Shown here: positions 1-64,000 of the stretch, piece after piece | How the letters are laid out: every line of letters starts with the position of its first letter | Numbering within the stretch: the stretch's first letter is position 1 | Source: Capsulimonadaceae bacterium | GTDB lineage: Bacteria > Armatimonadota > Armatimonadia > Armatimonadales > Capsulimonadaceae | Direction: 5' to 3' | NCBI GenBank assembly: GCA_965215505.1 | Contig: OZ244065.1 | Location: forward strand, 1,824,001-1,888,000 | Length of the DNA stretch: 64,000 nucleotides | Position numbers and translations under genes: made by a program | The notes under the pieces: generated by a model | Told to the model about the DNA's origin: nothing | Database searches by the model: none | The model's input: only the letters and a program-made list of their open reading frames with translations

Positions 1-1428
1 GTCTACCCGCACCAACTCAAGGACAAGAAGACGGTCGCGCGGCTGGAGATCGCCATCCGCACCTTCGACGGCGCGGTGGGAAAACGGCGGAAAGACATGG
101 ACGCGCAGGCGATGACCGACTTCTTCGGCGACCCGCGCCTAGCGCGCGGCATCGTCGCCTGCTTGGGCCAGTTCTACCGCTACGAGACGCTGGACTTCAC
201 CCAGGCCGTCGGGCGAGAGGCGGCGGGCCGCCTGCGGGCGGCGGGTCTGAACCGGCCCGTGGAGGTTCGCGCGGACACTTACGCCTGGGTTAATGAACAC
301 GCGGGCGGCTTCCTCACCGAAGCGGGCCGGGCGGAGGCATATGAGCAGCTAGGCGCGCGCTTCTGTCTGTCCGCCCATCAGTGGGACACCTTGCTGCACG
401 GGGACGCCGAGGACAATCAGGTCCTCGCCCGGCTGGGTGCCGTTCCTACGCCCGGCGACATCATCGCCCTGTACAACTTTCACTCGCTGGACACCGTCCT
501 GCGCCGGGCCACGGCGGTCGCGCTGCATGGCCTGGCCCTGCCCGCCGGGGAGGCGGGCGACGTGCGCGCGCTGGCGAAATCGCTCGGGGCGCGCGCCGTC
601 GTGTCCGGCGACGGCGGGACGGTGACGCTCGCCGAGGCCCCCTCCGAGGACGCCTCGGGCGCGGCTTCGCTGTTCCCCCGGCGGGCGGGCCGCCTGGCCC
701 GGCTGGTCCTGCACCTGACCGCTGCCTACGCCACGCGGGCGACGACCGGCTGGGTGGACGCCAAGATCGGCGCGCGCTGCTTCCGTTTAGCTCTAGGGAC
801 GGACGCCCTGCGCGCCCTGGGGATGCGTCCCGAACCCCGTAGGGGCGAACCTTGTGTTCGCCCTTCCCCCGCCTTCAAGCGGCGGTTTGAGGCGGGGCTT
901 GCGCTCCACAAGGACCTCTTGAAGCGGCGGGCGAAGGGGGAGGCGAACGGCTGGCGCATCAAGCGGCTGCCTGACGCCTTGGTGACGGCGACGGGCGTCC
1001 TGCTGCCGGATTTCCTGCTGACGCGGGGCGGCAAGGCAGCCTGCCTGCTGCTCGGGGCGGACGCGCCCGGTACAGTGGCCGAGGAGACGGCGACCGTACT
1101 GACGTTCCCGCTGGGCCGCAAGCCTCTGGACGCCTGCGACGTGCTGGCGCGGGTGGAGGCGGCGACGAACAGCCTGTTCGCTCTGGCCCCCGCTGCCCCC
1201 CCCGCCGTCCCCGCCGACGTGCGCGCGCTCTGTGACCGTGCCGCCCGCGAGGGGCTGGTGCGCGCCGCCGACGCCCGCCGGACCCTGCACCTCCTGGACG
1301 AGTCCCCGCTGATCGCCTGGGTGCGTCAGTGCGAGGACCCGCGCGTCCGGTATGTGCCGGGCGTCGGCCTGTGTTCGCGCGAGATGGTGGCAGCAATTCA
1401 GGGGGATGGGCAATTGGCACTGGCGTGA
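1..1428 (+). CDS. DUF790-family predicted nuclease (5' partial; frame open from base 1)
   Basis: Frame open from position 1 (VYPHQLKDKK...); RLARGI..L, YNFHSLDTVL and GWRIKRLPD..LLPDFLL (PD-(D/E)xK-like) motifs resemble DUF790. Confidence 0.6.
   Translation, partial: VYPHQLKDKKTVARLEIAIRTFDGAVGKRRKDMDAQAMTDFFGDPRLARGIVACLGQFYRYETLDFTQAVGREAAGRLRAAGLNRPVEVRADTYAWVNEHAGGFLTEAGRAEAYEQLGARFCLSAHQWDTLLHGDAEDNQVLARLGAVPTPGDIIALYNFHSLDTVLRRATAVALHGLALPAGEAGDVRALAKSLGARAVVSGDGGTVTLAEAPSEDASGAASLFPRRAGRLARLVLHLTAAYATRATTGWVDAKIGARCFRLALGTDALRALGMRPEPRRGEPCVRPSPAFKRRFEAGLALHKDLLKRRAKGEANGWRIKRLPDALVTATGVLLPDFLLTRGGKAACLLLGADAPGTVAEETATVLTFPLGRKPLDACDVLARVEAATNSLFALAPAAPPAVPADVRALCDRAAREGLVRAADARRTLHLLDESPLIAWVRQCEDPRVRYVPGVGLCSREMVAAIQGDGQLALA
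839..864 (+). repeat. GTAG-type REP-like palindrome inside a CDS
   Basis: GTAGGGGCGAACCTTGTGTTCGCCCT; near-identical inverted copy in intergenic DNA at 8326-8351. Confidence 0.7.
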
Positions 1429-1434
1429 AGAACG

Positions 1435-1571
1435 CCCCGGCCCTGAAGGGCCGGGCGACTGTAGATGTGAGAGTCGCTCCGCGACTGAGGATTGGGAACT
1501 TAGGGACGCGATCCGTCGCGCCCTCTCAGGGCCGGGCTCCCTTCCTGTAGGGGCGCTGCTTGCTGCGCCCT
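1435..1571. repeat. REP-like palindrome cluster
   Basis: CCCGGCCCTGAAGGGCCGGG, AGTCGCTCCGCGACT and GTAGGGGCGCTGCTTGCTGCGCCCT; relatives at 8257-8432 and 21688-21946. Confidence 0.7.
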
Positions 1572-1628
1572 CCTCCCTCATTTCCCCAAGTTCCCTGATC
1601 CCTTCCCTGGCATGATCTATGCACTAAT

Positions 1629-2539
1629 AGACCTCTTGCGTAAGTCGGGTATCCTGCGTGTATGTTTTACGCCGATGCCCGTTTGTTGAAGCCGCCCGTG
1701 TTCAAGCGACTGACCGGCGTCCCGCCGGACACGTTCCAAGCCATGAGGGCGGCCCTCGCTGAGCATCTGCCCACCGGCGGACGCCGGGCCAGGCACTGCC
1801 GGGCCAGGCACTGCCGGGCCAGGCACTGCCGGGCCAGGCACTGCCGGGAAGACCGGCTCCTGATGACCTTGATGTACTGGCGCGAGTACCGCACTTACGC
1901 CCATATCGCCCACACCTACGGCCTGAGCGAGTCCGCCGTCTGCCGCACCGTCCACGCCGTCGAGAACGCCCTGCTCCGCTCCGGCGCGTTCACCCTGCCC
2001 GGCAGGAAAGCCCTGACCCGGAGCGACATCCAGTTCGAGGTCGTCGTCGTGGATGCCACCGAGTGCCCGGTGGAGCGTCCGAAAAAAAGCAGAGACGCTC
2101 CTACAGCGGCAAGAAGGAGCGGCACACTCAGAAAGCGCAGGTCGTCGCGGACCCGAGGACCGGGCGCATCCTAGCCACGGCGTTCAGCGCGGGCAGGCTG
2201 CACGACTTCAAGCTGTTCCCGCGCAGCCGCGTGGCGCTCCACCGGAAGACCGCGTGCCTGGCAGACAGCGGCTATCTGGGGCTGAAGAAGCGCCACGCCA
2301 ACAGCCGCCTGCCGGCCAAGAAGAGCAAACTGCACCCGCTGACGCGGGAGCAGAAGCGAGACAACCGGCAACTCTCGCGGGAACGGTTCGTGATCGAGCA
2401 TATCATCCGCAGCGTCAAGATCTTCCGCATCCTGGCGGAGCGCTACCGTAACCGGCGCAAGCGCTTTGGCCTGCGCTTCAACCTGATTGCCGCCCTCTAC
2501 AACCTGGGGCGGCCGACCTGAGACTTACGCAAGAGGTCT
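1629..2539 (+). mobile_element. IS5-family (ISL2/IS702-like) insertion sequence
   Basis: Perfect 18-bp terminal inverted repeats AGACCTCTTGCGTAAGTC (1629-1646 / 2522-2539), AAT target duplication on both sides, two-ORF transposase. Confidence 0.9.
1662..2521 (+). CDS. IS5-family DDE transposase, expressed by probable -1 frameshift (OrfA 1662-2174, OrfB 2063-2521)
   Basis: HTH (YWREYRTY..IA..YGLSES), VVDATE, A7 slippery site at 2082-2088, YSGKK..HT, ADSGY.G and R..IEH motifs. Confidence 0.88.
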
Positions 2540-2639
2540 AATGTATCTTACGGCGTTCCAGTCCGCTTCCGCCATAAGCATTCGGCTGCTCTGACACGCC
2601 TTTGCTCTGCGCCTCACGTTTCATTGGCCCACTCCGGCC

Positions 2640-2951
2640 TTGGAAAATGACGGCGTGATCACAGAGTATGCACACAATTCCGCCACCGGCACTTTCGGGG
2701 CGGGCACCACCTTCGCCAGCGGCCTGAACCAGCCGCTCGACCTGAAGACGGACGCGCTGGGGGACCTGTTCGTCGAGAACTACAACGTCGGCGCTATCAC
2801 CAAGTTCACCTTCAACTCAACCACGGGCGTGTTCGGCCCGTCCGACTCCGCGCCCGTGCCGGAAGCCTCGCAGGCGGTCAGCCTTGGCCTGTTGCTGGCC
2901 TTGGGGATGGGCGGAGTGGCCGTGGCGAGGAAGAAGCGACGGAAGGCGTAG
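2640..2951 (+). pseudogene. C-terminal remnant of a PEP-CTERM-type surface protein
   Basis: APVPEASQAVSLGLLLALGMGGVAVARKKRRKA sorting tail; no signal peptide or good start. Confidence 0.55.
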
Positions 2952-2976
2952 GTCCCCTCCCTCGGCAAAGAAAAAT

Positions 2977-2997
2977 CCCGGCCCGAAAGGGCCGGGC
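2977..2997. terminator. Hairpin between convergent genes (REP-like / bidirectional terminator)
   Basis: CCCGGCCC-GAAA-GGGCCGGG preceded by an A-run (U-tract on the minus strand). Confidence 0.5.
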
Positions 2998-3011
2998 TTA
3001 TTGGGTCAGGC

Positions 3012-6000
3012 TCAGTCCGCCAGGGCGACGGCGTTCTGGGCTGCGAAGGGACCGTAGCCGGGCGTCGAGGCGATGGAGCCATCGCTATTAATCTTCCAGA
3101 CCGACATGACGCCGGTGGTGTGCGTCCAGAGGGCGCGCGCCTTGTTGTCGGGGCCGACGGCCAGTCCGGTGCAGGTCCAGCCCTGCCCAGGGTCGTAGCC
3201 CGGCGTCGAGGCGAACGAGCCGTCCGCGTTGATGGTCCAGACCGACATCGCGCCGCTCGCGTTCACCCACAGGGCGCGCGCCTTGTTGTCGGGGCCGACG
3301 GCCAGTCCGGTACAGGTCCAGCCCTGCCCAGGGTCGTAGCCCGGCGTCGAGGCGAACGAGCCGTCCGCGTTGATGGTCCAGACCGACATCGCGCCGCTCG
3401 CGTTCACCCACAGGGCGCGCGCCTTGTTGTCGGGGCCGACGGCCAGTCCGGTGCAGGTCCAGCCCTGCCCAGGGTCGTAGCCCGGCGTCGAGGCGAACGA
3501 GCCGTCCGCGTTGATGGTCCAGACCGACATCGCGCCGCTCGCGTTCACCCACAGGGCGCGCGTCTTGCCGTCCGGGCCGACGGCCAGTCCGGTGCAGGTC
3601 CAGCCCTGCCCAGGGTCGTAGCCCGGCGTCGAGGCGAACGAGCCGTCCGCGTTCACGGTCCAGACCGACATGAAGCCATCGGGCCGCGTCCACAGGACGC
3701 GCTCCTTGTTGTCGGGGCCGATGGCGACCGCACCGGCCGTCCAGCCCGAGATCGGGCCGAAGTCGCGGGCCGTGTCGAGCGGGTCAGCATCGCCCAGCCC
3801 CCAGAGGGAGGCCAGGCCGTCGCCCCAGGACCAGAGGGCGCGCGTCCGACCGTCCGGGCCGACCGCGATGGCGCGGGCGGTGCGGGCGACCGCCTGCTGG
3901 CCGGCGACGTTGTAGCCGGGGGTGGAGGCGATGGTACCGTCGGCGCTCACGGTCCAGACGGACATCGTGCCGTCGCCGCACGCCCACAGGACGCGGTCCT
4001 TACCGTCCGCGGCAACGGCGAGGGACTTGGCGGTCCATCCGGCGATGGGGCCGTAGACGTGGCAGGAGGCGGCGGGGTCCGCGTCGGCGAGGTCCCACAG
4101 GGAGGCGCATCCGCCCGCCGCCGTCCACAGGACGCGGGCGGAGTTGTCCGGGCCGACGGTGACCGACTTGGCGGCCCATCCGGGGAACGGCCCGTAGCCG
4201 GGGGTGGAAGTGAATGAGCCGTCTGCGGCGACAGTCCAGACGGACATGACGCCGCTGGTGTGCGTCCACAGGAGGCGGACGCTGCCGTCCGCGCCGACGG
4301 CGAGGGACTTGGCGGTCCATCCGGCGATGGGGCCGTAGACGTGGCAGGAGGCGGCGGGGTCCGCGTCGGCGAGGTCCCACAGGGAGGCGCATCCGCCCGC
4401 CGCCGTCCACAGGACATGGGCGGCCCCGTCGGGTCCGGCCGCGACGCCGGTGGCGATCCATCCGGGGTACGGGCCGTAGTCGGGGGAAGCGGTATGGCCA
4501 CCCGAGGCGTCCACGGTCCAGACGGACATCCTGCCGTCGGTGTGGTCCCAGAGCAGGAACACGGAGCCGTTCGGCCCGTCCGCGACCGACCGGGCGGTCA
4601 TTCCGGGGACCGGGGCGAAGGTATGAGCGGCGGCGGCGGGATCAGCGGCGGCGAGGTTCCAGAGCGAGACCGAGCCGTCCACGCCGCGCCACAGGACGTG
4701 CGTCTGGGCCGGCGCGGTGTCGGGCGTGGTCGTGGGCACCGTCTGCGTAATGCCCGTCGTGCCTGAACCTGGTGTCGTGCCTGAACCTGGTGTCGTGCCT
4801 GAACCTGGTGTCGTGCCTGAACCTGGTGTCGTGTTCGTCCCTGTAGTCGTCCCCGGATCGGTGGTCGTCGTGCCGGTCGTCGTGCTGGGCGGCGTGCTGG
4901 GCGGCGTGACAGGCGTTGTTGGAGGGACGGGCGGCGTCGGAGGGACGGGCGGCGTCGGAGCGGGCGGGGCGAGGGCGAAGAGAGCGCCGGTGTCATTCAC
5001 GCCGCCGTCGTAGGCCGTCCCATACCACAGGCCGTTCGGTGCGGCCGTCAGGCCCGCGCTGGGGCTGCCGCCGTCGGCCCCCCCGGTGAAACTGTACAGG
5101 GTGGTGAAGCCCGTGCCGTCGGTGTTGAGCGCGAACGCGGTGCCGTAATCGTCCGTGCCGCCGCTAAACGTGGTGCCGTAGAGCATGCCGTCCGTACCGA
5201 GCGCGACCGGGGCATAGGGTGCGCCGCCGTCCGCGCCGCCCGTGAAGGTGTAGAGCGTCACAAAGCCGGTGCCGTCCGGCCGGACTTTGAAGACGGTGCC
5301 GTATTCGGCGGAAAAGGGCGCGTCGCTGGTGGTCCCGTAGAGGAAGCCGTCACCGCCGTCCGTCAGCCCCGCCTGCGGGCAGCCGCCGTCGGCGGCCCCG
5401 GTGAAGCTGTAAAGGACGGCGTATCCCGTCCCGTCGGTGTGGAGGGTGAAGACGCTCCCCGCCGCATTGGCCCCGCCCGCCTCGGTCGTACCGTAGAGGA
5501 CGCCGCCCGCGCCGACCAGGAGCGGCGCGGCGGGCATGTCGCCGGTGGTGAAGGGGTACAGGTCGGCGAACCCGGTGCCGTCCGGCTTGACCTTGAAGAT
5601 CATTCCGAGTCCGGTGCCGCCGCCGCTGGCGGTCCCGTAGAGGAAGCCGTCGCCGCCGTCCACCAGCCCCGCCTGCGGGTATCCGTGGCTGTAGTAGTTG
5701 TTGGAGAAGGCGTACAGGACGACGAACCCCGTCCCGTCGGTGTTGACACGCCAGGCGGTCCCGCCGCCGTTCGGCCCGTCGCTGCTGGCCGTGCCGTAGA
5801 GGGTGTTCCCTTCCAGCAGCAGCGTCCCCGCCGGCGCGGAGCCGTCGGCGGTGAGGCTGAAGGTGTGCAGGGCGGTGAACCCGGTGCCATTGGGGCGGAC
5901 CTTGAAGACGGTCCCCGCGCCCGAAGCGCCACCCGCCGTCGTGGTCCCGTATAGGAAGCCGTCGGGGCCGAGCGTCAGGGCGGCGGACGGGCCGCCCCCG

Positions 6001-6227
6001 TCGGGGCTATCATCCAGGGAGTCGGCCTGGCTGAAGGCGTACACGGGCGCCTGGGTGAGTGCCGGGGCGGAGGCCACACCCGTCCGGGCGAGGCCCAGCG
6101 TCATGCCCACTGTCATGCTCAGGGAGACGCCGAGCGTCAGCAGCAGCGACGGGAACGCCCCGGCTCGGCCCTTCAGAGGCCGGGCCTTCAGGGGACGGGA
6201 GGCGCGCGGGTTATCGAATGGGTTCAT
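3012..6227 (-). CDS. Large secreted repeat protein: GloVer/TIGR03803-like repeats, Pro/Thr/Gly linker, C-terminal ~47-aa LW..G.MSVW repeats
   Basis: ATG at 6227 with AGAAGGA RBS; signal-like hydrophobic N-terminus; repeated DG..P.A.L....DG.LYGTT..GG....GTVF; PGSGTT linker. Confidence 0.8.
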   Translation of the reverse strand: MNPFDNPRASRPLKARPLKGRAGAFPSLLLTLGVSLSMTVGMTLGLARTGVASAPALTQAPVYAFSQADSLDDSPDGGGPSAALTLGPDGFLYGTTTAGGASGAGTVFKVRPNGTGFTALHTFSLTADGSAPAGTLLLEGNTLYGTASSDGPNGGGTAWRVNTDGTGFVVLYAFSNNYYSHGYPQAGLVDGGDGFLYGTASGGGTGLGMIFKVKPDGTGFADLYPFTTGDMPAAPLLVGAGGVLYGTTEAGGANAAGSVFTLHTDGTGYAVLYSFTGAADGGCPQAGLTDGGDGFLYGTTSDAPFSAEYGTVFKVRPDGTGFVTLYTFTGGADGGAPYAPVALGTDGMLYGTTFSGGTDDYGTAFALNTDGTGFTTLYSFTGGADGGSPSAGLTAAPNGLWYGTAYDGGVNDTGALFALAPPAPTPPVPPTPPVPPTTPVTPPSTPPSTTTGTTTTDPGTTTGTNTTPGSGTTPGSGTTPGSGTTPGSGTTGITQTVPTTTPDTAPAQTHVLWRGVDGSVSLWNLAAADPAAAAHTFAPVPGMTARSVADGPNGSVFLLWDHTDGRMSVWTVDASGGHTASPDYGPYPGWIATGVAAGPDGAAHVLWTAAGGCASLWDLADADPAASCHVYGPIAGWTAKSLAVGADGSVRLLWTHTSGVMSVWTVAADGSFTSTPGYGPFPGWAAKSVTVGPDNSARVLWTAAGGCASLWDLADADPAASCHVYGPIAGWTAKSLAVAADGKDRVLWACGDGTMSVWTVSADGTIASTPGYNVAGQQAVARTARAIAVGPDGRTRALWSWGDGLASLWGLGDADPLDTARDFGPISGWTAGAVAIGPDNKERVLWTRPDGFMSVWTVNADGSFASTPGYDPGQGWTCTGLAVGPDGKTRALWVNASGAMSVWTINADGSFASTPGYDPGQGWTCTGLAVGPDNKARALWVNASGAMSVWTINADGSFASTPGYDPGQGWTCTGLAVGPDNKARALWVNASGAMSVWTINADGSFASTPGYDPGQGWTCTGLAVGPDNKARALWTHTTGVMSVWKINSDGSIASTPGYGPFAAQNAVALAD
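3130..3670 (-). repeat. ~4 near-perfect 141-bp coding tandem repeats
   Basis: Unit GGCGCGCG.CTTG.. recurs at ~3132, 3273, 3414 and 3555. Confidence 0.85.
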
Positions 6228-6348
6228 AGTGTCCTTCTGGGAGCCGCCGGCGCGGGCCGGGCGGAGGGTCTTGCGAACAGGTATTGCGAACGGGCATTGC
6301 CTGGAGGGGGCCTCGTCGCCTGTCTTCCTTGTCGGCAAAACGCGGCAC

Positions 6349-6382
6349 AAAAAAAGGGGCGCGCGCCTGCGTGCCCCCCTTT
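6349..6382 (-). terminator. Intrinsic terminator-like hairpin + U7, ~120 nt upstream of the repeat-protein start
   Basis: Minus strand GGGGCACGC-AGGC-GCGCGCCCC-TTTTTTT. Confidence 0.5.
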
Positions 6383-6468
6383 GGGGCATATTCCGGCACT
6401 GTTGCGGGGTGTCAGGCTGGTAGTGCTGCGGGGGCGTTCAGGAACCCAGTACTGCCTGATACCAGGGC

Positions 6469-8246
6469 ATGGCGGTCCCTATTTGACGCAGATCGCTCAG
6501 GCCATCGCTCGAGGCGACGCCACCGAACACACCCACCGTGCAGCATGTCCACCCTCCAAACGCTGCTCCAGAGCCTCGCGCCGGGCGTCGCCGCCACCAA
6601 CGAGCCGAAGCGGATCAAGTGCGGAGCGCCGGACTACATCCTCACGCGCGGCGAGACGCCGCTGGGCTATGTGGAGGCCAAAGACGTCGGCGAGCTGCTG
6701 GACAAGACCGAGAGAACCGGCCAGATGCGCCGGTATTTGGAGAGCCTCGGCAACCTCATCCTCACCGACTATCTGGAGTTCCGCGGGTACGTCAGCGGCC
6801 GGCACCGCCTGACGGCGCGGCTCGGGACGGGCGGGGGTAAGAAGCCGCTCGTGGTGGAGCCGGACGGGGAGGCGCAAGTCAAGGCGCTGCTCCTAGCATT
6901 CTGTGACGCCCAGGTGCCGACCGTCGGCAGCCCGAAGGAGCTGGCCGGGCGCATGGCGAACCTCGCCAGACTGGTCCGGGACACCATCAGCCGCGCGCTC
7001 ATGGACGAAGACAAAGGCGGGACGCTGCACCAGCAGTTCGAGGGATTCCGCAAGACGTTGCTCCATGACCTGACGCCGGACGCCTTCGCGGACATGTACG
7101 CGCAGACCATCGCCTACGGCCTGTTCGCCGCCCGATGCAGCCTCACCCTTGCGGCCAAGCCGGGGCAGCGGTTCACGCGGTTCCTCCCGCCCCACCAGTT
7201 GCCCAAGACGAACCCGTTCCTCCGCAAGACCTTCGGCTACATCGTCGGGCCGGACCTGGATGAGCGCGTCGTCTGGATCGTGGATGACCTAGCCGAGTTG
7301 CTGGACCGGACCGACATGGAAGCGATTTTAACGGACTTCGGGCATCGGACGCGGCAGGAAGACCCGGTAGTCCACTTCTACGAGACGTTCCTGGGGGCGT
7401 GTGACCCAAAGATGTGGGAAGCGCGCGGCGTCTACTACACGCCGGAGCCGGGCGTCTCCTACATCGTCCTCAGTGTGGATCACCCGCTGAAGTCCGACTT
7501 CGGCCTGGCGGACGCGGAAAAGATCACCGTCAAGACGCCGGACGGCACGGGGACGCGGCAGGTCCACCGGGTCCAGATCCTTGACCCGGCGACCGGCACT
7601 GGGACGTTACTGTATGGCGTGATTGACCACATCACCGAGACGTTTGTGAACAACAAGGGGATGTGGAGCGGCTACGTCTCGGAACATCTGCTGCCGCGCC
7701 TGTTTGGCCTCGAGTTTCTGATGGCCCCTTACGCCATCGCCCATTTGAAGCTCGGCTTGCAGCTCGCCGAGAGCGGCTATGACATTGAGAGCGACGAGCG
7801 GCTGGGCGTCTTCCTGACGAACACGCCAGGGGGGCCGTTGATGTGGCCGGCAGCCTGTGTGCATCGGGCGGCGAACTCGTGAGCCTGCACCTGATGGAGA
7901 TGCCGGACCGGCGACCGTCACCTACCCGGTCGCCCTGCCGAACTCGGACGGGGCGAGGGACACGGTGGAGGCCGTGCGCTACGCCGAACCGACTGGCAGC
8001 GAGCCGGGCCGGGTCTACATCAACAGGGCGCAATACTTTGATGGGATGAGGGCGGACGTGTGGGCGTTCCAGGTGGGGGGCTATCAGGTCTGTCAGAAGT
8101 GGCTCAAGGACCGTAAGGGGCGGACGCTGATTTATGACGACATCCGGCACTACCAGGGCGTCGTGGCCGCGCTGGGCGAGACGATCCGGCTGATAGGGGC
8201 CATTGACGAGGTTATAGACGATCACGGCGGCTGGCCGCTGGGGTGA
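6469..8246 (+). pseudogene. Degraded type IIG restriction-modification (N6-MTase) gene
   Basis: ATEHTHR and TNEPKR..CGAPDY..GYVEAK lie in different frames; DPVVHFYETFL, GVYYTPEP and ILDPATGTGT present; NPPY region missing; C-terminal VGGYQVCQKWLKDRK fragment at 7857-8246. Confidence 0.8.
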
Positions 8247-8256
8247 CGGGCAAGGA

Positions 8257-8432
8257 AGCCCGGCCTTGAAAGGCCGGGCTACTGCTGAGTGAAAGTCGCT
8301 CTGCGACTAGGAGGGGGCGGGCGGGGGGGCGAACCCAAGGTTCGCCCCTACGATCTGCACGTCTTCGCACGCGGTCTTTTCAGCCCCGGAGGGGGGTTCG
8401 TTCAAGAGTAGCCCAGCCTTGAAAGGCCGGGA
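8257..8432. repeat. REP-like palindrome cluster
   Basis: AGCCCGGCCTTGAAAGGCCGGGCT, AGTCGCTCTGCGACT, GGGGCGAACCCAAGGTTCGCCCCTAC and a second CCCAGCCTTGAAAGGCCGGG. Confidence 0.7.
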
Positions 8433-8441
8433 ATTTTCTCT

Positions 8442-8945
8442 TTACCGCCCATCGCGATAATAGCCGCCGCCGACGGCACCCCGGAAGACACGGCCGTCTT
8501 GGAAGGCCCGGCCGTCGCCGAAGCCGCCGGGGGGCTGGGCCAGAGGTGCCCAGGCGAGAGCGATGTCATAGTGCCCACGGCCCGGCTGGGGGTCGTGGAT
8601 GCGGACGGTCGCGGTGAAGTCGTTGCCCGGATTGGGCTGCTGGACGACGCGCACCTGGCCACGCCCGGCCCGCCGGGTCAGGAAGACGCGGATGGGGCCG
8701 TGCGGCAGGCGGTCGAAAACCTGGGCGGAGGTCTGTGTGGAGCCTTTGCCGGAGACATCGCGCGTCCGCACGTCGCGGCTATGGAAGGTAACGAGGGTGG
8801 TGTCGTCCACGTCCCCGCTCCAGATCATGGCGGGCCGGGGGTCAGCGTGGGCCGGGGCGGCGGTCGTGCCGAGAGCGGTCAGCGCGAGGGCCACGCCCCC
8901 CACGGACAGGGCGGCGCATCGTTTCAGGGTGGTATATGGTTTCAT
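8442..8945 (-). CDS. Secreted hypothetical protein
   Basis: MKPY.. signal peptide ending PAHA; W.GDVDD and GRG.V.VVQQP...NDFTA.VRI.DPQPG motif block. Confidence 0.65.
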   Translation of the reverse strand: MKPYTTLKRCAALSVGGVALALTALGTTAAPAHADPRPAMIWSGDVDDTTLVTFHSRDVRTRDVSGKGSTQTSAQVFDRLPHGPIRVFLTRRAGRGQVRVVQQPNPGNDFTATVRIHDPQPGRGHYDIALAWAPLAQPPGGFGDGRAFQDGRVFRGAVGGGYYRDGR

Positions 8946-9059
8946 GGTCGTTGCTCTTTCTGTTTGGCGGTCATTCAGGGCCGGGCGCGCGGCCCGGCTG
9001 TTTTTACTGACGGCAGACGCGCCGAAAAAGTTCGCTCCCGTCGGACGGCCGGACGCAGC

Positions 9060-9093
9060 GCGGGCCACGGTCCTGAACAGGACCGTGGCCCGC
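9060..9093. other. Perfect 16-bp-stem palindrome
   Basis: GCGGGCCACGGTCCTG-AA-CAGGACCGTGGCCCGC; no U-tract. Confidence 0.5.
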
Positions 9094-9139
9094 ATCTGTG
9101 GTGTGTCCGTCAGGCGGCCCCCCGTCAGGCGGCCCCCCG

Positions 9140-9415
9140 TCAGGCGGCCTTGCGGCCCGGCTCGTCTGCCTGCCCGATCTGCGCTAGGACGCTGTCCAAT
9201 GCCTCACGGCGCAGTTCCTGCGTGTGCTGCGCCCGCCGCAGATCCTCCTCGGCCTCCCGTCGCCCCTGCCGCCACCCGGTCAGGGTGTCCCAAAACAGCC
9301 GACGGAGGAGGAAATACCCTGCCGTGCCGAGTGCCGCCGCCAGGCAGAGGAAAAAGATGAGTAGTGCCACAGTGAACCCCTTTCGGAATACCGCCTTGAT
9401 GGCCGCCTTGGTCAT
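9140..9415 (-). CDS. Small membrane hypothetical protein
   Basis: One hydrophobic helix followed by a charged tail. Confidence 0.45.
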   Translation of the reverse strand: MTKAAIKAVFRKGFTVALLIFFLCLAAALGTAGYFLLRRLFWDTLTGWRQGRREAEEDLRRAQHTQELRREALDSVLAQIGQADEPGRKAA

Positions 9416-9493
9416 CGGCAGGGTCCATTGTCGGCAGACGGGGACAGTTCCGTTAGCTCCGGGGGACGGCGGGGGATGAGGGAGGAGGGCGCG

Positions 9494-12274
9494 TCAGGCA
9501 TCGGCGTGGGCGCGCAGGAAGGCCCGGACGCAGGCGGGGTCCCATTGCACCCCCGCGCCTTCTTCCAGGAGGCGGAGTGCCTGGGCGCCGTCCATCCCGC
9601 GGCGGTAGGGGCGGTCCGAGGTCATGGCGCTGAAGGAGTCGGCGACGGACAGCAGGCGGGCGGTGAGGGGGATGGCCTCGCCGCCCAGCCCGTCGGGGTA
9701 GCCCGCGCCGTCCCAGCGCTCGTGGTGGTGGCGGACGGCGGCCAGCGCGCCGGGCGCGGCTTCCTCCAGGCCGGGCACGGACCCGATGATGACGGCCCCC
9801 ATGAGGGGGTGCTGTCGGATGGCCTCGGCCTCAGCGTCCGACAGCCGGCCAGGCTTGCGGAGGATCTGGTCGGGGACGCCGATCTTGCCCACGTCGTGCA
9901 GCAGGGCGGCCACGGCCACGGTCCGGCGGGCCTCATCGTCCAGGCCGAGCGCGCGGGCGATCTCCAGCCCGTAGGCCATGACGTCCTCGGAGTGGCGGCG
10001 CGTGTAGCGGTCCTTGGCACCCACCGCCGTCACGAGCGCGTCCAGCATGGAGAAGCCCGCGACCGAGTCGCGCAGCGCGCCGCGCACCCGCTCGGCGTCG
10101 CCCTCCGGCGTCTCGCGCACGCCGGACTTGGCGAGATACAGCCGCTTGTCGGCCAGGGCGATGGCCTCGGCGCGCGAGAGGCCCTCGTCCGGGAAGACGG
10201 CAAGCCCGACGGACAGATGCAGCGGCACGTCCTCGGCCCCGCCCGGTGGGCGGATGGTGACGTCCTCCAGGCTTTGCGCGAGCCGGGCGGCGACGGCTTC
10301 GCTCTCGGCGAGCCCGACGCCGGGCATCAGCACGGCGAACTCGTCGCCGCCATAGCGGGCGGGCGTGTCGTAGGGCCGGCAGCAAGACCGCAGGGCGTCG
10401 GCCACCCGGAGCAGGGCGTCGTCGCCGACGGGATGGCCGTAGGCGTCGTTGAAGTACTTGAAGTTGTCCAGGTCCAGCATGGCGACGGCCAGGAAGCCGC
10501 CCTCCCGCCGGGCGCGGTCGGTCTCCTCCTCCAGCTTCTTCTGGAAGGCGCGGTGGTTCAGCAGGCCCGTCAGCGGGTCGCGATCGGCCCGCTCGGTCGT
10601 CTCGGCCAGCAGCACCTCGGTCTGGGCCAGGAGTTCCTCGGTCCGGGCCAGGAGCCGCGCCCGCTCGCGCTCGGCCCCCTTCTGGGCGGTGATGTCGCGC
10701 ACGATGAACGCGCGGCCCGTTCGCCCGTCCTGGGCGTCGTGGACCGGGGAGAAGGTGACGGCGACCTCGCGCCGCGTCCCGTCTTTGTGCCGGCGGACCG
10801 CCTCGTATTCCAGGACATCGCCCGCCCTTTCCAGGCTCTCCAGCAGGCGGCGCGTGTCCTCAACCGTCTGCTCGGGGGGGAAGGTGAGACCGAGGTCTTT
10901 GCCGATCGCCTCTTCCGGGGTCCAGCCGTAAAGTCGTTCCGCACCCCGGTTCCAAGAGCGGATCGTGCAGTCCAGGTCCGTGCTGAAGATGGCCTCGTGC
11001 GAGTTCTCGACGATCAGGGCCAGCCGGCGCGTCTCCGCCTCGGCCTCCTTCTGGGCGGTGACGTCGCGCACGATGAACGCGCGGCCCGTCTGCCCGCCCT
11101 GGGCGTCGTGGACCGGGGAGAAGGTGACGGCGATGTCGCGCCGCGCCCCGTCTTTACGCACCCGCACCCCCTCATATTCCCGCTCCGGCCGCTCCCTCTC
11201 TAGGGCGGTCAGCATCAGGCTGGTCTCCTCCCAGGTCAGCCCCGGCGGGAAGGTCAGGTGGATGGGCCGCCCGACGATCTCCTCGGCCGGCCACCCGTAG
11301 AGGCGCTCCGCGCCCCGGTTCCAGGAGAGGACGGTCCCTTGCAGATCGGTGCTGATGATGGCGTCGCGCGAGTTCTCGACGATCAGGGCCAGGCGCCGCG
11401 CCGCCGCCTCGGCCTGCCGCGTCGCCTCCTCGACCTCCCACCGGGCGGTGATGTCCACGGCGGACACTAGGAACCCGGTCACCGCGCCGTCCGGCCCGCG
11501 CTCGGGCGCGTAGGCGCACTGGACGAACCGAACGCCGGTCGTGCTGTAAGGGATCGGGAGGTCAAACCGCACCGACTCGCCGGCGAGGACGCGGTCCACA
11601 TAGGGCCGGAGGGCTTCATAGGCGTCTTCGCCGAGGACCTCGGTCAGCGTCTTCCCGATCACTGAGGCGACGGGAATGCCCAGCAGATCCTCGTAGGCGC
11701 GGTTGGCGAATGTGTAGCGGCATTCGAGGTCCATCCGGGCGATGAGGACCGGGACATTGTCGGCCAGTTCCTGCAAGCGGCCCTCGCGGGCGCGGGCCTC
11801 GGCCTCGGCCTCCACGCGGCCGGTGACATCCATGGAGACGCCGGTGATCCCGCTGACGCGGCCCGCCGCGTCGCGCACGACCTGACCCTTGGCCTCCATC
11901 CAGCGTGTCGCCCCGTCGGGGCGGATGATGCGGTAGAAAGCGTGATGGTCGCGGCCCGTCTCCAGAGTCAGCCGGGCGTCCTCGGCGAACGAGGCGCGGT
12001 CGCCGGGGTGGACGAAGTCCAGCATGGCCTCAAGCGTCCCGCCGAAACCGCCCGGCGGCAGTCCGACGAGTGCCTCCAAGTCGGGGGAGCAGGTGACGGA
12101 ATTCGTGGCGAGGTCCCAGGCCCATGCGCCCAGCCCGCCGGCGCTAAGGGCGCGCGCCTGGAGTGCGTGTGCGGCCTTCCGGTGGGCTGCGGACGCGGCG
12201 CGGCGCGCGGCATGGCGTCGGGCCTCAGGCGTGGGGGCCAGAGTCTTTACTGTCTTTCTGCGGCGGGTGGTCAT
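9494..12274 (-). CDS. Multi-PAS diguanylate cyclase / HD-GYP phosphodiesterase
   Basis: 4 PAS/PAC domains; DPLTGLLN, DLDNFK..ND.YGH..GD, RYGGDEF; HDVGKI, HHERWDGAGYP. Confidence 0.92.
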   Translation of the reverse strand: MTTRRRKTVKTLAPTPEARRHAARRAASAAHRKAAHALQARALSAGGLGAWAWDLATNSVTCSPDLEALVGLPPGGFGGTLEAMLDFVHPGDRASFAEDARLTLETGRDHHAFYRIIRPDGATRWMEAKGQVVRDAAGRVSGITGVSMDVTGRVEAEAEARAREGRLQELADNVPVLIARMDLECRYTFANRAYEDLLGIPVASVIGKTLTEVLGEDAYEALRPYVDRVLAGESVRFDLPIPYSTTGVRFVQCAYAPERGPDGAVTGFLVSAVDITARWEVEEATRQAEAAARRLALIVENSRDAIISTDLQGTVLSWNRGAERLYGWPAEEIVGRPIHLTFPPGLTWEETSLMLTALERERPEREYEGVRVRKDGARRDIAVTFSPVHDAQGGQTGRAFIVRDVTAQKEAEAETRRLALIVENSHEAIFSTDLDCTIRSWNRGAERLYGWTPEEAIGKDLGLTFPPEQTVEDTRRLLESLERAGDVLEYEAVRRHKDGTRREVAVTFSPVHDAQDGRTGRAFIVRDITAQKGAERERARLLARTEELLAQTEVLLAETTERADRDPLTGLLNHRAFQKKLEEETDRARREGGFLAVAMLDLDNFKYFNDAYGHPVGDDALLRVADALRSCCRPYDTPARYGGDEFAVLMPGVGLAESEAVAARLAQSLEDVTIRPPGGAEDVPLHLSVGLAVFPDEGLSRAEAIALADKRLYLAKSGVRETPEGDAERVRGALRDSVAGFSMLDALVTAVGAKDRYTRRHSEDVMAYGLEIARALGLDDEARRTVAVAALLHDVGKIGVPDQILRKPGRLSDAEAEAIRQHPLMGAVIIGSVPGLEEAAPGALAAVRHHHERWDGAGYPDGLGGEAIPLTARLLSVADSFSAMTSDRPYRRGMDGAQALRLLEEGAGVQWDPACVRAFLRAHADA

Positions 12275-12542
12275 GGACTCTTCGGCTTCTCTCACGGGCA
12301 GTACGCGCCCGCCCTTGTGTCACTAACGAGTCAACACACTTTCCATCTCAATATGTCCTTCTATTATTCCACACATTCACCGAAACCGCGCGGATGTATG
12401 CCTGGCGGACACGGCAGCCCTCCATGCAGGGCAGACAGGGGTAGAAAGGGCAGACACGGGAGATCGGCCGACGTATGCCTGACGGCGGTACAATCCCCAC
12501 CCTGGCGGGAACCGTGTGCCGCCCCCATGCGTTGAAAAAGGC

Positions 12543-13952
12543 ATGAAAGCACTACTCTTACTCCCCGCCGCATTGCTCGCCACGGGGTCTGCCTACGCCG
12601 TCCACCATGTCTCCAAGTCCGTCACTTCCAAGCCGGTCATGCCGGTCACAGGCTCCGTCACCGGGCAGAAAGTCGCCCCGCTGGTCCGCACCCCCGCCCA
12701 GTCGGCTGGCCTGCTCACCGGCCCCGCCGCCTTCGGCGACTGGTCCACCGACGCGCCGGGCGTCCGCCGCCTGATTCGCGTGGGCGACCTGCCCGCGCCG
12801 CATGCGACGCCCTCCTCCGACCACGGGGCGGACATGGCCCCGCGGCCCGACGGCGTCTTCCCGAAGGCCCCGGCGGGCTTCAAGGTCGAGCTTTTCGCGT
12901 CGGGCCTGAACAACCCGCGCAAGATCGTGACGGCACCTAACGGCGACCTGTTCGTCGCCGAGAGCGGCGCGAACCGGGTCAAGATCCTGCGGGCCGGCGC
13001 GGGCGCGGGCGCGGTCCAGACGACCTCGGTGTTCGCCGAGGGCCTGCGCCAGCCGTTCGGCATCGCCTTCTACCCGGCGGGGCCGGACCCGAAGTACGTC
13101 TACGTCGCGAACACCGACTCGGTGGTCCGCTTCCCCTACCACAGCGGCGACCTGACCGCGACCGGTCCGGCCGAGGACGTGGTGCCGACGGGCATCCCCG
13201 GCGGCGGGCGGCTGCGCGGCGGCGGGCACTGGACGCGCGACCTCGCCTTCTCGCCGGACGGCAAGACGCTGCTGGTATCGGTCGGCTCGCACTCCAACAA
13301 TGACAACCCGGACACCGAACCCCAGGAGTTCCACCGGGCCGACATCCTGCGCTACACCCCGGACGGCAAGTTCGAGGGCATCTACGCCTCGGGCATCCGC
13401 AACCCGGTCGGCATCACCTACCAGCCCGGCACGGACACGCTCTGGGCCTCGGTGAACGAGCGGGATACTCTAGGCGACATGCTGGTTCCCGACTACGTCA
13501 CGCACGTCACGCCGGGTGCCTTCTACGGCTGGCCCTGGTATTACATGGGCGACCACCACGACCCGCGCTACCCGGACGCCCACCCGGAGCTTGCCGGGCA
13601 CGTCACCGTCCCGGACGTGCTGCTCCAGTCGCACTCGGCGAGTCTGTGCCTGACCTTCTACCCGGCCTCGGGGCCGGCCGCGAAGTTCCCCGCCGCCTAT
13701 CGGGGCATGATCTTCGCCGCCGAACACGGCTCGTGGAACCGGGCCAGCCGGACCGGCTATAAGGTGATCATGGTGCCCGTCGTGAACGGCAAGGCGGCCG
13801 GCGAGTACCAGGACTTCCTGACCGGCTTCGTTACCAATGAGGACGCCGTCTGGGGTCGCCCCGTGGGCGTGACGGTGGCCCGCGACGGGTCGCTGATGGT
13901 GACCGACGACGGTTCCAACAGCGTGTGGCGCGTCTCCTACGTCGGCAAGTAG
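12543..13952 (+). CDS. Sorbosone/glucose dehydrogenase-like (PQQ-dependent sugar dehydrogenase family)
   Basis: Signal peptide; GIRNPVG, VNERD.LGD.LVPDY, YGWPW, HGSWNR...GYKV, GRPVGV. Confidence 0.88.
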   Translation: MKALLLLPAALLATGSAYAVHHVSKSVTSKPVMPVTGSVTGQKVAPLVRTPAQSAGLLTGPAAFGDWSTDAPGVRRLIRVGDLPAPHATPSSDHGADMAPRPDGVFPKAPAGFKVELFASGLNNPRKIVTAPNGDLFVAESGANRVKILRAGAGAGAVQTTSVFAEGLRQPFGIAFYPAGPDPKYVYVANTDSVVRFPYHSGDLTATGPAEDVVPTGIPGGGRLRGGGHWTRDLAFSPDGKTLLVSVGSHSNNDNPDTEPQEFHRADILRYTPDGKFEGIYASGIRNPVGITYQPGTDTLWASVNERDTLGDMLVPDYVTHVTPGAFYGWPWYYMGDHHDPRYPDAHPELAGHVTVPDVLLQSHSASLCLTFYPASGPAAKFPAAYRGMIFAAEHGSWNRASRTGYKVIMVPVVNGKAAGEYQDFLTGFVTNEDAVWGRPVGVTVARDGSLMVTDDGSNSVWRVSYVGK

Positions 13953-13980
13953 GGGGTACGGGAGAAAGGACAGAGACAAA

Positions 13981-14013
13981 GGGCGCGGCTTCCTAGATGG
14001 GGAGGCCGCGCCC
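13981..14013. terminator. Bidirectional terminator-like hairpin
   Basis: GGGCGCGGCTTCC...GGAGGCCGCGCCC between convergent genes. Confidence 0.6.
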
Positions 14014-14018
14014 GTTTC

Positions 14019-14675
14019 TTATAGAGGCTCCTGCCGGCCTAGGAACTTGGGGCGCGGGTGCGTGACCGTGGCCTGGACCCAGGCGACCTCGGTGGCGGCG
14101 ATCTCGCGCAGGTCGAAGCCGGGCTGCCCGGCGTAGGCGCGCTTGGCGGCGTCCACGCCGACGACGTCCAGCCCCAGCCGGCGGCCCAGGAACAGGGCGC
14201 GGGGGAGGTGGTAGCCCTGCGTCACCAGGATGGCGGAGCGGACGCCGAAGATGTCGCGGGCGCGGTACAGGCTGTCATAGGTGCGGAAGCCCGCGTAGTC
14301 GCAGACGATATCGCGGGCGGGGACGCCCAGCGCCAATGCTTCCTGCCGCATGGCCTCCGGCTCGTTGTAGCCGTCCCGGCTGTTGTCCCCGGTCATCAGC
14401 AGCTTCCGCACCTTGCCGGCCTTGTACAGCTCGACGCCTGTGGCGACGCGGTCAGTCAGGATGTCGCTGGCCGCGCCGAACACGATGGCGACGGGGCGTG
14501 CGGGTGCGGCGGCGACACTGGGGCAGATCAGCCCGCCGTAGCTGCGGACGTTCAGGTAGATCAAGACGCTTCCCAAACCCAGGACCGTCAGCAGGACCCA
14601 GAAGACGCGCCACAGGCGGCGCTTGCGGTCAGGGGGGGAGGGCGGCTTTCGAGGCGGGCGGGGCAGTGTCTTCAT
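14019..14675 (-). CDS. SanA/ElyC (DUF218) family protein
   Basis: N-terminal TM; LMTGDNS...YNEP, DYAGFRTYDS.YRAR, VTQ.YHLPRA. Confidence 0.85.
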   Translation of the reverse strand: MKTLPRPPRKPPSPPDRKRRLWRVFWVLLTVLGLGSVLIYLNVRSYGGLICPSVAAAPARPVAIVFGAASDILTDRVATGVELYKAGKVRKLLMTGDNSRDGYNEPEAMRQEALALGVPARDIVCDYAGFRTYDSLYRARDIFGVRSAILVTQGYHLPRALFLGRRLGLDVVGVDAAKRAYAGQPGFDLREIAATEVAWVQATVTHPRPKFLGRQEPL

Positions 14676-14721
14676 GCCCTACCATTCGGCCATGTTGCCG
14701 TGTTGTCCTGCGCGCGTGCTG

Positions 14722-15159
14722 TCAGGGCTGGTGCCAGCCGAACTGGACAGCGGTTTTCCGGCGGTGGCACCGGACGCAACGGACCTCACACTTGGCGATC
14801 TCCAGGAGGATTGTCTTCCAAGGAAAACCCGACGACACTAACTGCGAGACGGCACCACGTTTCACGCCACGAACATGGTCAAAATCGAGCATCAGAAGTT
14901 CCGTGTCACCACAGTGTACACAGGGATGGTCCATGAGGTAAACGTTCAGGCGGTCGCGGTTCATGCGGACATACTGCCTACGCCTCATGTTCACATTCAC
15001 GATATGCTTCTCTTTGTTCTCATGATACCAGCGGTTCTGATACTCACGTTTGCACTCACGGCAATGAGTCTGCAAACCGTCGCGCTTGGCATTATTGATG
15101 CCGAAGTCCGAAGAAGCCTTGACGACGCCGCACCCGCAGCACTTCTTTTCCATCAGCAT
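14722..15159 (-). CDS. Zn-finger HNH endonuclease-like protein
   Basis: CxxC...CRECK N-terminal domain; PCVHCG...LDFDHV...EIAKCEVRCVRCH; visibly lower GC. Confidence 0.75.
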   Translation of the reverse strand: MLMEKKCCGCGVVKASSDFGINNAKRDGLQTHCRECKREYQNRWYHENKEKHIVNVNMRRRQYVRMNRDRLNVYLMDHPCVHCGDTELLMLDFDHVRGVKRGAVSQLVSSGFPWKTILLEIAKCEVRCVRCHRRKTAVQFGWHQP

Positions 15160-15183
15160 TCGTACCCTCCTTAGCCCGACTGA

Positions 15184-15226
15184 AAAAGAAAACGGTCCTT
15201 GCTCGATGTACGAACAAAGACCGTTT
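15184..15226 (-). terminator. Terminator-like hairpin after tRNA-Lys
   Basis: AAACGGTC...GACCGTTT stem followed by TCTTTTT on the minus strand. Confidence 0.55.
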
Positions 15227-15229
15227 GAT

Positions 15230-15306
15230 TGGTGCCCCCAGTAAGGGTCGAACTTACGACAACCCACTTAAGAGGCGGGTGCTCTAACCAACTGAGCTAT
15301 GGAGGC
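15230..15306 (-). tRNA. tRNA-Lys(CTT)
   Basis: GCCTCCATAGCTCAGTTGGTTAGAGCACCCGCCT-CTT-AAGTGGG...GTTCGACCC..GGGGGCACCA cloverleaf with CCA. Confidence 0.93.
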
Positions 15307-15435
15307 GATGCCTGTCTTCCTGTGAGGAACAAGCCTATTATACTCAGGGGAAGGAGAAAAATCAAGCCGTTTGCAGATAATCAGTGTAAGATTTTTCGGT
15401 GTTCGCGCGGCAAGCGGCGCGGGTAAGATGTGCCA

Positions 15436-16659
15436 ATGAACTCCCCCACCCTCCTCACACGCCCGCAGGCCGGCGGGCGGGACTGGCGCGTCGTGGCCGT
15501 GGCGCTGGCCGGCTTCTGCACGTTCCTGGACCTGTACGCGACCCAGCCGCTGCTGCCGCTGTTCGTGCGATTGTTCCACGCGCCGACGGCGCGGGTCAGC
15601 CTGACGGTGAGCGCGACGACCTTGGCGGTCGCCCTGGCCGCGCCGTTCGCGGGGCTGCTGGCGGACCGGGTGGGGCGCAAGCCGGTGATCGTGGCCTCGA
15701 TCTTCGGGCTGGTCGTGCCGACGGCCCTGGCCGCGACGGCGTCCACGCTGCACGCCCTGATCTTCTGGCGGCTGCTGCAAGGGCTGTGCATGCCGGGCAT
15801 CTTCGGGGTGATGATGGCCTACATCAGCGAGGAGTGGTCGGGCGGCGCGGGGTCGGCGATGGCCGGGTATGTCACCGGGAACGTCCTGGGCGGCTTCTGC
15901 GGGCGGTTCCTGACGGGCCTGATCGCGGAGCATTTCGGCTGGCGGGAGGCCTTCGCCGTGCTGGCGGGGCTGAACCTATTGGGGGCGGTGTCTGTGTGGC
16001 GCTGGCTGCCGCCCTCGCGCCGGTTCCAGCCCGAAACCGACTGGCGCGCGTCGCTGCGGGCGATGGCGGGACACCTGCGGAACCCGGCTTTGCTTGCGAC
16101 ATATGCGGTCGGCTTCAACGTCCTGTTCTCGCTGGTGGCGACCTTCACCTATGTCACGTTCTACCTGGCCGCGCCGCCGTTTCGATTGGGGACACTCGCG
16201 CTCGGGTCCGTCTTCCTGACCTATCTGCTGGGCGCGGTCGTGACGCCGCTGGGCGGGCGGTGGATCGACCGCTTCGGGCCGCGCATCGCACTGGCGGCGG
16301 CGCTGGCCGTGTCCGGTGGGGGCGTCCTGCTGACGCTGGCATCGCGCCTCCCGCTGGTCATCGCGGGGCTGGCGCTGTGCTGCTCCGGCGTGTTCGTCTG
16401 CCAGTCGGCGGCCAGCAGCTTCGTGGGGAAGGCCGCGGGGCGGGCGAGGTCGTCGGCGACGGGGCTGTATGTAACCTTCTACTACACGGGCGGCAGCGTC
16501 GGGGCGACCCTGACGGGCCTGTTCTGGGCGCGCGGCGGCTGGCCCACCTGCGTCCTGCTGGTCGTGGGCGTGCAGGCGGTGACGGCGGCGGTGGCGCTGG
16601 CGTTCTGGCGGGACCGCAAGCAGGATTCGGGCCGGCTTTCGCGAATTGAATCGCCATGA
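15436..16659 (+). CDS. MFS transporter (YnfM-like)
   Basis: LYATQPLLP, G.LADRVGRK motif A, ~12 TM helices, ATGLYVTFYY.GGS. Confidence 0.88.
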   Translation: MNSPTLLTRPQAGGRDWRVVAVALAGFCTFLDLYATQPLLPLFVRLFHAPTARVSLTVSATTLAVALAAPFAGLLADRVGRKPVIVASIFGLVVPTALAATASTLHALIFWRLLQGLCMPGIFGVMMAYISEEWSGGAGSAMAGYVTGNVLGGFCGRFLTGLIAEHFGWREAFAVLAGLNLLGAVSVWRWLPPSRRFQPETDWRASLRAMAGHLRNPALLATYAVGFNVLFSLVATFTYVTFYLAAPPFRLGTLALGSVFLTYLLGAVVTPLGGRWIDRFGPRIALAAALAVSGGGVLLTLASRLPLVIAGLALCCSGVFVCQSAASSFVGKAAGRARSSATGLYVTFYYTGGSVGATLTGLFWARGGWPTCVLLVVGVQAVTAAVALAFWRDRKQDSGRLSRIESP

Positions 16660-17918
16660 CACATACCTCGTTTGACCCTGCGCCCCTGCGCGCGCTCTTC
16701 CCCTCCCTTGCGCTCACTCTGGACGGCCACCCCGCCGTGTTCTTTGACAATCCCGGCGGGACGCAGGTCCCCGGCACGGTCATCGAGGCCGTGTCGGACT
16801 ACTACCGGGGCAGCAATGCCAACGTCGGCGGGGCGTTCGCGACGAGCCGCCGGACGGACGCCGTCGTGGCCGGGGCGCGGGCGGCGGTGGCGGACCTGCT
16901 GAACGCGCCCGGCCCCGAGACCATCGTGTTCGGTCCCAGCATGACCGCCCTGACGTTCCATCTGGCCCGGTCGCTTGCAGAAACCATCAGGCCGGGGGAT
17001 GAGGTCATCGTCACCACGCTGGACCACGACGCGAACGTCGCGCCCTGGCTTGATTTGGAGGCGTCCGGCGCGGTCATCAAAGTGGTAGACATCCACCCGG
17101 AGGACGCGACGCTGGACATGGACGGACTGGAGGCCGCCCTTTCACCCCGGACGCGGCTGGTCGCGGTGACGGCGGCCTCCAATGCAGTCGGCACGATGCC
17201 GGACGTAGCCCGGATCACCCGGCTGGCTCAGGAGGCGGGGGCACTCGTCTTCATAGACGCCGTGCAGTTCGCCCCGCACGCCCCGGTGGACGTGCAGGCT
17301 CTGGGCTGCGACTTCCTGGCCTGTTCGGCCTACAAGTTCTTCGGGCCGCACATGGGGGTTCTGTACGGCAAGGCGGACCACCTGACGCGGCTCAGACCGC
17401 ACAAGGTCAGGCCCTCCAAGGACGCGATCCCCTACCGGTGGGAGTCGGGGACTCTGAACCACGAGGGGCTGGCGGGTGTCACGGCGGCGGTGGACTACCT
17501 GGCGAGCATGGGGGAACGATTCGGCCCTCCGGCCCCGGATCGGCGGCAGACGCTGAAGGCGGCGATGTCGGCCATCCGAGAATACGAGCAGACGCTGTCG
17601 CGGCGTCTGCTGGAAGGGCTGGCGGGCATCGGAGACGTCAAAGTCTGGGGCCTGACGGACACGTCGCGTCTGGACGAGCGGCTGCCGACGGTCGCCTTCA
17701 CCTGGCCCCGGCTTTCGCCCCGGCATACGGCCGAGTATCTGGCAGCACGGGGCTTCTGCGTCTGGAGCGGCAACTATTACGCGCTCGGGCTGATGGAGCG
17801 GCTGGGGTTGGAGGAACACGGCGGGGCGGTGCGTGTCGGGCTGGCGCATTACAACACGGCGGAGGAGATAGACCGGATGGTGGCCACGCTTCAGGACGTG
17901 CCGAAGGCCAGCGCATAG
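16656..17918 (+). CDS. Cysteine desulfurase-like protein (VC1184 family, class V aminotransferase)
   Basis: FDNPGGTQVP, LDHDAN, DAVQFAPH, SAYKFFGPH, VRVGLAHYNT. Confidence 0.9.
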   Translation: MTHTSFDPAPLRALFPSLALTLDGHPAVFFDNPGGTQVPGTVIEAVSDYYRGSNANVGGAFATSRRTDAVVAGARAAVADLLNAPGPETIVFGPSMTALTFHLARSLAETIRPGDEVIVTTLDHDANVAPWLDLEASGAVIKVVDIHPEDATLDMDGLEAALSPRTRLVAVTAASNAVGTMPDVARITRLAQEAGALVFIDAVQFAPHAPVDVQALGCDFLACSAYKFFGPHMGVLYGKADHLTRLRPHKVRPSKDAIPYRWESGTLNHEGLAGVTAAVDYLASMGERFGPPAPDRRQTLKAAMSAIREYEQTLSRRLLEGLAGIGDVKVWGLTDTSRLDERLPTVAFTWPRLSPRHTAEYLAARGFCVWSGNYYALGLMERLGLEEHGGAVRVGLAHYNTAEEIDRMVATLQDVPKASA

Positions 17919-18826
17919 GTCGCATCAAAGGAGCGGACGCCGGTCGTCGCGCCCAGAGCCTGGACGGCGCAGGCCGCGGCGGCGTTGGCGAAGCGGGCTG
18001 TCTTTTCCAGGTCCCAGCCGCGCGTCAGCCCGCACAGGAAGCCCGCCGCCCAGCAGTCGCCCGCGCCCAGGGCGTCCACGGACTCGACGGGAAAGGGCGG
18101 GACGTGCAGAACGTCCCCGAATGCCGTCCGGAGGTACGCGCCCTCCGCGCCGAGTTTCAGGCCGACTGCACCGACGCCGGCATCAAGGAAGACCTGGGCG
18201 ATGTCTCCGGGCGTCTCGCGGCCCGTCAGCAGGCGGGCCTCCTCCCAGGACGGCAGGAGATAATCCAGGTACGGCAGGCAGGGCGCGAGGACGCGCATCC
18301 AACGGCCCGTCGCGTCCCAGACCGTGTCCAGCGTCGTCGTCTTGCCCAGCTCCCTGGCCCGCTTCAGGACGGCGGCGTTGTCCGCGCCCATGTAGCGGGG
18401 CATCAGGAACGGCCCGGCGACGTGGAAGATCGGCGCGGCCTCGACCTCCGGCCAGAACACGTCGGCGGCGGTATAGGCGGCGTTCGCGCCGGCATAGTGC
18501 AGGAAGGTGCGCTCCCCCGCACCGTCCACGGCCACCATGGTCGCCGCCGTCGCCTCCACGGCATCGCGGATCAATCCGCGCGTGCTGACGCCGTGGCGCT
18601 CCAAAGTCCCCGCCAGGAACTGGCCGAAGCCGTCCTCCCCGATCTTGCCCAGGACGGCCGTTTCCACGCCCAGCTTGGCGAGCGCGAGGCCCGTATTGGC
18701 GGCGCACCCGCCGACGTGCAGTTCCATCCGCTCGACGGCGGCCAGCGTCCCCTTGGGCGGGAACGCCTCGATCGGCTTGCCGACGACGTCGGCGACCAAG
18801 ATTCCCAGGCAGCAGACCTGTGACAT
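17891..18826 (-). CDS. PfkB-family carbohydrate kinase
   Basis: GGCAANT, G.IGED.FG, DALGAGD anion-hole motif. Confidence 0.9.
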   Translation of the reverse strand: MSQVCCLGILVADVVGKPIEAFPPKGTLAAVERMELHVGGCAANTGLALAKLGVETAVLGKIGEDGFGQFLAGTLERHGVSTRGLIRDAVEATAATMVAVDGAGERTFLHYAGANAAYTAADVFWPEVEAAPIFHVAGPFLMPRYMGADNAAVLKRARELGKTTTLDTVWDATGRWMRVLAPCLPYLDYLLPSWEEARLLTGRETPGDIAQVFLDAGVGAVGLKLGAEGAYLRTAFGDVLHVPPFPVESVDALGAGDCWAAGFLCGLTRGWDLEKTARFANAAAACAVQALGATTGVRSFDATYALAFGTS

Positions 18827-18938
18827 GTACGGTATTCTCCCGACAATGAGTGTACCCGATGCCGCCTGCCTCCCGGATAGCAGGGAAACGGGCACGGCGC
18901 GGCGTATAGTCTTTCCATAAAGACGTGAGGGAGAACAC

Positions 18939-19394
18939 ATGGTGGCAGAGATGGCAGAAGAAGCGGACGTGGAAGAGGCCCTGCGGCGTCAGGACGAAGC
19001 GATGGCCCTGCTGGAACGGCTCCGCATCGCCGAGCCGGCCGTCGTCCCGGAGGCGCACCCCGGCGGCGGGCGGCGCGAGGCGCGGCGCTGGACGGCCCCG
19101 AAGAGCGTGACGGTCGAGCTGCACGACGGCCTGACCTGGCGGGCGGCGACGTGCAGCGACTTGGGCATCGGCGGTGCGCGCCTGACCGCCGTTCCCGCCT
19201 GGATGGAAGGCCCCGCCCCGATCCGGCTGCGCGGCGTGTCCGGCCCGGCGATCCTCGCTCTGGCCGATCTGGTGTGGCGCGACGCCAAGATGAATTCGGC
19301 GGGCCTCCAATTCGAGTTCGGGGACACCGAGGAGCGGGACCAGTGGACCGTCATACTGATCGACGCTTTGCTGGCCCGTTACGCGCTGGGGTAG
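18939..19394 (+). CDS. PilZ-domain protein
   Basis: RREARR (RxxxR) and DLGIGG (DxSxxG-like) motifs. Confidence 0.65.
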   Translation: MVAEMAEEADVEEALRRQDEAMALLERLRIAEPAVVPEAHPGGGRREARRWTAPKSVTVELHDGLTWRAATCSDLGIGGARLTAVPAWMEGPAPIRLRGVSGPAILALADLVWRDAKMNSAGLQFEFGDTEERDQWTVILIDALLARYALG

Positions 19395-19400
19395 AGGACG

Positions 19401-19970
19401 ATGAGCGAACTGCGCGCCGAAGTCTTTCATCGCTTCCCCATCCTGGAAACGGAGCGGCTGCGGCTGCGCGCGTCCGGCCCCGATGATGCCGAGGCGACTC
19501 TGGCCGTGCTGTCGTCGGAAGAGGTCTGCCGCTACTATGACCTGTCGCCGCTAACCGTGCGTGATGAGGCGATGAAACTGATCGCGAACCGGGCGGCGGC
19601 GTTCGCGCGTGAGGAGCGCATCCGGTGGGCGCTGGCGCGGCGGGAAGACGACGTGGTGATCGGCTCCTGCGGCCTGTCCCGCTGGGACGAGGAGGCCGCG
19701 CAGGCGGAGGTCGGCTACGAGTTGTCGCCCGAATGGCAGGGGCGCGGGCTGATGCGGGAGGCGCTGGCGGCGGTGCTGGGCTTCGGCTTCACCCGGATGC
19801 GGCTCGCGCGGGTGGAGGCGAACGTCGTGCCAGGAAACGAGCCTTCCCTGCGTCTGCTCCGGCGGCTTGGCTTCCGCGAGATAGAGCTGCGCCGGGGCAG
19901 GGGCTTTTGGAAGGGCGAGTCACACGACCTGATCTACCATCTGCTATATCAGGAGGACTGGCATGGATAG
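19401..19970 (+). CDS. GNAT acetyltransferase, RimJ/RimL family
   Basis: FPILETERLRLR, EVGYEL..WQGRGLM, N..S.RLL.RLGF. Confidence 0.88.
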   Translation: MSELRAEVFHRFPILETERLRLRASGPDDAEATLAVLSSEEVCRYYDLSPLTVRDEAMKLIANRAAAFAREERIRWALARREDDVVIGSCGLSRWDEEAAQAEVGYELSPEWQGRGLMREALAAVLGFGFTRMRLARVEANVVPGNEPSLRLLRRLGFREIELRRGRGFWKGESHDLIYHLLYQEDWHG

Positions 19971-20664
19971 CCGTCTCCGGCTGGCCGCAGTGGGCCTGCT
20001 CCTGTGTCTGCGGCCATCGATTGCGGCGGGCCACGCGCCGCCGCTGAGGCCCGTCAAGCCCCAGGTCATCACGCACGGGAGCCGGGCGGTCAAAGCCATC
20101 GCGCTGACCTTCGACGCCTGCCAGACGCGCAAGCCGTCCGGCTATGACGCGGGGATCATCGGCATTTTGCGGGCGACGCACACGCCCGCAACACTGGTTC
20201 TGGGCGGGCGCTGGATGGAGACGCACCCCGCCGCGACGCGCTCCCTGGCCGCCGACCCGCTGTTCGAGCTTGGCAACCACTCCTATTTGCATCCACACAT
20301 GACGAAGATCACGCCCGCGCAGATGCGTCAGGAGTTGCAGCAGACGCAGGACGTCATGTACCGGCTGACCGGCAGGCAGGGCGGCCTGTTCCGCCCGCCC
20401 TACGGCGAATACGACCCCATTCTGGTCCGCGAGGCCGCACGGATGGGCCTGAAGACGCTGACCTGGGAAGTGGTGACGGGCGACCCCGACAAGAACATCA
20501 AGGCACTGGACATTGTTCATACCGTGCTGACGCGCGCCCGGCCCGGCTCGGTCGTTATCATGCACATGAACGGACGCGGCTGGCACACGGCGGAGGCCCT
20601 TCCCGCCGTCATCCGGGGCCTGCGGCGGCACGGCTACCGGCTGGTGACGGTTTCGCAGCTATGA
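19963..20664 (+). CDS. Polysaccharide deacetylase (CE4)
   Basis: ALTFDAC, GNHSYLH, FRPPYG, VIMHMN, GYRLVTV. Confidence 0.88.
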   Translation: MDSRLRLAAVGLLLCLRPSIAAGHAPPLRPVKPQVITHGSRAVKAIALTFDACQTRKPSGYDAGIIGILRATHTPATLVLGGRWMETHPAATRSLAADPLFELGNHSYLHPHMTKITPAQMRQELQQTQDVMYRLTGRQGGLFRPPYGEYDPILVREAARMGLKTLTWEVVTGDPDKNIKALDIVHTVLTRARPGSVVIMHMNGRGWHTAEALPAVIRGLRRHGYRLVTVSQL

Positions 20665-21663
20665 TTCTCGCGCCAACCGCGGGATGTTGATCGCCGCCGA
20701 GCGGAGCAGGGCCAGCGTTCCTAAAGTCTCGCGTGTGCCGAGCGCCTGTTCCTCCGGGTCCTCCGTCGCCCTGCCGAGGGAGCGCAGCATATTGAACTTT
20801 AGCCAGCCACACCAGTTCCCGCAGTAGGCGTACAGGCCGTGTCCGACTTCCTGGTCTGTCAGCAGGGCTTCCCGGCGGTAGCCGGCGAGGTAGGCCCGGA
20901 AGACAGCGACGTCCAACGCCCCGGCAGCCTGACCGCCCCAATCCAATGCCCCGCAGACCGCTTCGATGGCGGGCTGGACATACCCGGCGGCCTCCCAGTC
21001 TATCAGGCTGGGCGTGGATTCATCCGACCAGAGGACGTTCTTCTGGTCGAGGTCGCCGTGGCTGAGGACCCACTTGTTTCCGAGCGCCTGCCGTGACTCT
21101 TCGGCGGAGCGCAGCCAAACCGCGATCTGCGGGAGCAATCCCCGTACCTCCCCCGCCCATGTGAACTGCTCACGTTCGGCCTCTTCCACCAGCAGCGCCC
21201 AGTCTGCCTCCTCGTCCTCCGAGGGCCTATGCAAAACAGGCAATGGCAGCCCTTCAACGTGGAGGGGCAGGACGTGGATGCGCCCCAACAGGCTCCCGAT
21301 CTGCTGTGCCTGCGCGGGGGAAGCGGCGGCGGAAGTGAGCGCGCGGCCCTCCACCCAGGGGAACACCAGGACAGTGACTTGGCCGAGGTCGTGGATCACT
21401 TCGCCCTCACACTGAAGGGCAGGGACGGCAGGAAGGGACGCGGCGGCCACGGCTGATGCGATCCGCTCACTCCGCCGGAAGTTCTCCCGGACGTTAGGGT
21501 ACTGCATGACGGTGGGGTTCAGCACCTTGACGGCGAACCGGCCCGACGCCGTTTGGAGGCGGTAGACCCGGTGCAGCAAGCCGCCTGTGACGGGTTCCAG
21601 GGGAGCCATCGGTTCGCCCAGGGCATACAAATGGCATAGGTCGGTCAGCGTGAGTTCGTCCAT
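20659..21663 (-). CDS. Aminoglycoside phosphotransferase (APH/ChoK) family protein
   Basis: GGLLHRVY, AVKVLN, SHGDLDQKN, IDWEAAG. Confidence 0.85.
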   Translation of the reverse strand: MDELTLTDLCHLYALGEPMAPLEPVTGGLLHRVYRLQTASGRFAVKVLNPTVMQYPNVRENFRRSERIASAVAAASLPAVPALQCEGEVIHDLGQVTVLVFPWVEGRALTSAAASPAQAQQIGSLLGRIHVLPLHVEGLPLPVLHRPSEDEEADWALLVEEAEREQFTWAGEVRGLLPQIAVWLRSAEESRQALGNKWVLSHGDLDQKNVLWSDESTPSLIDWEAAGYVQPAIEAVCGALDWGGQAAGALDVAVFRAYLAGYRREALLTDQEVGHGLYAYCGNWCGWLKFNMLRSLGRATEDPEEQALGTRETLGTLALLRSAAINIPRLARES

Positions 21664-21687
21664 TGCCGTGTTTCCGGGTAGGGCAGA

Positions 21688-21946
21688 AGCCCCAGCCATG
21701 AATGACCGGTCTACTCTTGAGTGGAAGCCCTTCCGGGGTTGAGGATTGAAGACGTGACGACCATTGTAGGGGTGCCGCTTGCCGCGCCCTCTTTCGTAAT
21801 CTGCGCCCTCTTGATCCTGCCACCGGTTGGCCGTTAGGAGGGCGCGGCAAGCGGCGCCCCTACAATGCTTGGGTGGCTTCGTCCGAAGCCCCGAAGGGGC
21901 GGCCCACCGGCGGAGCCGGGAACAGACTCGCCCTTCAAGGCCGGGA
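21688..21946. repeat. REP/REPIN-like cluster
   Basis: Inverted pair GTAGGGGTGCCGCTTGCCGCGCCCT (21766-21790) / AGGGCGCGGCAAGCGGCGCCCCTAC (21839-21863) plus CCCC..GGGG hairpins. Confidence 0.72.
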
Positions 21947-21957
21947 CGACAGAAAAC

Positions 21958-23748
21958 CTAGCCGCGCCGGGCTTCCAGCTCCTCCCAGCGGGCGTAGAGG
22001 GCGGCGGCTTTTTCACGCGCGATGGGGAGCGCCTCCCAGACCTCGTGCAGTCTGGGGGCGTCGGAGGCGACTTTCGGGTCCTCTAGCTGCCGTTCCAAGG
22101 CGGCGACTTCCTCCTCGGCGGCCTCGATCTTCCCTTCGATCTGTCCAAGTTCCCGCCGCTCCGCCGTGGAAAGGCGGTTCAGGGCGGGGGCAGGCACTTT
22201 GGGCCGGGACGCGGCGGGGGCGGCGGTCGGCGGGGGCATCTGGGCGGCCTGCCACTGGGTCAGGCTGGCGAAGTGGCGCGCGCCGCCCTTGCCGTCCAGG
22301 GCGAGCAGGTCGTTGGAGACGTTTTCGAGCAGGTAGCGGTCGTGGGTGACGAGGACGAGCGCGCCGGGGAACGAGAGCAGGCTGTCTTCCAGCACCTCCA
22401 GCGTGGGGATGTCCAGGTCGTTGGTCGGCTCATCCAGGATCAGCACGTCGGCGGGCTGGAGCATGAGCTGGGCGATCAGGATGCGGGCCTGCTCGCCGCC
22501 GGACAGGTAGCGGATGGGGGTCGTGAGCTGTTCGGTCTTGAATAGGAACCGCTTGGCCCAGCCCGAGACGTGCATCGGGTTCCCCCGGTAGATCACGTTG
22601 TCGCTGTTCGGGCTGAGGGCGTCGCGCAGGCTAAGGCTCCTGTCGAGCTGCGCCCGGTTCTGGTCGAACAGCACGACGCGCAGGCCGTCCGCCCGCTTGA
22701 CGGTGCCGGCGTCCGGGGCCAGCTCGCCTGTCAGCAGCTTGATGAGTGTCGTCTTGCCGCTGCCGTTCGGCCCGAGCAGGCCCAGGCGCGTGCCGGGGGC
22801 GAGTGTCAGACCCAGACGCTGGAAGAGGGCCTTGCCGCCCAGGCTCTTGGTCAGGTCCTTGCCGACCAGAAGCTCGCGCGTCTGCCGGCCCGAGGCACTG
22901 AACTCGATGCCCGCCGTGCGGGTCTGGCCGTTCCGGTACTTCAGCTCCGCCAGCTCATCGATCATCTGCCCGGCCTGGTTGATGCGGCCCTGCGCCTTGG
23001 TGGAGCGGGCCTGCGCTCCCCGCTGGAGCCACTCGATTTCGCGCTTCACCTGAGTCGCCAGGGCGGACTGCCGGTTGGCCTGTGCGCCCAGATACTCCTC
23101 GCGCTGTGCCAGAAAATTGCTATAGGTGCCGCTGACGCTCAGGAACCCCTCGGCGTACTGCGGGTGCAGCTCGACGATGCGCGTGGTGACGTTCTCCAGG
23201 AACACGCGGTCGTGGCTGATGAGGATGAAGGCGAAGGATGCCTCCCGCAGCAGGCCCTCCAGCCACATCACCCCTTCCAGGTCCAGGTGGTTGGTCGGCT
23301 CGTCTATCAGCAGAAGCTCCGCCTCGCGGACGAGGGCGCGGGCCAGTGAGAGCCGCTTCTTCCAGCCGCCGGACAGCGTTTCCACGGCCTGATCGCGCCG
23401 GTCGAAGCCGACGCGGTTCAGGGCGACCTCGATCCGCACTTCACGCTCGACCGCGTCCAGAGGCTCGCCCGCCAGGGCGTCGGTCAGGACGCTTTCCACG
23501 GTCGCGCCCGAGGGGAACAGGTCTTCCTGGGCGATGTAGGCGGTCCGCAGCCCGCGCCGGGGCGAGACGGTGCCGCCGTCGGGTTTCTCCTCGCCGGCGA
23601 AGATCCGCAGGAGGGTTGACTTGCCCGCGCCGTTCGGCCCGATCAGCCCCATCCGCTCGCCGTCGCCGACCCCGAGCGAGATGTCGTGGAAGAGGGGCCG
23701 CGCGCCGTAGGCCTTGGTGAGTGTTTGACAGCTTAACAGGACAGCCAT
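21958..23748 (-). CDS. uup: ABC-F family ATPase (Uup-like)
   Basis: Two NBDs (GPNGAGKST, LSGGW, DEPTNHLD; GPNGSGKTT, LSGGE, DEPTNDLD) and C-terminal coiled coil LYARWEELE. Confidence 0.85.
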   Translation of the reverse strand: MAVLLSCQTLTKAYGARPLFHDISLGVGDGERMGLIGPNGAGKSTLLRIFAGEEKPDGGTVSPRRGLRTAYIAQEDLFPSGATVESVLTDALAGEPLDAVEREVRIEVALNRVGFDRRDQAVETLSGGWKKRLSLARALVREAELLLIDEPTNHLDLEGVMWLEGLLREASFAFILISHDRVFLENVTTRIVELHPQYAEGFLSVSGTYSNFLAQREEYLGAQANRQSALATQVKREIEWLQRGAQARSTKAQGRINQAGQMIDELAELKYRNGQTRTAGIEFSASGRQTRELLVGKDLTKSLGGKALFQRLGLTLAPGTRLGLLGPNGSGKTTLIKLLTGELAPDAGTVKRADGLRVVLFDQNRAQLDRSLSLRDALSPNSDNVIYRGNPMHVSGWAKRFLFKTEQLTTPIRYLSGGEQARILIAQLMLQPADVLILDEPTNDLDIPTLEVLEDSLLSFPGALVLVTHDRYLLENVSNDLLALDGKGGARHFASLTQWQAAQMPPPTAAPAASRPKVPAPALNRLSTAERRELGQIEGKIEAAEEEVAALERQLEDPKVASDAPRLHEVWEALPIAREKAAALYARWEELEARRG

Positions 23749-23854
23749 GGGTTGTGTGTCTCGGACCGAGGTATCCCGGCAAAGAAAAGCGACCTGGGCC
23801 GGAGGCGGCGGGCAGGTCGCGGAGAGTTCGTTTCGACAAAAAACATCGCACGGA

Positions 23855-23927
23855 TGCACCCGGAGCGATTTGAACGCCCGGCCCTCTGTTCCGAAGACAG
23901 ATGCTCTATCCACTGAGCTACGGGTGC
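23855..23927 (-). tRNA. tRNA-Arg(TCG), CCA not encoded
   Basis: GCACCCGTAGCTCAGTGGATAGAGCA-TCTGT-CT-TCG-GA-ACAGA...GTTCAAATC..CGGGTGCA. Confidence 0.9.
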
Positions 23928-24233
23928 GAGCGAGTAGATTATAGCACATGGCGGCCTTGAAAAACAAGGACGTGTCCTCAGCGGAGGCGTTTTGTGAACA
24001 GTTCATCCCTCTCGACGCCGTCGCCCTGGGCCGGGGCCGGACGCGGCGAGATTTCCGCCATGCCGACCGTGCAGGACGACTCCCATGGCTTCCAGACCGG
24101 CCTACGTCTGGCTCACCCGAACACCCACGCGGGCGCGGGATCGGGGGGCACGGACGACGCCGACAGCGCCGGCCACGGGGGGTGCCGTAGAAGACATGCC
24201 AGGCCCGCGCGCAGCGCCTCGGCCCTTGTCACA

Positions 24234-24295
24234 TCAATAGATTCCATGTATTTGATCAAGATTTCCTTGTCCGATGGGCGCATCGGTGTCATACT
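24234..24295 (+). promoter_or_regulatory. Putative AraC-type direct-repeat operator overlapping the -35 of the GH127 promoter
   Basis: TCAATAGATTCCAT..TTTCCTT at 21-bp spacing, then TTGTCC-N17-CATACT; same architecture at 27936 and 37227. Confidence 0.6.
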
Positions 24296-24424
24296 CATCA
24301 TGGCTTGTTCCATCAAGCCGAATTTTAACGCCGAACTTTGCTTCTTTTCTTCGGCCTGCTGATGAGTGCGCTCCGGGTGAATGCGGTTGGCCGACCGCCA
24401 GGACTCGAATGAAAGTGTACTTCC

Positions 24425-26899
24425 ATGACATCACCGAAAAACATGTCCGCCATGTGTTCCCCAGATCCGTTCCCCGGTTTGCTTCCCCTCAGCCGCCGCC
24501 GGTTTTTGCGGGCGGCCGGCCTCGCCGGGGTCGGGCTGGCATTGGGGTCGCGCGGCAAGTCTGCCACGGCGCGCGCCTCCACAGGGCCGGTTGAAAACGC
24601 CGTTCCCGAGGCGGCGCGGCCGCTGCCGCTGTCCGCTGTCCGCCTCACGGGCGGCCCCCTCAAGCACGCCCAGGAACTGGACGCCAAATACCTGCTGGCG
24701 CTGGAACCGGACCGCATGATGGCCTATTTCCGCAAGCGCGCCGGGTTGAAACCGAAGGCGGCGGGGTATGGCGGCTGGGACGGCGACGGCCGCAACCTGA
24801 CGGGCCATATCGCGGGCCACTACCTGTCCGCCGTCAGCCTGATGTATGCCGCGACGGGGGACCCGCGCTTCAAGCAGCGGGCCGATCACCTGGTCTCGGA
24901 GATGAGGCTGGTCCAGGATAGAAACGGGAATGGCTACCTCGGCGCATTGGAAGGCGCCGAGGAGAGCTTCGCGCGTTTGTCCCAGGGTCAGATCCGCTCC
25001 GGGGGCTTCGATCTGAACGGTCTTTGGTCGCCCTGGTATGTCGAGCACAAGATATTCGCCGGGCTGCGCGACGCGCACCGCCACACCGGGAACCCGGACG
25101 CGCTGGGCGTGGAAACGAGGTTCGCCGGCTGGGTGGAAACGGTCCTCTCCCCGCTCGATGCGGACCAGGACCAGAAGATGCTGAACACCGAGTTCGGCGG
25201 CATGGGCGAGGTGCTGGCCGACCTCTATGCCGACACCGGCGACCGGCGCTGGCTGGCCCTCTCGGACCGGTTCGAACACCACGCCGTTCTGGACCCGCTC
25301 GCGCGCGGGGAGTATCGCCTCGGCGGCCTGCACGCGAACACCCAGGTCCCCAAGCTGATCGGCTCGGCGGCCCGTCATGCCTACACCGGCAACCAGGCCG
25401 ACGGCGCGGCCGCCCGCTTCTTCTGGGATGCGGTCGTCTCCCACCAGACCTTCGCGACGGGCGGCCACGGCAAGGATGAGTATTTCGGGCCAGCGGACCA
25501 ACTCAGCAGCCGCGTCAACGGGCGCACCGACGAGAGCTGCAACGTCTACAACATGCTCAAGCTGACGCGCACGCTGTTCGCGCTGCGGCCCGACATCAAG
25601 TATGCGGAGTTCCAGGAGCGGGCCTTGTTCAACCATGTACTCGGCTCGATGGATCCGGAAGACGGACGCACCTGCTACATGGTCCCGGTGGGCCAGGGAG
25701 TCCAGCATGAGTATCAGGACATGTTTGAGAGCTTTACCTGCTGCGTCGGCACGGGTATGGAGAGCCACGCGCTGCACGGGCACGGCATCTACTACGAGGA
25801 CGGCCACCGCCTCTGGGTCAACCTGTACGCGCCTTCCCATGCCGAGTGGGAAGCCGCCGGGGTGAGCCTCGCGGTCACCACCACATTCCCGGAAGGCGAT
25901 CATGCCGCGCTGGCCATGACGCTCAGATCACCCCACGCCTTCACGCTGGCCTTGCGCCGCCCCTCCTGGGCGGGGGCGGGCTTCGCGGTGAGGGTCAACG
26001 GGAAACCCGTCCGGGCCGTGTCCAAGCCGGGTTCCTATGTGGAGATCAAGCGCACCTGGAAGACCGGCGACATCGTGGCGCTGACTCTGCCGAAAACACT
26101 CCACGCGGAGCCGCTGCCGGATAACCCGCGCCGCGTCGCCTTGCTCTGGGGGCCGCTGGTGCTGGCGGGCGATCTCGGGCCGGAACGGGAGGAGGCCGCC
26201 GGCAGCCCGGTAGCCCCCGTGTTCGTGGCGGCGGAGCAGCCGGTCGCCGCGTGGCTCAAACCGGTCGCCGCCCAGCCGGGCCGGTTCCGCAGCGACGGGG
26301 TCGGGCGGGACATCACCGTCTCCGGCCACGTCTCCGATGTGGACTTCGTGCCGTTCTACCGCCTGCACCGGCGCGCTTATGCCGCGTATTGGGACCTGTA
26401 CACACCTCCGGAGTGGGAAGAAAAGGCCGCCTCCATCGCCGCCGCCCAGGAGAAGCTGCGCCGGCTGGAGGCCGCCACCGTCGGCTACGCCCAGCCGGGG
26501 GAGATGCAGCCGGAGCGCAATTTCCACCAGCAGGGGGCGGACACCACGCCGGACCGCGTGCTGGGGCGCGCGGGCCGCCGGGGGAAGAACTGGTTCTCCT
26601 TTGACCTGCCGGTGGATCCGGCGTACCCGATGACTCTGATCGTGACATACAGCACGCAGGAGTTCCGGGAGCGGACGTTCGATATCCAGGCCGACGGCAC
26701 CCGGATCGGGCAGCAGAAGATCGAGCGCAGCGGCCCCGGAAGCGCCTCCGCAGAATTCTTCGATGTCCTCTATCCTCTGCCGGCGAGCCTCGTGTCAGGC
26801 AAATCCACAGTGACCGTGCGCTTCCAGGCGACCGGCGGCAATGAGATCGCCGCCGTGTTCGGCCTCCGCATGGTCCGTGCGGATGCGCCTCTCGGTTAG
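24425..26899 (+). CDS. Tat-exported GH127/GH146 beta-L-arabinofuranosidase-like protein
   Basis: SRRRFL Tat signal; GHIAGHYLSA, EFGGM, HANTQVPK, ESCNVYNM, TCCVGTG (Zn/Cys catalytic motifs). Confidence 0.88.
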   Translation: MTSPKNMSAMCSPDPFPGLLPLSRRRFLRAAGLAGVGLALGSRGKSATARASTGPVENAVPEAARPLPLSAVRLTGGPLKHAQELDAKYLLALEPDRMMAYFRKRAGLKPKAAGYGGWDGDGRNLTGHIAGHYLSAVSLMYAATGDPRFKQRADHLVSEMRLVQDRNGNGYLGALEGAEESFARLSQGQIRSGGFDLNGLWSPWYVEHKIFAGLRDAHRHTGNPDALGVETRFAGWVETVLSPLDADQDQKMLNTEFGGMGEVLADLYADTGDRRWLALSDRFEHHAVLDPLARGEYRLGGLHANTQVPKLIGSAARHAYTGNQADGAAARFFWDAVVSHQTFATGGHGKDEYFGPADQLSSRVNGRTDESCNVYNMLKLTRTLFALRPDIKYAEFQERALFNHVLGSMDPEDGRTCYMVPVGQGVQHEYQDMFESFTCCVGTGMESHALHGHGIYYEDGHRLWVNLYAPSHAEWEAAGVSLAVTTTFPEGDHAALAMTLRSPHAFTLALRRPSWAGAGFAVRVNGKPVRAVSKPGSYVEIKRTWKTGDIVALTLPKTLHAEPLPDNPRRVALLWGPLVLAGDLGPEREEAAGSPVAPVFVAAEQPVAAWLKPVAAQPGRFRSDGVGRDITVSGHVSDVDFVPFYRLHRRAYAAYWDLYTPPEWEEKAASIAAAQEKLRRLEAATVGYAQPGEMQPERNFHQQGADTTPDRVLGRAGRRGKNWFSFDLPVDPAYPMTLIVTYSTQEFRERTFDIQADGTRIGQQKIERSGPGSASAEFFDVLYPLPASLVSGKSTVTVRFQATGGNEIAAVFGLRMVRADAPLG

Positions 26900-26908
26900 G
26901 AGGCGGCG

Positions 26909-27910
26909 ATGCCCGGAAAGACGATCACGCCGGTCTGGACGCCCGCGCCGGAGCGCCGCCTTAAAGACATGGTCTCCCCCAGCGCCTCCTGGGACGCCGA
27001 CCGGCTGCGCGAGACTTTGCTTGAGGTCGGGATGGAGGCACTGACCACACAGGAGCCGTCACGGCTGATGCTTCCGCCCCCGAAGACGTTCGCGCCCAAG
27101 CGCATCGTGAACCGGAAGGACCTGAACCGCCACCGCTACATCGAGATCGGGATCGTCACCCAGGGCGAGATGTCTCTCTGGTGGGAGGGCGCTTTTTCCC
27201 GATGCCCCGCCGGTTCCGTCTTCATCATCCAGCCAGGGATGCGCTACATGTCGCATGCGGAACTTCCGGAGGAAAACCCGCGCCCCCATTCCGTGGTCTG
27301 GCTGGCGCTGCACCGAGGGTGCGCCATTGTCCACAGATGCTCGGTGCGGAACAGGGACCACTACCTGAGCGAGTATTACTCGCTTGTTGATGTGCAGCTA
27401 ACGGCTTATGCCCGCAGCATCGCCCAGGAGATCGCCGAACGGCCCTCCCACTTTGAAACCGTGGTCCGCGGCAGCCTCCTCTGCCTGTTCACCCTGCTGC
27501 TGCGCGCCCCCATCTACAGCATCTCGCGCCACAGCGGGGCGGGCCGCGAAACGAAAGAAGCCGGGGCGAACCCGTTCAGCGACCGCGTCAGATCCTACCT
27601 GCTTTCGCATTACCACCGCCCTCTGACCCTGGCACAGATCGCCCGCTCGATCGAATGCAGTCCGGCACACCTGTGCCGGCACTTCCGCGAACTCACCGGC
27701 CAGACGCCGTTTCAGTATCTCCGGGCCGTGCGCCTGGAGGCGGCGAAGGCGCTCCTCCTCTCGGAAGTACCGATCGCGCGGATCGCGGAGATGGTGGGCT
27801 TTGACGACCCGCTTTATTTCAGCAAGGTGTTCTCCAGTCAGGTCGGCCAATCCCCGCAGAGCTACCGCGCCGCCTGCCGGGCGTCGGACGTGAGGCCGGC
27901 ATCCCCCTGA
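26909..27910 (+). CDS. AraC-family transcriptional regulator
   Basis: Cupin-like N-terminus; LA.IA....SPAHL.R.F and IAEMVGFDDPLYFSKVF....G.SP..YR HTH. Confidence 0.9.
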   Translation: MPGKTITPVWTPAPERRLKDMVSPSASWDADRLRETLLEVGMEALTTQEPSRLMLPPPKTFAPKRIVNRKDLNRHRYIEIGIVTQGEMSLWWEGAFSRCPAGSVFIIQPGMRYMSHAELPEENPRPHSVVWLALHRGCAIVHRCSVRNRDHYLSEYYSLVDVQLTAYARSIAQEIAERPSHFETVVRGSLLCLFTLLLRAPIYSISRHSGAGRETKEAGANPFSDRVRSYLLSHYHRPLTLAQIARSIECSPAHLCRHFRELTGQTPFQYLRAVRLEAAKALLLSEVPIARIAEMVGFDDPLYFSKVFSSQVGQSPQSYRAACRASDVRPASP

Positions 27911-27935
27911 TCTCATGTCAAAACTTCATCTCATG

Positions 27936-27998
27936 TCAATGATTTCCATGTCTGGAACATGCATTCCATTGCCGCCGTGGGCCGACTGCGGACATAAT
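27936..27998 (+). promoter_or_regulatory. Putative AraC operator/promoter of the hydroxyproline operon
   Basis: TCAATGATTTCCAT..ATTCCAT at 20-bp spacing, then TTGCCG-N18-CATAAT. Confidence 0.6.
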
Positions 27999-28132
27999 AC
28001 ACTCGCCCTTCGGGTTCACTGCCGAGCCTTTCTTCCCCTTCTCGTTTCCCACGTTGCCACTGACGGCGGCGCGGAGGGCCTGCGCTTCCAGCCTTATCCG
28101 TTCCGGCATCCGTGTCACCGAGAGAGACAAAA

Positions 28133-29287
28133 ATGAAACCTACCTGGAAGGGCGTCTTCCCCGCCGTCACCACACAGCTCCATCGGGACCAGTCCCTCGA
28201 CCTGGAGGCCACCGCGCGCCACATCGGGGTGCTGCTTGACTCCGGGATCGCCGGCCTCATCATGCTCGGCTCGCTCGGCGAGAACATCGCCCCGGAGCCG
28301 GACGAGAAGCGGAGCGTCATGCGGATGGCGGTCGAGGCGGTGAGCGGCCGCGTGCCGGTCCTGAGCGGCGTGTCGGAGTGCAGCACGGCCGCCGCCTGCC
28401 GCTACGCGCGTGACATGGAACGGCTCGGGGCGGACGGCCTGATGGTGCTGCCCGCCATGGTCTACAAGGCCGACGCGGACGAGACCATGGAACACTTTCG
28501 GGCGGTCGCCGGCTCCAGCGGCCTCCCGATCATCTGCTATAACAACCCCCTCGCTTATGGCGTGGACATCACGCCGGAGATGTTCGCGCAGATGGCCGAT
28601 GAGGAGAAATTCGTTGCGGTCAAAGAGTCGTCGGGCAACGTGCGGCGCATCACCGACCTCATCAACCTCGTCGGCGACCGCTACACGCTCTTCACCGGCG
28701 TGGACGACCTCACCCTGGAAAGCATCATGCTCGGGGCCGAGGGCTGGATCGCCGGGGTCGGGCTGGCCTTCCCGAAAGAGAACCAGTATCTGTGGGACCT
28801 GTGGGACCTGGCGGCGGGCGGGCAGTGGGAAAAGGCGCGCGAGGTCTATCGGTGGTACATGCCGCTGCTGCACCTGGACATCCCGGTCAAGTTCGTGCAG
28901 TACATCAAGCTGCTGCTCCAGGAGTGCGGCCTGGGGGCCGAATGGGTGCGCGCGCCGCGCCTGTCCCTTCAAGGCGCGGAGCGCGTAGCCGCCCTGAAGA
29001 TCATCCGGCAGGGCATCGAGACCCGGCCGATGATCCCGGCGGGGCATCTGCCGGCCCCCCCTACTGACGGACAGGGGGTGGGATTTTGGAGACCATGCAA
29101 AAAGTCCGTGTCCTCGACTCACACACGGGAGGCGAGCCGACCCGCGTCATCCTCTCCGGCGGCCCAGACCTCGGGGGCGGCACGGCTGAGCAGCAGAGGG
29201 CCGTCTTCCGCAGCCGCTTCGACTCGTTCCGGACCGCAGTCGTCGCCGAACCGCGCGGCTCGGATGTCCTGGTCGGCGCGCTCCTGA
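28133..29287 (+). CDS. lhpC: DapA-family enzyme, likely 1-pyrroline-4-hydroxy-2-carboxylate deaminase (natural end probably ~29067; reads through as assembled)
   Basis: WKGVFPAVTT, GSLGE, YNNP, KESSG, GWIAG; position in a Hyp operon. Confidence 0.8.
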   Translation: MKPTWKGVFPAVTTQLHRDQSLDLEATARHIGVLLDSGIAGLIMLGSLGENIAPEPDEKRSVMRMAVEAVSGRVPVLSGVSECSTAAACRYARDMERLGADGLMVLPAMVYKADADETMEHFRAVAGSSGLPIICYNNPLAYGVDITPEMFAQMADEEKFVAVKESSGNVRRITDLINLVGDRYTLFTGVDDLTLESIMLGAEGWIAGVGLAFPKENQYLWDLWDLAAGGQWEKAREVYRWYMPLLHLDIPVKFVQYIKLLLQECGLGAEWVRAPRLSLQGAERVAALKIIRQGIETRPMIPAGHLPAPPTDGQGVGFWRPCKKSVSSTHTREASRPASSSPAAQTSGAARLSSRGPSSAAASTRSGPQSSPNRAARMSWSARS

Positions 29288-30033
29288 GCAGGCCGGCGGA
29301 CCCTTCCTGCGTCTCGGGCATGATCTTCTTCAATGGCGTGGGCTTCCTCGGCATGTGCGGCCACGGCACCATCGGCGTCGTCGCGGCGCTGGCGTTTCTC
29401 GGCAGGATCGGGCCGGGCGAGTTCCGATTCGAGACTCCGGTCGGGGTGGTGACGGCACACCTGCACGAGTCGGGGGCTGTCTCCGTCAGGAACATCCCCA
29501 GCTTTAGGCTTGCCAAAGACGTGCGGGTCGCCGTGGAAGGCCACGGCAGCATCACCGGCGACATCGCGTGGGGCGGCAACTGGTTTTTCCTGGCCCACGA
29601 CCACGGGCAGGAACTGGTTCCCGCCAACGTGGAGGCCCTGACCGACCTGACCCGCCGCATCCGGCGGGCGCTGGCCGCGCAGGGGATCACCGGGCGCGGG
29701 GGCGCGGAGATAGACCACATCGAGCTGTCCGCGCCCTCGGACACGCCGGGGGCGGACGGCCGCAATTTCGTCCTGTGTCCGGGGAACGCCTATGACCGGT
29801 CGCCCTGCGGCACCGGCACCAGCGCCAAGCTGGCCTGCCTGTTCGCCGACGGCCGGCTGAAGGAGGGGCAGGTGTGGCGTCAGGAAGGCATCCTCGGCGG
29901 CCAATTTGAAGGGACGGTCGCGGTGGACGGCGACCGGCTGATCCCGACCATCACGGGCCGCGCCTATGTCACGGCGGACACGACGCTGCTGTTCGATCCC
30001 ACCGACCCGCTCCGAGAAGGGATACGCCGATGA
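29095..30033 (+). CDS. lhpA: 4-hydroxyproline 2-epimerase (proline racemase family)
   Basis: DSHTGGEPTR, EPRGSD, MCGHGTIG, DRSPCGTGTSA (two catalytic Cys). Confidence 0.88.
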   Translation: MQKVRVLDSHTGGEPTRVILSGGPDLGGGTAEQQRAVFRSRFDSFRTAVVAEPRGSDVLVGALLSRPADPSCVSGMIFFNGVGFLGMCGHGTIGVVAALAFLGRIGPGEFRFETPVGVVTAHLHESGAVSVRNIPSFRLAKDVRVAVEGHGSITGDIAWGGNWFFLAHDHGQELVPANVEALTDLTRRIRRALAAQGITGRGGAEIDHIELSAPSDTPGADGRNFVLCPGNAYDRSPCGTGTSAKLACLFADGRLKEGQVWRQEGILGGQFEGTVAVDGDRLIPTITGRAYVTADTTLLFDPTDPLREGIRR

Positions 30034-31289
30034 CCAGTCCGAAACACATCCTCATCGTCGGCGGCGGCGGCGTCGGCCTGTGCGCCGCCTACTACGCGAT
30101 GCAGAAGGGGCACCAGGTCACGGTCGTCGAGCGCGGCGGCCCGGCGCACGACGCCTGCTCCCTGGGCAATGCCGGGATGATCGTCCCCAGCCATTTCGTC
30201 CCGCTGGCCGCGCCCGGCATGGTCGGCTACGGCCTGCGGATGATGCTCCACCCCGAAAGCCCGTTCTACATCCGGCCCCGCCTGGACCTCGGCCTGATCC
30301 GCTGGGGCCTCCTCTTCGCGCGCTCGGCCACTGCGGCCCATGTGGCCCGCTCGGCACCCCTGCTGCGCGACCTGAGCCTGGCGAGCCGGGGCTGCTATGA
30401 GGACCTCGCCGCCCGGTTCGGCGACGTCTTCGGGCTGACCAAGCGGGGCCTGCTGATGCTCTGCAAGTCAGAACACTCCCTGCACGAAGAAGCGCGGATG
30501 GCGGCGGCAGCCTGCGCGCTGGGCCTGCCCGCCGATGTTTTATCACCCTCCGAGGCCGCCCGGCTCGATCCGGGCGTGCGGATGGACATCGTGGGCGCGG
30601 TCCACTACCCGCAGGACTGCCACTTCTTCCCCCAGGTCTTCATGGCGCGACTGACGGAGGCCCTGGAAGCGGGCGGGGCGCAGTTCTGCTGGGAAACCGA
30701 GGTGACCGGCTGGCGCGCGGACCGGGGCCGGATCATCGCCGTGGAAACCTGCCAGGGCGACAAGCAGGCCGACGAATATGTGCTGGCCGGCGGCTCCTGG
30801 TCACCGCAGACGGTGCGCGGGCTGGGCCTCCGGCTGCCCACCCAGGCGGGAAAGGGCTACAGCCTTTCTCTGCCCGAGCCACGGCAGATGCCGCGGCTCT
30901 GCTCGATCTTTACCGAAGCGCGCGTCGCCGCCACCCCGATGGGTTCCACCCTGCGTTTCGGCGGGACGATGGAGATCACCGGGCTGGACCCCTCGGTCAA
31001 TCGGTCGCGCGTGGACGGCATCCTCAAGGCGATCCCGCAGTATTTCCCGGACTTCAGGCCGGAGGACTTCCGGGACCTGCCCGTCTGGAGCGGCCTGCGG
31101 CCCTGCTCGCCCGACGGCCTGCCGTATGTGGGCCGCTTCGGGCGCTACCTCAATTTGTCGGCGGCCACCGGCCATGCGATGATGGGGATGAGCCTGGGGC
31201 CGGTGACGGGTAAACTGATCGCGGAGATCCTTTCGGGGGAAACCCCCGAGATCGCGCTCGATGCTCTCAGCCCGGACCGGTTCGGTTAA
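30030..31289 (+). CDS. FAD-dependent D-amino acid dehydrogenase, probable D-hydroxyproline dehydrogenase
   Basis: GGGGVG FAD motif, CSLGNAG, GKGYS, WSGLRPCSPDGLP, GHAMMG. Confidence 0.85.
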   Translation: MTSPKHILIVGGGGVGLCAAYYAMQKGHQVTVVERGGPAHDACSLGNAGMIVPSHFVPLAAPGMVGYGLRMMLHPESPFYIRPRLDLGLIRWGLLFARSATAAHVARSAPLLRDLSLASRGCYEDLAARFGDVFGLTKRGLLMLCKSEHSLHEEARMAAAACALGLPADVLSPSEAARLDPGVRMDIVGAVHYPQDCHFFPQVFMARLTEALEAGGAQFCWETEVTGWRADRGRIIAVETCQGDKQADEYVLAGGSWSPQTVRGLGLRLPTQAGKGYSLSLPEPRQMPRLCSIFTEARVAATPMGSTLRFGGTMEITGLDPSVNRSRVDGILKAIPQYFPDFRPEDFRDLPVWSGLRPCSPDGLPYVGRFGRYLNLSAATGHAMMGMSLGPVTGKLIAEILSGETPEIALDALSPDRFG

Positions 31290-31294
31290 AAAAC

Positions 31295-33919
31295 ATGGAA
31301 AAAAAGTTGTCACGACGGAAATTCTTGCAGCAGGCAACCGCGGTCGGCGGCGCGACCCTCCTCGCGGCCTCCGGGGCGGGCGCGGCCATCCCCGCCGCGC
31401 CGCCCAAAGGGAAAGGCGGCCCGCCGCGCCCCTACCGCCCGACGCGGGCCGAGATCAAAGAGGCATTCGAGCGCCAGAAGGAGTATGACGCCCGAGCGCG
31501 TCTGCCCGTTTATCAGGCCAAGATCACGCCGTACTGGTTTGCCGAGAATACCTCCTTCTGGTATCGGACTGATCTGCCCGAAGGACGCCGCCGGTTCGTC
31601 TGCGTTGATGCGGTGCGCGGGGTCCGCGCGGCGGCCTTCGACCACGCGCGGCTGGCCGCCGGCCTGTCCAAAGAAGCGGGGAAAGTCTACACCGCCGACC
31701 GTCTGCCGATCCAGGAGATCGAATACACGCCGCAAAAGCGGGCCATCCGGTTCGCCGCCGACGGGGCGGCCTGGCAGTGCGACCTGGCCTCCTATGTCTG
31801 TACGCGGATCGCCGCCACCGACCTGACGCCGGCGGCCGTCGTCACGGACCAAGGGCCGAGTGGCGGGGGCCGAAGATCGCGCAGAAACCGCGCGCCGGAG
31901 GACGCGGCACCCGTGTTCGTCAGGGACCATAACCTCTGGCTTCGCGCCCAAGGGGGCGGGGCCGAGACGGCGCTGACCCACGACGGCACGGCGGACCGGC
32001 CCTACGGCGAGATCGCTTTGTCGCCGGATGCCCGCACCTTCGCCGCCTACCGCATCGACCCCGCGCCGATCAAGCCGGTCTACATGGTCGAGTCCTCGCC
32101 CAAAGACGGCGGGACGCGCGGCGTGCTGCATCAGCACGAGTACGCCCAGCCCGGTGATCCGTTCCCCCTGTACGAGATGTGGGTGTTCGACACCGCCGCC
32201 GGGACCGGAGTCAAGGCGCAGGTCGAGAAGACCGCGACCGGCGGGACGCCCGAACTGCACTGGCGCAAAGACGGCCGGACGTTCCTGTTCGAGCGGGCGG
32301 ACCGGGGCCACCAGTTCTTCCAGATCGTTGAGATCACGGTCGGGACGGGCCGGGCCCGCATCATCGCGGACGAGCGCGCGAAGACGTTCATCAACACCAG
32401 CAACGTCTACACCTACTATGCGCGGGACGCCGCCGAGGTGCTGTACGCCTCCGAAATGGACGGATGGAGGCACCTCTACCGCTATGACGCCGTGCAGGGG
32501 AAGCTCGCGAACCAGGTGACGCGCGGGGACTGGGTGGTGCGGAGCGTGGACCGGGTGGACGAGGAGGCCGGGCAGGTCTGGTTCCAGGCCAGCGGCCGGA
32601 ACCCCGGCGAGGACCCGTACCTGCTCCATCACTACCGGGTCAATTTCGACGGCACCGGCCTGGTCGCGCTGACCGAAGGCGACGGCACCCACGCCGTGCA
32701 GTATTCGCCTGACAACGCCTACCTGATCGATTCGTACTCCCGCGCCGACCTGCCGCCCGTCCATGTGCTGCGGAAGGCGTCCGACGGCAGCCTGGTCTGT
32801 CCCCTGGAGGAAGCCGACGTGTCCGCGCCGCTGGCCGGCGGCTGGCGGTTCCCGGAAGTGTTCCGCGCCAAGGGCCGGGACGGGGCGACGGACATCTGGG
32901 GGATCGTCTTCCGGCCCGCCCACCTGGACCCGGCCAGGAAGTACCCAATCATCGAGAACATCTATGCTGGGCCGCAGGATTCGTTCGTCCGCAAGACCTT
33001 CGCCGTGCGCGACTCGATGCAGGCATTGGCCGACCTGGGCTTCATCGTCGTGCAGTGCGACGGCATGGGGACGCGCAACCGCTCCAAGGCCTTCCACGAT
33101 GTCTGCTGGCACGACCTCAAAGACGCCGGCTTCCCCGACCGGATCGCCTGGATCAAGGCCCTGGCCGCGAAGCACCCCTACTGCGACACGGACCGGGTGG
33201 GCGTGTACGGCACCTCGGCGGGCGGGCAGAACTCCACCGGCGCGCTGCTGTTCCACCCGGAGTTCTATAAAGTCGGCGTCTCGTCGTGCGGCTGCCACGA
33301 CAACCGCATTGACAAGCAGTGGTGGAACGAGCAGTGGATGGGCTACCCGGTCGGGCCGTGGTATGACGACAGCTCGAACATCGTCCACGCGGAGAACCTG
33401 CGCGGCAAGCTGCTCCTGCTGGTGGGCGAGCTGGACACGAACGTGCCGCCCGAGTCCACATTGCGGCTGACCGGGGCATTGCAGAAGGCGGGCAAGGATT
33501 ACGACCTGATCGTCAGCATCGGGCAGGACCACGGCAGCGGCGGCCCCTACGGCGAACGTCGCCGGCGCGACTATTTCGTCCGGCACCTGCTCGGGGTCGA
33601 GCCGCCCGACCGCAACGTGCCGGCCCCGCCCCCCGCGCCGGTCGTGCTGACGCCCCGGTCGGCCGGCGAGGAGAGCTTGGCGCAGGCCGAGGGCGGGGCG
33701 GACACCAGCATACGGTTCCACAACGGGACGAGCCATCCGGCCCTGCTTTTCTGGCTGCCCGGCGACGGCACGCGCAAGTCCTACGGGGAGATCGCGCCTG
33801 GGGAGGATCGCGAGGTCCACACCTATAGCAGCCATTCCTGGCTCGTGACCGCCAAAGACGGCCCGCCGCTGGCGGTGTTCGTCGGCGAGGAGCATCCCGG
33901 CATCGCCGAGATTCGCTGA
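31295..33919 (+). CDS. Tat-exported S9B (DPP IV-like) prolyl peptidase with C-terminal VHL-like beta domain
   Basis: SRRKFL Tat signal; beta-propeller; YAGPQ, GTSAGG nucleophile, ELDTNV, H; tail IRFHN...FWL..DG....Y....PG.....HTY..H.W. Confidence 0.88.
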   Translation: MEKKLSRRKFLQQATAVGGATLLAASGAGAAIPAAPPKGKGGPPRPYRPTRAEIKEAFERQKEYDARARLPVYQAKITPYWFAENTSFWYRTDLPEGRRRFVCVDAVRGVRAAAFDHARLAAGLSKEAGKVYTADRLPIQEIEYTPQKRAIRFAADGAAWQCDLASYVCTRIAATDLTPAAVVTDQGPSGGGRRSRRNRAPEDAAPVFVRDHNLWLRAQGGGAETALTHDGTADRPYGEIALSPDARTFAAYRIDPAPIKPVYMVESSPKDGGTRGVLHQHEYAQPGDPFPLYEMWVFDTAAGTGVKAQVEKTATGGTPELHWRKDGRTFLFERADRGHQFFQIVEITVGTGRARIIADERAKTFINTSNVYTYYARDAAEVLYASEMDGWRHLYRYDAVQGKLANQVTRGDWVVRSVDRVDEEAGQVWFQASGRNPGEDPYLLHHYRVNFDGTGLVALTEGDGTHAVQYSPDNAYLIDSYSRADLPPVHVLRKASDGSLVCPLEEADVSAPLAGGWRFPEVFRAKGRDGATDIWGIVFRPAHLDPARKYPIIENIYAGPQDSFVRKTFAVRDSMQALADLGFIVVQCDGMGTRNRSKAFHDVCWHDLKDAGFPDRIAWIKALAAKHPYCDTDRVGVYGTSAGGQNSTGALLFHPEFYKVGVSSCGCHDNRIDKQWWNEQWMGYPVGPWYDDSSNIVHAENLRGKLLLLVGELDTNVPPESTLRLTGALQKAGKDYDLIVSIGQDHGSGGPYGERRRRDYFVRHLLGVEPPDRNVPAPPPAPVVLTPRSAGEESLAQAEGGADTSIRFHNGTSHPALLFWLPGDGTRKSYGEIAPGEDREVHTYSSHSWLVTAKDGPPLAVFVGEEHPGIAEIR

Positions 33920-33945
33920 CCCATGATCGCGGAGGGACGAGCGGT

Positions 33946-35466
33946 TTGACTCTGAGCGGCCACAACTATCTCGGGCGGAGCGCTTCGGCGATTGGGACGG
34001 TGACATTCACGGGATTCGCCGCCGCGACCGGCGAGCCGCTGGACGTCCTGTTCCACGAGGCGACGCCGCAGGAGCTGGACCGCGCCTTGACGCTGGCCGC
34101 CGGGGCGGCGGGGACCTGCCGTGCCCTCCCCGCCGCCAAGCGGGCCGAATTCCTGGAGGGCATCGCCGAAGAACTCCTGACCCTCGGCGACCCGTTCATC
34201 CGACAGGCGCACCTGGAAAGCGGCCTGCCGGAAGCGCGGCTCACCGGCGAGCGGATGCGGACGGTGAGCCAGCTCCGGCTGTTCGCCTCGGTCGTGCGCG
34301 AGGGTTCCTGGGTGGACGCCCGCATCGACCGGGCGCTGCCGGACCGGACGCCCGCGCCCCGGCCCGACCTGCGCCGGATGCTCGTCCCGCTGGGTCCGGT
34401 GGGCGTCTTCGGGGCGAGCAACTTCCCCTTCGCGTTTTCCGTGGCGGGCGGGGACACCGCCTCCGCCCTGGCCGCCGGCTGCCCGGTCGTCGTCAAGGCG
34501 CATCCGGCCCACCCCGGCACCTCCGAGATGGCGGCCCGCGCGGTCCTGGCGGCGGCCTCGGCGGCGGGGATGCCGGACGGCGTCTTCTCGATGCTGCACG
34601 GCGGCGCGGAGGTCGGCCTGGCGTTGGTCCGGCACCCGCTGCTGCGGGCGGTCGGATTCACCGGGTCCCTGGCGGCCGGGCGGGCGCTGTTCGATGCCGC
34701 CGCCGCGCGGCCCTGCCCCATCCCCGTCCACGCCGAGATGGGCAGCATCAACCCGGTCTTCCTCCTGCCCGGCGCGCTCCGGGAGCGCGGCGCGGCCATC
34801 GCCGCCGGGCTGGCGCAGTCGGTGACGCTGGGCGTCGGGCAGTTCTGCACCAACCCCGGCCTGGTCGTCGGCCTCCGCAGTCAGGGCCTGTCCGATCTCC
34901 TGGGCGAGACGGCGCGGGCGGTCTCCCGGACGCCGCCGGGGGTCATGCTGACATCGGGAATCCGTGAAGCCTATCGGCAGGGGCGGACTCGGCTGGGAGA
35001 CACGGCGGGCGTCGAGCGGGAAACGGGGGCATCCGACGCGGCGGTGTTCTCGGCCCGCGCCGAAACCTTCCTCGCGACTCCGGCGCTGGCCGAGGAGGTC
35101 TTCGGGCCGTCCACCCTGGTCGTCGCCTGCGCCGACCCCGCCGAGATGGAAGCCGTCGCGCGCGGCCTGGACGGGCAGCTCACCGCGACGGTCCACGGCA
35201 CGCCCGACGACTTCCGAGAGTTCGCGGGCGTGATCGCCCTGCTGGAGACGAAAGCCGGGCGGCTGGTCTTCAACGGCTTCCCGACGGGCGTCGAAGTCAG
35301 CCCCGCCATGCAGCACGGCGGCCCCTACCCCGCCGCCACCGACGGCCGATCCACCTCGGTCGGCACGGCGGCCCTGCTGCGCTTCGCCCGCCCGGTCTGC
35401 TGGCAGGACGCGCCCCCCGTGCTGCTGCCCCCGGCGCTGCGCGACGACAACCCGGACAAGATATAG
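33946..35466 (+). CDS. Alpha-ketoglutaric semialdehyde dehydrogenase (NADP+)
   Basis: FGASNFPFAFSVAGGDTASAL, KAHPAHP, GFTGS, EMGSINP, GQFCTNPG, EVFGP, HGGPYPA. Confidence 0.88.
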   Translation: MTLSGHNYLGRSASAIGTVTFTGFAAATGEPLDVLFHEATPQELDRALTLAAGAAGTCRALPAAKRAEFLEGIAEELLTLGDPFIRQAHLESGLPEARLTGERMRTVSQLRLFASVVREGSWVDARIDRALPDRTPAPRPDLRRMLVPLGPVGVFGASNFPFAFSVAGGDTASALAAGCPVVVKAHPAHPGTSEMAARAVLAAASAAGMPDGVFSMLHGGAEVGLALVRHPLLRAVGFTGSLAAGRALFDAAAARPCPIPVHAEMGSINPVFLLPGALRERGAAIAAGLAQSVTLGVGQFCTNPGLVVGLRSQGLSDLLGETARAVSRTPPGVMLTSGIREAYRQGRTRLGDTAGVERETGASDAAVFSARAETFLATPALAEEVFGPSTLVVACADPAEMEAVARGLDGQLTATVHGTPDDFREFAGVIALLETKAGRLVFNGFPTGVEVSPAMQHGGPYPAATDGRSTSVGTAALLRFARPVCWQDAPPVLLPPALRDDNPDKI

Positions 35467-35504
35467 CGCCTGCTTGACGGCCGGTGGACCCAGGAGATGA
35501 TCCC

Positions 35505-37181
35505 ATGCCCCTCCCCTCCGACGGCTTAAGCCTGGACGACTTCGACGTCTCGCCTGACCGGATGCCGGCGCTGGTCGCCCGGTTCCGGGCGGACCATGAG
35601 TGCCTGAACCGACCGTCCAAGTCGCCGCTCTCCGCACAGCGCCGGGAGCGGATGCGGCAGTTTTTGGCGGGCTGGCGTCGGACGCTGGGACGGATCCCTT
35701 TTGACGACCTGACGCGCAGTGACCGGGCCGACTGGCTGCTGCTGCGCTCCTATCTGGACGCCGAGGCGCGGGAGCTGGATCAGGAGGAGCGCGGCTCCGC
35801 CGAGGCGGCGGCGCTGCTGCCCTTCGCGGACAGCCTGGTGGCGCTGGAAGAGCGACGCCTGGCGATGGAAGACGTGGACGCCGAAGCCGCCGCCGAGACC
35901 CTGGATCACGCCGCCGGCCAGGTACGGGAACTGTGTGCCGCGCTCAAAGACGACGCGCCGGCCCCGAGCGGCACGGCGGCGGCGGAAGCCGCGCGTGTCC
36001 TCGCCCGGCTTCAGCCGATGCTGAAATCCTGGTTCGAGTTCTATCACGACTACGACCCGCTGTTCACCTGGTGGGTCGAGAAGCCGTATGCCGGGCTGGA
36101 AAAACTGCTCGCCGACGCTGCCGCCCTCGTGCGCGAATCGGCCGCCGGGGCCGGGGAGGAGGCCGTCCTGGGCCACCCGATCGGGCGTGACGCACTCGTC
36201 GCCGAACTGCACTCGGCACAGATCTCCTACACGCCGGAGGAACTGATCGCGGCGGGACGCGCCGAGACGCAGTGGTGCCGCTCGGAACTCGGGCGGGCAG
36301 CGCAGGAGATGGGGCACGGCGACGACTGGCGGGCCGCCCTGGAGCAGGTCAAGCGCGGGCACGTCGCGCCGGGCCGGCAGCCGGCCCTGGTGCGCGACCT
36401 GGCGCGGGAGGCCATGGACTATGTCGAGGCCGAGGACCTGATCGCGGTGCCGCCGCTCGCCCGCGAGTGCTGGCGCATGGAGATGATGTCGCCGGAGCGG
36501 CAGAAGGTCAACCCGTTCTTCCTCGGCGGCGAGTCCATCATCATCTCGTTCCCGACGCAGGGGATGGAGCAGGCCCAAAAGCGGATGAGCCTCCGGGGCA
36601 ACAACCGCGCCTTCGCGCGGGCGACGGTCCAGCATGAGCTGATCCCCGGCCACCGGCTACAGGCGTTCTATCAGGAGCGCTGGCGGCCTTACCGCCGGCT
36701 GTTCTACACGCCGTTCTGGACGGAGGGCTGGACGCTGCACTGGGAAATGCTTTTGTGGGAGCGCGGCTTCGCGCGGACCCCGGAGGAGCGGATCGGGATG
36801 CTGTTCTGGCGTCAGCACCGCGGCGTGCGCGTCCTCTTCTCGCTGGGCTTCCACCTGGGCCAGATGACGGCGGGGGAGTGTGTCGAGATGCTGGTGGACG
36901 AGGCGGGGCACGAGCGCGACAACGCCGTGGCCGAGGTGCGCCGCTCCCTGGAAGGCGACTACGGCCCCCTCTACCAGTGCGCCTACCTGATCGGCGGCCT
37001 CCAGATGCATGCGCTCTATCAGGAGATGGTCGGCGGGGGCCGCCTCAGCGCCCGCGACTTCCACGAGGCGGTGTTGCGCGAGAACTGCATGCCCCTCGCG
37101 ACGCTGCGCGCCCTGCTGACCGGCGGGCCGCTGGGCCACGATTTCCGGCCCGAGTGGCGCTTCTTGCGGCCCGCCAAGTGA
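35505..37181 (+). CDS. DUF885-family protein (putative metallopeptidase)
   Basis: YDPLFTWW, HELIPGH, WTEGW.LHWE, YQCAYLIGGL. Confidence 0.8.
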   Translation: MPLPSDGLSLDDFDVSPDRMPALVARFRADHECLNRPSKSPLSAQRRERMRQFLAGWRRTLGRIPFDDLTRSDRADWLLLRSYLDAEARELDQEERGSAEAAALLPFADSLVALEERRLAMEDVDAEAAAETLDHAAGQVRELCAALKDDAPAPSGTAAAEAARVLARLQPMLKSWFEFYHDYDPLFTWWVEKPYAGLEKLLADAAALVRESAAGAGEEAVLGHPIGRDALVAELHSAQISYTPEELIAAGRAETQWCRSELGRAAQEMGHGDDWRAALEQVKRGHVAPGRQPALVRDLAREAMDYVEAEDLIAVPPLARECWRMEMMSPERQKVNPFFLGGESIIISFPTQGMEQAQKRMSLRGNNRAFARATVQHELIPGHRLQAFYQERWRPYRRLFYTPFWTEGWTLHWEMLLWERGFARTPEERIGMLFWRQHRGVRVLFSLGFHLGQMTAGECVEMLVDEAGHERDNAVAEVRRSLEGDYGPLYQCAYLIGGLQMHALYQEMVGGGRLSARDFHEAVLRENCMPLATLRALLTGGPLGHDFRPEWRFLRPAK

Positions 37182-37226
37182 GGCTGAAAGGCGGGCCGGA
37201 AGCGAGTGTTCACTTATTGCAGCAGG

Positions 37227-37288
37227 TCAATATATTCCATATTTATATCTTGAATTCCTTTGTTTTGCGCGCGTGGCTGCGGCATAAT
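37227..37288 (+). promoter_or_regulatory. Putative AraC operator/promoter of the DUF1559-DUF5695 unit
   Basis: TCAATATATTCCAT..ATTCCTT at 20-bp spacing, then TTGTTT-N17-CATAAT. Confidence 0.6.
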
Positions 37289-37537
37289 ACAGTTGCTCCG
37301 GCGGCCAGCCTGTGGCAGTCTTCCTCCTCGCGAGCGCGTGGCCTGCGCGGTTCATTGGTGAGCCTCTTACTCTTCCGAATCTCCTGCGCCCCTTCGGCAG
37401 CGGCGCAGACATCGCACGGTCGTCACCGTCCGCGAGTCCGACGACGGCTCATTCTCCAGCCCTTCTTCTATCGTCAGTATCATCGGTGATGCGGCCCGCT
37501 CAAGATTTCTGTCGTTTCTACTCAGAAAGGGAACCCC

Positions 37538-38333
37538 ATGGTACAGACAGACACGCCCGCCCCCCCAGAAGCGTCAGGGCTTCACCTTGATCGAACTGCT
37601 CGTCGTCATCGCGATTCTCGCGGCGATACTTTTCCCGGTCTTCCAGAAGGTCCGCGAGAACGCCCGCCGCACGTCTTGTCTCAGCAACCTCAAGCAGCTC
37701 GGGCTGGGCTTCACCCAGTATGTCCAGGACGGCGACGAGAAGTATCCGGGCCTCTCCGCCGCTGATCCGAACTTTGTTGGGCAGAGCGGCTGGGCAAGCC
37801 AGATCTATCCCTATGTGAAGAGCGTCGGCGTCTATACCTGTCCCGATGACGGCACGGTCGGCACCCCGCAGAAGACCTACAAGACTCCGCAGAAGGTGTC
37901 TTATGATGTGAACTACTACATCTATGTCGTGGACTACGGGCAATATGCGGAGGGCATATCCAATGCGACATACATAGACAACACGAACGGCGCGGCGCTG
38001 TCTCAGTTCAACGCGCCTTCAAGCACCTTCCTCTTATACGAAATCAGTGATCCGACGCCGCAGCAATACACCGGCAACAACGGGGACCCTTCCATCACCC
38101 CAATCACTGCCGCCAGTGCCTCGGGAGGATCGAGCGGCGACTACGGCTGGCTTCCTACTCGTCACGACTCGACTGCCGAGTATGCCTCCAATTACCTGGC
38201 AGCGGATGGTCATGTGAAATTCCTGAAAGCGTCCAGCGTTTCCTTCGGGACCGGCACCCCCGGCAATAGAAACGGCACGCGCACCGATAACCGGGGGTCG
38301 AAGGGGCAGGCGATCACGATCCGATTGCAGTGA
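37538..38333 (+). CDS. DUF1559 prepilin-type N-terminal cleavage/methylation protein with H-X9-DG motif (frameshift in C7 tract near the start)
   Basis: [47 protein letters not shown]......NY..ADGHVK; ATG 37538 is out of frame by one base. Confidence 0.82.
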
Positions 38334-38482
38334 GGCCAGCCCTCATGTACATCAGCCGCGCGATTGCGGCCTGCTGAGACGGGGGGAGCAGTCTGATTCG
38401 ATCCCTCTCCCCCTATTCGATGGTCGCTGTTCCATCGGGAGGTAATCTCCCGACTAATAGATCGCCTAACCCTGGAGTTTCT

Positions 38483-39952
38483 ATGTCAAACCCCATCAAA
38501 CCACCCGTATTCATCGCCATCGTGGTGGCGGCCGTTCTTCTCGTCGGCCTGATCGGCTACAAACTCGTCGCGGCCGGCCACCCGCCCCTGCGAACAGATG
38601 CCGCTTCCCAAGAGTTGTATGCTTCATACGCAAAAGCGCGGGCGCAAAAGCTGGCAGGCGGCAAGGGGATGCCGCCGGCCCGACACACCCCTGAAACACT
38701 CCTGAGAACCATCACGATGAAGCACGGCACCCCGGTACTGGCGGCGGTCACATTCCTGCTCGGAGCGCTGGCCGCCGGGGGAGACGGCGGCACACCTCTC
38801 CCCCTGCTGCGGGCGAATTACCCGAAGATCGTCGCCATCGCCCCGCCCGGAGACTGTTTTTTCACCAAAATGCTCGATTTCCACGGCATCCCGATTAAAG
38901 CAAGCTCGGTCGTCTCAGATGAGGCCCTCGATGCGGCCTATGACCGGCTGGCACTCGAACTGGCACACCTCCCCGTAGTGACCGTCAACCTCGTGGCGGC
39001 GGGCGCGCAGCTCCAGATCATCGGCAAAGATCAGGTCACTTCGGACCTGCCGGAGTTCCGCGCCCTCAAGGGCAGACCCCTTCCGAAGTACAACGGCCTG
39101 ACCATTGGCCAAAGGACGCGCGGCATGGGCGGTCTGGAAACGTCCTGCGGGGAGGAGCACCTGCTGAAATTGGACAAAGACCGCTACCGGGGACGCGACA
39201 TCTGCCTGCACGAGTTCGCCCACTGCATCCGAGATCACGGCATACAGGCGGAGATCGTCGCCCGCGCCTGCCCCCCATCTCCGGCTCGGTATGCCTCCTA
39301 CCTCAGCGCCTGGGCATTGGTCAATTCCGGCACGCCGGAGTCGGGCTACGGCTACTGGTACCCCGGCCTGGAAAACGACGGTGGGGCGGGGGGCGGGTTC
39401 GAGCCGGCCCCGACCGGGACGACGTGGCTGGGCCAGCCACACCACCGCGGCTCCTGGTATTACTCCTGCGAGGAGAATCCCGGCTACTGCGGCGCATTGC
39501 GGACCGCCGCCACCATTCTGACGGATGACCCCATCTTCGGGCGATTCTGCTTCGGGGGCGACTGGCGCAGGACGACGGCGGGCCTGGAAGTCATCCCGAA
39601 GGACGGGCTGCGGAAGCGGTTCCATGCCCTGATCGGCGGCAGGCTGCACCTGGTCTCGGAAACGGATCGCTTTCCCGCCGGACGTCCCATCATCGTCCGG
39701 GAAACCCTCTCGGAGATTCGCTTCTCTCTGAAAAGCGATAACCCGGCACCGCACACCGCCGCCGTCCGCCTGTCGGGGCTGCCGCCGGGCGGATATGTCG
39801 TCAGTGCCGCCGACGGGAGCGGACTGACGGCGGAACAGGGCAAAACAAAGATCATCGCGGGCCAGGAAACCCTCCTGGGGCTGCCGATGGCCGGCAACGG
39901 CAGCCGGACGTTCCTGCTGAAGCGGCAGACAAGAGAAAGAGTTCCAAGTTGA
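38483..39952 (+). pseudogene. Fused/deleted gene remnants: small membrane protein + HExxH zincin N-terminal part + DUF5695-like C-terminal part
   Basis: TM peptide at 38483; second signal peptide MKHG at 38717; CGEE.LL....DRY.G.DIC.HEFAH then abrupt switch (~39275) to SAWALVNSG..WYPG.ENDG..WYYSCE. Confidence 0.6.
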
Positions 39953-42723
39953 ACAAACAGAGGCAGGGAAATCGGGGAGTCTGGCTGATCGGGCTGGCGC
40001 TGTTTCTCCTCGCGCCCATCGTGTCGAGGGCGCAAGGGGATGGCCGGCCAAAACCCCCGGCAACGCTGGGGTTGGAGCAGGGCGTGATGACCATTGACAC
40101 GCCCGATTTCGCCCTCACGCTGGTCAAGGCGTCTCAGACGGTCGCTTCGCTCCAGCCGAAAGTCGGTCAGCCGAAAGGCGGCGCGGGTTTCGACTTCACA
40201 CCCACCGACCGGCTGCCGATCCGGTCCGGGGACGGCTTCTACCATCTGGGGGACCTGACCTTCCGCGCCCGCGTCGGCGGCACCGGCCCCTGGAAAGACT
40301 ACTCCACGGCCGCCGCCCGCCGCCCGATCTTGGCGCTGCCCCCCGCCGCCGGGGAGCTGGCCGCCGCCGACCTCGCCGCGACCCTGCCGGCGGACTGCCC
40401 CCTGCATGTCACCCGCACCTGGGCGCTGGAGAACGGCCGACTCGCGCTGCGCTTTGCCCTCCGGAACACGTCGGCGGGGACGATCCAGATCGGCGCGCTC
40501 GGCATCCCGATGGTCTTCAACAACATCATCAGCGACCGCACCTTGGAACAGGCGCATGCGGCCTGTTCGTTCTCCGACCCCTACATCGGGCAGGACGCGG
40601 GCTACCTCCAGGTGACGCGCCTGAGCGGCCACGGGCCGACACTCGTCGTCGTCCCAGACGGGAAGACGCCGTTTGAGGCGTACCGGCTGCTGAATGAACC
40701 GATGCGCCCGAACCAGACATTCGAAGGCATGTTCGCCTGGATGGTCCACACCCAGGCTTATGCCGAGAACGAATGGAAGGGGGCGAACCAGTGGAACCCG
40801 CCGACGCAGGCCGCGCTCGCGCCGGGGCAGGCCCGCACCTACGGCGTCAGGTTCCTCGTTTCCGGCGAGATTCGCGGCATCGACAGAACGCTGGCCGCCG
40901 ATCACCGCCCCCTGGCGATCGGCATCCCCGGTTATGTCCTGCCGATGGATCAGACGGGCAAGCTGTTTCTCAGGTATGCCTCCAGAGTGGCCTCGGTGGC
41001 CGTCGAGCCGGCGGGCGCGATCCGGTTCAGCCCCGGCAAGCCCACCCCGAACGGCTGGAAGAGTTACGACCTGCACGGCAGGACCTGGGGCCGGGCCAGG
41101 GTGACCGTGACCTATGCAGACGGTCTGGTGCAGGCGATCAGCTATAACGTGATTAAGCCCGAGGCGCAGGCGGTGGCCGATCTCGGGCACTTCCTGACGA
41201 CCAAACAGTGGTTCGATGACCCGAACGACCCCTTCCACCGCGCGCCCTCCGTGATCAGCTACGACCGGGAGGCCGACCGGCAGGTGACGCAGGACAGCCG
41301 TGTCTGGATCGCGGGCCTGGGGGACGAGGGCGGGTCCGGCTCGTTCGTGGCCGCCGCCATGAAGGAGTTCGGCCGGCCCGATGCGGTCGAAGTCGCCAAA
41401 TACTCGCAGTTCGTGGACAAGGTGCTGTGGGGCGTGATCCAGTACAAGGACGGTCCGAACAAGTACGGCGTCCGCAAGAGCGTGTTCTTCCACGACCCGG
41501 CGAAACTGCCGGACTTCCCCTATGATCCGGCCCTGGACTGGCGTTCGTGGACGAGCTGGAACAAAGAGGCTTCGGAGGACATTGGACGCGGCTACAACTA
41601 TCCCCATGTCGTCGCCGCCTACTGGGCGATGTACCGTGTGGCCCGAAACCATCCCGGTATGGTCACGGCCCGCCCCTGGCAGTGGTATCTGGAGCAGGCC
41701 TATCAGACGACTCACTTCATGTTCAGCCGGGACGCCCACGGGGACCGCCGGGTCGGCTATGTCGAGCTTGGGCTGATGGAGGGGGACGTGTTCCTGGCGA
41801 TGCTCAAGGACTTGCAGAACGAAGGCTGGACGGCGAAGGCGGCCGACGTCACCGCGCTGATGAAGGAGCGCGCCGACCGCTGGAGCCACGAAGCTTACCC
41901 GTTCGGCAGCGAAATGGCCTGGGACTCGACCGGCCAGGAAGAGGTCTACGCCTGGTGCAAATACTTCGGTTTTGAGGACAAAGCGGAGGTCTCCCTCAAC
42001 TCCATCCTCGGCTACATGCCGACCCTGCCGCACTGGGGCTACAACGGCAACGCGCGCCGCTACTGGGATTTCTTGTACGGCGGTAAGCTGCCCCGGATCG
42101 AGCGCCAGATCCACCACTACGGCTCCGGCCTTAACGCCATCCCGGTGCTGTCGGAGTACCGTTCGCACCCCGACGACTATCTGCTGCGGGTCGGCTACGG
42201 CGGGGTTTTAGGCCCGCTGACCAACATCGACCAGGGGGGGTTCGCCTCCGTGGCCTTCCACTCGTTCCCCTCGACTCTCAAGTGGGACGCTTACTCGGGC
42301 GATTACGGCCCGAACTTCTTCGGGCATGCGATGAACACGGCGACGTATCTCATTGACCACCCCGAGTTCGGCTGGCAGGCTTACGGCGGCAATGTCCAGA
42401 CGGACGACGGCTGGGTGAAGGTGCAGCCGCGCGACTCGTTCCGCACCCGCGTTTACATCGCGCCGCGCGGCCTGTGGCTGACTCTGGATGCCGGCACCTT
42501 CGAGAGCGTTGAGGTAAGCCGCCGGAGTCATACAGTGCGGGTGAGCCTGGCCCCGGCCGCGGCCTATACGCCGCAGGCGCTCCTGCATTTGGAACAGCCC
42601 GCGAAGATCGCCGGAGTCAAGACCTATCATCCGGTCGGTCAGCCTCTCCCCCAGTCACGAGGCGCTTATGTCGTTGGTTTGAAAACCAACGCAGTCTGGG
42701 TGACTCTGAACGACACTCCCTGA
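39949..42723 (+). CDS. Secreted DUF5695-family putative glycoside hydrolase
   Basis: Signal peptide; FDFTP.D, HLGDL, WIAGL.DEGG, R.YNYPH, YPFGSEMAWDSTGQE, HWGYNGNARRYWDF, ERQIHHYGS. Confidence 0.78.
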   Translation: MNKQRQGNRGVWLIGLALFLLAPIVSRAQGDGRPKPPATLGLEQGVMTIDTPDFALTLVKASQTVASLQPKVGQPKGGAGFDFTPTDRLPIRSGDGFYHLGDLTFRARVGGTGPWKDYSTAAARRPILALPPAAGELAAADLAATLPADCPLHVTRTWALENGRLALRFALRNTSAGTIQIGALGIPMVFNNIISDRTLEQAHAACSFSDPYIGQDAGYLQVTRLSGHGPTLVVVPDGKTPFEAYRLLNEPMRPNQTFEGMFAWMVHTQAYAENEWKGANQWNPPTQAALAPGQARTYGVRFLVSGEIRGIDRTLAADHRPLAIGIPGYVLPMDQTGKLFLRYASRVASVAVEPAGAIRFSPGKPTPNGWKSYDLHGRTWGRARVTVTYADGLVQAISYNVIKPEAQAVADLGHFLTTKQWFDDPNDPFHRAPSVISYDREADRQVTQDSRVWIAGLGDEGGSGSFVAAAMKEFGRPDAVEVAKYSQFVDKVLWGVIQYKDGPNKYGVRKSVFFHDPAKLPDFPYDPALDWRSWTSWNKEASEDIGRGYNYPHVVAAYWAMYRVARNHPGMVTARPWQWYLEQAYQTTHFMFSRDAHGDRRVGYVELGLMEGDVFLAMLKDLQNEGWTAKAADVTALMKERADRWSHEAYPFGSEMAWDSTGQEEVYAWCKYFGFEDKAEVSLNSILGYMPTLPHWGYNGNARRYWDFLYGGKLPRIERQIHHYGSGLNAIPVLSEYRSHPDDYLLRVGYGGVLGPLTNIDQGGFASVAFHSFPSTLKWDAYSGDYGPNFFGHAMNTATYLIDHPEFGWQAYGGNVQTDDGWVKVQPRDSFRTRVYIAPRGLWLTLDAGTFESVEVSRRSHTVRVSLAPAAAYTPQALLHLEQPAKIAGVKTYHPVGQPLPQSRGAYVVGLKTNAVWVTLNDTP

Positions 42724-43308
42724 GCGGAGCCGTCCCCGCCCGTAACCCGTTTCAGAATCGTCCGCTCTTGATACTCTTCTGACGTGTTTTGTTGAGCGGC
42801 TTCGTTCTTCGGGTACTGCCGGCCGGACTCGTCGAGGTCAAGCAAGGAACATTCCGGTTCTCCCGTCTCGTGAGCGGCCCCTAAAAGGGCCGCCCGCGAG
42901 AACACCCCCAACTGCGGGTCGGGAGGCTGGAGCGACAGGAGACACTCGGAGGGCCACGGCAGGCCCCGGAAGGTGCGCCGCCCGTGGTCAATCGTCCCGC
43001 CGGCCACCGAGCGGGCCGCATGTCGAATGCCCGCCTGTGCGGGCGGAAGAACCCGTGCCGACCGGCTCTCCCCCTCCACTTGGGGAGCGGAGCTACCTCC
43101 GGTAGCGCGTCTCTCTAGTTCGCCTCGCAAGCGGCAGGGCACTTTTTTGTCCTCGGATTTTGCCGTCAGAAGCGGCGGGCCAGGGCCTCGGCGCGCGGGC
43201 GCAGGGCGGCCTGGCATTCTGCTTCAAGTACCGGAGGCGGATCGCCCACGGCGCAGCCCTCACGTCCTTCAGCCCATTGCTCGGGCTTCCCGCTCTGATA
43301 TGGACCTC

Positions 43309-44235
43309 CTAAATCCCTGCCAGCAGCGATCTTGACATCTTGCAGACCACCGTGTAGGCGGGGTCGAACACGTTCGCGACCTCGTATTCCACGCACTGCC
43401 CCAGCAGCGTATGCGCCCCCACCCAGTCCAGCCCGTAATCCTCCTGGAGCCAGCGGGCCATCTCGCTGGTCGCGTGCTGCAACGCCTGGTCCAGAGGGCG
43501 CGCGTTCCCCGCCGTCAGGAGGTGCGTCTCGGTCTCGGCGCGGGGCCACCCGATCGTCTTCCCCTTGATGACCGCGAGCGTGAACCGGACGTCGAACGAG
43601 ATCTCGATGCCGGTCCCACAGACCTCCCCGCACCCTTGCAGGGCGTGGCCGTCGCCCAGAAAGAACAAAGCGCCGGGGACGGCGACGGGGAAGAAGACCG
43701 TCACGCCCTCCACGAAGCCCTTGTAGTCCATGTTGCCGCCGTGGGTGGACGAAGTCGCCGTGGAGACCGCCTCCCCGCCCGGCGGGGCGACCCCGAAGCA
43801 GCCCACCATCGGGCGGACGGGGAGACTAAGGCGGCCCAGCCTCGTTTCGGGCGCGGTGAGGGTGGCCGTGCCCACCTCCATGTCCACGTCCCACTCGCCG
43901 CTGCCCTCGGCAAAGCCGGGCGGGGGCGGCAGCCGGGCCACGTCGGCGGGGTCCATGACATTCGAGGCGAGCTGGATGCCGCTCCAGCCGAAGCGGCGGT
44001 TGGGGCGCAGATGGTCCAGGCGGACGGCGAGCGTATCGCCCGGCTCCGCGCCTTCCACGAAGAAGGGGCCGGTCATGGGGTTGACGCCGGTGTGGCGGCG
44101 CTGGCGAGCGGCGTCGAAGCCGCGCGCGTCCACGGTGGTCGTCTCGACGGCGTCGCCGCCGGCGACGTGCAGCACGGGCGGATGGGTGCCGAGGGTGCTG
44201 AAGTAGTGGTCGGGCGTGAACAGGTGCGTGGTCAT
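43309..44235 (-). CDS. Acetamidase/formamidase family protein
   Basis: NPMTGPF.VEGAEPGDTL, HGGNMD, GDGHALQG.GEV. Confidence 0.88.
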   Translation of the reverse strand: MTTHLFTPDHYFSTLGTHPPVLHVAGGDAVETTTVDARGFDAARQRRHTGVNPMTGPFFVEGAEPGDTLAVRLDHLRPNRRFGWSGIQLASNVMDPADVARLPPPPGFAEGSGEWDVDMEVGTATLTAPETRLGRLSLPVRPMVGCFGVAPPGGEAVSTATSSTHGGNMDYKGFVEGVTVFFPVAVPGALFFLGDGHALQGCGEVCGTGIEISFDVRFTLAVIKGKTIGWPRAETETHLLTAGNARPLDQALQHATSEMARWLQEDYGLDWVGAHTLLGQCVEYEVANVFDPAYTVVCKMSRSLLAGI

Positions 44236-44287
44236 GCGTCCTCGTCCTTCTCCGTCGGGATCGTCTGTCAGGGGCTTGTCCCGGCTG

Positions 44288-45121
44288 CTATTTGCTTCCC
44301 GCCGCGATCTCGGCGTCCACGACGGCCTGCCCTTCGGAGTGCAGCAGACCGTAGACCTGGGCGCGGATCTGGAAGAACTCGGGCGTCGTCCGCAGGGCGG
44401 CGTCGCGGTCCGGCCCGAACGGCACGGTGATCTCGGCTTTCAGCCGTCCGGGCCGGGCCGTCATCACGAAGATGCGGTCGCTGAGGAAGACGGCCTCGTC
44501 AATGTCGTGGGTGATGAAGAGCGTCGTCGTGCGCTCGGCCCGGCGGATGTCCAGGAGAAGCTCCTGCATGACCGTCCGCGTCTGGGCGTCTAAAGCGCCG
44601 AACGGCTCATCCATCAGGAGGATGCGCGGGGAATTGGCGAGGGCGCGGGCGATGGCGACGCGCTGGCGCATCCCGCCGGAAAGCTGCTTGGGGTAGTGGT
44701 CGCGGAACCCGTGCAGGCCCACGGCGTCCAGGAAGTGGTCGGCCAATCGCTCGCGCTCGGCCCGCTTGACGCCGCGCTGCTTGGGGCCGAACTGGACGTT
44801 CCCGCGCACGGTCAGCCAGGGGAACAGGGTGTAGGCCTGGAAGACCATGCCGCGCTCGGCACCCGGCCCGAACACCTCCTTGCCGTCGAGCAGCACCCGG
44901 CCCCCGGTCGGCGTCGTCAGGCCGCCGACGATGTGCAGCAGGGTTGACTTGCCGCAGCCGGACGGGCCGACGATGCTGACCAATTCGCTGACGCCGATCG
45001 TCAGTGAGGTCGGCTCTAAAACCGTCAGAAGGCCGTCCTTGGTCGGGTAGTCTTTGGACAGCCCTTCCAGGCGCAGGATCGGGTCCGGCAGAAAATCCGG
45101 CATCAGCCCCTCTGCCATCAA
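44288..45121 (-). CDS. NitT/TauT-type ABC transporter ATP-binding protein
   Basis: GPSGCGKST, LSGGMRQR, MDEPFGALD. Confidence 0.92.
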   Translation of the reverse strand: MMAEGLMPDFLPDPILRLEGLSKDYPTKDGLLTVLEPTSLTIGVSELVSIVGPSGCGKSTLLHIVGGLTTPTGGRVLLDGKEVFGPGAERGMVFQAYTLFPWLTVRGNVQFGPKQRGVKRAERERLADHFLDAVGLHGFRDHYPKQLSGGMRQRVAIARALANSPRILLMDEPFGALDAQTRTVMQELLLDIRRAERTTTLFITHDIDEAVFLSDRIFVMTARPGRLKAEITVPFGPDRDAALRTTPEFFQIRAQVYGLLHSEGQAVVDAEIAAGSK

Positions 45122-45975
45122 CCCCTCTGCGCTTCCGCCCAGGGCAGCAGGCGCGGCTGGGCGATCTTGAACACCATGTCGGTCGCAAGACCCAGCAGGC
45201 CGAGGATGAAGATGCCGACGAAGATCTCGTCGGCCCGCGAGAACCGCTGCGCCTTCATGATCGAGTACCCGAGGCCGGAAGAGGTCGCGACGACCTCGGC
45301 GATGACGAGGTACGTCCAGGCCCAGCCGATCATCGTCCGGCAGGTGTCCAGGATGCCCGGCAGGGTGGCAGGCAGGAGGACGTTGAAGAGGACCTGCGTC
45401 CGGCTCGAACCCAGTGTCCGGGCGGCGTTGAGCAGGTCTTTGGGCACCTGCCGGGTGACGTCGGCCACGACCAGCACCATTTGGAAATAGGTGCCGAGGA
45501 AGATCAGCAGGATCTTCGCCGGCTCGTCAATCCCCGCGACCACCATCACGAGTGGAATCAGGGCCGGGACGGGGACGTAGCGGACGAAGCCGACGAACGG
45601 CTCGTGGGCCGCCTCGGCGCACTTGTAGGCACCCATCAGGATGCCCAAGGGGACGGCAAGGACGGCGGAGAGCAGGAAGCCGATGCCGATGCGCGTCACG
45701 CTGATCTTGATGTCCGGCAGGAGATCACCACTCTGGTACATCTCGACGGCGGCCTGGAACATGTGTGTCGGGGTGGGCAGGATGAGCGCGTTCGCCCGGC
45801 CCGAGTAGGTCAGGACGCACCACAGGATGACCGGGACGAGGAACGAGGCGGCGGCGATGGCGAGGTACGCGCCGCGCGGGATGTCCTCACCGAGCTGGAA
45901 CAGGCCCGGCCCGCGCCGCCGAATGGGCGGTGCGGGCTGGGTTTCTTCTCGTCGTAACTGCTGGGCGGTCGCCAT
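45118..45975 (-). CDS. NitT/TauT-type ABC transporter permease
   Basis: TM helices; AARTLG (EAA loop); GWAWTYLVIAE. Confidence 0.9.
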   Translation of the reverse strand: MATAQQLRREETQPAPPIRRRGPGLFQLGEDIPRGAYLAIAAASFLVPVILWCVLTYSGRANALILPTPTHMFQAAVEMYQSGDLLPDIKISVTRIGIGFLLSAVLAVPLGILMGAYKCAEAAHEPFVGFVRYVPVPALIPLVMVVAGIDEPAKILLIFLGTYFQMVLVVADVTRQVPKDLLNAARTLGSSRTQVLFNVLLPATLPGILDTCRTMIGWAWTYLVIAEVVATSSGLGYSIMKAQRFSRADEIFVGIFILGLLGLATDMVFKIAQPRLLPWAEAQRG

Positions 45976-45988
45976 TTAAACCACCTCC

Positions 45989-47098
45989 CTAGTCCACCTT
46001 GAGCGTGTAGTCGTAGGGCGGCTTCTTGCCCTCGCCCTTCTTGACGGCGGCGTTGATAAAGGTCGGGTCAATGGCCGAGGCGTAGTCGGGCAGCTTGGGG
46101 ATCTGCTTCTGGGCCAGCAGGAACTGCGTGATTGAGGGGCCGCTGCTGAACAGCGAGGTCGGCTTGGCGCTCTGGGTGAAAGCCGCCTGCGCTTCGGGGC
46201 CGCTGAAGATGCGTGTCCCCTTGATGAAGCTCTGGTAGAAGGCGATCTGCTGGGCGGGCGTGCCGGGGTCCTTGGCAGTCTCGGCCATGATCTTGACGGC
46301 GTCGTCGGGGTGCGCGCGCCACCAGTCCAGCGAGTCGTACCAGGCGTCCACGATGCCCTGGACGTCCTGCGGGCGGGCGGTGATGACCTTGCCCTGGAAG
46401 ACCAGCAGGTCAGGGATCTGGCCGGGCAGGGAGCGGCTGTCGAAGATCACATGGGAGCCGGGCAGCTTCGCCAGGAGCTGGCTCTTGTTCGGCTCCCACA
46501 CCGCGACCGCGTCCACCTGCTTTGAGATCATCGCGCCGGGGCAGTCCTGGACCTTGATGGGGACATAGGTGATGTCCTTCTCGGTCATGCCATTGGCGGC
46601 CAGCGCCTTGTCGAGCAGGAACTGCTCCACCGTCCCCAACTCGGTCGCGACCTTTTTGCCCTTCAAGTCCTCCATGGAGTGGACGCCCGGCCCGGCGACC
46701 ACGGCGTCATTGCCCGCCGAGTTGTCGTTGATCAGGACGGCCTTAGCGGATTGCCCCTGGGCGAGCGGCCCCATGGTGTCGCTCCAGGTCTGACAGTTGG
46801 CGTCCACCTGGTTGGCGGCGAAGGCGTTCAGCGAGTCGGTGTAGTTGGGGAACCAGACCAGCTTGACGTTGACGTTGTGCTTCTTGAAAAAGCCCTGCTT
46901 GTCGGCGATGGCCCAGGCCGTCCAGCCCGGCCAGTCCGAATAGCCGATGGTGATCGCCCCGCCCGCGTCCGCCGCCGCGCCGGGCGTGGAAGAGGCCGTC
47001 GGGGAGGCGGGCGCGGAGGCGTTCTGCTTGGGACCACAGCCGGTAAGCGCCAGGGCAGCCAGTGCGGAACCGGCAAGAAGACAACGGGGAAAACGCAT
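45989..47098 (-). CDS. ABC substrate-binding lipoprotein (urea carboxylase-associated, NMT1/SsuA-like)
   Basis: Lipobox LTGC; IGYSDWPGW, DNSAGND, VWEP. Confidence 0.85.
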   Translation of the reverse strand: MRFPRCLLAGSALAALALTGCGPKQNASAPASPTASSTPGAAADAGGAITIGYSDWPGWTAWAIADKQGFFKKHNVNVKLVWFPNYTDSLNAFAANQVDANCQTWSDTMGPLAQGQSAKAVLINDNSAGNDAVVAGPGVHSMEDLKGKKVATELGTVEQFLLDKALAANGMTEKDITYVPIKVQDCPGAMISKQVDAVAVWEPNKSQLLAKLPGSHVIFDSRSLPGQIPDLLVFQGKVITARPQDVQGIVDAWYDSLDWWRAHPDDAVKIMAETAKDPGTPAQQIAFYQSFIKGTRIFSGPEAQAAFTQSAKPTSLFSSGPSITQFLLAQKQIPKLPDYASAIDPTFINAAVKKGEGKKPPYDYTLKVD

Positions 47099-47223
47099 GA
47101 GAACGCTCCTTTTCTAAGTCGCAGGGCGGAACGCCGTGCCGGAATGGAAAAGAGCGCCATGCTCTGGGGGGCCGCATCGCTGAGGCCGGGGAAGCAGAGG
47201 TGTCTCGTCGTCGAGGCAGTGTG

Positions 47224-47252
47224 AGTATACAGGCTTTAGGAGGGATTGTCAA
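47224..47252 (-). promoter_or_regulatory. Sigma70 promoter of the ABC/amidase operon
   Basis: TTGACA-N17-TATACT on the minus strand. Confidence 0.7.
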
Positions 47253-47308
47253 GCCTCCGTAAACTTTCTGGCCGCTCTGTGACGTGATTCGGTCACTTCG
47301 GTGCTATA

Positions 47309-47325
47309 ATGACGAAAAGCGTCAT
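47309..47325. promoter_or_regulatory. Palindromic operator candidate overlapping an extended -10 (TGCTATAAT)
   Basis: ATGACGAAAAGCGTCAT; inverted copy at 47872-47887. Confidence 0.55.
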
Positions 47326-47342
47326 CAATCAGGGGAAATGGC

Positions 47343-47843
47343 ATGGCAAGCGTCACGGGCGAAGACACGTCGGGGGAGACGGCGATCCGGCTAGACACGC
47401 TGGATCACAAGATCATTGCCGTATTGCAGGAAAATGCGCGTCTGACTAATGCCGAGGTCGCAGGGCAGGTCGGCAGCACCGAACCGACGGTGCGACGCCG
47501 CGTGGACCGGCTTTTGGAGAACCAGGTCATCAAGATCGTCGCGGTCGCGCCGCCATTCCCGCTGGGCTATCATGTCGTCGCCATCCTCGGCATCCAGATC
47601 GACCACAGCCGGTTGGACGAGATCCAGGAGGCTCTGCTGGCGATGCCCGAGATCCGGTTCGCCGGCGTCACGTTGGGCAGTTACGATGTGGTCACGGAAG
47701 TCTGGTTCCACAGCAACAGTGAACTGCTGGCGTTCCTGCATGAACGCTTGAGCAAGATCCCCGGCATCCAGCGCATCGAGTCGCTTCAAGTGGTGAAGAT
47801 GATCAAGTACGCCTACGACTGGGGAGTGCAGCCCTCGGCTTGA
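47343..47843 (+). CDS. Lrp/AsnC transcriptional regulator
   Basis: LD.LD.KII..LQENAR....VA..VG.TEPTVRRRV.RL; GSYD. Confidence 0.9.
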   Translation: MASVTGEDTSGETAIRLDTLDHKIIAVLQENARLTNAEVAGQVGSTEPTVRRRVDRLLENQVIKIVAVAPPFPLGYHVVAILGIQIDHSRLDEIQEALLAMPEIRFAGVTLGSYDVVTEVWFHSNSELLAFLHERLSKIPGIQRIESLQVVKMIKYAYDWGVQPSA

Positions 47844-47945
47844 AGCGTTCAGCGCCATACCTGAGCCGATTATGACGCTTTTCGTCAATCAAGGCCGCGA
47901 TGGTATGGTTTTCGTCATACACGGGCGCTCTAGGCAAATCGAGAC

Positions 47946-47974
47946 TTGACAACGCCCCGGCCCGTCAGTATACT
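47946..47974 (+). promoter_or_regulatory. Sigma70 promoter of the carboxylase operon
   Basis: TTGACA-N17-TATACT. Confidence 0.7.
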
Positions 47975-48119
47975 GTCATCGGCTCTACGACGAGCCTCGG
48001 CATCCGCGTCGGCATCGTCGCCCCCGCTTTTCCTATCCCGACTGTTCCCAGACGAATTCCGAGACGAGTGAATGAATTTACTCGTCCTGTTCACCTGACT
48101 CCCGTTGAGGAAAACCCGC

Positions 48120-48833
48120 GTGGCAGACGACGTCCTGGTCGAAGAAACCTTACAGCCGGGCGCGGCCTGGTCGCACATCCTAAAGCGCGGCACGGCCCTC
48201 CGCCTGACCGATGTTGAGGGCGGGGCGAACGTCGGCGCGATCTTTTACAACGCTGACTGCTCCGTCGAACGGCTCAATATCCCGGACACGCTGAAGGCCC
48301 AGCACGTCGCAAGGCTGACACAAGGCCTGGTTCTGTACTCGGACATGGGCCGCATCCTCTGCTCGCTCACTGCCGACAGCGCGGGCTGGCATGACGCGCT
48401 GGGTGGGTGCATGGACGCAGCCGCCGTCGAGGCCAAGTACGGCGAGGCGCGCTACCAGGAGTGCCGCAACGACTTCCATCGGAACGCCCGCGACGGTTTC
48501 CTGATAGAACTCGAAAAGCACGGCTTGGGGCCGCGCGACCTGTCCCCCAACATGAACTTCTTCAGCAAAGTCGCCGTGGGCGATGACGGGGCGATGGCCT
48601 ACACACAGGGGCATTCAAAGCCGGGCGGCTTCGTAGAGCTGCGGGCCGAGATGAACGTCCTCCTCATCCTTAACTCGTGCCCCCACCCGCTCGACCCCAG
48701 CCCGCGCTACGCCCCGAAGCTGGTGCGCCTGTCCGTGCGGCGCGTCCCGCCGCCCGCCGCCGATGATGCCTGCCGCGTCTCGCGCCCCGAGAACGGGCGC
48801 GGCTTTGCCCTGACGGAGAGGTACTTCCTATGA
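48120..48833 (+). CDS. cgdA: Urea carboxylase-associated protein 1 (DUF1989; carboxyguanidine deiminase subunit)
   Basis: [34 protein letters not shown]. Confidence 0.85.
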
Positions 48834-49489
48834 GCGGCTTCATTCTGACGCACAGCGCGCTCGACCCCGCCGACGCGGCCTACAGCGCGGTCATCCCGGC
48901 AGGCGAGTCGTGGATTTATCCCATCACAAGGGGCCAGACGTTTCGCATTGTGGACCTGGAAGGCAACCAGGCCGTGGACACGCTCTTTTATGATGCCGCC
49001 GACCATGCGGACCGCTACGACTTCCAGAACACGATCCGCGCACAGGGCAACATCTATCTGACGACCGGGTCGCGCCTGATGTCAAGCAAGGGGAACGTCC
49101 TGCTGACCATCGTCGCCGACACCTGCGGGCGGCATGATACATTGGGCGGGGCGTGCGCGACCGAGAGCAACCAGGTCCGCTATGCCTTGGACAAAGGCCA
49201 CATGCACGCCTGCCGCCAGAGCTTCCTGTCGGCGCTGCTGAGGTATGACAATGGCCTGGGGAAGCGGGACATCCCCAATAATATTAACTTCTTCATGAAC
49301 GTCCCGGTCACGCCCGAGGGCGGGCTGACGTTCGAGGACGGCATCTCGGAGGCCGGGAAGTACGTCGAGATGCGCGCCGAACGGGACGTGCTTGGTCTGA
49401 TCAGCAACTGCCCACAGCTTAACAACCCGTGCAACGCCTACAACCCGACGCCGGTTCAGGTTTTGATCTGGGACGCCCATGTTTCGTAA
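48830..49489 (+). CDS. cgdB: Urea carboxylase-associated protein 2 (DUF1989; carboxyguanidine deiminase subunit)
   Basis: [40 protein letters not shown]. Confidence 0.88.
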
Positions 49490-52400
49490 GGTACTGATCG
49501 CCAACCGGGGTGCCATTGCCTGCCGGATCATCCGCACACTGCGGACACTGGGCATAGGGTCGGTCGCCGTCTACTCCGACGCCGACTGCCACTCCCTGCA
49601 CGTCTCGCAGGCGGACGAGGCGGTTTGCATCGGGCCGGCCCCGGCAGCACAGAGCTACCTGTCTATCGAGGCGATCTTGCAGGCCGCCCGCCGAACCGGG
49701 GCGGAGGCGATCCATCCGGGATATGGTTTCCTGAGCGAGAAGCCGGAGTTCGCCGACGCCTGCGAGGCATCGGGGATCGAATTCATCGGCCCGACGGGGG
49801 CGCAGATGCGGGCATTCGCCCTGAAACACGCCGCCCGCGCGACGGCTGAAGGGTTGGGCGTCCCCCTGCTGCCGGGGACGGGCCTGCTGCGCGGTCTGCC
49901 GGAGGCGCGGGCGGCGGCCCAGAGCATCGGCTACCCGCTGATGCTGAAAAGCACGGCGGGCGGCGGCGGCATCGGCATCCGCCTGTGCAATGGCCCCGAA
50001 GAACTAGATGAAGCCTGGGACGCCGTGCAGCGCCAGGGGGAGGCCAGTTTCGGCGACGGCGGCGCGTTCCTGGAACGCTTCATCGCGCGGGCGCGGCACA
50101 TCGAAGTGCAGATATTCGGCGATGGGAAGGGCGGGGTCGTTGCCCTAGGCGAGCGGGACTGCTCGGCCCAGCGCCGGAACCAGAAGGTGATCGAGGAGAC
50201 GCCCGCGCCCGGCATCTCGCCCGAGACCCGTGCCCGGCTGTGCGCCTCCGCCGTGCGTCTGGGCGAGGCAGTTCAGTACCGCTCGGCGGGGACCGTCGAG
50301 TTCGTCTACGACGAAGCGGCGGGCGAGTTCTACTTCCTGGAGGTCAACACGCGCCTCCAAGTGGAACACGGCGTCACCGAGGAAGTGACCGGCATTGACT
50401 TGGTGGCGTGGATGGTGCTGCAAGCCTCCGGCGACCTGCCGCCGCTTTCGTCTTTTACCATCAGCCCACGGGGCCACTCGTTCGAGGCCCGGATCTATGC
50501 CGAGGACGCCGGGCGCGGCTTCCAGCCGAGCATCGGCCGCCTGACGCACGTCCGATTTCCCGACACGGCGCGGGTGGAAACGTGGGTCGAGGCGGGGACG
50601 GAGATCACCCCTTATTACGACCCGATGGTCGCCAAGCTGATCGTGCATGGCGCGGACCGGCCGCAGGCTTTGGCTGCCCTGCGAGATGCGCTGGGCCGGA
50701 CGCAGCTTGCGGGCATCGAAACCAATCTGGATTATCTTCGCAAGTTCTGCGTTGCGCCCGCGTTTGCCGAAGGCGCGGTCATGACTTCATTCCTCTCCCG
50801 GTTTCCCTATCAGCGCACGGCCATAGAAGTCATCGCGGGCGGGACGCAGACGACGGTGCAGGACACGCCGGGGCGGCTGGGATATTGGAACGTCGGCGTG
50901 CCGCCGTCAGGTCCGATGGACGGCCTGGCCCTACGGCTGGCGAACCGTCTGGTCGGAAATGAGGCGGGAGCGGCGGGCCTGGAGATGGCGGTGAGCGGCC
51001 CGACCTTGCGCTTCGGCTGCGAGGCGGTCATCGCGCTGGTCGGCGCACCGATGGAGGCGACATTGGACGGTGAACCCGTCCCCTTCCGGCAGGCGGTCCG
51101 CGTGGCGGCGGGCGCAACTCTGAAGATCGGCATCGCGAACGGACCGGGCCTGCGGGCCTACCTTGCGGTCGGCGGCGGGCTGGAAGTCGGCGAGTATCTG
51201 GGCAGCCTCAGCACGTTCATGCTGGGCGGCTTCGGGGGGCATGACGGGCGCGCGCTGCGCCCCGGCGATGTCGTCCACCTCAAAACACCGGGCGCGGGCA
51301 TGGACCGGGTGGGAACGGCGCTGCCGCCGGCCCTGACGCCGGCCTACACGGATGCCTGGCGCATCGGCGTCCTGTACGGGCCGCACGGGTCGCCCGACTT
51401 CTTCCGGGACGACGACATCGCCATGATCTTCGGCACCGACTGGAAGGTGCATCACCAGTCGGACCGGACCGGCATCCGGCTGATCGGCCCGAAGCCGCAA
51501 TGGGCCAGGCTTGACGGCGGCGAGGCGGGCCTGCACCCATCCAATATCCACGACAATGCCTACGCCATTGGGACGGTGGACTTCACCGGCGACATGCCCA
51601 TCTTGCTCGGCCCGGATGGTCCCAGCCTGGGCGGCTTCGTCTGCCCCGCGACAATCATCCACGCGGAGCTATGGAAGATGGGCCAGCTCCGGCCCGGCGA
51701 CACGGTGCGCTTCCAGGCCGTGACGGCGGCCCAGGCAGACGACATGGCGCGGCAGCTCGACGAAGCCGTCGCCTCGCTCCGGTCCCCTCTGCCCTCGCTG
51801 CCCCCGCCCGTCGTTCAGCCGCCCGAGCCGGCGATCCTCGCTTCTCGTCCGGCCACGGAGAATGCGCCAACAGTCGTCACGCGCGCCGACGGGGACCGCT
51901 CCCTGCTGGTGGAGTTCGGGCCGAACGTGTTAGACCTGTCCCTGCGCCTCCGGGTCCACGCGCTGGAGGCCACGCTCCGCGCGATGCATCTGCCGGGCAT
52001 CGTTGACATCACGGCGGGAGTTCGCAGCCTGCAAGTGCATTACGACACGAGCCGTCTCCCGCGCGAGGCGCTTCTGGAAGCCTTGCGGGCGGCGGAGCAG
52101 GCGATACCCGCTGACCTGGACATCACGGTGCCGTCGCGCACCCTGCACCTCCCGCTGTCGTGGGACGACCCGCAGACGCGGCTGGCGGCGGAGAAGTACA
52201 TGCAGACGGTCCGCCCCGATGCGCCCTGGTGCCCGGACAACATCGAGTTCATCCGCCGCATCAACGGGCTAGGCTCGGTGGACGACGTGCAGAAGATCAT
52301 CTTCGATGCAGGTTATCTCGTGCTGGGCCTGGGCGACGTTTACCTCGGGGCGCCCGTGGCGACGCCCACGGACCCCCGGCACCGGCTGGTCACGACCAAG

Positions 52401-53090
52401 TACAACCCCGCGCGCACCTGGACGCCGCAGAACGCTGTCGGCATCGGCGGCGCGTACATGTGCATCTACGGCATGGAGGGGCCGGGCGGCTATCAGCTCT
52501 TCGGGCGGACCACGCAGGTCTGGAATACTTTCAAAAGTACGCGGGAGTTCGAGCCGGGGACGCCGTGGCTGCTGCGCCCCTTCGACCGAATACGGTTCTA
52601 TCCCGTCAGCGCCGCCGAGCTGCTGGAGATGCGCGACGCTTTCCCGCACGGCGAAATGTCCTTGGCGATCGAGCCGGGCGAGTTCAGTTACCGCGAGTAT
52701 CTGGCGTTCCTGGACTCGATCAAGGACGAGGCGGAGGTCAGCCGGGCGCGTCAGCGGGAGGCGTTTGAGGCCGAGCGCGCCCGCTGGGCCGAGGCGGGGC
52801 AGACAGCAGGATTTGACGCTGAACAGGGCGACGCCGGCCCGCTGGCAGGTGGCGAGATACCGGAGGGCTGCGAGGCAGTGCCCTCCCCAATGACGTCGAG
52901 CGTCTGGAAGGTCCTGGTGGAGCCGGGGCAGCGCGTCGGCGCGGGCGAGACGCTGCTGGTGCTGTCGGCCATGAAGGTCGAGTGGGCGGTGACTGCTCCC
53001 AGTGAGGGCATCATTGAGGAAGTGCTGGCGCGGCCTGACGCGCTCGTGATGCACGGGCAGGCCCTCGTCATCCTGCGGACTGGAGACTGA
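49479..53090 (+). CDS. uca: Urea/guanidine carboxylase
   Basis: Biotin carboxylase domain ([17 protein letters not shown]), [19 protein letters not shown], biotin Lys in AMKV. Confidence 0.95.
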
Positions 53091-53091
53091 C

Positions 53092-54903
53092 TTGGACACT
53101 CTCAGGCTGGACCTGACCGCCCTGCGCGCGGCTTATGATTGCGGCGAGACGCCCGCCTCGGTTCTGGACCAGGTGTATGCACGCATCGAGGGGGCTGACC
53201 TGAACCCGGTCTGGATCTCACTCGTACCCCGCGAGACGGTGATGGCGCGGGCCGCAGAGATCATGCGCGGCGACCGGGCGACGCTTCCACTCTACGGCGT
53301 CCCGTTCGCCGTCAAGGACAACATGGACGTGGCCGGAATGGAGACGACGGCGGCCTGCCCCGCATTCGCCTACACCGCCGAAGAGACGGCGACGGTCGTA
53401 AAGCGCTTGGAAGAGGCGGGGGCGATCCTCGTCGGTAAAACGAACATGGACCAGTTCGCGACGGGTCTGGTCGGGGTGCGATCCCCTTATGGGGCCTGTT
53501 CCAGCGTCTTCGACGACCGCTGCGTCTCGGGCGGGTCGAGTTCCGGGTCGGCGGTGGCCGTCGCGAGCGGGCTGGTCAGTTTTGCGCTCGGCACAGACAC
53601 CGCCGGGTCAGGGCGCGTCCCCGCCGCCCTCAACAATCTGGTCGGCCTGAAGCCGACGCGCGGCAGCCTCAGCGCAAGCGGCGTCGTCCCGGCCTGCCGC
53701 TCGCTCGACTGCGTCTCGATCTTCGCGCTGACGGCGGACGATGCCGGTCAGGTCTTCGAGGCGGCGCGCGGCTTCGACGCAGCCGACCCCTACTCCCGCC
53801 GGTCGGCAGGCGAGGATGCCCCGTCCCCCTGGCTCGGCGGCCCGTTCCGCTTCGGCGTACCCCACCAAGAGCAGTGGGAGTTCTTCGGCGACGGCGAGGC
53901 AAAGGAGCTGTACGAAGCCTCTATTCGTGCCCTGGAGGCGCTGGGCGGCGTCGCCGTGCCGTTCGACTTTGGCCCGTTCCAGGAGGCCGTCGCGCTGCTC
54001 TACTCCGGCCCCTGGGTGGCCGAGCGCCAAGCCGCACTGGGGGAGTTTTTCGCCGCACACGCCGAGGACGTTCACCCGGTCGTGCGCGGCATCATCGCGG
54101 GCGGCGCGAAGTTCAGCGCCGCCGACGGCTTCCTCGCCCAGTACCGTTTGGAAGAGCTGCGGCGGCGGACGGACGCGGTCTGGGAGGCATCGGACCTGCT
54201 GCTGATGCCCACGACGGGGACGACGTACACGCTGGCGGAAGTCGAGGCCGAGCCGGTGCGGCTGAACACGAACCTGGGCCATTACACCAACTTCGTCAAC
54301 CTGCTCGACCTGGCCGCCGTCGCGCTGCCCGCCGGGTTCCGCCCGGATGGCCTGCCGTTCGGCGTTTCGCTCATCGGGCGGGCGCGCACGGACCGGGCGC
54401 TGCTGTCGGTCGCCGACCGGCTGCACCGGCACTCGGGAGGCATAGTCGGCGGCCTCACGACATTGCTGGCCGAAACCGCGCCCTTGACGCCGCCGCTCGC
54501 GCCGCCGGGATGCACTTTGCTGGCGGTCGTCGGCGCGCACCTGACCGGGCAGCCCTTGAACCGGCAGTTGACGGAGCGCGGGGCGCGGCTGTCGGCGACT
54601 ACGAAGACCGCGAGCGGCTACCGGCTGTACGCGCTGCCCGACACGACCCCGGCGAAGCCCGGCCTGGTGCGCGCCCCCGGCTTCGAGGGTGCGGGCATCG
54701 AGGTGGAGGTCTGGGCCATTGCGACTTCCCACTTCGGCAGTTTCGTCGCCGCCATCCCCGCGCCGCTCGGCATCGGCAGCGTGGAACTGGCGGGCGGGGC
54801 GGTCGTGAAGGGGTTCGTCTGCGAGCCGTTCGCGGTGGCATCGGCGACCGAGATCACGCATTTCGGCGGGTGGCGGGCTTATCTCGCCTCCGCTCGGGCA
54901 TGA
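53092..54903 (+). CDS. atzF: Allophanate hydrolase
   Basis: VKDN, GKTNMDQFATGLVG, GGSSSGS, GTDTAGSGRVPA; C-terminal VVGAHL.G.PLN domain. Confidence 0.93.
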   Translation: MDTLRLDLTALRAAYDCGETPASVLDQVYARIEGADLNPVWISLVPRETVMARAAEIMRGDRATLPLYGVPFAVKDNMDVAGMETTAACPAFAYTAEETATVVKRLEEAGAILVGKTNMDQFATGLVGVRSPYGACSSVFDDRCVSGGSSSGSAVAVASGLVSFALGTDTAGSGRVPAALNNLVGLKPTRGSLSASGVVPACRSLDCVSIFALTADDAGQVFEAARGFDAADPYSRRSAGEDAPSPWLGGPFRFGVPHQEQWEFFGDGEAKELYEASIRALEALGGVAVPFDFGPFQEAVALLYSGPWVAERQAALGEFFAAHAEDVHPVVRGIIAGGAKFSAADGFLAQYRLEELRRRTDAVWEASDLLLMPTTGTTYTLAEVEAEPVRLNTNLGHYTNFVNLLDLAAVALPAGFRPDGLPFGVSLIGRARTDRALLSVADRLHRHSGGIVGGLTTLLAETAPLTPPLAPPGCTLLAVVGAHLTGQPLNRQLTERGARLSATTKTASGYRLYALPDTTPAKPGLVRAPGFEGAGIEVEVWAIATSHFGSFVAAIPAPLGIGSVELAGGAVVKGFVCEPFAVASATEITHFGGWRAYLASARA

Positions 54904-55004
54904 GGCGGCCCCGGCTTCCGGGCGAGACGTGCGTTGTCCGCCCGTACTTGGGGTAAGACGAAGACGCCGGGCGATCCGTCCCGCCCGCAGGAGAGGAAGA
55001 CCCC

Positions 55005-55838
55005 ATGTTCATTCGCCTTGGCTACGAGATCGTGTTTGACGTCCCGAGACCCCTCCCCATGATCCTCCTGCTGCACACGCTGCCCGACCGGGCGGCGGAT
55101 CTGCGCCAGCCGGAGCGGCTGCGGGTTTCGCCGGAGACGCCCACCACGGAGTTCATAGACCGCTTCGGCAACCGCTGTACGCGCCTGCTCGCGCCCCCCG
55201 GCGAGCTGCGCCTGTGCAGCGACTTCGTCATCGAAGACAGCGGGCTGGTCCTGCCAATCAAGATGGACGCCATCCAGCACGAAGTCGAGGACCTGCCTAA
55301 TGAGTGCCTGGAGTTCCTTCTGCCCAGCCGCTACTGCGAGGTGGACAAGATGGGCGACATCGCCTGGGAGCTGTTCGGGCACTTCCCGCGCGGCTGGGCG
55401 TGTGTCCAGGCGGTCTGCGACTGGGTTTTTGCGAACGTCGAGTTCGGCTACCAGTATGCCCGGCCAACCAAGAGCGCCTACGACGTCTACGAGGAGCGGC
55501 GGGGCGTCTGCCGCGACCTGACGCACCTGGCCGTCACCTTCTGCCGCGCCCTGGGCATCCCCGCCCGCTATGCGACGGGCTATCTGGGGGACATCGGCGT
55601 GCCGACGGACGTGAACCCGATGGACTTCAGCGCCTGTTTCCAGGTCTATCTGGGCGGCGAGTGGCACCTGTTCGACGCCCGCCACAACGTCCGGCGCGTC
55701 GGCTGGGTGCTGATGGCGACCGGGCGGGACGCCGCCGACTGCGCCCTGACGACCTCCTACGGTTCAAACACGCTCAAGAAGTTCACCGTGTTCGCCGACG
55801 AGGTTTCCTCGCCCGACCTGCCGCAGCCCCGCTGCTGA
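55005..55838 (+). CDS. Transglutaminase-like protein
   Basis: PSRYC, GVCRD..H, ARYATGYLGD, DFSA, GRDAAD. Confidence 0.88.
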   Translation: MFIRLGYEIVFDVPRPLPMILLLHTLPDRAADLRQPERLRVSPETPTTEFIDRFGNRCTRLLAPPGELRLCSDFVIEDSGLVLPIKMDAIQHEVEDLPNECLEFLLPSRYCEVDKMGDIAWELFGHFPRGWACVQAVCDWVFANVEFGYQYARPTKSAYDVYEERRGVCRDLTHLAVTFCRALGIPARYATGYLGDIGVPTDVNPMDFSACFQVYLGGEWHLFDARHNVRRVGWVLMATGRDAADCALTTSYGSNTLKKFTVFADEVSSPDLPQPRC

Positions 55839-55850
55839 AGGCGTCCGGAC

Positions 55851-57203
55851 CTAGTCGCCCGCCCCGCGCCCGAGCGCCGCCTGGAGCCGGGCGCGGGCGA
55901 TGACCAGGTCCGCCTTCGCCTGGGCCGACGTCCCCTGCGCGCGTGTCAGTGCGGAGAGGGCGTCAAGTCGTTCGGCGGTCACGGACTTGCCGGCATTGTA
56001 GCGCAGAATTGCCAGAGTGTAAGCCTCTCGGGCGGCGGCTACCCCAGCCGTCGCCGCCTGCCCCGAGGCCGTCGCCGTCTGCACTGTCAGCCAGGCCCCA
56101 GCGACCTGGCCGTCTACGGTCTGCCGGGCCTGGAGCGCGTCCGCCCGCGCCCGGTCCAGTTTAGCCTTCGCGCCGTCGGCGTCGGCCCGCCGCTGGCCCG
56201 CGTCGTAGAGCGGCAGGCTGGCCGTCAGCCCCACCGTGTACCCCACCCTTCCGACGCCCGCGCCGGTCATGGCGTCCCCCATCGCGACTCCGTACACCTG
56301 GGGGGCGTATTCGCCCCGCGCGGCACTCACCCCCGCCTGCGCCGCCTCCACCTGCCGTTGTGCCGCCGCCAATTCGGGGCGATGGGCGTCCGCTTGGAGC
56401 AGTGCCTCTTGAAGCGTGGCCGGGAGAGGGGCCTCTGCCGCCAAACCATCAAGCGTGTCGGACAGGGTGATCTCAGACGCCTGGGACACGCCCAACGCCG
56501 TTTTGAGGGCGATCAAGGCGAGCGCGGCGTCGTTCCGGGCGGCGAGCAGCGCCTGCCGCGCGTCCGCCTGCTCCGCCTGCTCGCGCAGCAGGTCCACGGG
56601 GGCCGAACGGCCCGCGCTCACTTTTTCCTGCGTCACGCGCACCTGCTCGTCTTCGGCGGTCAGCCGCGCCTGGGCCACGGCGACCAGGGCATCCCGGCGG
56701 ACGGCGTCGGCGTAGTCCTCGGTGACGGTTTCGGTCACGTTCAGGCGCGCGGCCTGCACGGACAGGGCGGCGGCCTCACCCTGATGCCGCGCCGAGGCCG
56801 ACGCGCCGCCCAGTCTCCCGCCGGTGAACAGCGGCACCATGAGCATGAGGTCCTGGTTGGCGAAGCCGTGCGGCGGGACCGCGAAGATGTTCTGTGGCAT
56901 GACGCCGGGCGAGGAGGTCAGGATATTGGCCGAGTCGCCCGCCGTTCCGTAGGTGGTCGCGGACAGGCTGGGCTTGGTCTGCGCCGCCGTAGACCGGGCC
57001 GAAGCGGAGGCGGAGTCCGCGTCGGCCTGTGCCTGTTTCAGCGCGGGGCTGTCGGCGGAGGCGACCGCGAGGGCGTCCCGCAGAGACAGCGCCGCGTTGT
57101 TGACAACGGGCGGGGCGGGCATGGCCTGAGCATCGGCGGCGTGGGCCATGCCGGGAAGGAGGGCCAGCACTGAGGCGGCCAGGGGCAGGAGGCGGTATTT
57201 CAA
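55851..57203 (-). CDS. TolC-family outer membrane efflux protein
   Basis: Signal peptide; VPLFTGG, HRPEL, LPLYDAG, RYNAG; last gene of the RND operon. Confidence 0.85.
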   Translation of the reverse strand: MKYRLLPLAASVLALLPGMAHAADAQAMPAPPVVNNAALSLRDALAVASADSPALKQAQADADSASASARSTAAQTKPSLSATTYGTAGDSANILTSSPGVMPQNIFAVPPHGFANQDLMLMVPLFTGGRLGGASASARHQGEAAALSVQAARLNVTETVTEDYADAVRRDALVAVAQARLTAEDEQVRVTQEKVSAGRSAPVDLLREQAEQADARQALLAARNDAALALIALKTALGVSQASEITLSDTLDGLAAEAPLPATLQEALLQADAHRPELAAAQRQVEAAQAGVSAARGEYAPQVYGVAMGDAMTGAGVGRVGYTVGLTASLPLYDAGQRRADADGAKAKLDRARADALQARQTVDGQVAGAWLTVQTATASGQAATAGVAAAREAYTLAILRYNAGKSVTAERLDALSALTRAQGTSAQAKADLVIARARLQAALGRGAGD

Positions 57204-60200
57204 GCGTAGTCCCTCTCGGTATGGACAGCGACGGGCGTCTGGACGCCAACGTCCGGGGCGGGCCGACGTCGGGTAGCCCACCGGCCGATGTCGTCCACGA
57301 TGGCGTGCATGACGGGGATGACCAGCAGGGACAGGGCCGTGCCGACGGTCAGGCCCGCGACGATCACAGTCCCCAAAGGCTGGTAGGCGTCCATGCCCGT
57401 CCTGGGGGCCAAGGCCACGGGCAGCATCGTGATGATCGTGATCAGGGCGGTCATCAGGATCGGGCGCAGTCGGTCCCGGCAGGCCAGGGCGATGGCCTCG
57501 TCGCGCGGCAGGTTCCTTTCGGCCCGACGCCGCCGGATCTGGTCAATCAACAGAATGGCGGTCGTGATGTCCATGCCGGTCAGGACGATCACGGCCATGA
57601 TGCTGACGCTGGAAAACGCCTGGTGCGCCAGCCACAGGCCGAGGAACACGCCGGTCAGCTCCAGCGGGACCGAAAGCACCATCTGGAGCGGGGCCAACGG
57701 CCCGCCGAACTGTGCGACCAGGACGAGGAAGATGAGCAGGACGGCGATCTCCAGGCCGCGCAGGAGGCGGGCGAAGCTGTCCATCATCTGGGTCATGTCC
57801 CCGCGCATCTCCAGCGAGTAGCCCGGCGGAAAGTTCAAGGCTGACGAGGCCTTCGTGATGATCGTCATGGCAAGATCCATCGAGGGCGGCCCGCCCTTGC
57901 GGTAGTAGGCCAGGACCGAAACCGAGCGCCGCAAGCCGTCGTGCTGGATCAGGGTCGGCGCGAGCTGCGAGGTCGCCGTCGCCAGCGTCTTGAGCGGCAC
58001 CTGGACGGCGTCCCCAGCCTCAGACTTACCCGTGATCGGCATCTGCATCAGGTCATAGACGGAGCGGCGCTGGATGCCCGCGTAGCGGATGTTGATGGTG
58101 TCCTGGCGGACGTTCGGCAGGCGGTAGAACTCGTCGGCCAAAGCGCCGCCCATGGCGTAGTAAGCCTGGTCGGCGACATCGGCGGGCGTCAGGCCGATCT
58201 CGGCGGCGCGGCGTGGGTCAACGGTCAGGGTATAGGACGGCTTCTCCACGGCCCATGAAGTAGAGACCTGGTACGCGCCCGGAGTCCGCCGGGCGACGTC
58301 CGCCACCTGGCCGGCCAGCTTGGACAGGACGTTCAGGTCGGGTCCTGTGACCAGGACTGTCACGGGGGCTTCGGAGGAGGCCATGACGTCGCTGCCCATC
58401 TCTTTGATCTGGAGGCGGCGGACGTTCGGGATCGTCGCCAGGGCCTCTTTTTGCACGGCGTCAATCACCTGCCAGACGGTGGCGGCGCGGGCATCCTTAT
58501 CCGAGAGCGTGATCATCATGGTGGCGCTGTTCACCTGGCTCATTGCGTAGCCGGTGAAATAGGTCCCGCCCGGCTCCGCCCCGATCTCAGTAGACACCTT
58601 CTCGATCTCACGGTGACGCAACATGATCTTTTCCAGGGCGTTCGTCGCCGCCTGGGTCTGGGCGTAGCTTGCCCCCGGCTCCATTTCAAGCACGCCATAG
58701 GCCTGCCCGACATCGGCCAGCGGCATCATCTCGCTCCCGATGAAGTGGTAGAAGCCGAAGCCGACGATGATGGTGCAGACGGCGGCGGCCACGACGGAGA
58801 ACTTGTTGCGGAGCAGCAAGCGGACCAGGCCCTGGTAGCGGTCGTCCAGGCGGCCCAGCCCGCGCTGCGTGGGGGCCAATACGCTCCGGGCGAACCAGCC
58901 GCGCCGTTCCAGGGCGTCCTCCTGCCGCAGCAGTTTCGAGGCCAGCACGGCGGTCAGGGTCAGGGACACGAGGAACGAGGCGATCAGCCCAAAGATGATG
59001 GGGTAGACCAGCCCGACGAACATGAGCTGTGTGATGCCCCCGCAGAAGACCAGCGGCAGCAGGGCCAGGACGAGCATGAGGGTGGAGGCGGCCACGGCCA
59101 GTCGCACCTCGGTGATGCCGTCAACCGTGGCTGTCTTCGGGTCCTTACCCATCTTCAGGTGCCGCTCGACGGCATGGATGTCAATGACCGAGTCGTCCAC
59201 GAGCCGCCCGATGGACACGAGCAGGCCGATCAGGGTGGAGGAGTTCAGGCTGAAGCCGAACGGGACCATGAGCAGGATCGCCATCGCCATCGAGACGGGG
59301 ATAGTGATGACCGAGATCAGGGTCGCCCGCCCGCTGCCGAGGAAGAACAGGACGGCCAGGCCGCACAGCCCGATCGCCACGGCCAGCTCCTCGCCGGTGT
59401 TGTGGAACAGGATGTTGACGAAGTGGGCGTTGTCGTAGGCGACCCGGAAGTGCAGGCCGGGGTGGTCCGATTCGAGCGGAGTCACCTGCGCCTGCACGGC
59501 GGCGATGACGGGCGGCGAGCCGGCGGCGGGGTCCTGGATGACGGCCATTTCCACCGCGCTGTTTCCCAGGCCCTCGATCGTGTGACGCTGCCCGTCTACG
59601 AACTCGTAGCCGCTGCGCTGCTCGCGGGCGTCGTCCGTGACGGCCGCCACGTCCCGGAGGTAGACGACTCGGCCGTCCTTCGCCCCGAGCGGGTAGTCTG
59701 CGACGGTCTGCGCGTTCTGGGCAAGGCCCGCGACGCGGACGATGCTCTCGTTCAGCCCGCCGGTCAGTACGCCTGCGGGTTTGGCAACCGAATTCTTGTC
59801 TACGGCGTCGCGCACGTCCAGGATGGAGTAGCCGTAGGCGGCCAATTTGTCCCGGTTGACGACGATGCGGAGCTGCCGTTTCAGTCCGCCGTACACCTCG
59901 ACCGACTGCACATTCGGCACCTGCTTGAGCGCGCGCACGCCCTCGTTCTCGGCGAACTGGCGCAGGGCCGTTTGCGTCCAGCCCTTGTCCGGGTCGCCGG
60001 TCAGCGAGAGGGACAGGACGGGGATGTTGAGCGGGTCAATCGGCAGCACCCAGGACGGTTTGAGGTTCGCGCCGGTCTGCGGCAGGTCCGCCTGGGCGGC
60101 GTTCATGACCGATTGCACGTCCGCCTGCGCCTTCTTCATGTCGGTGCCGTAAGGGAACTCCAAAGACACGATACTCAGGCCGTCCTGTGATGTAGAGCGG

Positions 60201-60511
60201 ACGTAGCGCGCGCCGCGTATGTCGGTCATGCGCTCCTCGATGGGTTTGGAGATGTAGGTTTCCATCTCCTGCGCCGACAGTCCGGGCTGCATGGTGACGA
60301 TGCCGACCAGGGGCGACTCGACGTAGGGCATCATGCGTCGGGGCATGACGCCGCCGAAGACGGCCCAGAGCGCCAGCAGGACGACGGCGGCATAGAAAGC
60401 GATCACCACCCAGGGGTGCCGGATGGCCCAGGCCGAGACGTTAAAGCCGCGCGAAGCCTTGCCGTTCGGGGAGTGCCCATTGCGAAGTCCGTTCGTGTTC
60501 TGCATCATCAT
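57200..60511 (-). CDS. RND efflux permease (AcrB/CusA family, Met-rich)
   Basis: IG.LVDDS, RLRPILMTA, LP.AL; 12-TM RND layout. Confidence 0.9.
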   Translation of the reverse strand: MMMQNTNGLRNGHSPNGKASRGFNVSAWAIRHPWVVIAFYAAVVLLALWAVFGGVMPRRMMPYVESPLVGIVTMQPGLSAQEMETYISKPIEERMTDIRGARYVRSTSQDGLSIVSLEFPYGTDMKKAQADVQSVMNAAQADLPQTGANLKPSWVLPIDPLNIPVLSLSLTGDPDKGWTQTALRQFAENEGVRALKQVPNVQSVEVYGGLKRQLRIVVNRDKLAAYGYSILDVRDAVDKNSVAKPAGVLTGGLNESIVRVAGLAQNAQTVADYPLGAKDGRVVYLRDVAAVTDDAREQRSGYEFVDGQRHTIEGLGNSAVEMAVIQDPAAGSPPVIAAVQAQVTPLESDHPGLHFRVAYDNAHFVNILFHNTGEELAVAIGLCGLAVLFFLGSGRATLISVITIPVSMAMAILLMVPFGFSLNSSTLIGLLVSIGRLVDDSVIDIHAVERHLKMGKDPKTATVDGITEVRLAVAASTLMLVLALLPLVFCGGITQLMFVGLVYPIIFGLIASFLVSLTLTAVLASKLLRQEDALERRGWFARSVLAPTQRGLGRLDDRYQGLVRLLLRNKFSVVAAAVCTIIVGFGFYHFIGSEMMPLADVGQAYGVLEMEPGASYAQTQAATNALEKIMLRHREIEKVSTEIGAEPGGTYFTGYAMSQVNSATMMITLSDKDARAATVWQVIDAVQKEALATIPNVRRLQIKEMGSDVMASSEAPVTVLVTGPDLNVLSKLAGQVADVARRTPGAYQVSTSWAVEKPSYTLTVDPRRAAEIGLTPADVADQAYYAMGGALADEFYRLPNVRQDTINIRYAGIQRRSVYDLMQMPITGKSEAGDAVQVPLKTLATATSQLAPTLIQHDGLRRSVSVLAYYRKGGPPSMDLAMTIITKASSALNFPPGYSLEMRGDMTQMMDSFARLLRGLEIAVLLIFLVLVAQFGGPLAPLQMVLSVPLELTGVFLGLWLAHQAFSSVSIMAVIVLTGMDITTAILLIDQIRRRRAERNLPRDEAIALACRDRLRPILMTALITIITMLPVALAPRTGMDAYQPLGTVIVAGLTVGTALSLLVIPVMHAIVDDIGRWATRRRPAPDVGVQTPVAVHTERDYA

Positions 60512-62310
60512 ATCCCGGCCCTCGCGGGGACAAGCCGACCGCCGTCCATCGGGTCAATATAGTTGTGCTTCCTGGCATCCGCTTCGGAGTAGGTCATGCC
60601 GCACTTCTCGCAGCGGTAGACGGTCTGGCTGCCTGTTGCCGCAGCCGCCGTCGGGAGGGTCGCCGGACCGCCCGCGCCCCAGGCCGTCGCTACCACCTGC
60701 GCTCCCTCGTTCAGCCCCGCCTGCCCCTGCGTTACGACCCGCGCCGCTGCGCTCAGGGCGTCGGAGGATACCTCGGTCCAGGTGCCGTCGCTGGCCCCAA
60801 CCCGCACCGCGACCTGATGCGCGGTCAGCCCCGTGCCGGGCGATGCGGCCTGCGCGCCCTTGACGGGGATGAGTCTGCCGCCGTCCATCGGGTCTTGGTA
60901 GTTGAACTTCTTCGCCTGCGCCGCAGAGTAGTGCATATGGCAGACGGAACACTCGTACACCTGGCCTGCCGACGCCGCGCCGCCCGCCGCCGTCCAGACG
61001 GAGGACTGACCGCCCTGCGTCAAGACGGCGGAGGCGGGCACGAGCAGCTTGTCGGCCACCGTGTTCTTGCTGATCTGCATCGTCACGAACGCGCCGGGCA
61101 TTAGGCGATGACCAGGATTGGAGACGACCGCTTCCACGACCGCCGTTCGGGTCTGACCACTGGCGGCGGGGAAGACCGAGGAGAGGCGGGCCGCGATTGT
61201 CTTGCCGCCGCCGTCCCCCTGCACCGTGATCGTGACCGGTGAGCCGGCATGAACATCGGCCACGTCCTCCACAGCCACATTCGCCTGCACCCGGACGCGG
61301 TCTATTTCGGCGATCTTCAGGAGGACCATCCCCGGCTGCACCAGCGTTCCGGGCGCGATGGGGCGGGCGGTCACCACGCCGCCGAACGGGGCGGTGATGC
61401 GGGCGTAGCCCTGCTGGACGGCGGCGGCCTGCGCGGCGGCCTGCGCCGCCGACGCGCCCGCTTCGGCCTGATCCGACTGCCCCTGGGCGACGGCGATGTC
61501 CGCCTGCGCCATCCGCTCCCCCGCCGAGGCGGCGGCCACTTGGCTCGCGGCGGCCCGGACTTTGGCGACCGCCGAGGCCGCCGTGGCGCGGGCCTGGCTC
61601 ACCTTCGCCTGGGCCTGGGCGAGCGCCGCCACAGCAGCCTGCGCCTGCGATTGTTCGTTCTGATACTCCTGCTGTGAAACCGCTCCCGCATCGGCGAGCT
61701 GCTTCTCGCGCCCGATCTCCGTCTTCCAGTAGTCAGCACTAGCCTGGACGCTCACCACCCCCGCCTGGGCGTCCGCAATCGCGGATTGGTCCGCCGACGC
61801 CGAAGCCTGGGCGTCCGCCACCCCGAGGCGGGCGGCCTCCACCTGGGCCGATGCCTGGTCGAGTGCGGCCTGGTGGTGTCCGTAGTGTGTCAGGTGGGCG
61901 ACCCGCGCGCCGAGCCGGGCCTGCCGCGCCTGGGCCTCCGCCTGGGCGGCCTGCGGGCCGACCTGGGAGGTGTCCAGCCGGGCCACGAGTTGACCCGCCC
62001 GCGCCAAGTCACCGGGGTACAGCGGCAAGGACAGGACGGTCCCCGTGATGCGGGGGCTGATGTCCTGTTCATTGTAGGCCAGGACACTACCGGTGTAAGT
62101 GACTGTGTCTGCCAGGGAGCTTGACCGCACGGAGGCCAGGGCGACGGGGGCCGCGCCCGTGGGCGGGCGCATCTGGGACATGTCCATGGCCTGGGCGGAG
62201 AGGACATCGAGCTGACCTGGCTTATGATAATGCTGCACGGCCCAGGCCGTGCCCAGCGCGGCGGCGGCAAGGGAAGCGATGCCGAGGCTGTTCTTGATCC
62301 AGGTGTTCAT
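60508..62310 (-). CDS. RND periplasmic adaptor (MFP) with two Cys/Met metal-binding-like motifs
   Basis: Lipoyl-like ITAPFGGVV, Ala-rich coiled coil; Y.C..C.M.YS...A...NY.DPMDGGRL x2. Confidence 0.88.
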   Translation of the reverse strand: MNTWIKNSLGIASLAAAALGTAWAVQHYHKPGQLDVLSAQAMDMSQMRPPTGAAPVALASVRSSSLADTVTYTGSVLAYNEQDISPRITGTVLSLPLYPGDLARAGQLVARLDTSQVGPQAAQAEAQARQARLGARVAHLTHYGHHQAALDQASAQVEAARLGVADAQASASADQSAIADAQAGVVSVQASADYWKTEIGREKQLADAGAVSQQEYQNEQSQAQAAVAALAQAQAKVSQARATAASAVAKVRAAASQVAAASAGERMAQADIAVAQGQSDQAEAGASAAQAAAQAAAVQQGYARITAPFGGVVTARPIAPGTLVQPGMVLLKIAEIDRVRVQANVAVEDVADVHAGSPVTITVQGDGGGKTIAARLSSVFPAASGQTRTAVVEAVVSNPGHRLMPGAFVTMQISKNTVADKLLVPASAVLTQGGQSSVWTAAGGAASAGQVYECSVCHMHYSAAQAKKFNYQDPMDGGRLIPVKGAQAASPGTGLTAHQVAVRVGASDGTWTEVSSDALSAAARVVTQGQAGLNEGAQVVATAWGAGGPATLPTAAAATGSQTVYRCEKCGMTYSEADARKHNYIDPMDGGRLVPARAGI

Positions 62311-62437
62311 CGTTTGCGTGGTGCCTTCCCAGGGTTAGACCCCTGGGCTAATTAGTGGAAGACGGGACGTGAGGGCGCGAATCAGCCGGTCCCGTCAGCG
62401 TGTGACGAAGTGCGGGTGTGAGTGCAAGTAGGCGGGT

Positions 62438-62983
62438 TCAGGCGGCGGGGGGCGCACGGAGGCCGTGCAAGGCGGGTGCGGCGTGTGGGGACAGAGTGAC
62501 GGTGTGCGTCCAGGAAGTGACGCGGGCGGTGCGGGGGGCGGAGACAGCAACGGGGGCAGACTGGGGCGGTGCAAGTGCGGGTGAGGCTGTCAGGAGCCAG
62601 CGCGAGCGGTGGACGACCGGCGGGGCCGACACGGGGGCGGAGACGTGGATGGAGACGACGCAGGGGCGCGTCGAGAAGGCGGTGCGGGCCGGGGAGGAGA
62701 CTGCGAGCGAGGCGATGCTGCCGTGGTACGGCTGCCCCATCGGACATCCTTGCATGGGGGCGCGTCCGGCTTGCATCGAGCGGCAGCAGGACATCAAGGC
62801 CCCGTAAACCTGCTTCTCGGTGAGGCCGGCGGGAAGTTCGGCGCGGGCACACGGGGCGGATTTCGGGGATGCTCCCACGCAGCGCATCTGCGCCTCCGCC
62901 CGTCCAGGCAAGGGCGTCCACGAGGAAACCGCGAGTAGCAGCGCCAGGAAGAGGGTGATGAACTTGTAGGGTCGGCACCGCAT
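62438..62983 (-). CDS. DUF2946/CruR-like leader protein (TM, Cys-rich, C-terminal RAPP)
   Basis: Hydrophobic N-terminus, MSCC, GCPM, ends HGLRAPPAA; directly upstream of the RND operon. Confidence 0.6.
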   Translation of the reverse strand: MRCRPYKFITLFLALLLAVSSWTPLPGRAEAQMRCVGASPKSAPCARAELPAGLTEKQVYGALMSCCRSMQAGRAPMQGCPMGQPYHGSIASLAVSSPARTAFSTRPCVVSIHVSAPVSAPPVVHRSRWLLTASPALAPPQSAPVAVSAPRTARVTSWTHTVTLSPHAAPALHGLRAPPAA

Positions 62984-63169
62984 GATTACCCAGAGTATAC
63001 CTGCAAAGGGCCGGACAAGTTCCCACGGCGTGCCCGTCATGATGCTGGGTTTGCCAGGCAGGCGGAACATTTTTCGGCACGACGCCGTCGGTAGAAGCGT
63101 GGACGACAACGAGGCGTCAAGCACCCCATGTCCATGAACAAACGCCCAACATCCATGAAGGATAACACC

Positions 63170-63472
63170 ATGAAGATCTCGATCACGAATATTCTGGCCC
63201 TCGGCGGCCTGTGCGCCCTGCTTGCGGGGTCGGCCGGGGCGGCTTCCGCTCAGGCCTACGGCGGCCCTGGGATGCACCCCGGCGCGATGCACGCGCGCCG
63301 CCATATCCAGGGGCTGAAGGCGGCCTACGCCCACGACGTGGCGACCGGCCACTACAGGGCGGCGCAGCGGGCGCATCTGAAGGCGCGCGCCATCCGCCAG
63401 CACGTCCGGGCGCACCGGGAGATGATGCACTCAGACATGCACCGCGACATGCACCACGATCACGGGATGTAA
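63170..63472 (+). CDS. Small secreted His/Met-rich protein
   Basis: Signal peptide ending ASA; tail MMHSDMHRDMHHDHGM. Confidence 0.6.
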   Translation: MKISITNILALGGLCALLAGSAGAASAQAYGGPGMHPGAMHARRHIQGLKAAYAHDVATGHYRAAQRAHLKARAIRQHVRAHREMMHSDMHRDMHHDHGM

Positions 63473-63660
63473 GTGGACGCCGCTCGCCCCGGAGAGTTTC
63501 CCGACAGGCCGACAGGCCGCGCAGAACCAGTTCTGCGCGGCCTGTGCGCGTTTCGGCTTCGTCAACCGGCGTTTGAAACGCCGCATGTGCTGGTATCAAT
63601 GGCAGAGCCGCGGGGCCACGGCCCTGCTGGAAGAAACACAGCACAGGAAGAATCAAGACC

Positions 63661-64000
63661 ATGATACAGAGTACCGGGTACGCGACCCAGGACGCGAAAA
63701 CGCCGCTGACGCCGTTCCAATTCGAGCGGGAGGAGCCGGGGGCGACGGACGTCCAGATCGCCATCCACTACTGCGGCGTCTGCCACTCGGACCTGCACCA
63801 AGTCCGCAACGAGTGGGGCAATACCGTCTACCCCTGCTTGCCGGGCCATGAGATCGTCGGCCGGGTGGTGAAGGCCGGCGCAAGCGTGACCAAGTTCAAA
63901 GAGGGGGACCTGGTCGGCGTCGGCTGCATGGTAGGCTCGTGCGGGAAATGCGAGGCGTGCAAGGAAGGGATCGAGCAGTACTGCGAAGGCCCGCACGGCT
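63661..64000 (+). CDS. Zn-dependent NAD(P) alcohol dehydrogenase (cinnamyl-alcohol dehydrogenase-like), 3' partial
   Basis: YCGVCHSDLH, PGHEIVG, VGVGC...C..C..C....EQYC. Confidence 0.9.
   Translation, partial: MIQSTGYATQDAKTPLTPFQFEREEPGATDVQIAIHYCGVCHSDLHQVRNEWGNTVYPCLPGHEIVGRVVKAGASVTKFKEGDLVGVGCMVGSCGKCEACKEGIEQYCEGPHG

Follow-up and report, generated by a model that had tools for sequence, protein, structure and literature searches.

A probable AraC-activated regulon for the use of hydroxyproline-rich glycoproteins in a Capsulimonadaceae bacterium

Here we describe a block of eleven genes, in a 64,000-nucleotide stretch of a Capsulimonadaceae genome (the window), that in all likelihood forms a regulon, activated by AraC, through which hydroxyproline-rich glycoproteins (HRGPs) or glycopeptides derived from them are used. 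In the proposed scheme, an exported DUF5695 protein would trim the glycan and an exported GH146 enzyme would take the last beta-L-arabinofuranose (Araf) off hydroxyproline (Hyp). Hyp would then be freed by an exported DPP-IV-like S9 peptidase and a cytoplasmic DUF885 protein, to which relatives would add aminopeptidase P and an endopeptidase resembling the Pro-Pro endopeptidases (PPEPs). Finally, an epimerase, a D-Hyp dehydrogenase, a deaminase and a KGSA dehydrogenase would convert Hyp to 2-oxoglutarate and ammonia. A preliminary description of this DNA had proposed a coupling of deglycosylation with proteolysis and with the catabolism of Hyp here, without SusC/D. The coupling is supported because a predicted operator is common to the three units of the block and because the gene set recurs beside Hyp genes elsewhere, in relatives and in other phyla. 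The specific substrate may be extensin or algal wall, arabinogalactan-proteins (AGPs) being a live alternative.

The genes are all on the + strand, from 24425 to 42723, with - strand genes on both flanks, and make up at least three promoter units, with intergenic gaps of 222 and 365 bp. Open reading frame positions and Pfam assignments bear out that every gene named earlier is present and co-oriented (GH127/146, E 5e-110; AraC; DHDPS; Pro_racemase, E 5e-94; DAO; DPPIV_N with S9; Aldedh; DUF885; DUF1559; DUF5695, 1292 bits). The epimerase, the aldehyde dehydrogenase, DUF885 and full-length DUF5695 each have a single genomic copy. The locus had also been called complete, which does not hold: DUF1559 is frameshifted, a deletion has struck the zincin and a second DUF5695, and a transporter, GH121 and GH51 are missing from the block. 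Nor was any transporter, GH121, GH51 or GH27 found within the window at large, or any SusC/D or TonB-dependent receptor among its genes by Pfam.

The predicted operator is a direct repeat beside a -35 box, found upstream of all three units and nowhere else in the 6.18-Mb genome. Copy 1 (24234..24269, +), whose second half abuts the -35 TTG, precedes GH146-araC. Copy 2 (27936..27971, +) precedes the Hyp/peptidase unit and overlaps a promoter-like site at 27969-27998, and copy 3 (37227..37262, +) precedes the DUF1559-DUF5695 unit. It may be noted that position 24234, where the preliminary description had begun the locus, is the first base of copy 1. A strict 14-mer search returned three matches in 6.18 Mb, every one in the block, and in leave-one-out tests only three to four genome positions reached the score of the held-out site. 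A matrix made solely from the window finds sites upstream of DUF5695 in two relatives, G188 and G190, and upstream of GH51 in G188. A 36-base pattern gave 16 matches in five genomes, 14 of them upstream of dapA, araC, GH146, GH51 or DUF1559; the pattern was composed after the relatives' sites were known, so that matches inside those loci are partly circular. The same pattern reversed had no match, and neither had the pattern in five relatives without the epimerase. In four relatives the operator lies upstream of Hyp, GH146, GH51, AraC and DUF1559 genes, and in two of these upstream of DUF5695 too. The araC orthologues of G188 and G190 have it upstream, and G188 retains it with araC and DUF5695 moved 0.5 Mb away from the Hyp genes. 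No half-site was seen at the acidobacterial and plasmid loci concerned, nor at the second GH146 cluster of the host genome. Since the same predicted operator precedes each of them, the three units appear to be linked; the AraC-family regulator (26909..27910, +; Pfam) is the likely binder.

By its sequence, the glycosidase (24425..26899, +; twin-arginine signal) belongs to GH146 and is nearer to BT0349/Bll3HypBA1 than to GH127; the GH127/HypBA1 label given earlier is not supported. The best PDB match is 5opj (E 2e-137), followed by 8k7x (1e-58), with GH127 entries at 1e-21 or weaker. The catalytic Glu and the Zn site of Cys3-Glu are present (E352, E370, C372, C439 and C440 align with 5opj and 8k7x), and there is an extra C-terminal domain, DUF6805 (Pfam). 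A FastTree phylogeny, in which XeHypBA1 and Bll4HypBA1 were not included, sets the window clade apart from the GH146s of xylan/arabinan loci. According to the accessible parts of one report, two characterised GH146 enzymes favour Araf-beta-Hyp, and BT0349, the best PDB match of the window enzyme, works on arabinan oligomers (PMC10850190).

The four core Hyp enzymes are all present at the family level, and their substrates are probable ones. A DapA-like protein (28133..29287, +; K164; domain end near 29050) is, from its context, the putative Pyr4H2C deaminase. Its frame extends beyond the usual end in the present strain, and contigs of two other studies have one additional base there. The probable 4-hydroxyproline 2-epimerase (29095..30033, +) has the catalytic Cys pair, C88 and C238; its NCBIfam scores of 420.7 (cut-off 450) and 402 bits (cut-off 442) compare with 209.9 for proline racemase (cut-off 556). 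It is followed by a single-subunit FAD D-amino-acid dehydrogenase (30030..31289, +; Pfam/NCBIfam), presumed to act on D-Hyp. The aldehyde dehydrogenase (33946..35466, +), 52% identical to that of a Granulicella Hyp cluster, would by context be the KGSA dehydrogenase.

Between these genes lies an S9 DPP-IV-like peptidase (31295..33919, +) with a twin-arginine signal and the triad S641/D714/H746. DUF885 (35505..37181, +), with HELIPGH and EGW motifs and no evident signal peptide, is a putative metallopeptidase. Part of the third unit has decayed. The DUF1559 prepilin-type gene (37547..38333, +), about 70% identical to its undamaged counterparts in G188 and G190, is frameshifted near its start. 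An open reading frame at 38420-39952 is three remnants joined: a small membrane-anchored partner of DUF1559 (38483..38716, +), which in the present strain alone runs on in frame into the zincin; the N-terminal half of a secreted zincin (38717..39289, +), with HEFAH at 39209; and the C-terminal 200 or so residues of a second, divergent DUF5695 (39290..39952, +), 44-52% identical to such proteins in 10 loci and otherwise deleted. A true deletion has fused the truncated zincin to this tail. An assembly artefact was considered and ruled out: contigs from three other studies span the junction (X3, 37644-40293; X4, 37643-40989; X7, 38180-39289). The zincin had no match in a single-sequence PDB search and required a fold search. 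The intact zincin P0391 of G190, which has the HExxH motif and to which the window copy, truncated after HEFAH, is only about 30% identical, matched PPEP-2 (Z 14.5, rmsd 3.5, 173 aligned), PPEP-3 (Z 14.2) and anthrax lethal factor (Z 13.0), with about 20% identity to the PPEPs, so that a Pro-Pro specificity is at most a possibility. The zincin of the congener is likewise truncated.

The intact, secreted DUF5695 (39949..42723, +) is, by profile and predicted structure, a distant homologue of the PL27 lyases. A single-sequence PDB search gave no match, and profile and fold searches were required: with a profile, PL27 was the sole PDB match (E 1e-24), and the predicted structure (pLDDT 96.4) was matched to PL27 by Foldseek (E 6e-33, TMt 0.83) and by alignment (Z 36.3, rmsd 3.0, 644 aligned; next-best fold match 19.8). 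The active site of PL27 we take to be Arg (R447), Glu and His-Tyr (Y613). The overall fold is common to DUF5695 and BACCELL_00875 (PDB 5no8/5nok), an L-rhamnose-alpha-1,4-D-glucuronate lyase, of which R447, E537, E541, R593, W595, D596, H612 and Y613 correspond in the profile alignment to R519, E627, D631, R676, W678, D679, H695 and Y696 of DUF5695 (mature numbering). R519 is found in 133 of 133 alignment rows and Y696 in 125 of 127. DUF5695 differs in sharing only 14-16% identity, in about 200 extra residues and in lying beside GH146 and Hyp genes with no GH105 partner. It might act as a lyase that attacks a uronate cap substituted at 4-O, such as AGPs have, or equally as a beta-L-arabinoside hydrolase in place of GH121, neither reaching even odds. 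Beta-elimination at Gal-O-Ser, where the sugar-O-C-CH-C=O geometry is the same as in Rha-GlcA, is less likely, and some other activity is improbable. Two genes labelled DUF5695 by BLAST, in Spirosoma and Chondrinema, were rejected: the former scores as GH127, and a barrel-only profile fails at both loci.

Rather than being absent from relatives, the clustering was found there and in three other phyla. In Acidobacteriota (8 of 11 genomes), and likewise in Sphingomonadaceae and Spirosoma, similar parts adjoin the Hyp genes in a rearranged order. Among 120 evenly drawn genomes of one acidobacterial order, 13 have DUF5695 and 11 of these the epimerase, the two lying within 15 kb in eight; these eight, all with GH127/146 and S9 as well, are kin, and three have one common arrangement. 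Two conserved proteins of the acidobacterial loci matched nothing in Pfam or NCBIfam and nothing of meaning in the PDB, which gives no ground for identifying them as GH121. Among cultured organisms, Granulicella tundricola MP5ACTX9, Spirosoma oryzicola RHs26 and Novosphingobium sp. RL4 have GH146 next to their Hyp genes; Sphingomonas sp. R1 is a further cultured carrier, and Capsulimonas corticalis encodes the homologues P0033, P0301 and P0392. Relatives additionally encode aminopeptidase P and a PPEP-like endopeptidase, and GH121 (NF041578) gave weak partial matches in 3 of 25 genomes, all below cut-off. Several counts speak against the coupling: 70 of 80 epimerase loci have none of four tested CAZyme families nearby, the epimerase accompanies DUF5695 at 2 of 34 loci (1 of 14 among those of at least 12 kb) and was detected in 1 of 23 congeners. 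In the sister family, where most assemblies are fragmented, the two genes never share a contig in the 11 genomes that have both.

Could the Hyp genes, from epimerase to DUF885, be a Hyp or collagen-peptide operon fallen by chance amid the CAZyme genes of a glycan-rich genome, with no functional coupling? Hyp regulons that include collagenases have been described (PMC5343134, in its accessible parts), the host carries four loci for GH127/146 along with six GH27 matches, and in the sister family the stretches examined show S9 staying with the Hyp genes, and neither GH146 nor DUF5695. We consider such an accident very unlikely, given one predicted operator that heads the GH146, Hyp and DUF5695 units and is otherwise absent from the genome, and a linkage that outlasts rearrangement (in G015) and recurs in four phyla. 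Moreover, among the 17 of 29 plasmid GH146 records inspected (flanks of 12-20 kb), Hyp genes lie at four of the ten best matches and at none of the seven weaker ones.

A decaying locus, whose use in this organism has shrunk to small Hyp glycopeptides or to free Hyp that others produce, would agree with the broken DUF1559, the truncated zincin here and in the congener, the mostly deleted second DUF5695 and the rarity of the epimerase among congeners. It is a doubtful reading, as GH146, S9, DUF5695 and the Hyp enzymes retain their catalytic residues and the three operators are intact. It is similarly possible, but unlikely, that the target is AGPs and not extensin, with DUF5695 a PL27-like uronate lyase uncapping AGP side chains. 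The fold and profile likeness fits, as do the GH39 and GH51 of the congener's locus, a GH88/105 close to DUF5695 at 4 of 34 metagenome loci and, in the accessible parts of PMC8377490, the release of Rha from gum arabic by PL27. However, a single GH88/105 query had no match in G000 or in loci with DUF5695 and epimerase, no galactanase family occurred in the subset of neighbouring ORFs scanned with Pfam, and GH51, GH27 and GH127/146 fit extensin glycans.

An HRGP regulon would matter in several ways. Bacterial consumption of the protein part of extensin or AGPs appears poorly described, the characterised systems, in the literature accessible to us, stripping sugars only; the regulon supplies candidates for every step still lacking and connects DUF5695, DUF885 and the PPEP-like zincin, all uncharacterised families, with one testable substrate class, and versions of it occur in cultured strains. 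A literature search, mostly outside subscription journals, found no description of the function of DUF5695 or of the coupling of HRGP deglycosylation, proteolysis and Hyp catabolism, and the recurrence in several unrelated bacterial groups points to an undescribed recycling route for these glycoproteins. More tentatively, one may imagine a widespread, undescribed system for whole glycoproteins, with DUF5695 a new enzyme class whose PL27 Arg/Tyr apparatus beta-eliminates the O-glycan from extensin Gal-O-Ser or cuts beta-arabinan chains in place of GH121, and with the zincin and DUF885 as Hyp-Hyp-cleaving peptidases opening the Ser-Hyp4 backbone. Peptidases specific for Hyp, or O-deglycosylases, would also be useful to plant glycoproteomics as tools.

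The block resembles several kinds of known systems. The hypBA1/hypBA2/hypAA clusters of Bifidobacterium longum and Xanthomonas euvesicatoria also employ a GH127/146 beta-L-arabinofuranosidase for HRGP arabinosides, and a prolyl oligopeptidase pseudogene adjoins the Xanthomonas cluster; in the accessible parts of these reports they are described for glycan removal, with Hyp catabolism unmentioned (PMC6085000; PMC10850190). The window block, in contrast, is without GH121 and GH43 and has DUF5695, several peptidases and the full Hyp pathway. With the HypR regulons and hyp operons of Proteobacteria it shares the core of epimerase, dehydrogenase, deaminase and KGSA dehydrogenase leading to 2-oxoglutarate, and these, from what is accessible of their description, likewise extend to upstream proteases, although there a GntR-type HypR accompanies collagenases and here an AraC regulator accompanies CAZymes (PMC5343134). 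By Pfam, no GntR-type HypR is found at the window locus, AraC taking its place. Polysaccharide utilisation loci, finally, have co-regulated CAZymes, as predicted here from the operator; counterpart loci carry SusC/D (Spirosoma) or TonB-type receptors, whereas the window block has no transporter and adds peptidases and amino-acid catabolism to the polysaccharide-locus plan.

The eleven co-oriented genes that the preliminary description had assigned to the block (window 24425-42723) are all in place, all on the + strand; the block is real and probably constitutes a regulon for utilization of hydroxyproline-rich glycoproteins (HRGPs). Close homologues of its proteins bear names including Capsulimonas and Chthonomonadaceae, which makes Armatimonadota the most likely affiliation. 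The epimerase has the catalytic pair Cys88/Cys238, and its score for hydroxyproline (Hyp) epimerase is twice that for proline racemase, if slightly below the cut-off. The dehydrogenase, the DapA-like protein and the ALDH are assigned, by family and context, as putative members of the Hyp catabolic pathway, which is established (summarized in PMC5343134). An acetamidase/formamidase and an SsuABC-like ABC transporter adjoin the block (43309-47098, - strand), with no connection seen.

Each of the three long intergenic stretches of the block carries the sequence TCAATnnwTTCCAT (at 24234, 27936, and 37227) and, after a further 13 bases, a second half-site whose end supplies the TTG of the -35 box. 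A direct repeat with 20-21 bp spacing adjoining the -35 box is typical for AraC-family activators, and we infer that the AraC of the block binds this predicted operator. The strict 14-mer occurs at only three places in the 6.18 Mb genome, all in these stretches; when sites were left out one at a time, 3-4 genome positions equaled the held-out site in score. With a matrix trained on the window sites only, sites were found in relatives upstream of dapA, GH51, DUF1559, araC, and DUF5695. A 36-base pattern gave 16 matches in five genomes, before dapA (4), DUF1559 (5), araC (2), GH146 (2), a GH51-GH146 unit (1) and a PEP carboxykinase-like gene (1), one having no evident target. Read backwards it had no match, nor had it any in five relatives without the epimerase; because it was composed after the relatives' sites had been seen, its specificity weighs more than its sensitivity. 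In one relative (G188), the site is retained by both araC and one DUF5695 gene, which sit 0.5 Mb away from the Hyp genes. Also in G188 (L234, G188:C1:5290063), an operator copy precedes the PEP carboxykinase-like gene, which by its motifs resembles the GTP-dependent type and is divergent from a GH51; its control by the operator would fit gluconeogenesis from Hyp. The next-best operator-like site in the source genome (G000:C1:3338571; score 27.5 vs. 36-37.5) precedes the gene of an unassigned modular protein, a possible fourth regulon member.

The glycosidase, earlier given a GH127/HypBA1-type label, belongs rather to GH146: it has the Zn/Cys residues, and among solved structures BT0349 is its nearest relative (E 2e-137, whereas GH127 entries reach 1e-21 at best). 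Family membership alone does not settle the substrate, since PMC10850190 reports Araf-beta-Hyp as substrate of two GH146 enzymes and arabinan oligomers as that of BT0349. The contig ends interrupt a second GH146 gene (44-46% identity; G000:C1:6174000-6177771 and 1-7000), which sits amid GH27, GH39, GH31, and GH51 matches; the operator half-site was not found at this cluster. In the relative G190, a weak operator-like site precedes a 1222-aa LamG + DUF6055 protein (L189:6577-10242) encoded divergently from that genome's own second GH146.

Among the peptidases, S9 has DPPIV_N and a full catalytic triad; its C-terminal residues 806-851 (about 33710-33850) form a VHL-beta-like domain, a Pfam listed also for several longer zincin homologues. 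DUF885 is metallopeptidase-like (HELIPGH/EGW motif), with structural-genomics entries as its only relatives. The zincin remnant is ~30% identical to the intact zincin of G190, whose model (pLDDT 92.4) best matches the Pro-Pro endopeptidases PPEP-2 (Z 14.5) and PPEP-3 (Z 14.2), with lethal factor at 13.0; the model suggests a proline-directed endopeptidase.

The DUF5695 model (pLDDT 96.4) best matches the PL27 L-rhamnose-alpha-1,4-D-glucuronate lyase BACCELL_00875 (E 6e-33; Z 36.3 vs. 19.8 for the next), also the only PDB match of a profile built from 54 members (E 1e-24). In the profile alignment, PL27 R447, E537, E541, R593, D596, H612, and Y613 correspond to R519, E627, D631, R676, D679, H695, and Y696; R519, E627, D631, and Y696 hardly vary among subtypes, and we take R447 and Y613 to have the roles usually ascribed to them. 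Three readings of DUF5695 remain. It may be a uronate lyase for arabinogalactan-protein (AGP), but one query for a GH88/105 partner found none in the source genome or the Hyp-linked loci; PL27 itself takes rhamnose off gum arabic AGP through beta-elimination (PMC8377490). It may instead be an arabinoside hydrolase in place of GH121, of which 25 genomes yielded three weak partial matches and no full copy, or an eliminase acting on Gal-O-Ser. The chemistry of Ara-Hyp itself does not suit elimination, its O4 being gamma to the carbonyl.

Contrary to the earlier proposal, the locus is incomplete: DUF1559 (37547-38333) is frameshifted near its start, the zincin and a second DUF5695 are truncated, and transporter, GH51 and GH27 genes are all missing from the block, the latter two being encoded elsewhere in the genome. 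ORF 38420-39952 is a fusion of a small membrane protein with the N-terminal half of the zincin and the C-terminal ~200 residues of the second DUF5695. The deletion is real, since contigs of three other studies span the junction; in two of these the membrane protein is out of frame with the zincin. Contigs from two other studies have an extra base close to the end of the DapA-like gene. Intact zincin and DUF1559 are present in G188 and G190, and both DUF5695 types in G190. DUF1559 has at least 60 matches genome-wide; with an operator copy upstream of such genes in five cases across three genomes, some may have a part in substrate-specific uptake.

In the host's class, the epimerase is found in 32 of 71 genomes and DUF5695 in 20; the two lie within 20 kb in four of six same-family genomes possessing both, and share a contig in none of 11 genomes, mostly fragmented, of the sister family. 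Only one of 23 congeners has the epimerase, and there GH146 is inverted at the opposite end of the locus. Of 120 genomes sampled evenly from an acidobacterial order, DUF5695 is present in 13; 11 of these have the epimerase, and in eight the two lie within 15 kb. These eight are kin, three sharing one arrangement; all have GH127/146, S9 and a TonB-type receptor, seven an amino-acid permease, six DUF885, and four GH27. Two conserved 750-820-aa proteins recur in acidobacterial Hyp loci (L170:142-2589, L106:1-2256, L055:14781-17174), with no match in Pfam, NCBIfam or PDB; one Atlas match hints at a six-hairpin glycosidase, and they are candidate further HRGP enzymes. We inspected 17 of the 29 plasmid records carrying a GH146 relative. 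The 10 best have the epimerase or deaminase nearby in four, DUF5695 in four, and S9, DUF885 or M24 in eight; the seven weaker have neither Hyp genes nor DUF5695, in xylan, arabinan or pectin loci. In Granulicella tundricola, GH146 is immediately upstream of the Hyp genes, surrounded by DPP IV, two M1, aminopeptidase P, and TonB-type receptors; Spirosoma oryzicola has the gene set together with SusC/D. Near a GH146 on a plasmid of Hymenobacter tibetensis is a gene annotated as a subclass B1 metallo-beta-lactamase (L211:15613-16320). An Ldh_2-family oxidoreductase, which we take to be possibly a pyrroline-2-carboxylate reductase, recurs in loci of this kind (L202-L204, L209, L179:8706-9725), adjoining GH146 and DUF885 in Sphingomonas loci. 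As evidence against generality, the four tested CAZyme families are all missing from 70 of 80 epimerase loci, and the epimerase is in 2 of 34 DUF5695 loci vs. 15 for GH127/146. From these counts, DUF5695 and GH146 form the tightest pair, and coupling to Hyp catabolism is frequent but optional.

Our literature search found no account of glycan removal combined with Hyp catabolism, nor of DUF5695 function. The two halves are already known separately. The hypBA clusters, described in PMC6085000 as stripping sugars and as adjacent to a prolyl oligopeptidase pseudogene, are the sugar-stripping half of the proposed system, and HypR regulons, which join Hyp catabolism with collagenases (PMC5343134), are the Hyp half. 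Extensin use was proposed in PMC4454575 on the strength of one GH127 gene alone. New in the present analysis are the form found in Armatimonadota, its predicted operator, the zincin resembling PPEPs, and the mapping of the decay.

Follow-up and report, generated by a model that had tools for sequence, protein, structure and literature searches.

A homologue of the pVHL beta domain at the C-terminus of a bacterial S9 peptidase, a probable hydroxyproline-binding module in a hydroxyproline gene cluster

In the CRL2-VHL ubiquitin ligase, hydroxyproline is read by pVHL, which ranks among the most studied of human proteins for its place in oxygen sensing and kidney cancer and because most PROTAC drugs use it as their handle. 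According to the available parts of one account (PMC9528729), its 4-hydroxyproline (Hyp) site comprises W88, Y98, H110, S111, H115 and W117; Ser111 and His115 form bonds to the Hyp hydroxyl and Tyr98 to the carbonyl, and the contact of His110 is made by its backbone carbonyl. The role of the bacterial relatives of pVHL is stated to be unknown in the accessible sections of another (PMC7736814). Our literature search found nothing in print tying bacterial VHL domains to Hyp.

Bacterial Hyp catabolism offers a second point of comparison. The epimerase route was reportedly described by Watanabe et al. in 2012 from the lhp/hyp genes of Pseudomonas and Sinorhizobium, and the glycyl-radical HypD route is said to go back to Levin et al. 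in 2017; the clusters described so far take up free Hyp. Among solved bacterial S9B peptidases, we take 2d5l_A, 2z3w_A and 2dcm_A to be the prolyl tripeptidyl aminopeptidase of Porphyromonas gingivalis and 2ecf_A to be the DPP IV of Stenotrophomonas maltophilia, an enzyme for which cleavage after 4-hydroxyproline has been reported. Finally, HypBA1 of Bifidobacterium longum is a GH127 beta-L-arabinofuranosidase that acts on Hyp-linked arabinose, as given in the accessible passages of two sources (PMC4454575, PMC10850190).

Against this background we analyzed a window of 64,000 nucleotides from a Capsulimonadaceae bacterium, in which a gene for an S9 peptidase resembling DPP-IV and prolyl tripeptidyl peptidase occupies positions 31295..33919 of the + strand and ends in a VHL-like domain. 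The 874-aa open reading frame is present, the translation of its 33701-33919 portion is exactly as a preliminary description of this DNA gave it, and 11 orthologues of the peptidase-VHL protein span 853-880 aa. By eye, residues 1-31 (31295..31387) form a Tat-type (twin-arginine) leader with S-R-R-K-F-L, a hydrophobic stretch and A-G-A-A; the SRRxFL motif recurs in 10 of 12 aligned orthologues, and this leader indicates that the peptidase is probably exported. The layout of peptidase family S9 follows, with a DPP-IV-type beta-propeller (residues 191-488, 31865..32758; Pfam DPPIV_N PF00930, E 1.1e-43) ahead of the alpha/beta-hydrolase catalytic domain (residues 572-753, 33008..33553; Peptidase_S9 PF00326, E 1e-44). 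The family's GxSxGG motif, Asp and His are all present: Ser641 (33215-33217), Asp714 (33434-33436) and His746 (33530-33532) pair with the Ser of GWSYGG, the Asp and the His of 2d5l_A and are invariant across 12 sequences. Propeller and hydrolase together match the solved S9B peptidases over residues ~190-755 (E 2e-50 and 2e-46), to which the window protein adds a region of ~130 residues at the N-terminus and the VHL module at the C-terminus. In the PDB alignment, gaps fall in the stretch that in DPP-IV holds the double-Glu anchor for the free N-terminus of the substrate; just one Glu, E239, lies nearby, and it varies among the orthologues. By homology, the family is predicted to be proline-specific.

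Beyond the hydrolase lie a Pro-rich linker (residues 754-802, 33554..33700) and the VHL beta-like domain itself (residues 803-874, 33701..33916). Pfam VHL beta domain PF01847 matched residues 806-851 with 23.4 bits in the whole protein and with 28.2 bits (E 2e-6) in the isolated 92-aa tail, both over the cut-off of 21, in agreement with the VHL assignment made earlier from the letters; a Pfam scan of the 874-aa protein at E up to 1 gave no further VHL-related family. When the tail was searched with phmmer against 177,635 distinct PDB sequences, pVHL chains alone matched at E about 3e-4, with a monobody next at E 0.84. Residues 22-69 of the tail aligned without gaps to residues 72-119 of the 213-residue pVHL chain with 16 of 48 identities, a recount that agrees with the gapless alignment and 16 identities first noted by eye. 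An AlphaFold2 model of the tail, made without templates, showed seven strands at pLDDT 89.9 and pTM 0.81, with its lowest confidence in the linker part (tail residues 1-20, block pLDDT 81 and 67). All Foldseek matches listed for this model were pVHL (best 1vcb_C, E 2.3e-6, TMq 0.76, rmsd 1.9 Å; range 1.4-1.9 Å). A Foldseek-independent search of 48,161 chains (VIA) placed pVHL at Z 11.7 and 11.3 (rmsd 1.8-1.9 Å, 82 residues), followed by a next match at Z 7.5 and a remainder at ≤6.3, so that the pVHL fold foreseen in the preliminary description is what the model shows.

A resemblance to pVHL by convergence or chance could appeal to the 16 of 48 identities and to the modest single-sequence PDB E of 3e-4. 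We rejected it as having a negligible probability: PF01847 was found in 125 of 127 relatives scanned from a representative library (those ≤730 aa among the best 150), reaching E 1.7e-36 and, in one tandem protein, 346 bits; the template-free model matches pVHL alone above Z 11; and the gapless alignment extends over 48 residues. We conclude that the S9 peptidase carries, in its last ~75 residues, a genuine homologue of the pVHL beta domain (PF01847; PDB 1VCB, 1LM8, 4AJY), sharing its seven-strand beta-sandwich at Z 11.7 and rmsd 1.8 Å over 82 residues. The structural match covers pVHL chain residues 61-152 only. Unlike pVHL, the bacterial protein has neither an alpha domain nor an elongin C-binding box, stopping at residue 874 in the last beta strand; its domain belongs to a hydrolase, where pVHL joins a ubiquitin ligase, is probably exported behind the leader seen by eye, and has a setting of catabolism, not of signalling. 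A ubiquitin-ligase role like that of pVHL was rejected, since the alpha domain is absent and the protein probably exported.

We then explored how the Hyp pocket of pVHL is represented in this domain. The gapless alignment pairs W820 (33752-33754), Y830 (33782-33784), H842 (33818-33820), T843 (33821-33823), H847 (33833-33835) and W849 (33839-33841) with pVHL residues 88, 98, 110, 111, 115 and 117, giving five identities and one Ser to Thr exchange, just as the preliminary description had proposed; the pocket was judged from this alignment and the fold match, and the arrangement of its side chains is a predicted one. Among 12 orthologues the pocket residues W, Y, H, T, H and W were invariant or nearly so. 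Across a wider set of 303 domain instances from 148 proteins, N78 was conserved at 100%, W88 at 96%, Thr or Ser at 111 at 99%, H115 at 93% and W117 at 95%, with Y98 at 76% (86% when one domain per protein was counted). H110 was kept in 23% only, and this freely varying pocket residue is the one that acts via its backbone. In the phmmer alignment, Phe91, Pro86 and Pro99, which flank the peptide in pVHL, are replaced by Gly, Leu and Gly, so the preference for peptide context must differ from that of pVHL. Taking these data together with the genomic context below, we infer with good support that the VHL-like domain binds Hyp, and we consider it most likely, with a probability of roughly 65%, that this true homologue of the pVHL beta domain is a detachable binding module for peptide-borne 4-hydroxyproline.

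The peptidase gene lies in a co-directional cluster (24425-42723, + strand) that holds a GH127 gene, a putative Hyp epimerase pathway and further putative peptidases. At its head stands a GH127 beta-L-arabinofuranosidase-like gene with DUF6805 (24425..26899; PF07944, E 4.6e-110), whose GH127 domain suggests a likeness to HypBA1; its single NCBIfam match was aceric acid hydrolase, at 78 of 950 bits and far under the cut-off. An AraC-family regulator (26909..27910; HTH_18, HTH_AraC) precedes a DHDPS-family gene (28112..29287; PF00701, residues 13-299), a family that includes the pyrroline-4-hydroxy-2-carboxylate deaminase of the Hyp pathway, and the final ~90 codons of this open reading frame overlap the start of the 4-hydroxyproline epimerase-like gene (29086..30033; Pro_racemase, E 5e-94). 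The latter scored 420.7 bits against NF052296 (cut-off 450) and 402 against NF010577 (cut-off 442). An FAD-dependent D-amino-acid (D-Hyp) dehydrogenase-like gene (30030..31289; DAO, E 1.3e-65; NF001933 261 bits, below cut-off) and an aldehyde dehydrogenase (33946..35466; Aldedh) flank the peptidase gene. These neighbours are, at the level of families, those named in the preliminary description. By its context, the aldehyde dehydrogenase is assigned as an alpha-ketoglutarate semialdehyde dehydrogenase, and its homologues adjoin Hyp genes in 12 other loci. The DAO, DHDPS and Aldedh families are contiguous in the window, all below specific NCBIfam cut-offs, and the same set recurs in other loci. 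At family level, what the operon has in common with the epimerase route is a Pro_racemase-type epimerase, a DAO-type dehydrogenase, a DHDPS-type gene and an aldehyde dehydrogenase.

Downstream are a DUF885 protein, possibly a peptidase (35484..37181; PF05960), whose PDB relatives are uncharacterised lipoproteins and which is also found near peptidase-VHL genes in four loci; a DUF1559 pseudopilin-like protein (37587..38333; PF07596); and an open reading frame (38420..39952) with an HExxH (HEFAH) peptidase-like middle and a last ~175 residues like the C-terminal end of DUF5695, which is probably a chimeric remnant. A full-length DUF5695 protein (39949..42723; PF18951, 1291.7 bits) closes the cluster, and this family recurs by Hyp genes and peptidase-VHL genes in five loci; the HExxH domain is present in Hyp clusters of the window and six other loci. 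No transporter gene was seen within 24425-42723.

The presence of glycosidase-type genes raises a different reading, in which the domain would bind Hyp-O-arabinosides, galactosides or another glycan in the manner of a carbohydrate-binding module. GH127, DUF5695 and GH27 genes do share clusters with it, many sugar-binding modules match the beta-sandwich at Z about 5, and two relatives carry ricin-type lectin domains; we nonetheless judge this reading quite unlikely, as sugar-binding modules reached Z ≤5.5 against 11.7 for pVHL, and conservation falls on the residues of the Hyp pocket. If that pocket has the pVHL geometry, its floor would leave no room for a 4-O sugar. Carbohydrate-binding modules, like the collagen-binding domains of clostridial collagenases, may still serve as analogies: they too are small beta-sandwiches on flexible linkers, and the VHL module is likewise movable, dispensable in some members and in tandem in others. 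They have no sequence or specific fold relation to it (Z ≤5.5), and the ligand proposed here differs in being one modified amino acid of a peptide chain, held in the pVHL pocket.

If the domain is indeed a module for peptide-borne Hyp, a route from polymer to amino acid can be proposed. Hyp-rich polymers, which may be plant or algal hydroxyproline-rich glycoproteins or collagen, would lose their Hyp-linked arabinose through GH127 and perhaps DUF5695, after which endopeptidases would cleave the stripped chains. The VHL-like pocket would then grip Hyp fragments, with Thr843 and His847 facing the 4-hydroxyl, Tyr830 contacting the carbonyl, and Trp820 and Trp849 as walls, and such capture would concentrate substrate around the tethered proline-specific exopeptidase. 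Freed Hyp and small Hyp peptides could pass to the epimerase, D-Hyp dehydrogenase, deaminase and semialdehyde dehydrogenase encoded nearby. A probably exported peptidase that carries a VHL-like domain within a Hyp cluster suggests that bacteria use an old pocket to find Hyp-rich food. Such a link between VHL domains and Hyp catabolism would give bacterial VHL domains a testable function, would explain how bacteria locate and use Hyp-rich polymers (collagen and the cell-wall glycoproteins of plants and algae), a pool of carbon and nitrogen that is large and poorly charted, would supply stable single-domain Hyp binders as tools, and would bring the origin of the animal Hyp reader within reach of an answer.

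We next determined how widely VHL domains and Hyp genes occur together. In a phylum survey of 401 genomes, a Pro_racemase-family gene was present in 67 of 99 VHL-positive genomes compared with 50 of 302 VHL-negative ones, an odds ratio of 10.6 that overstates independence because genomes of one phylum are kin. A VHL domain lay ≤10 kb from a Hyp epimerase (Pro_racemase-family) gene in 17 of the 99, from 11 genera and 6 families, whereas random placement in 5-Mb genomes would yield ~0.3 such pairs. Among 80 loci from MAGs of Verrucomicrobiota, Planctomycetota and Armatimonadota, 6 had the epimerase; as these loci were found by domains with the motif H[TS]FAGHVW only, they are biased to peptidases with an N-inserted domain. 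Association of VHL domains with Hyp/GH127 loci, as anticipated in the preliminary description, is seen in the 17 genomes, in the 6 cross-phylum loci and in a HypD/GH127 operon, yet is a minority pattern: peptidase-VHL genes stood away from Hyp genes in 52 of 60 phylum loci sampled and in 74 of the 80 cross-phylum loci. A Pfam tally of 115 immediate neighbours in 58 of the 60 phylum loci (two lacking a VHL gene call were left out) gave no universal gene partner, the commonest being PDZ/S41 (4-5 times) and DAO (4 times). The S9 peptidase family also occurs without the VHL domain inside Hyp operons of two loci, so the Hyp link may belong first to the peptidase.

That most peptidase-VHL genes lie outside Hyp operons would fit a domain that reads proline-rich or extended peptides in general, is indifferent to the 4-hydroxyl and tethers the peptidase to any Pro-rich substrate; the predicted proline specificity of the peptidase family points the same way, as do one relative with a GYF-type domain and one with an extensin-like stretch. 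We regard such a reader as unlikely, for Ser or Thr at 111 in 99% and His115 in 93% of the 303 domains are difficult to account for unless the ligand has a polar atom there, and the domain forms the putative sensor part of a regulator adjoining HypD.

This regulator, in locus L080, joins an ArsR-type HTH to a VHL-like domain (PF01847 24.6 bits; hhalign 99.0% against the peptidase-type domain). Its gene is directly adjoined by HypD, the trans-4-hydroxy-L-proline dehydratase specific for Hyp (NF043068, 1245.5 bits, cut-off 1100), and the operon also encodes a HypD activase, an M24 Xaa-Pro peptidase, GH127, DUF5695 and a GH27 enzyme. A HypD above its cut-off together with an activase is the likeness of L080 to the HypD route; in contrast to described Hyp clusters, those of the window and L080 add putatively exported, proline-specific peptidases, GH127 and a VHL-like domain. 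HypD was present in this locus only among 160 loci and the window, and two metagenome scans for more ArsR-VHL loci returned nothing, or ArsR genes with neither the VHL part nor HypD. AlphaFold2 modelled the ArsR-VHL family (6 sequences) at pLDDT 47.6, with 30-50 in the VHL part, so the VHL homology there rests on the Pfam and hhalign matches. Its place next to HypD would make the protein the first candidate of its kind for a transcription factor that senses Hyp.

A broader reading, which we advance tentatively and at somewhat below even odds, is that bacteria have long and widely used the VHL beta domain to sense Hyp, with pVHL a late recruit and Hyp recognition older than HIF signalling. If so, one pocket would be used by two catalytically unrelated types of exported peptidase, by tandem arrays and by ArsR-VHL, the last being a one-component transcription factor whose VHL half binds the ligand and turns on the HypD pathway, and bacterial VHL domains would constitute a ready natural library of Hyp binders.

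Within the S9 peptidase family, the VHL domain was inserted near the N-terminus in 40 proteins and placed at the C-terminus in 13, and the two types form two clades split at 100% support, the C-terminal one containing two nested members without the domain. The domain accompanies this peptidase in 56 of 60 phylum loci and, within each clade, keeps a fixed position, as would be expected of a structural, lid or oligomerisation element with no ligand of its own. The two insertion points, the two loci in which the family does without the domain, and its occurrence in tandem arrays and with unrelated partners (HExxH, ArsR HTH, TIR, patatin, ankyrin) make such an element very improbable, as does the finding that the most conserved positions are the ligand-pocket residues named for pVHL in PMC9528729. 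HExxH peptidase-like domains were fused to VHL in two loci, an independent fusion which, like ArsR-VHL, favours the Hyp reading; tandem proteins held 2-12 copies, and further VHL partners were TIR, patatin, ankyrin, a GYF-type domain (one), an extensin-like stretch (one) and a ricin-type lectin (two). A search of longer proteins for VHL relatives turned up the same peptidase family alone. An annelid protein was one of ten diverse relatives.

The gene at 31295-33919 (+) is a single ORF of 874 codons encoding an S9 peptidase of the DPP-IV type, in which Pfam places a propeller at residues 191-488 (E 1e-43) and the S9 catalytic domain at residues 572-753 (E 1e-44), followed by a Pro-rich linker and a VHL beta domain at residues 806-851 (PF01847). 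Read by eye, the N-terminus carries a leader of the twin-arginine type, with S-R-R-K-F-L ahead of a hydrophobic segment that closes in A-G-A-A; an alignment found this leader kept in 10 of 12 orthologues. Among peptidases of solved structure, the nearest are 2d5l_A, 2z3w_A and 2dcm_A (E about 2e-50), three chains that we take to be the prolyl tripeptidyl aminopeptidase of P. gingivalis, and then 2ecf_A (2e-46), presumably the S. maltophilia DPP IV that accepts 4-hydroxyproline (Hyp). Catalytic Ser641, Asp714 and His746 align with those of the solved enzymes and are unvaried among orthologues. Judged from sequence, the peptidase appears to be proline-specific.

The preliminary description had proposed a VHL-like domain at 33701-33919, aligning without gaps to human pVHL with 16 identities and retaining its Hyp pocket, and each of these points held. 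The interval corresponds exactly to the folded domain plus the stop codon, the phmmer alignment is gapless and has 16 identities by our count, and W88, Y98, H110, H115 and W117 are kept, with Thr at S111. The proposed Pfam check placed PF01847 above its cut-off (23.4 bits against 21), rising to 28.2 bits (E 2e-6) for the isolated 92-residue tail. Compared by phmmer with all PDB sequences, the tail returned pVHL chains alone (E about 3e-4); its positions 22-69 align gaplessly with residues 72-119 of the full-length pVHL chain, so that W820, Y830, H842, T843, H847 and W849 fall on pVHL positions 88, 98, 110, 111, 115 and 117. The fold bore this out in a template-free AlphaFold2 model built from a 34-sequence alignment (pLDDT 89.9, pTM 0.81, seven strands). 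Matches listed by Foldseek against the PDB were all pVHL chains (top 1vcb_C, E 2.3e-6, TMq 0.76, rmsd 1.9 A), 75 matches having E of 1e-3 or less, and an independent search of 48,161 representative chains gave pVHL Z scores of 11.7 and 11.3 (rmsd 1.8-1.9 A, 82 residues), with the next chain at 7.5 and all others at 6.3 or below. We therefore conclude that the domain resembles pVHL specifically, not beta-sandwiches generally. The tail is genuinely homologous to the VHL beta domain and keeps the residues of the Hyp pocket, and we give a chance resemblance to pVHL almost no weight. While both proteins have the beta domain, the peptidase lacks pVHL's alpha domain and stops at its last strand; thus, a role as a pVHL-type ligase adaptor is excluded.

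PMC9528729 assigns the pVHL Hyp site to W88, Y98, H110, S111, H115 and W117, with the 4-hydroxyl bonded by Ser111 and His115, the carbonyl by Tyr98, and His110 contributing its backbone carbonyl. Conservation across 303 instances of the domain, drawn from 148 proteins, was highest at N78 (100%), position 111 as Thr/Ser (99%), W88 (96%), W117 (95%), H115 (93%) and G93 (91%); Y98 was kept in 76%, or 86% with one domain counted per protein, and H110 in just 23%. What the bacterial family conserves most is thus the pVHL Hyp pocket, and the only pocket residue acting via its backbone is the one free to vary. A domain that reads Pro peptides while blind to the hydroxyl is the foremost alternative to a Hyp reader; with a peptidase of apparent proline specificity on one side and the conservation of both hydroxyl-bonding positions on the other, we regard it as unlikely.

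The peptidase gene lies within a run of eleven co-directional genes (24425-42723, +) separated by short gaps or 4-base overlaps. Upstream are genes for a GH127 protein (24425-26899), an AraC-type regulator (26909-27910), a DHDPS-family protein (28112-29287), a Hyp epimerase-like protein of the Pro_racemase family (29086-30033; NF052296, 420.7 of 450 bits) and a DAO-type dehydrogenase (30030-31289); downstream are those for an aldehyde dehydrogenase (33946-35466), a DUF885 protein (35484-37181), a DUF1559 pseudopilin-like protein (37587-38333), an ORF with an HExxH peptidase-like part (38420-39952) and a DUF5695 protein (39949-42723). The flanks are unrelated: on one side are a kinase and an ABC-F protein, and on the other, encoded on the opposite strand, are a formamidase and an ABC importer. 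PMC4454575 describes how GH127 enzymes strip the arabinose from extensin Hyp, and because of this activity on Hyp-arabinose the cluster reads as a locus for dismantling Hyp-rich glycoproteins or peptides and burning Hyp. The same setting bears on the possibility that the domain reads glycosylated Hyp or glycans, which we consider improbable, more so than a hydroxyl-blind reader.

Several genes of the cluster have features of their own. The DHDPS-family ORF has no stop ahead of the epimerase gene and runs about 200 bases into it in a different frame, which gives it a tail of low complexity made up of Arg/Ser/Pro/Ala; in four fetched loci (L173-L175 and L189) 96-99% of the extended ORF was covered by tblastn, and these loci may share the read-through. 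The 510-codon HExxH ORF looks chimeric: two leader-like hydrophobic stretches come first, then the HExxH domain to about residue 290, lacking the downstream part that L058 and L079 have, and the last ~175 residues share 45% identity with the C-terminus of the DUF5695-like protein in L080. It is probably a deletion remnant preceding the intact DUF5695 gene. DUF5695 itself (about 900 aa) has no solved relative by sequence, and in five loci from Armatimonadota and Verrucomicrobiota (L063, L118, L132, L137, L152) it adjoins Hyp catabolic genes, GH127 and the peptidase-VHL gene, which marks it as a candidate enzyme acting on the glycan portion of Hyp-rich glycoproteins.

We next asked how widely the VHL domain and Hyp genes travel together. 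The association that had been anticipated is supported by phylum-wide counts, though in a minority of loci. PF01847 was found in 99 of 401 Armatimonadota genomes, nearly always once and in a frame of 800-900 codons, and in none of 14 control genomes; the Pro_racemase family was found in 117 of the 401. Both were present in 67 genomes, VHL alone in 32, the epimerase alone in 50 and neither in 252, an odds ratio of 10.6 whose p-value carries no weight since related genomes are not independent. The two genes lay within 10 kb in 17 genomes spanning 11 genera and 6 families (one further pair was at 15 kb), compared with about 0.3 close pairs expected from random placement in 5-Mb genomes; with many of the assemblies broken into pieces, 17 counts as a minimum. 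Of the 104 matches in genomes other than the window's, we retrieved 60, chosen solely for lying ~7 kb or more from the start of their contig. The same peptidase core was present at 56 of these 60 loci, an epimerase within 10 kb at eight (mostly with a dehydrogenase and a DHDPS-type gene), DUF885 at four and GH127 at two, and the 115 immediate neighbors of peptidase-VHL genes included no dominant partner. Among 80 further loci from other MAGs, selected by the motif H[TS]FAGHVW and mostly from Verrucomicrobiota, Planctomycetota and Armatimonadota, 77 had the peptidase core and six an epimerase, and in several DUF5695 separates the peptidase from the Hyp genes. The majority of peptidase-VHL genes thus stand alone, which counts against Hyp reading.

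The window's operon has its closest intact relative in L070 (genome G184, 5216-17800), which combines four putative peptidases with Hyp genes in the order DUF885, aldehyde dehydrogenase, M24 Xaa-Pro peptidase, S9-VHL, D-Hyp dehydrogenase, epimerase, HExxH protein, DHDPS-type gene and DUF1559. Within the window's genus the intact cluster is particular to the window's genome: none of 17 other genomes has a Pro_racemase-family gene and just three have the VHL domain. What looks like a decayed operon occurs in L055 (G112, around 9566-12900), where short pieces resembling D-Hyp dehydrogenase (23% of its length) and aldehyde dehydrogenase (22%) flank the peptidase-VHL gene. The window's genome has a second VHL match (L002:1441-1725, -; G000:C1 near 5159341-5159436), a 94-codon ORF in which a fragment from the N-terminus of a paralogous peptidase runs straight into the C-terminal half of a VHL domain; it is what an internal deletion has left of a second peptidase-VHL gene.

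A tree of 55 peptidase cores, built with the VHL stretch taken out, split at 100% support into clades of 40 and 15. The VHL domain is inserted near the N-terminus in the clade of 40; in the clade of 15 it is C-terminal in 13, the window's protein included, and absent in two (L174, 752 aa; L192, 746 aa), which are nested within the clade as sister to the window's group. Each clade includes peptidases linked to Hyp operons, and the two VHL-less members lie in such operons; therefore, the peptidase family itself may be tied to Hyp-peptide catabolism. The two positions and the VHL-less members indicate that the VHL domain is an accessory with two attachment points, lost at least once, a history that would suit a binding module on a tether. 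That the domain is a purely structural element, we find very unlikely.

The VHL-like domain also appears in two independent fusions with other partners. In L058:9139-10200 (+, 353 aa) and L079:8338-9510 (+, 390 aa) it follows an HExxH peptidase-like domain that matched no Pfam or NCBIfam family, recurs in the window's ORF 38420-39952 (48-51% identity) and is found in six other Hyp clusters (L070, L174, L181, L132, L152, L143). A 270-aa protein, L080:9722-10534 (-), joins an ArsR/SmtB helix-turn-helix to a VHL-like part (PF01847, 24.6 bits; hhalign against peptidase-type domains, 99.0%, E 2.8e-18) that keeps N, W, G, Y, T, H and W. Its gene directly follows HypD, trans-4-hydroxy-L-proline dehydratase (NF043068, 1245.5 bits; NCBIfam equivalog cut-off 1100), in an operon (neighbors L080:4914-19970) that also contains a HypD radical-SAM activase, an M24 Xaa-Pro peptidase, GH127, DUF5695, a GH27 with NPCBM and three DUF1559 pseudopilin-like genes. 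Here the same VHL domain is paired with another partner protein and with another Hyp pathway. The ArsR-VHL architecture occurs in six clusters, the AlphaFold model of the L080 protein is poor, and we regard this protein as a candidate Hyp-sensing transcription factor.

Backed by three lines of comparative evidence, a Hyp-reading function is the interpretation we favor, at a probability of roughly 0.65. What the analysis establishes is the homology and fold of the domain, the conservation of its pocket, the peptidase's catalytic triad and the genomic associations; the ligand and the role we infer. The domain would hold Hyp-bearing peptide fragments in the manner of pVHL and thereby feed them to the tethered exopeptidase, and as part of the ArsR regulator it would respond to Hyp or to a small peptide containing it. 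Databases already list bacterial PF01847 domains, and an in-silico paper names one bacterial VHL-domain protein a tumour suppressor (PMC9002001); the literature searched, with subscription journals outside its coverage, held no link of bacterial VHL domains to Hyp catabolism. New here are the phylum-wide VHL/epimerase counts, a history of two clades and two domain positions that includes loss, the link between the HExxH-VHL fusion and Hyp clusters, and the ArsR-VHL regulator beside HypD.

The family extends well beyond these architectures. HMMER over 1.84 billion representatives found 1168 clusters at E of 1e-3 or less, 122 of them at 1e-10 or less. When 127 proteins of at most 730 aa from the best 150 matches were scanned with Pfam, PF01847 was present in 125 and DPPIV_N as well in 24, while a few carried TIR, CAP, ricin-type lectin, astacin, matrixin, reprolysin, GYF, patatin or the collagenase collagen-binding domain. 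Tandem copies number up to 12: five giant proteins (P0014-P0018, 1712-2000 aa) have 9-12 VHL-like domains in tandem, followed in P0014 by a long region rich in hydrophobic helices. A protein with four copies (P0081) comes from the annelid Owenia fusiformis, so animals too have members of the family other than pVHL.
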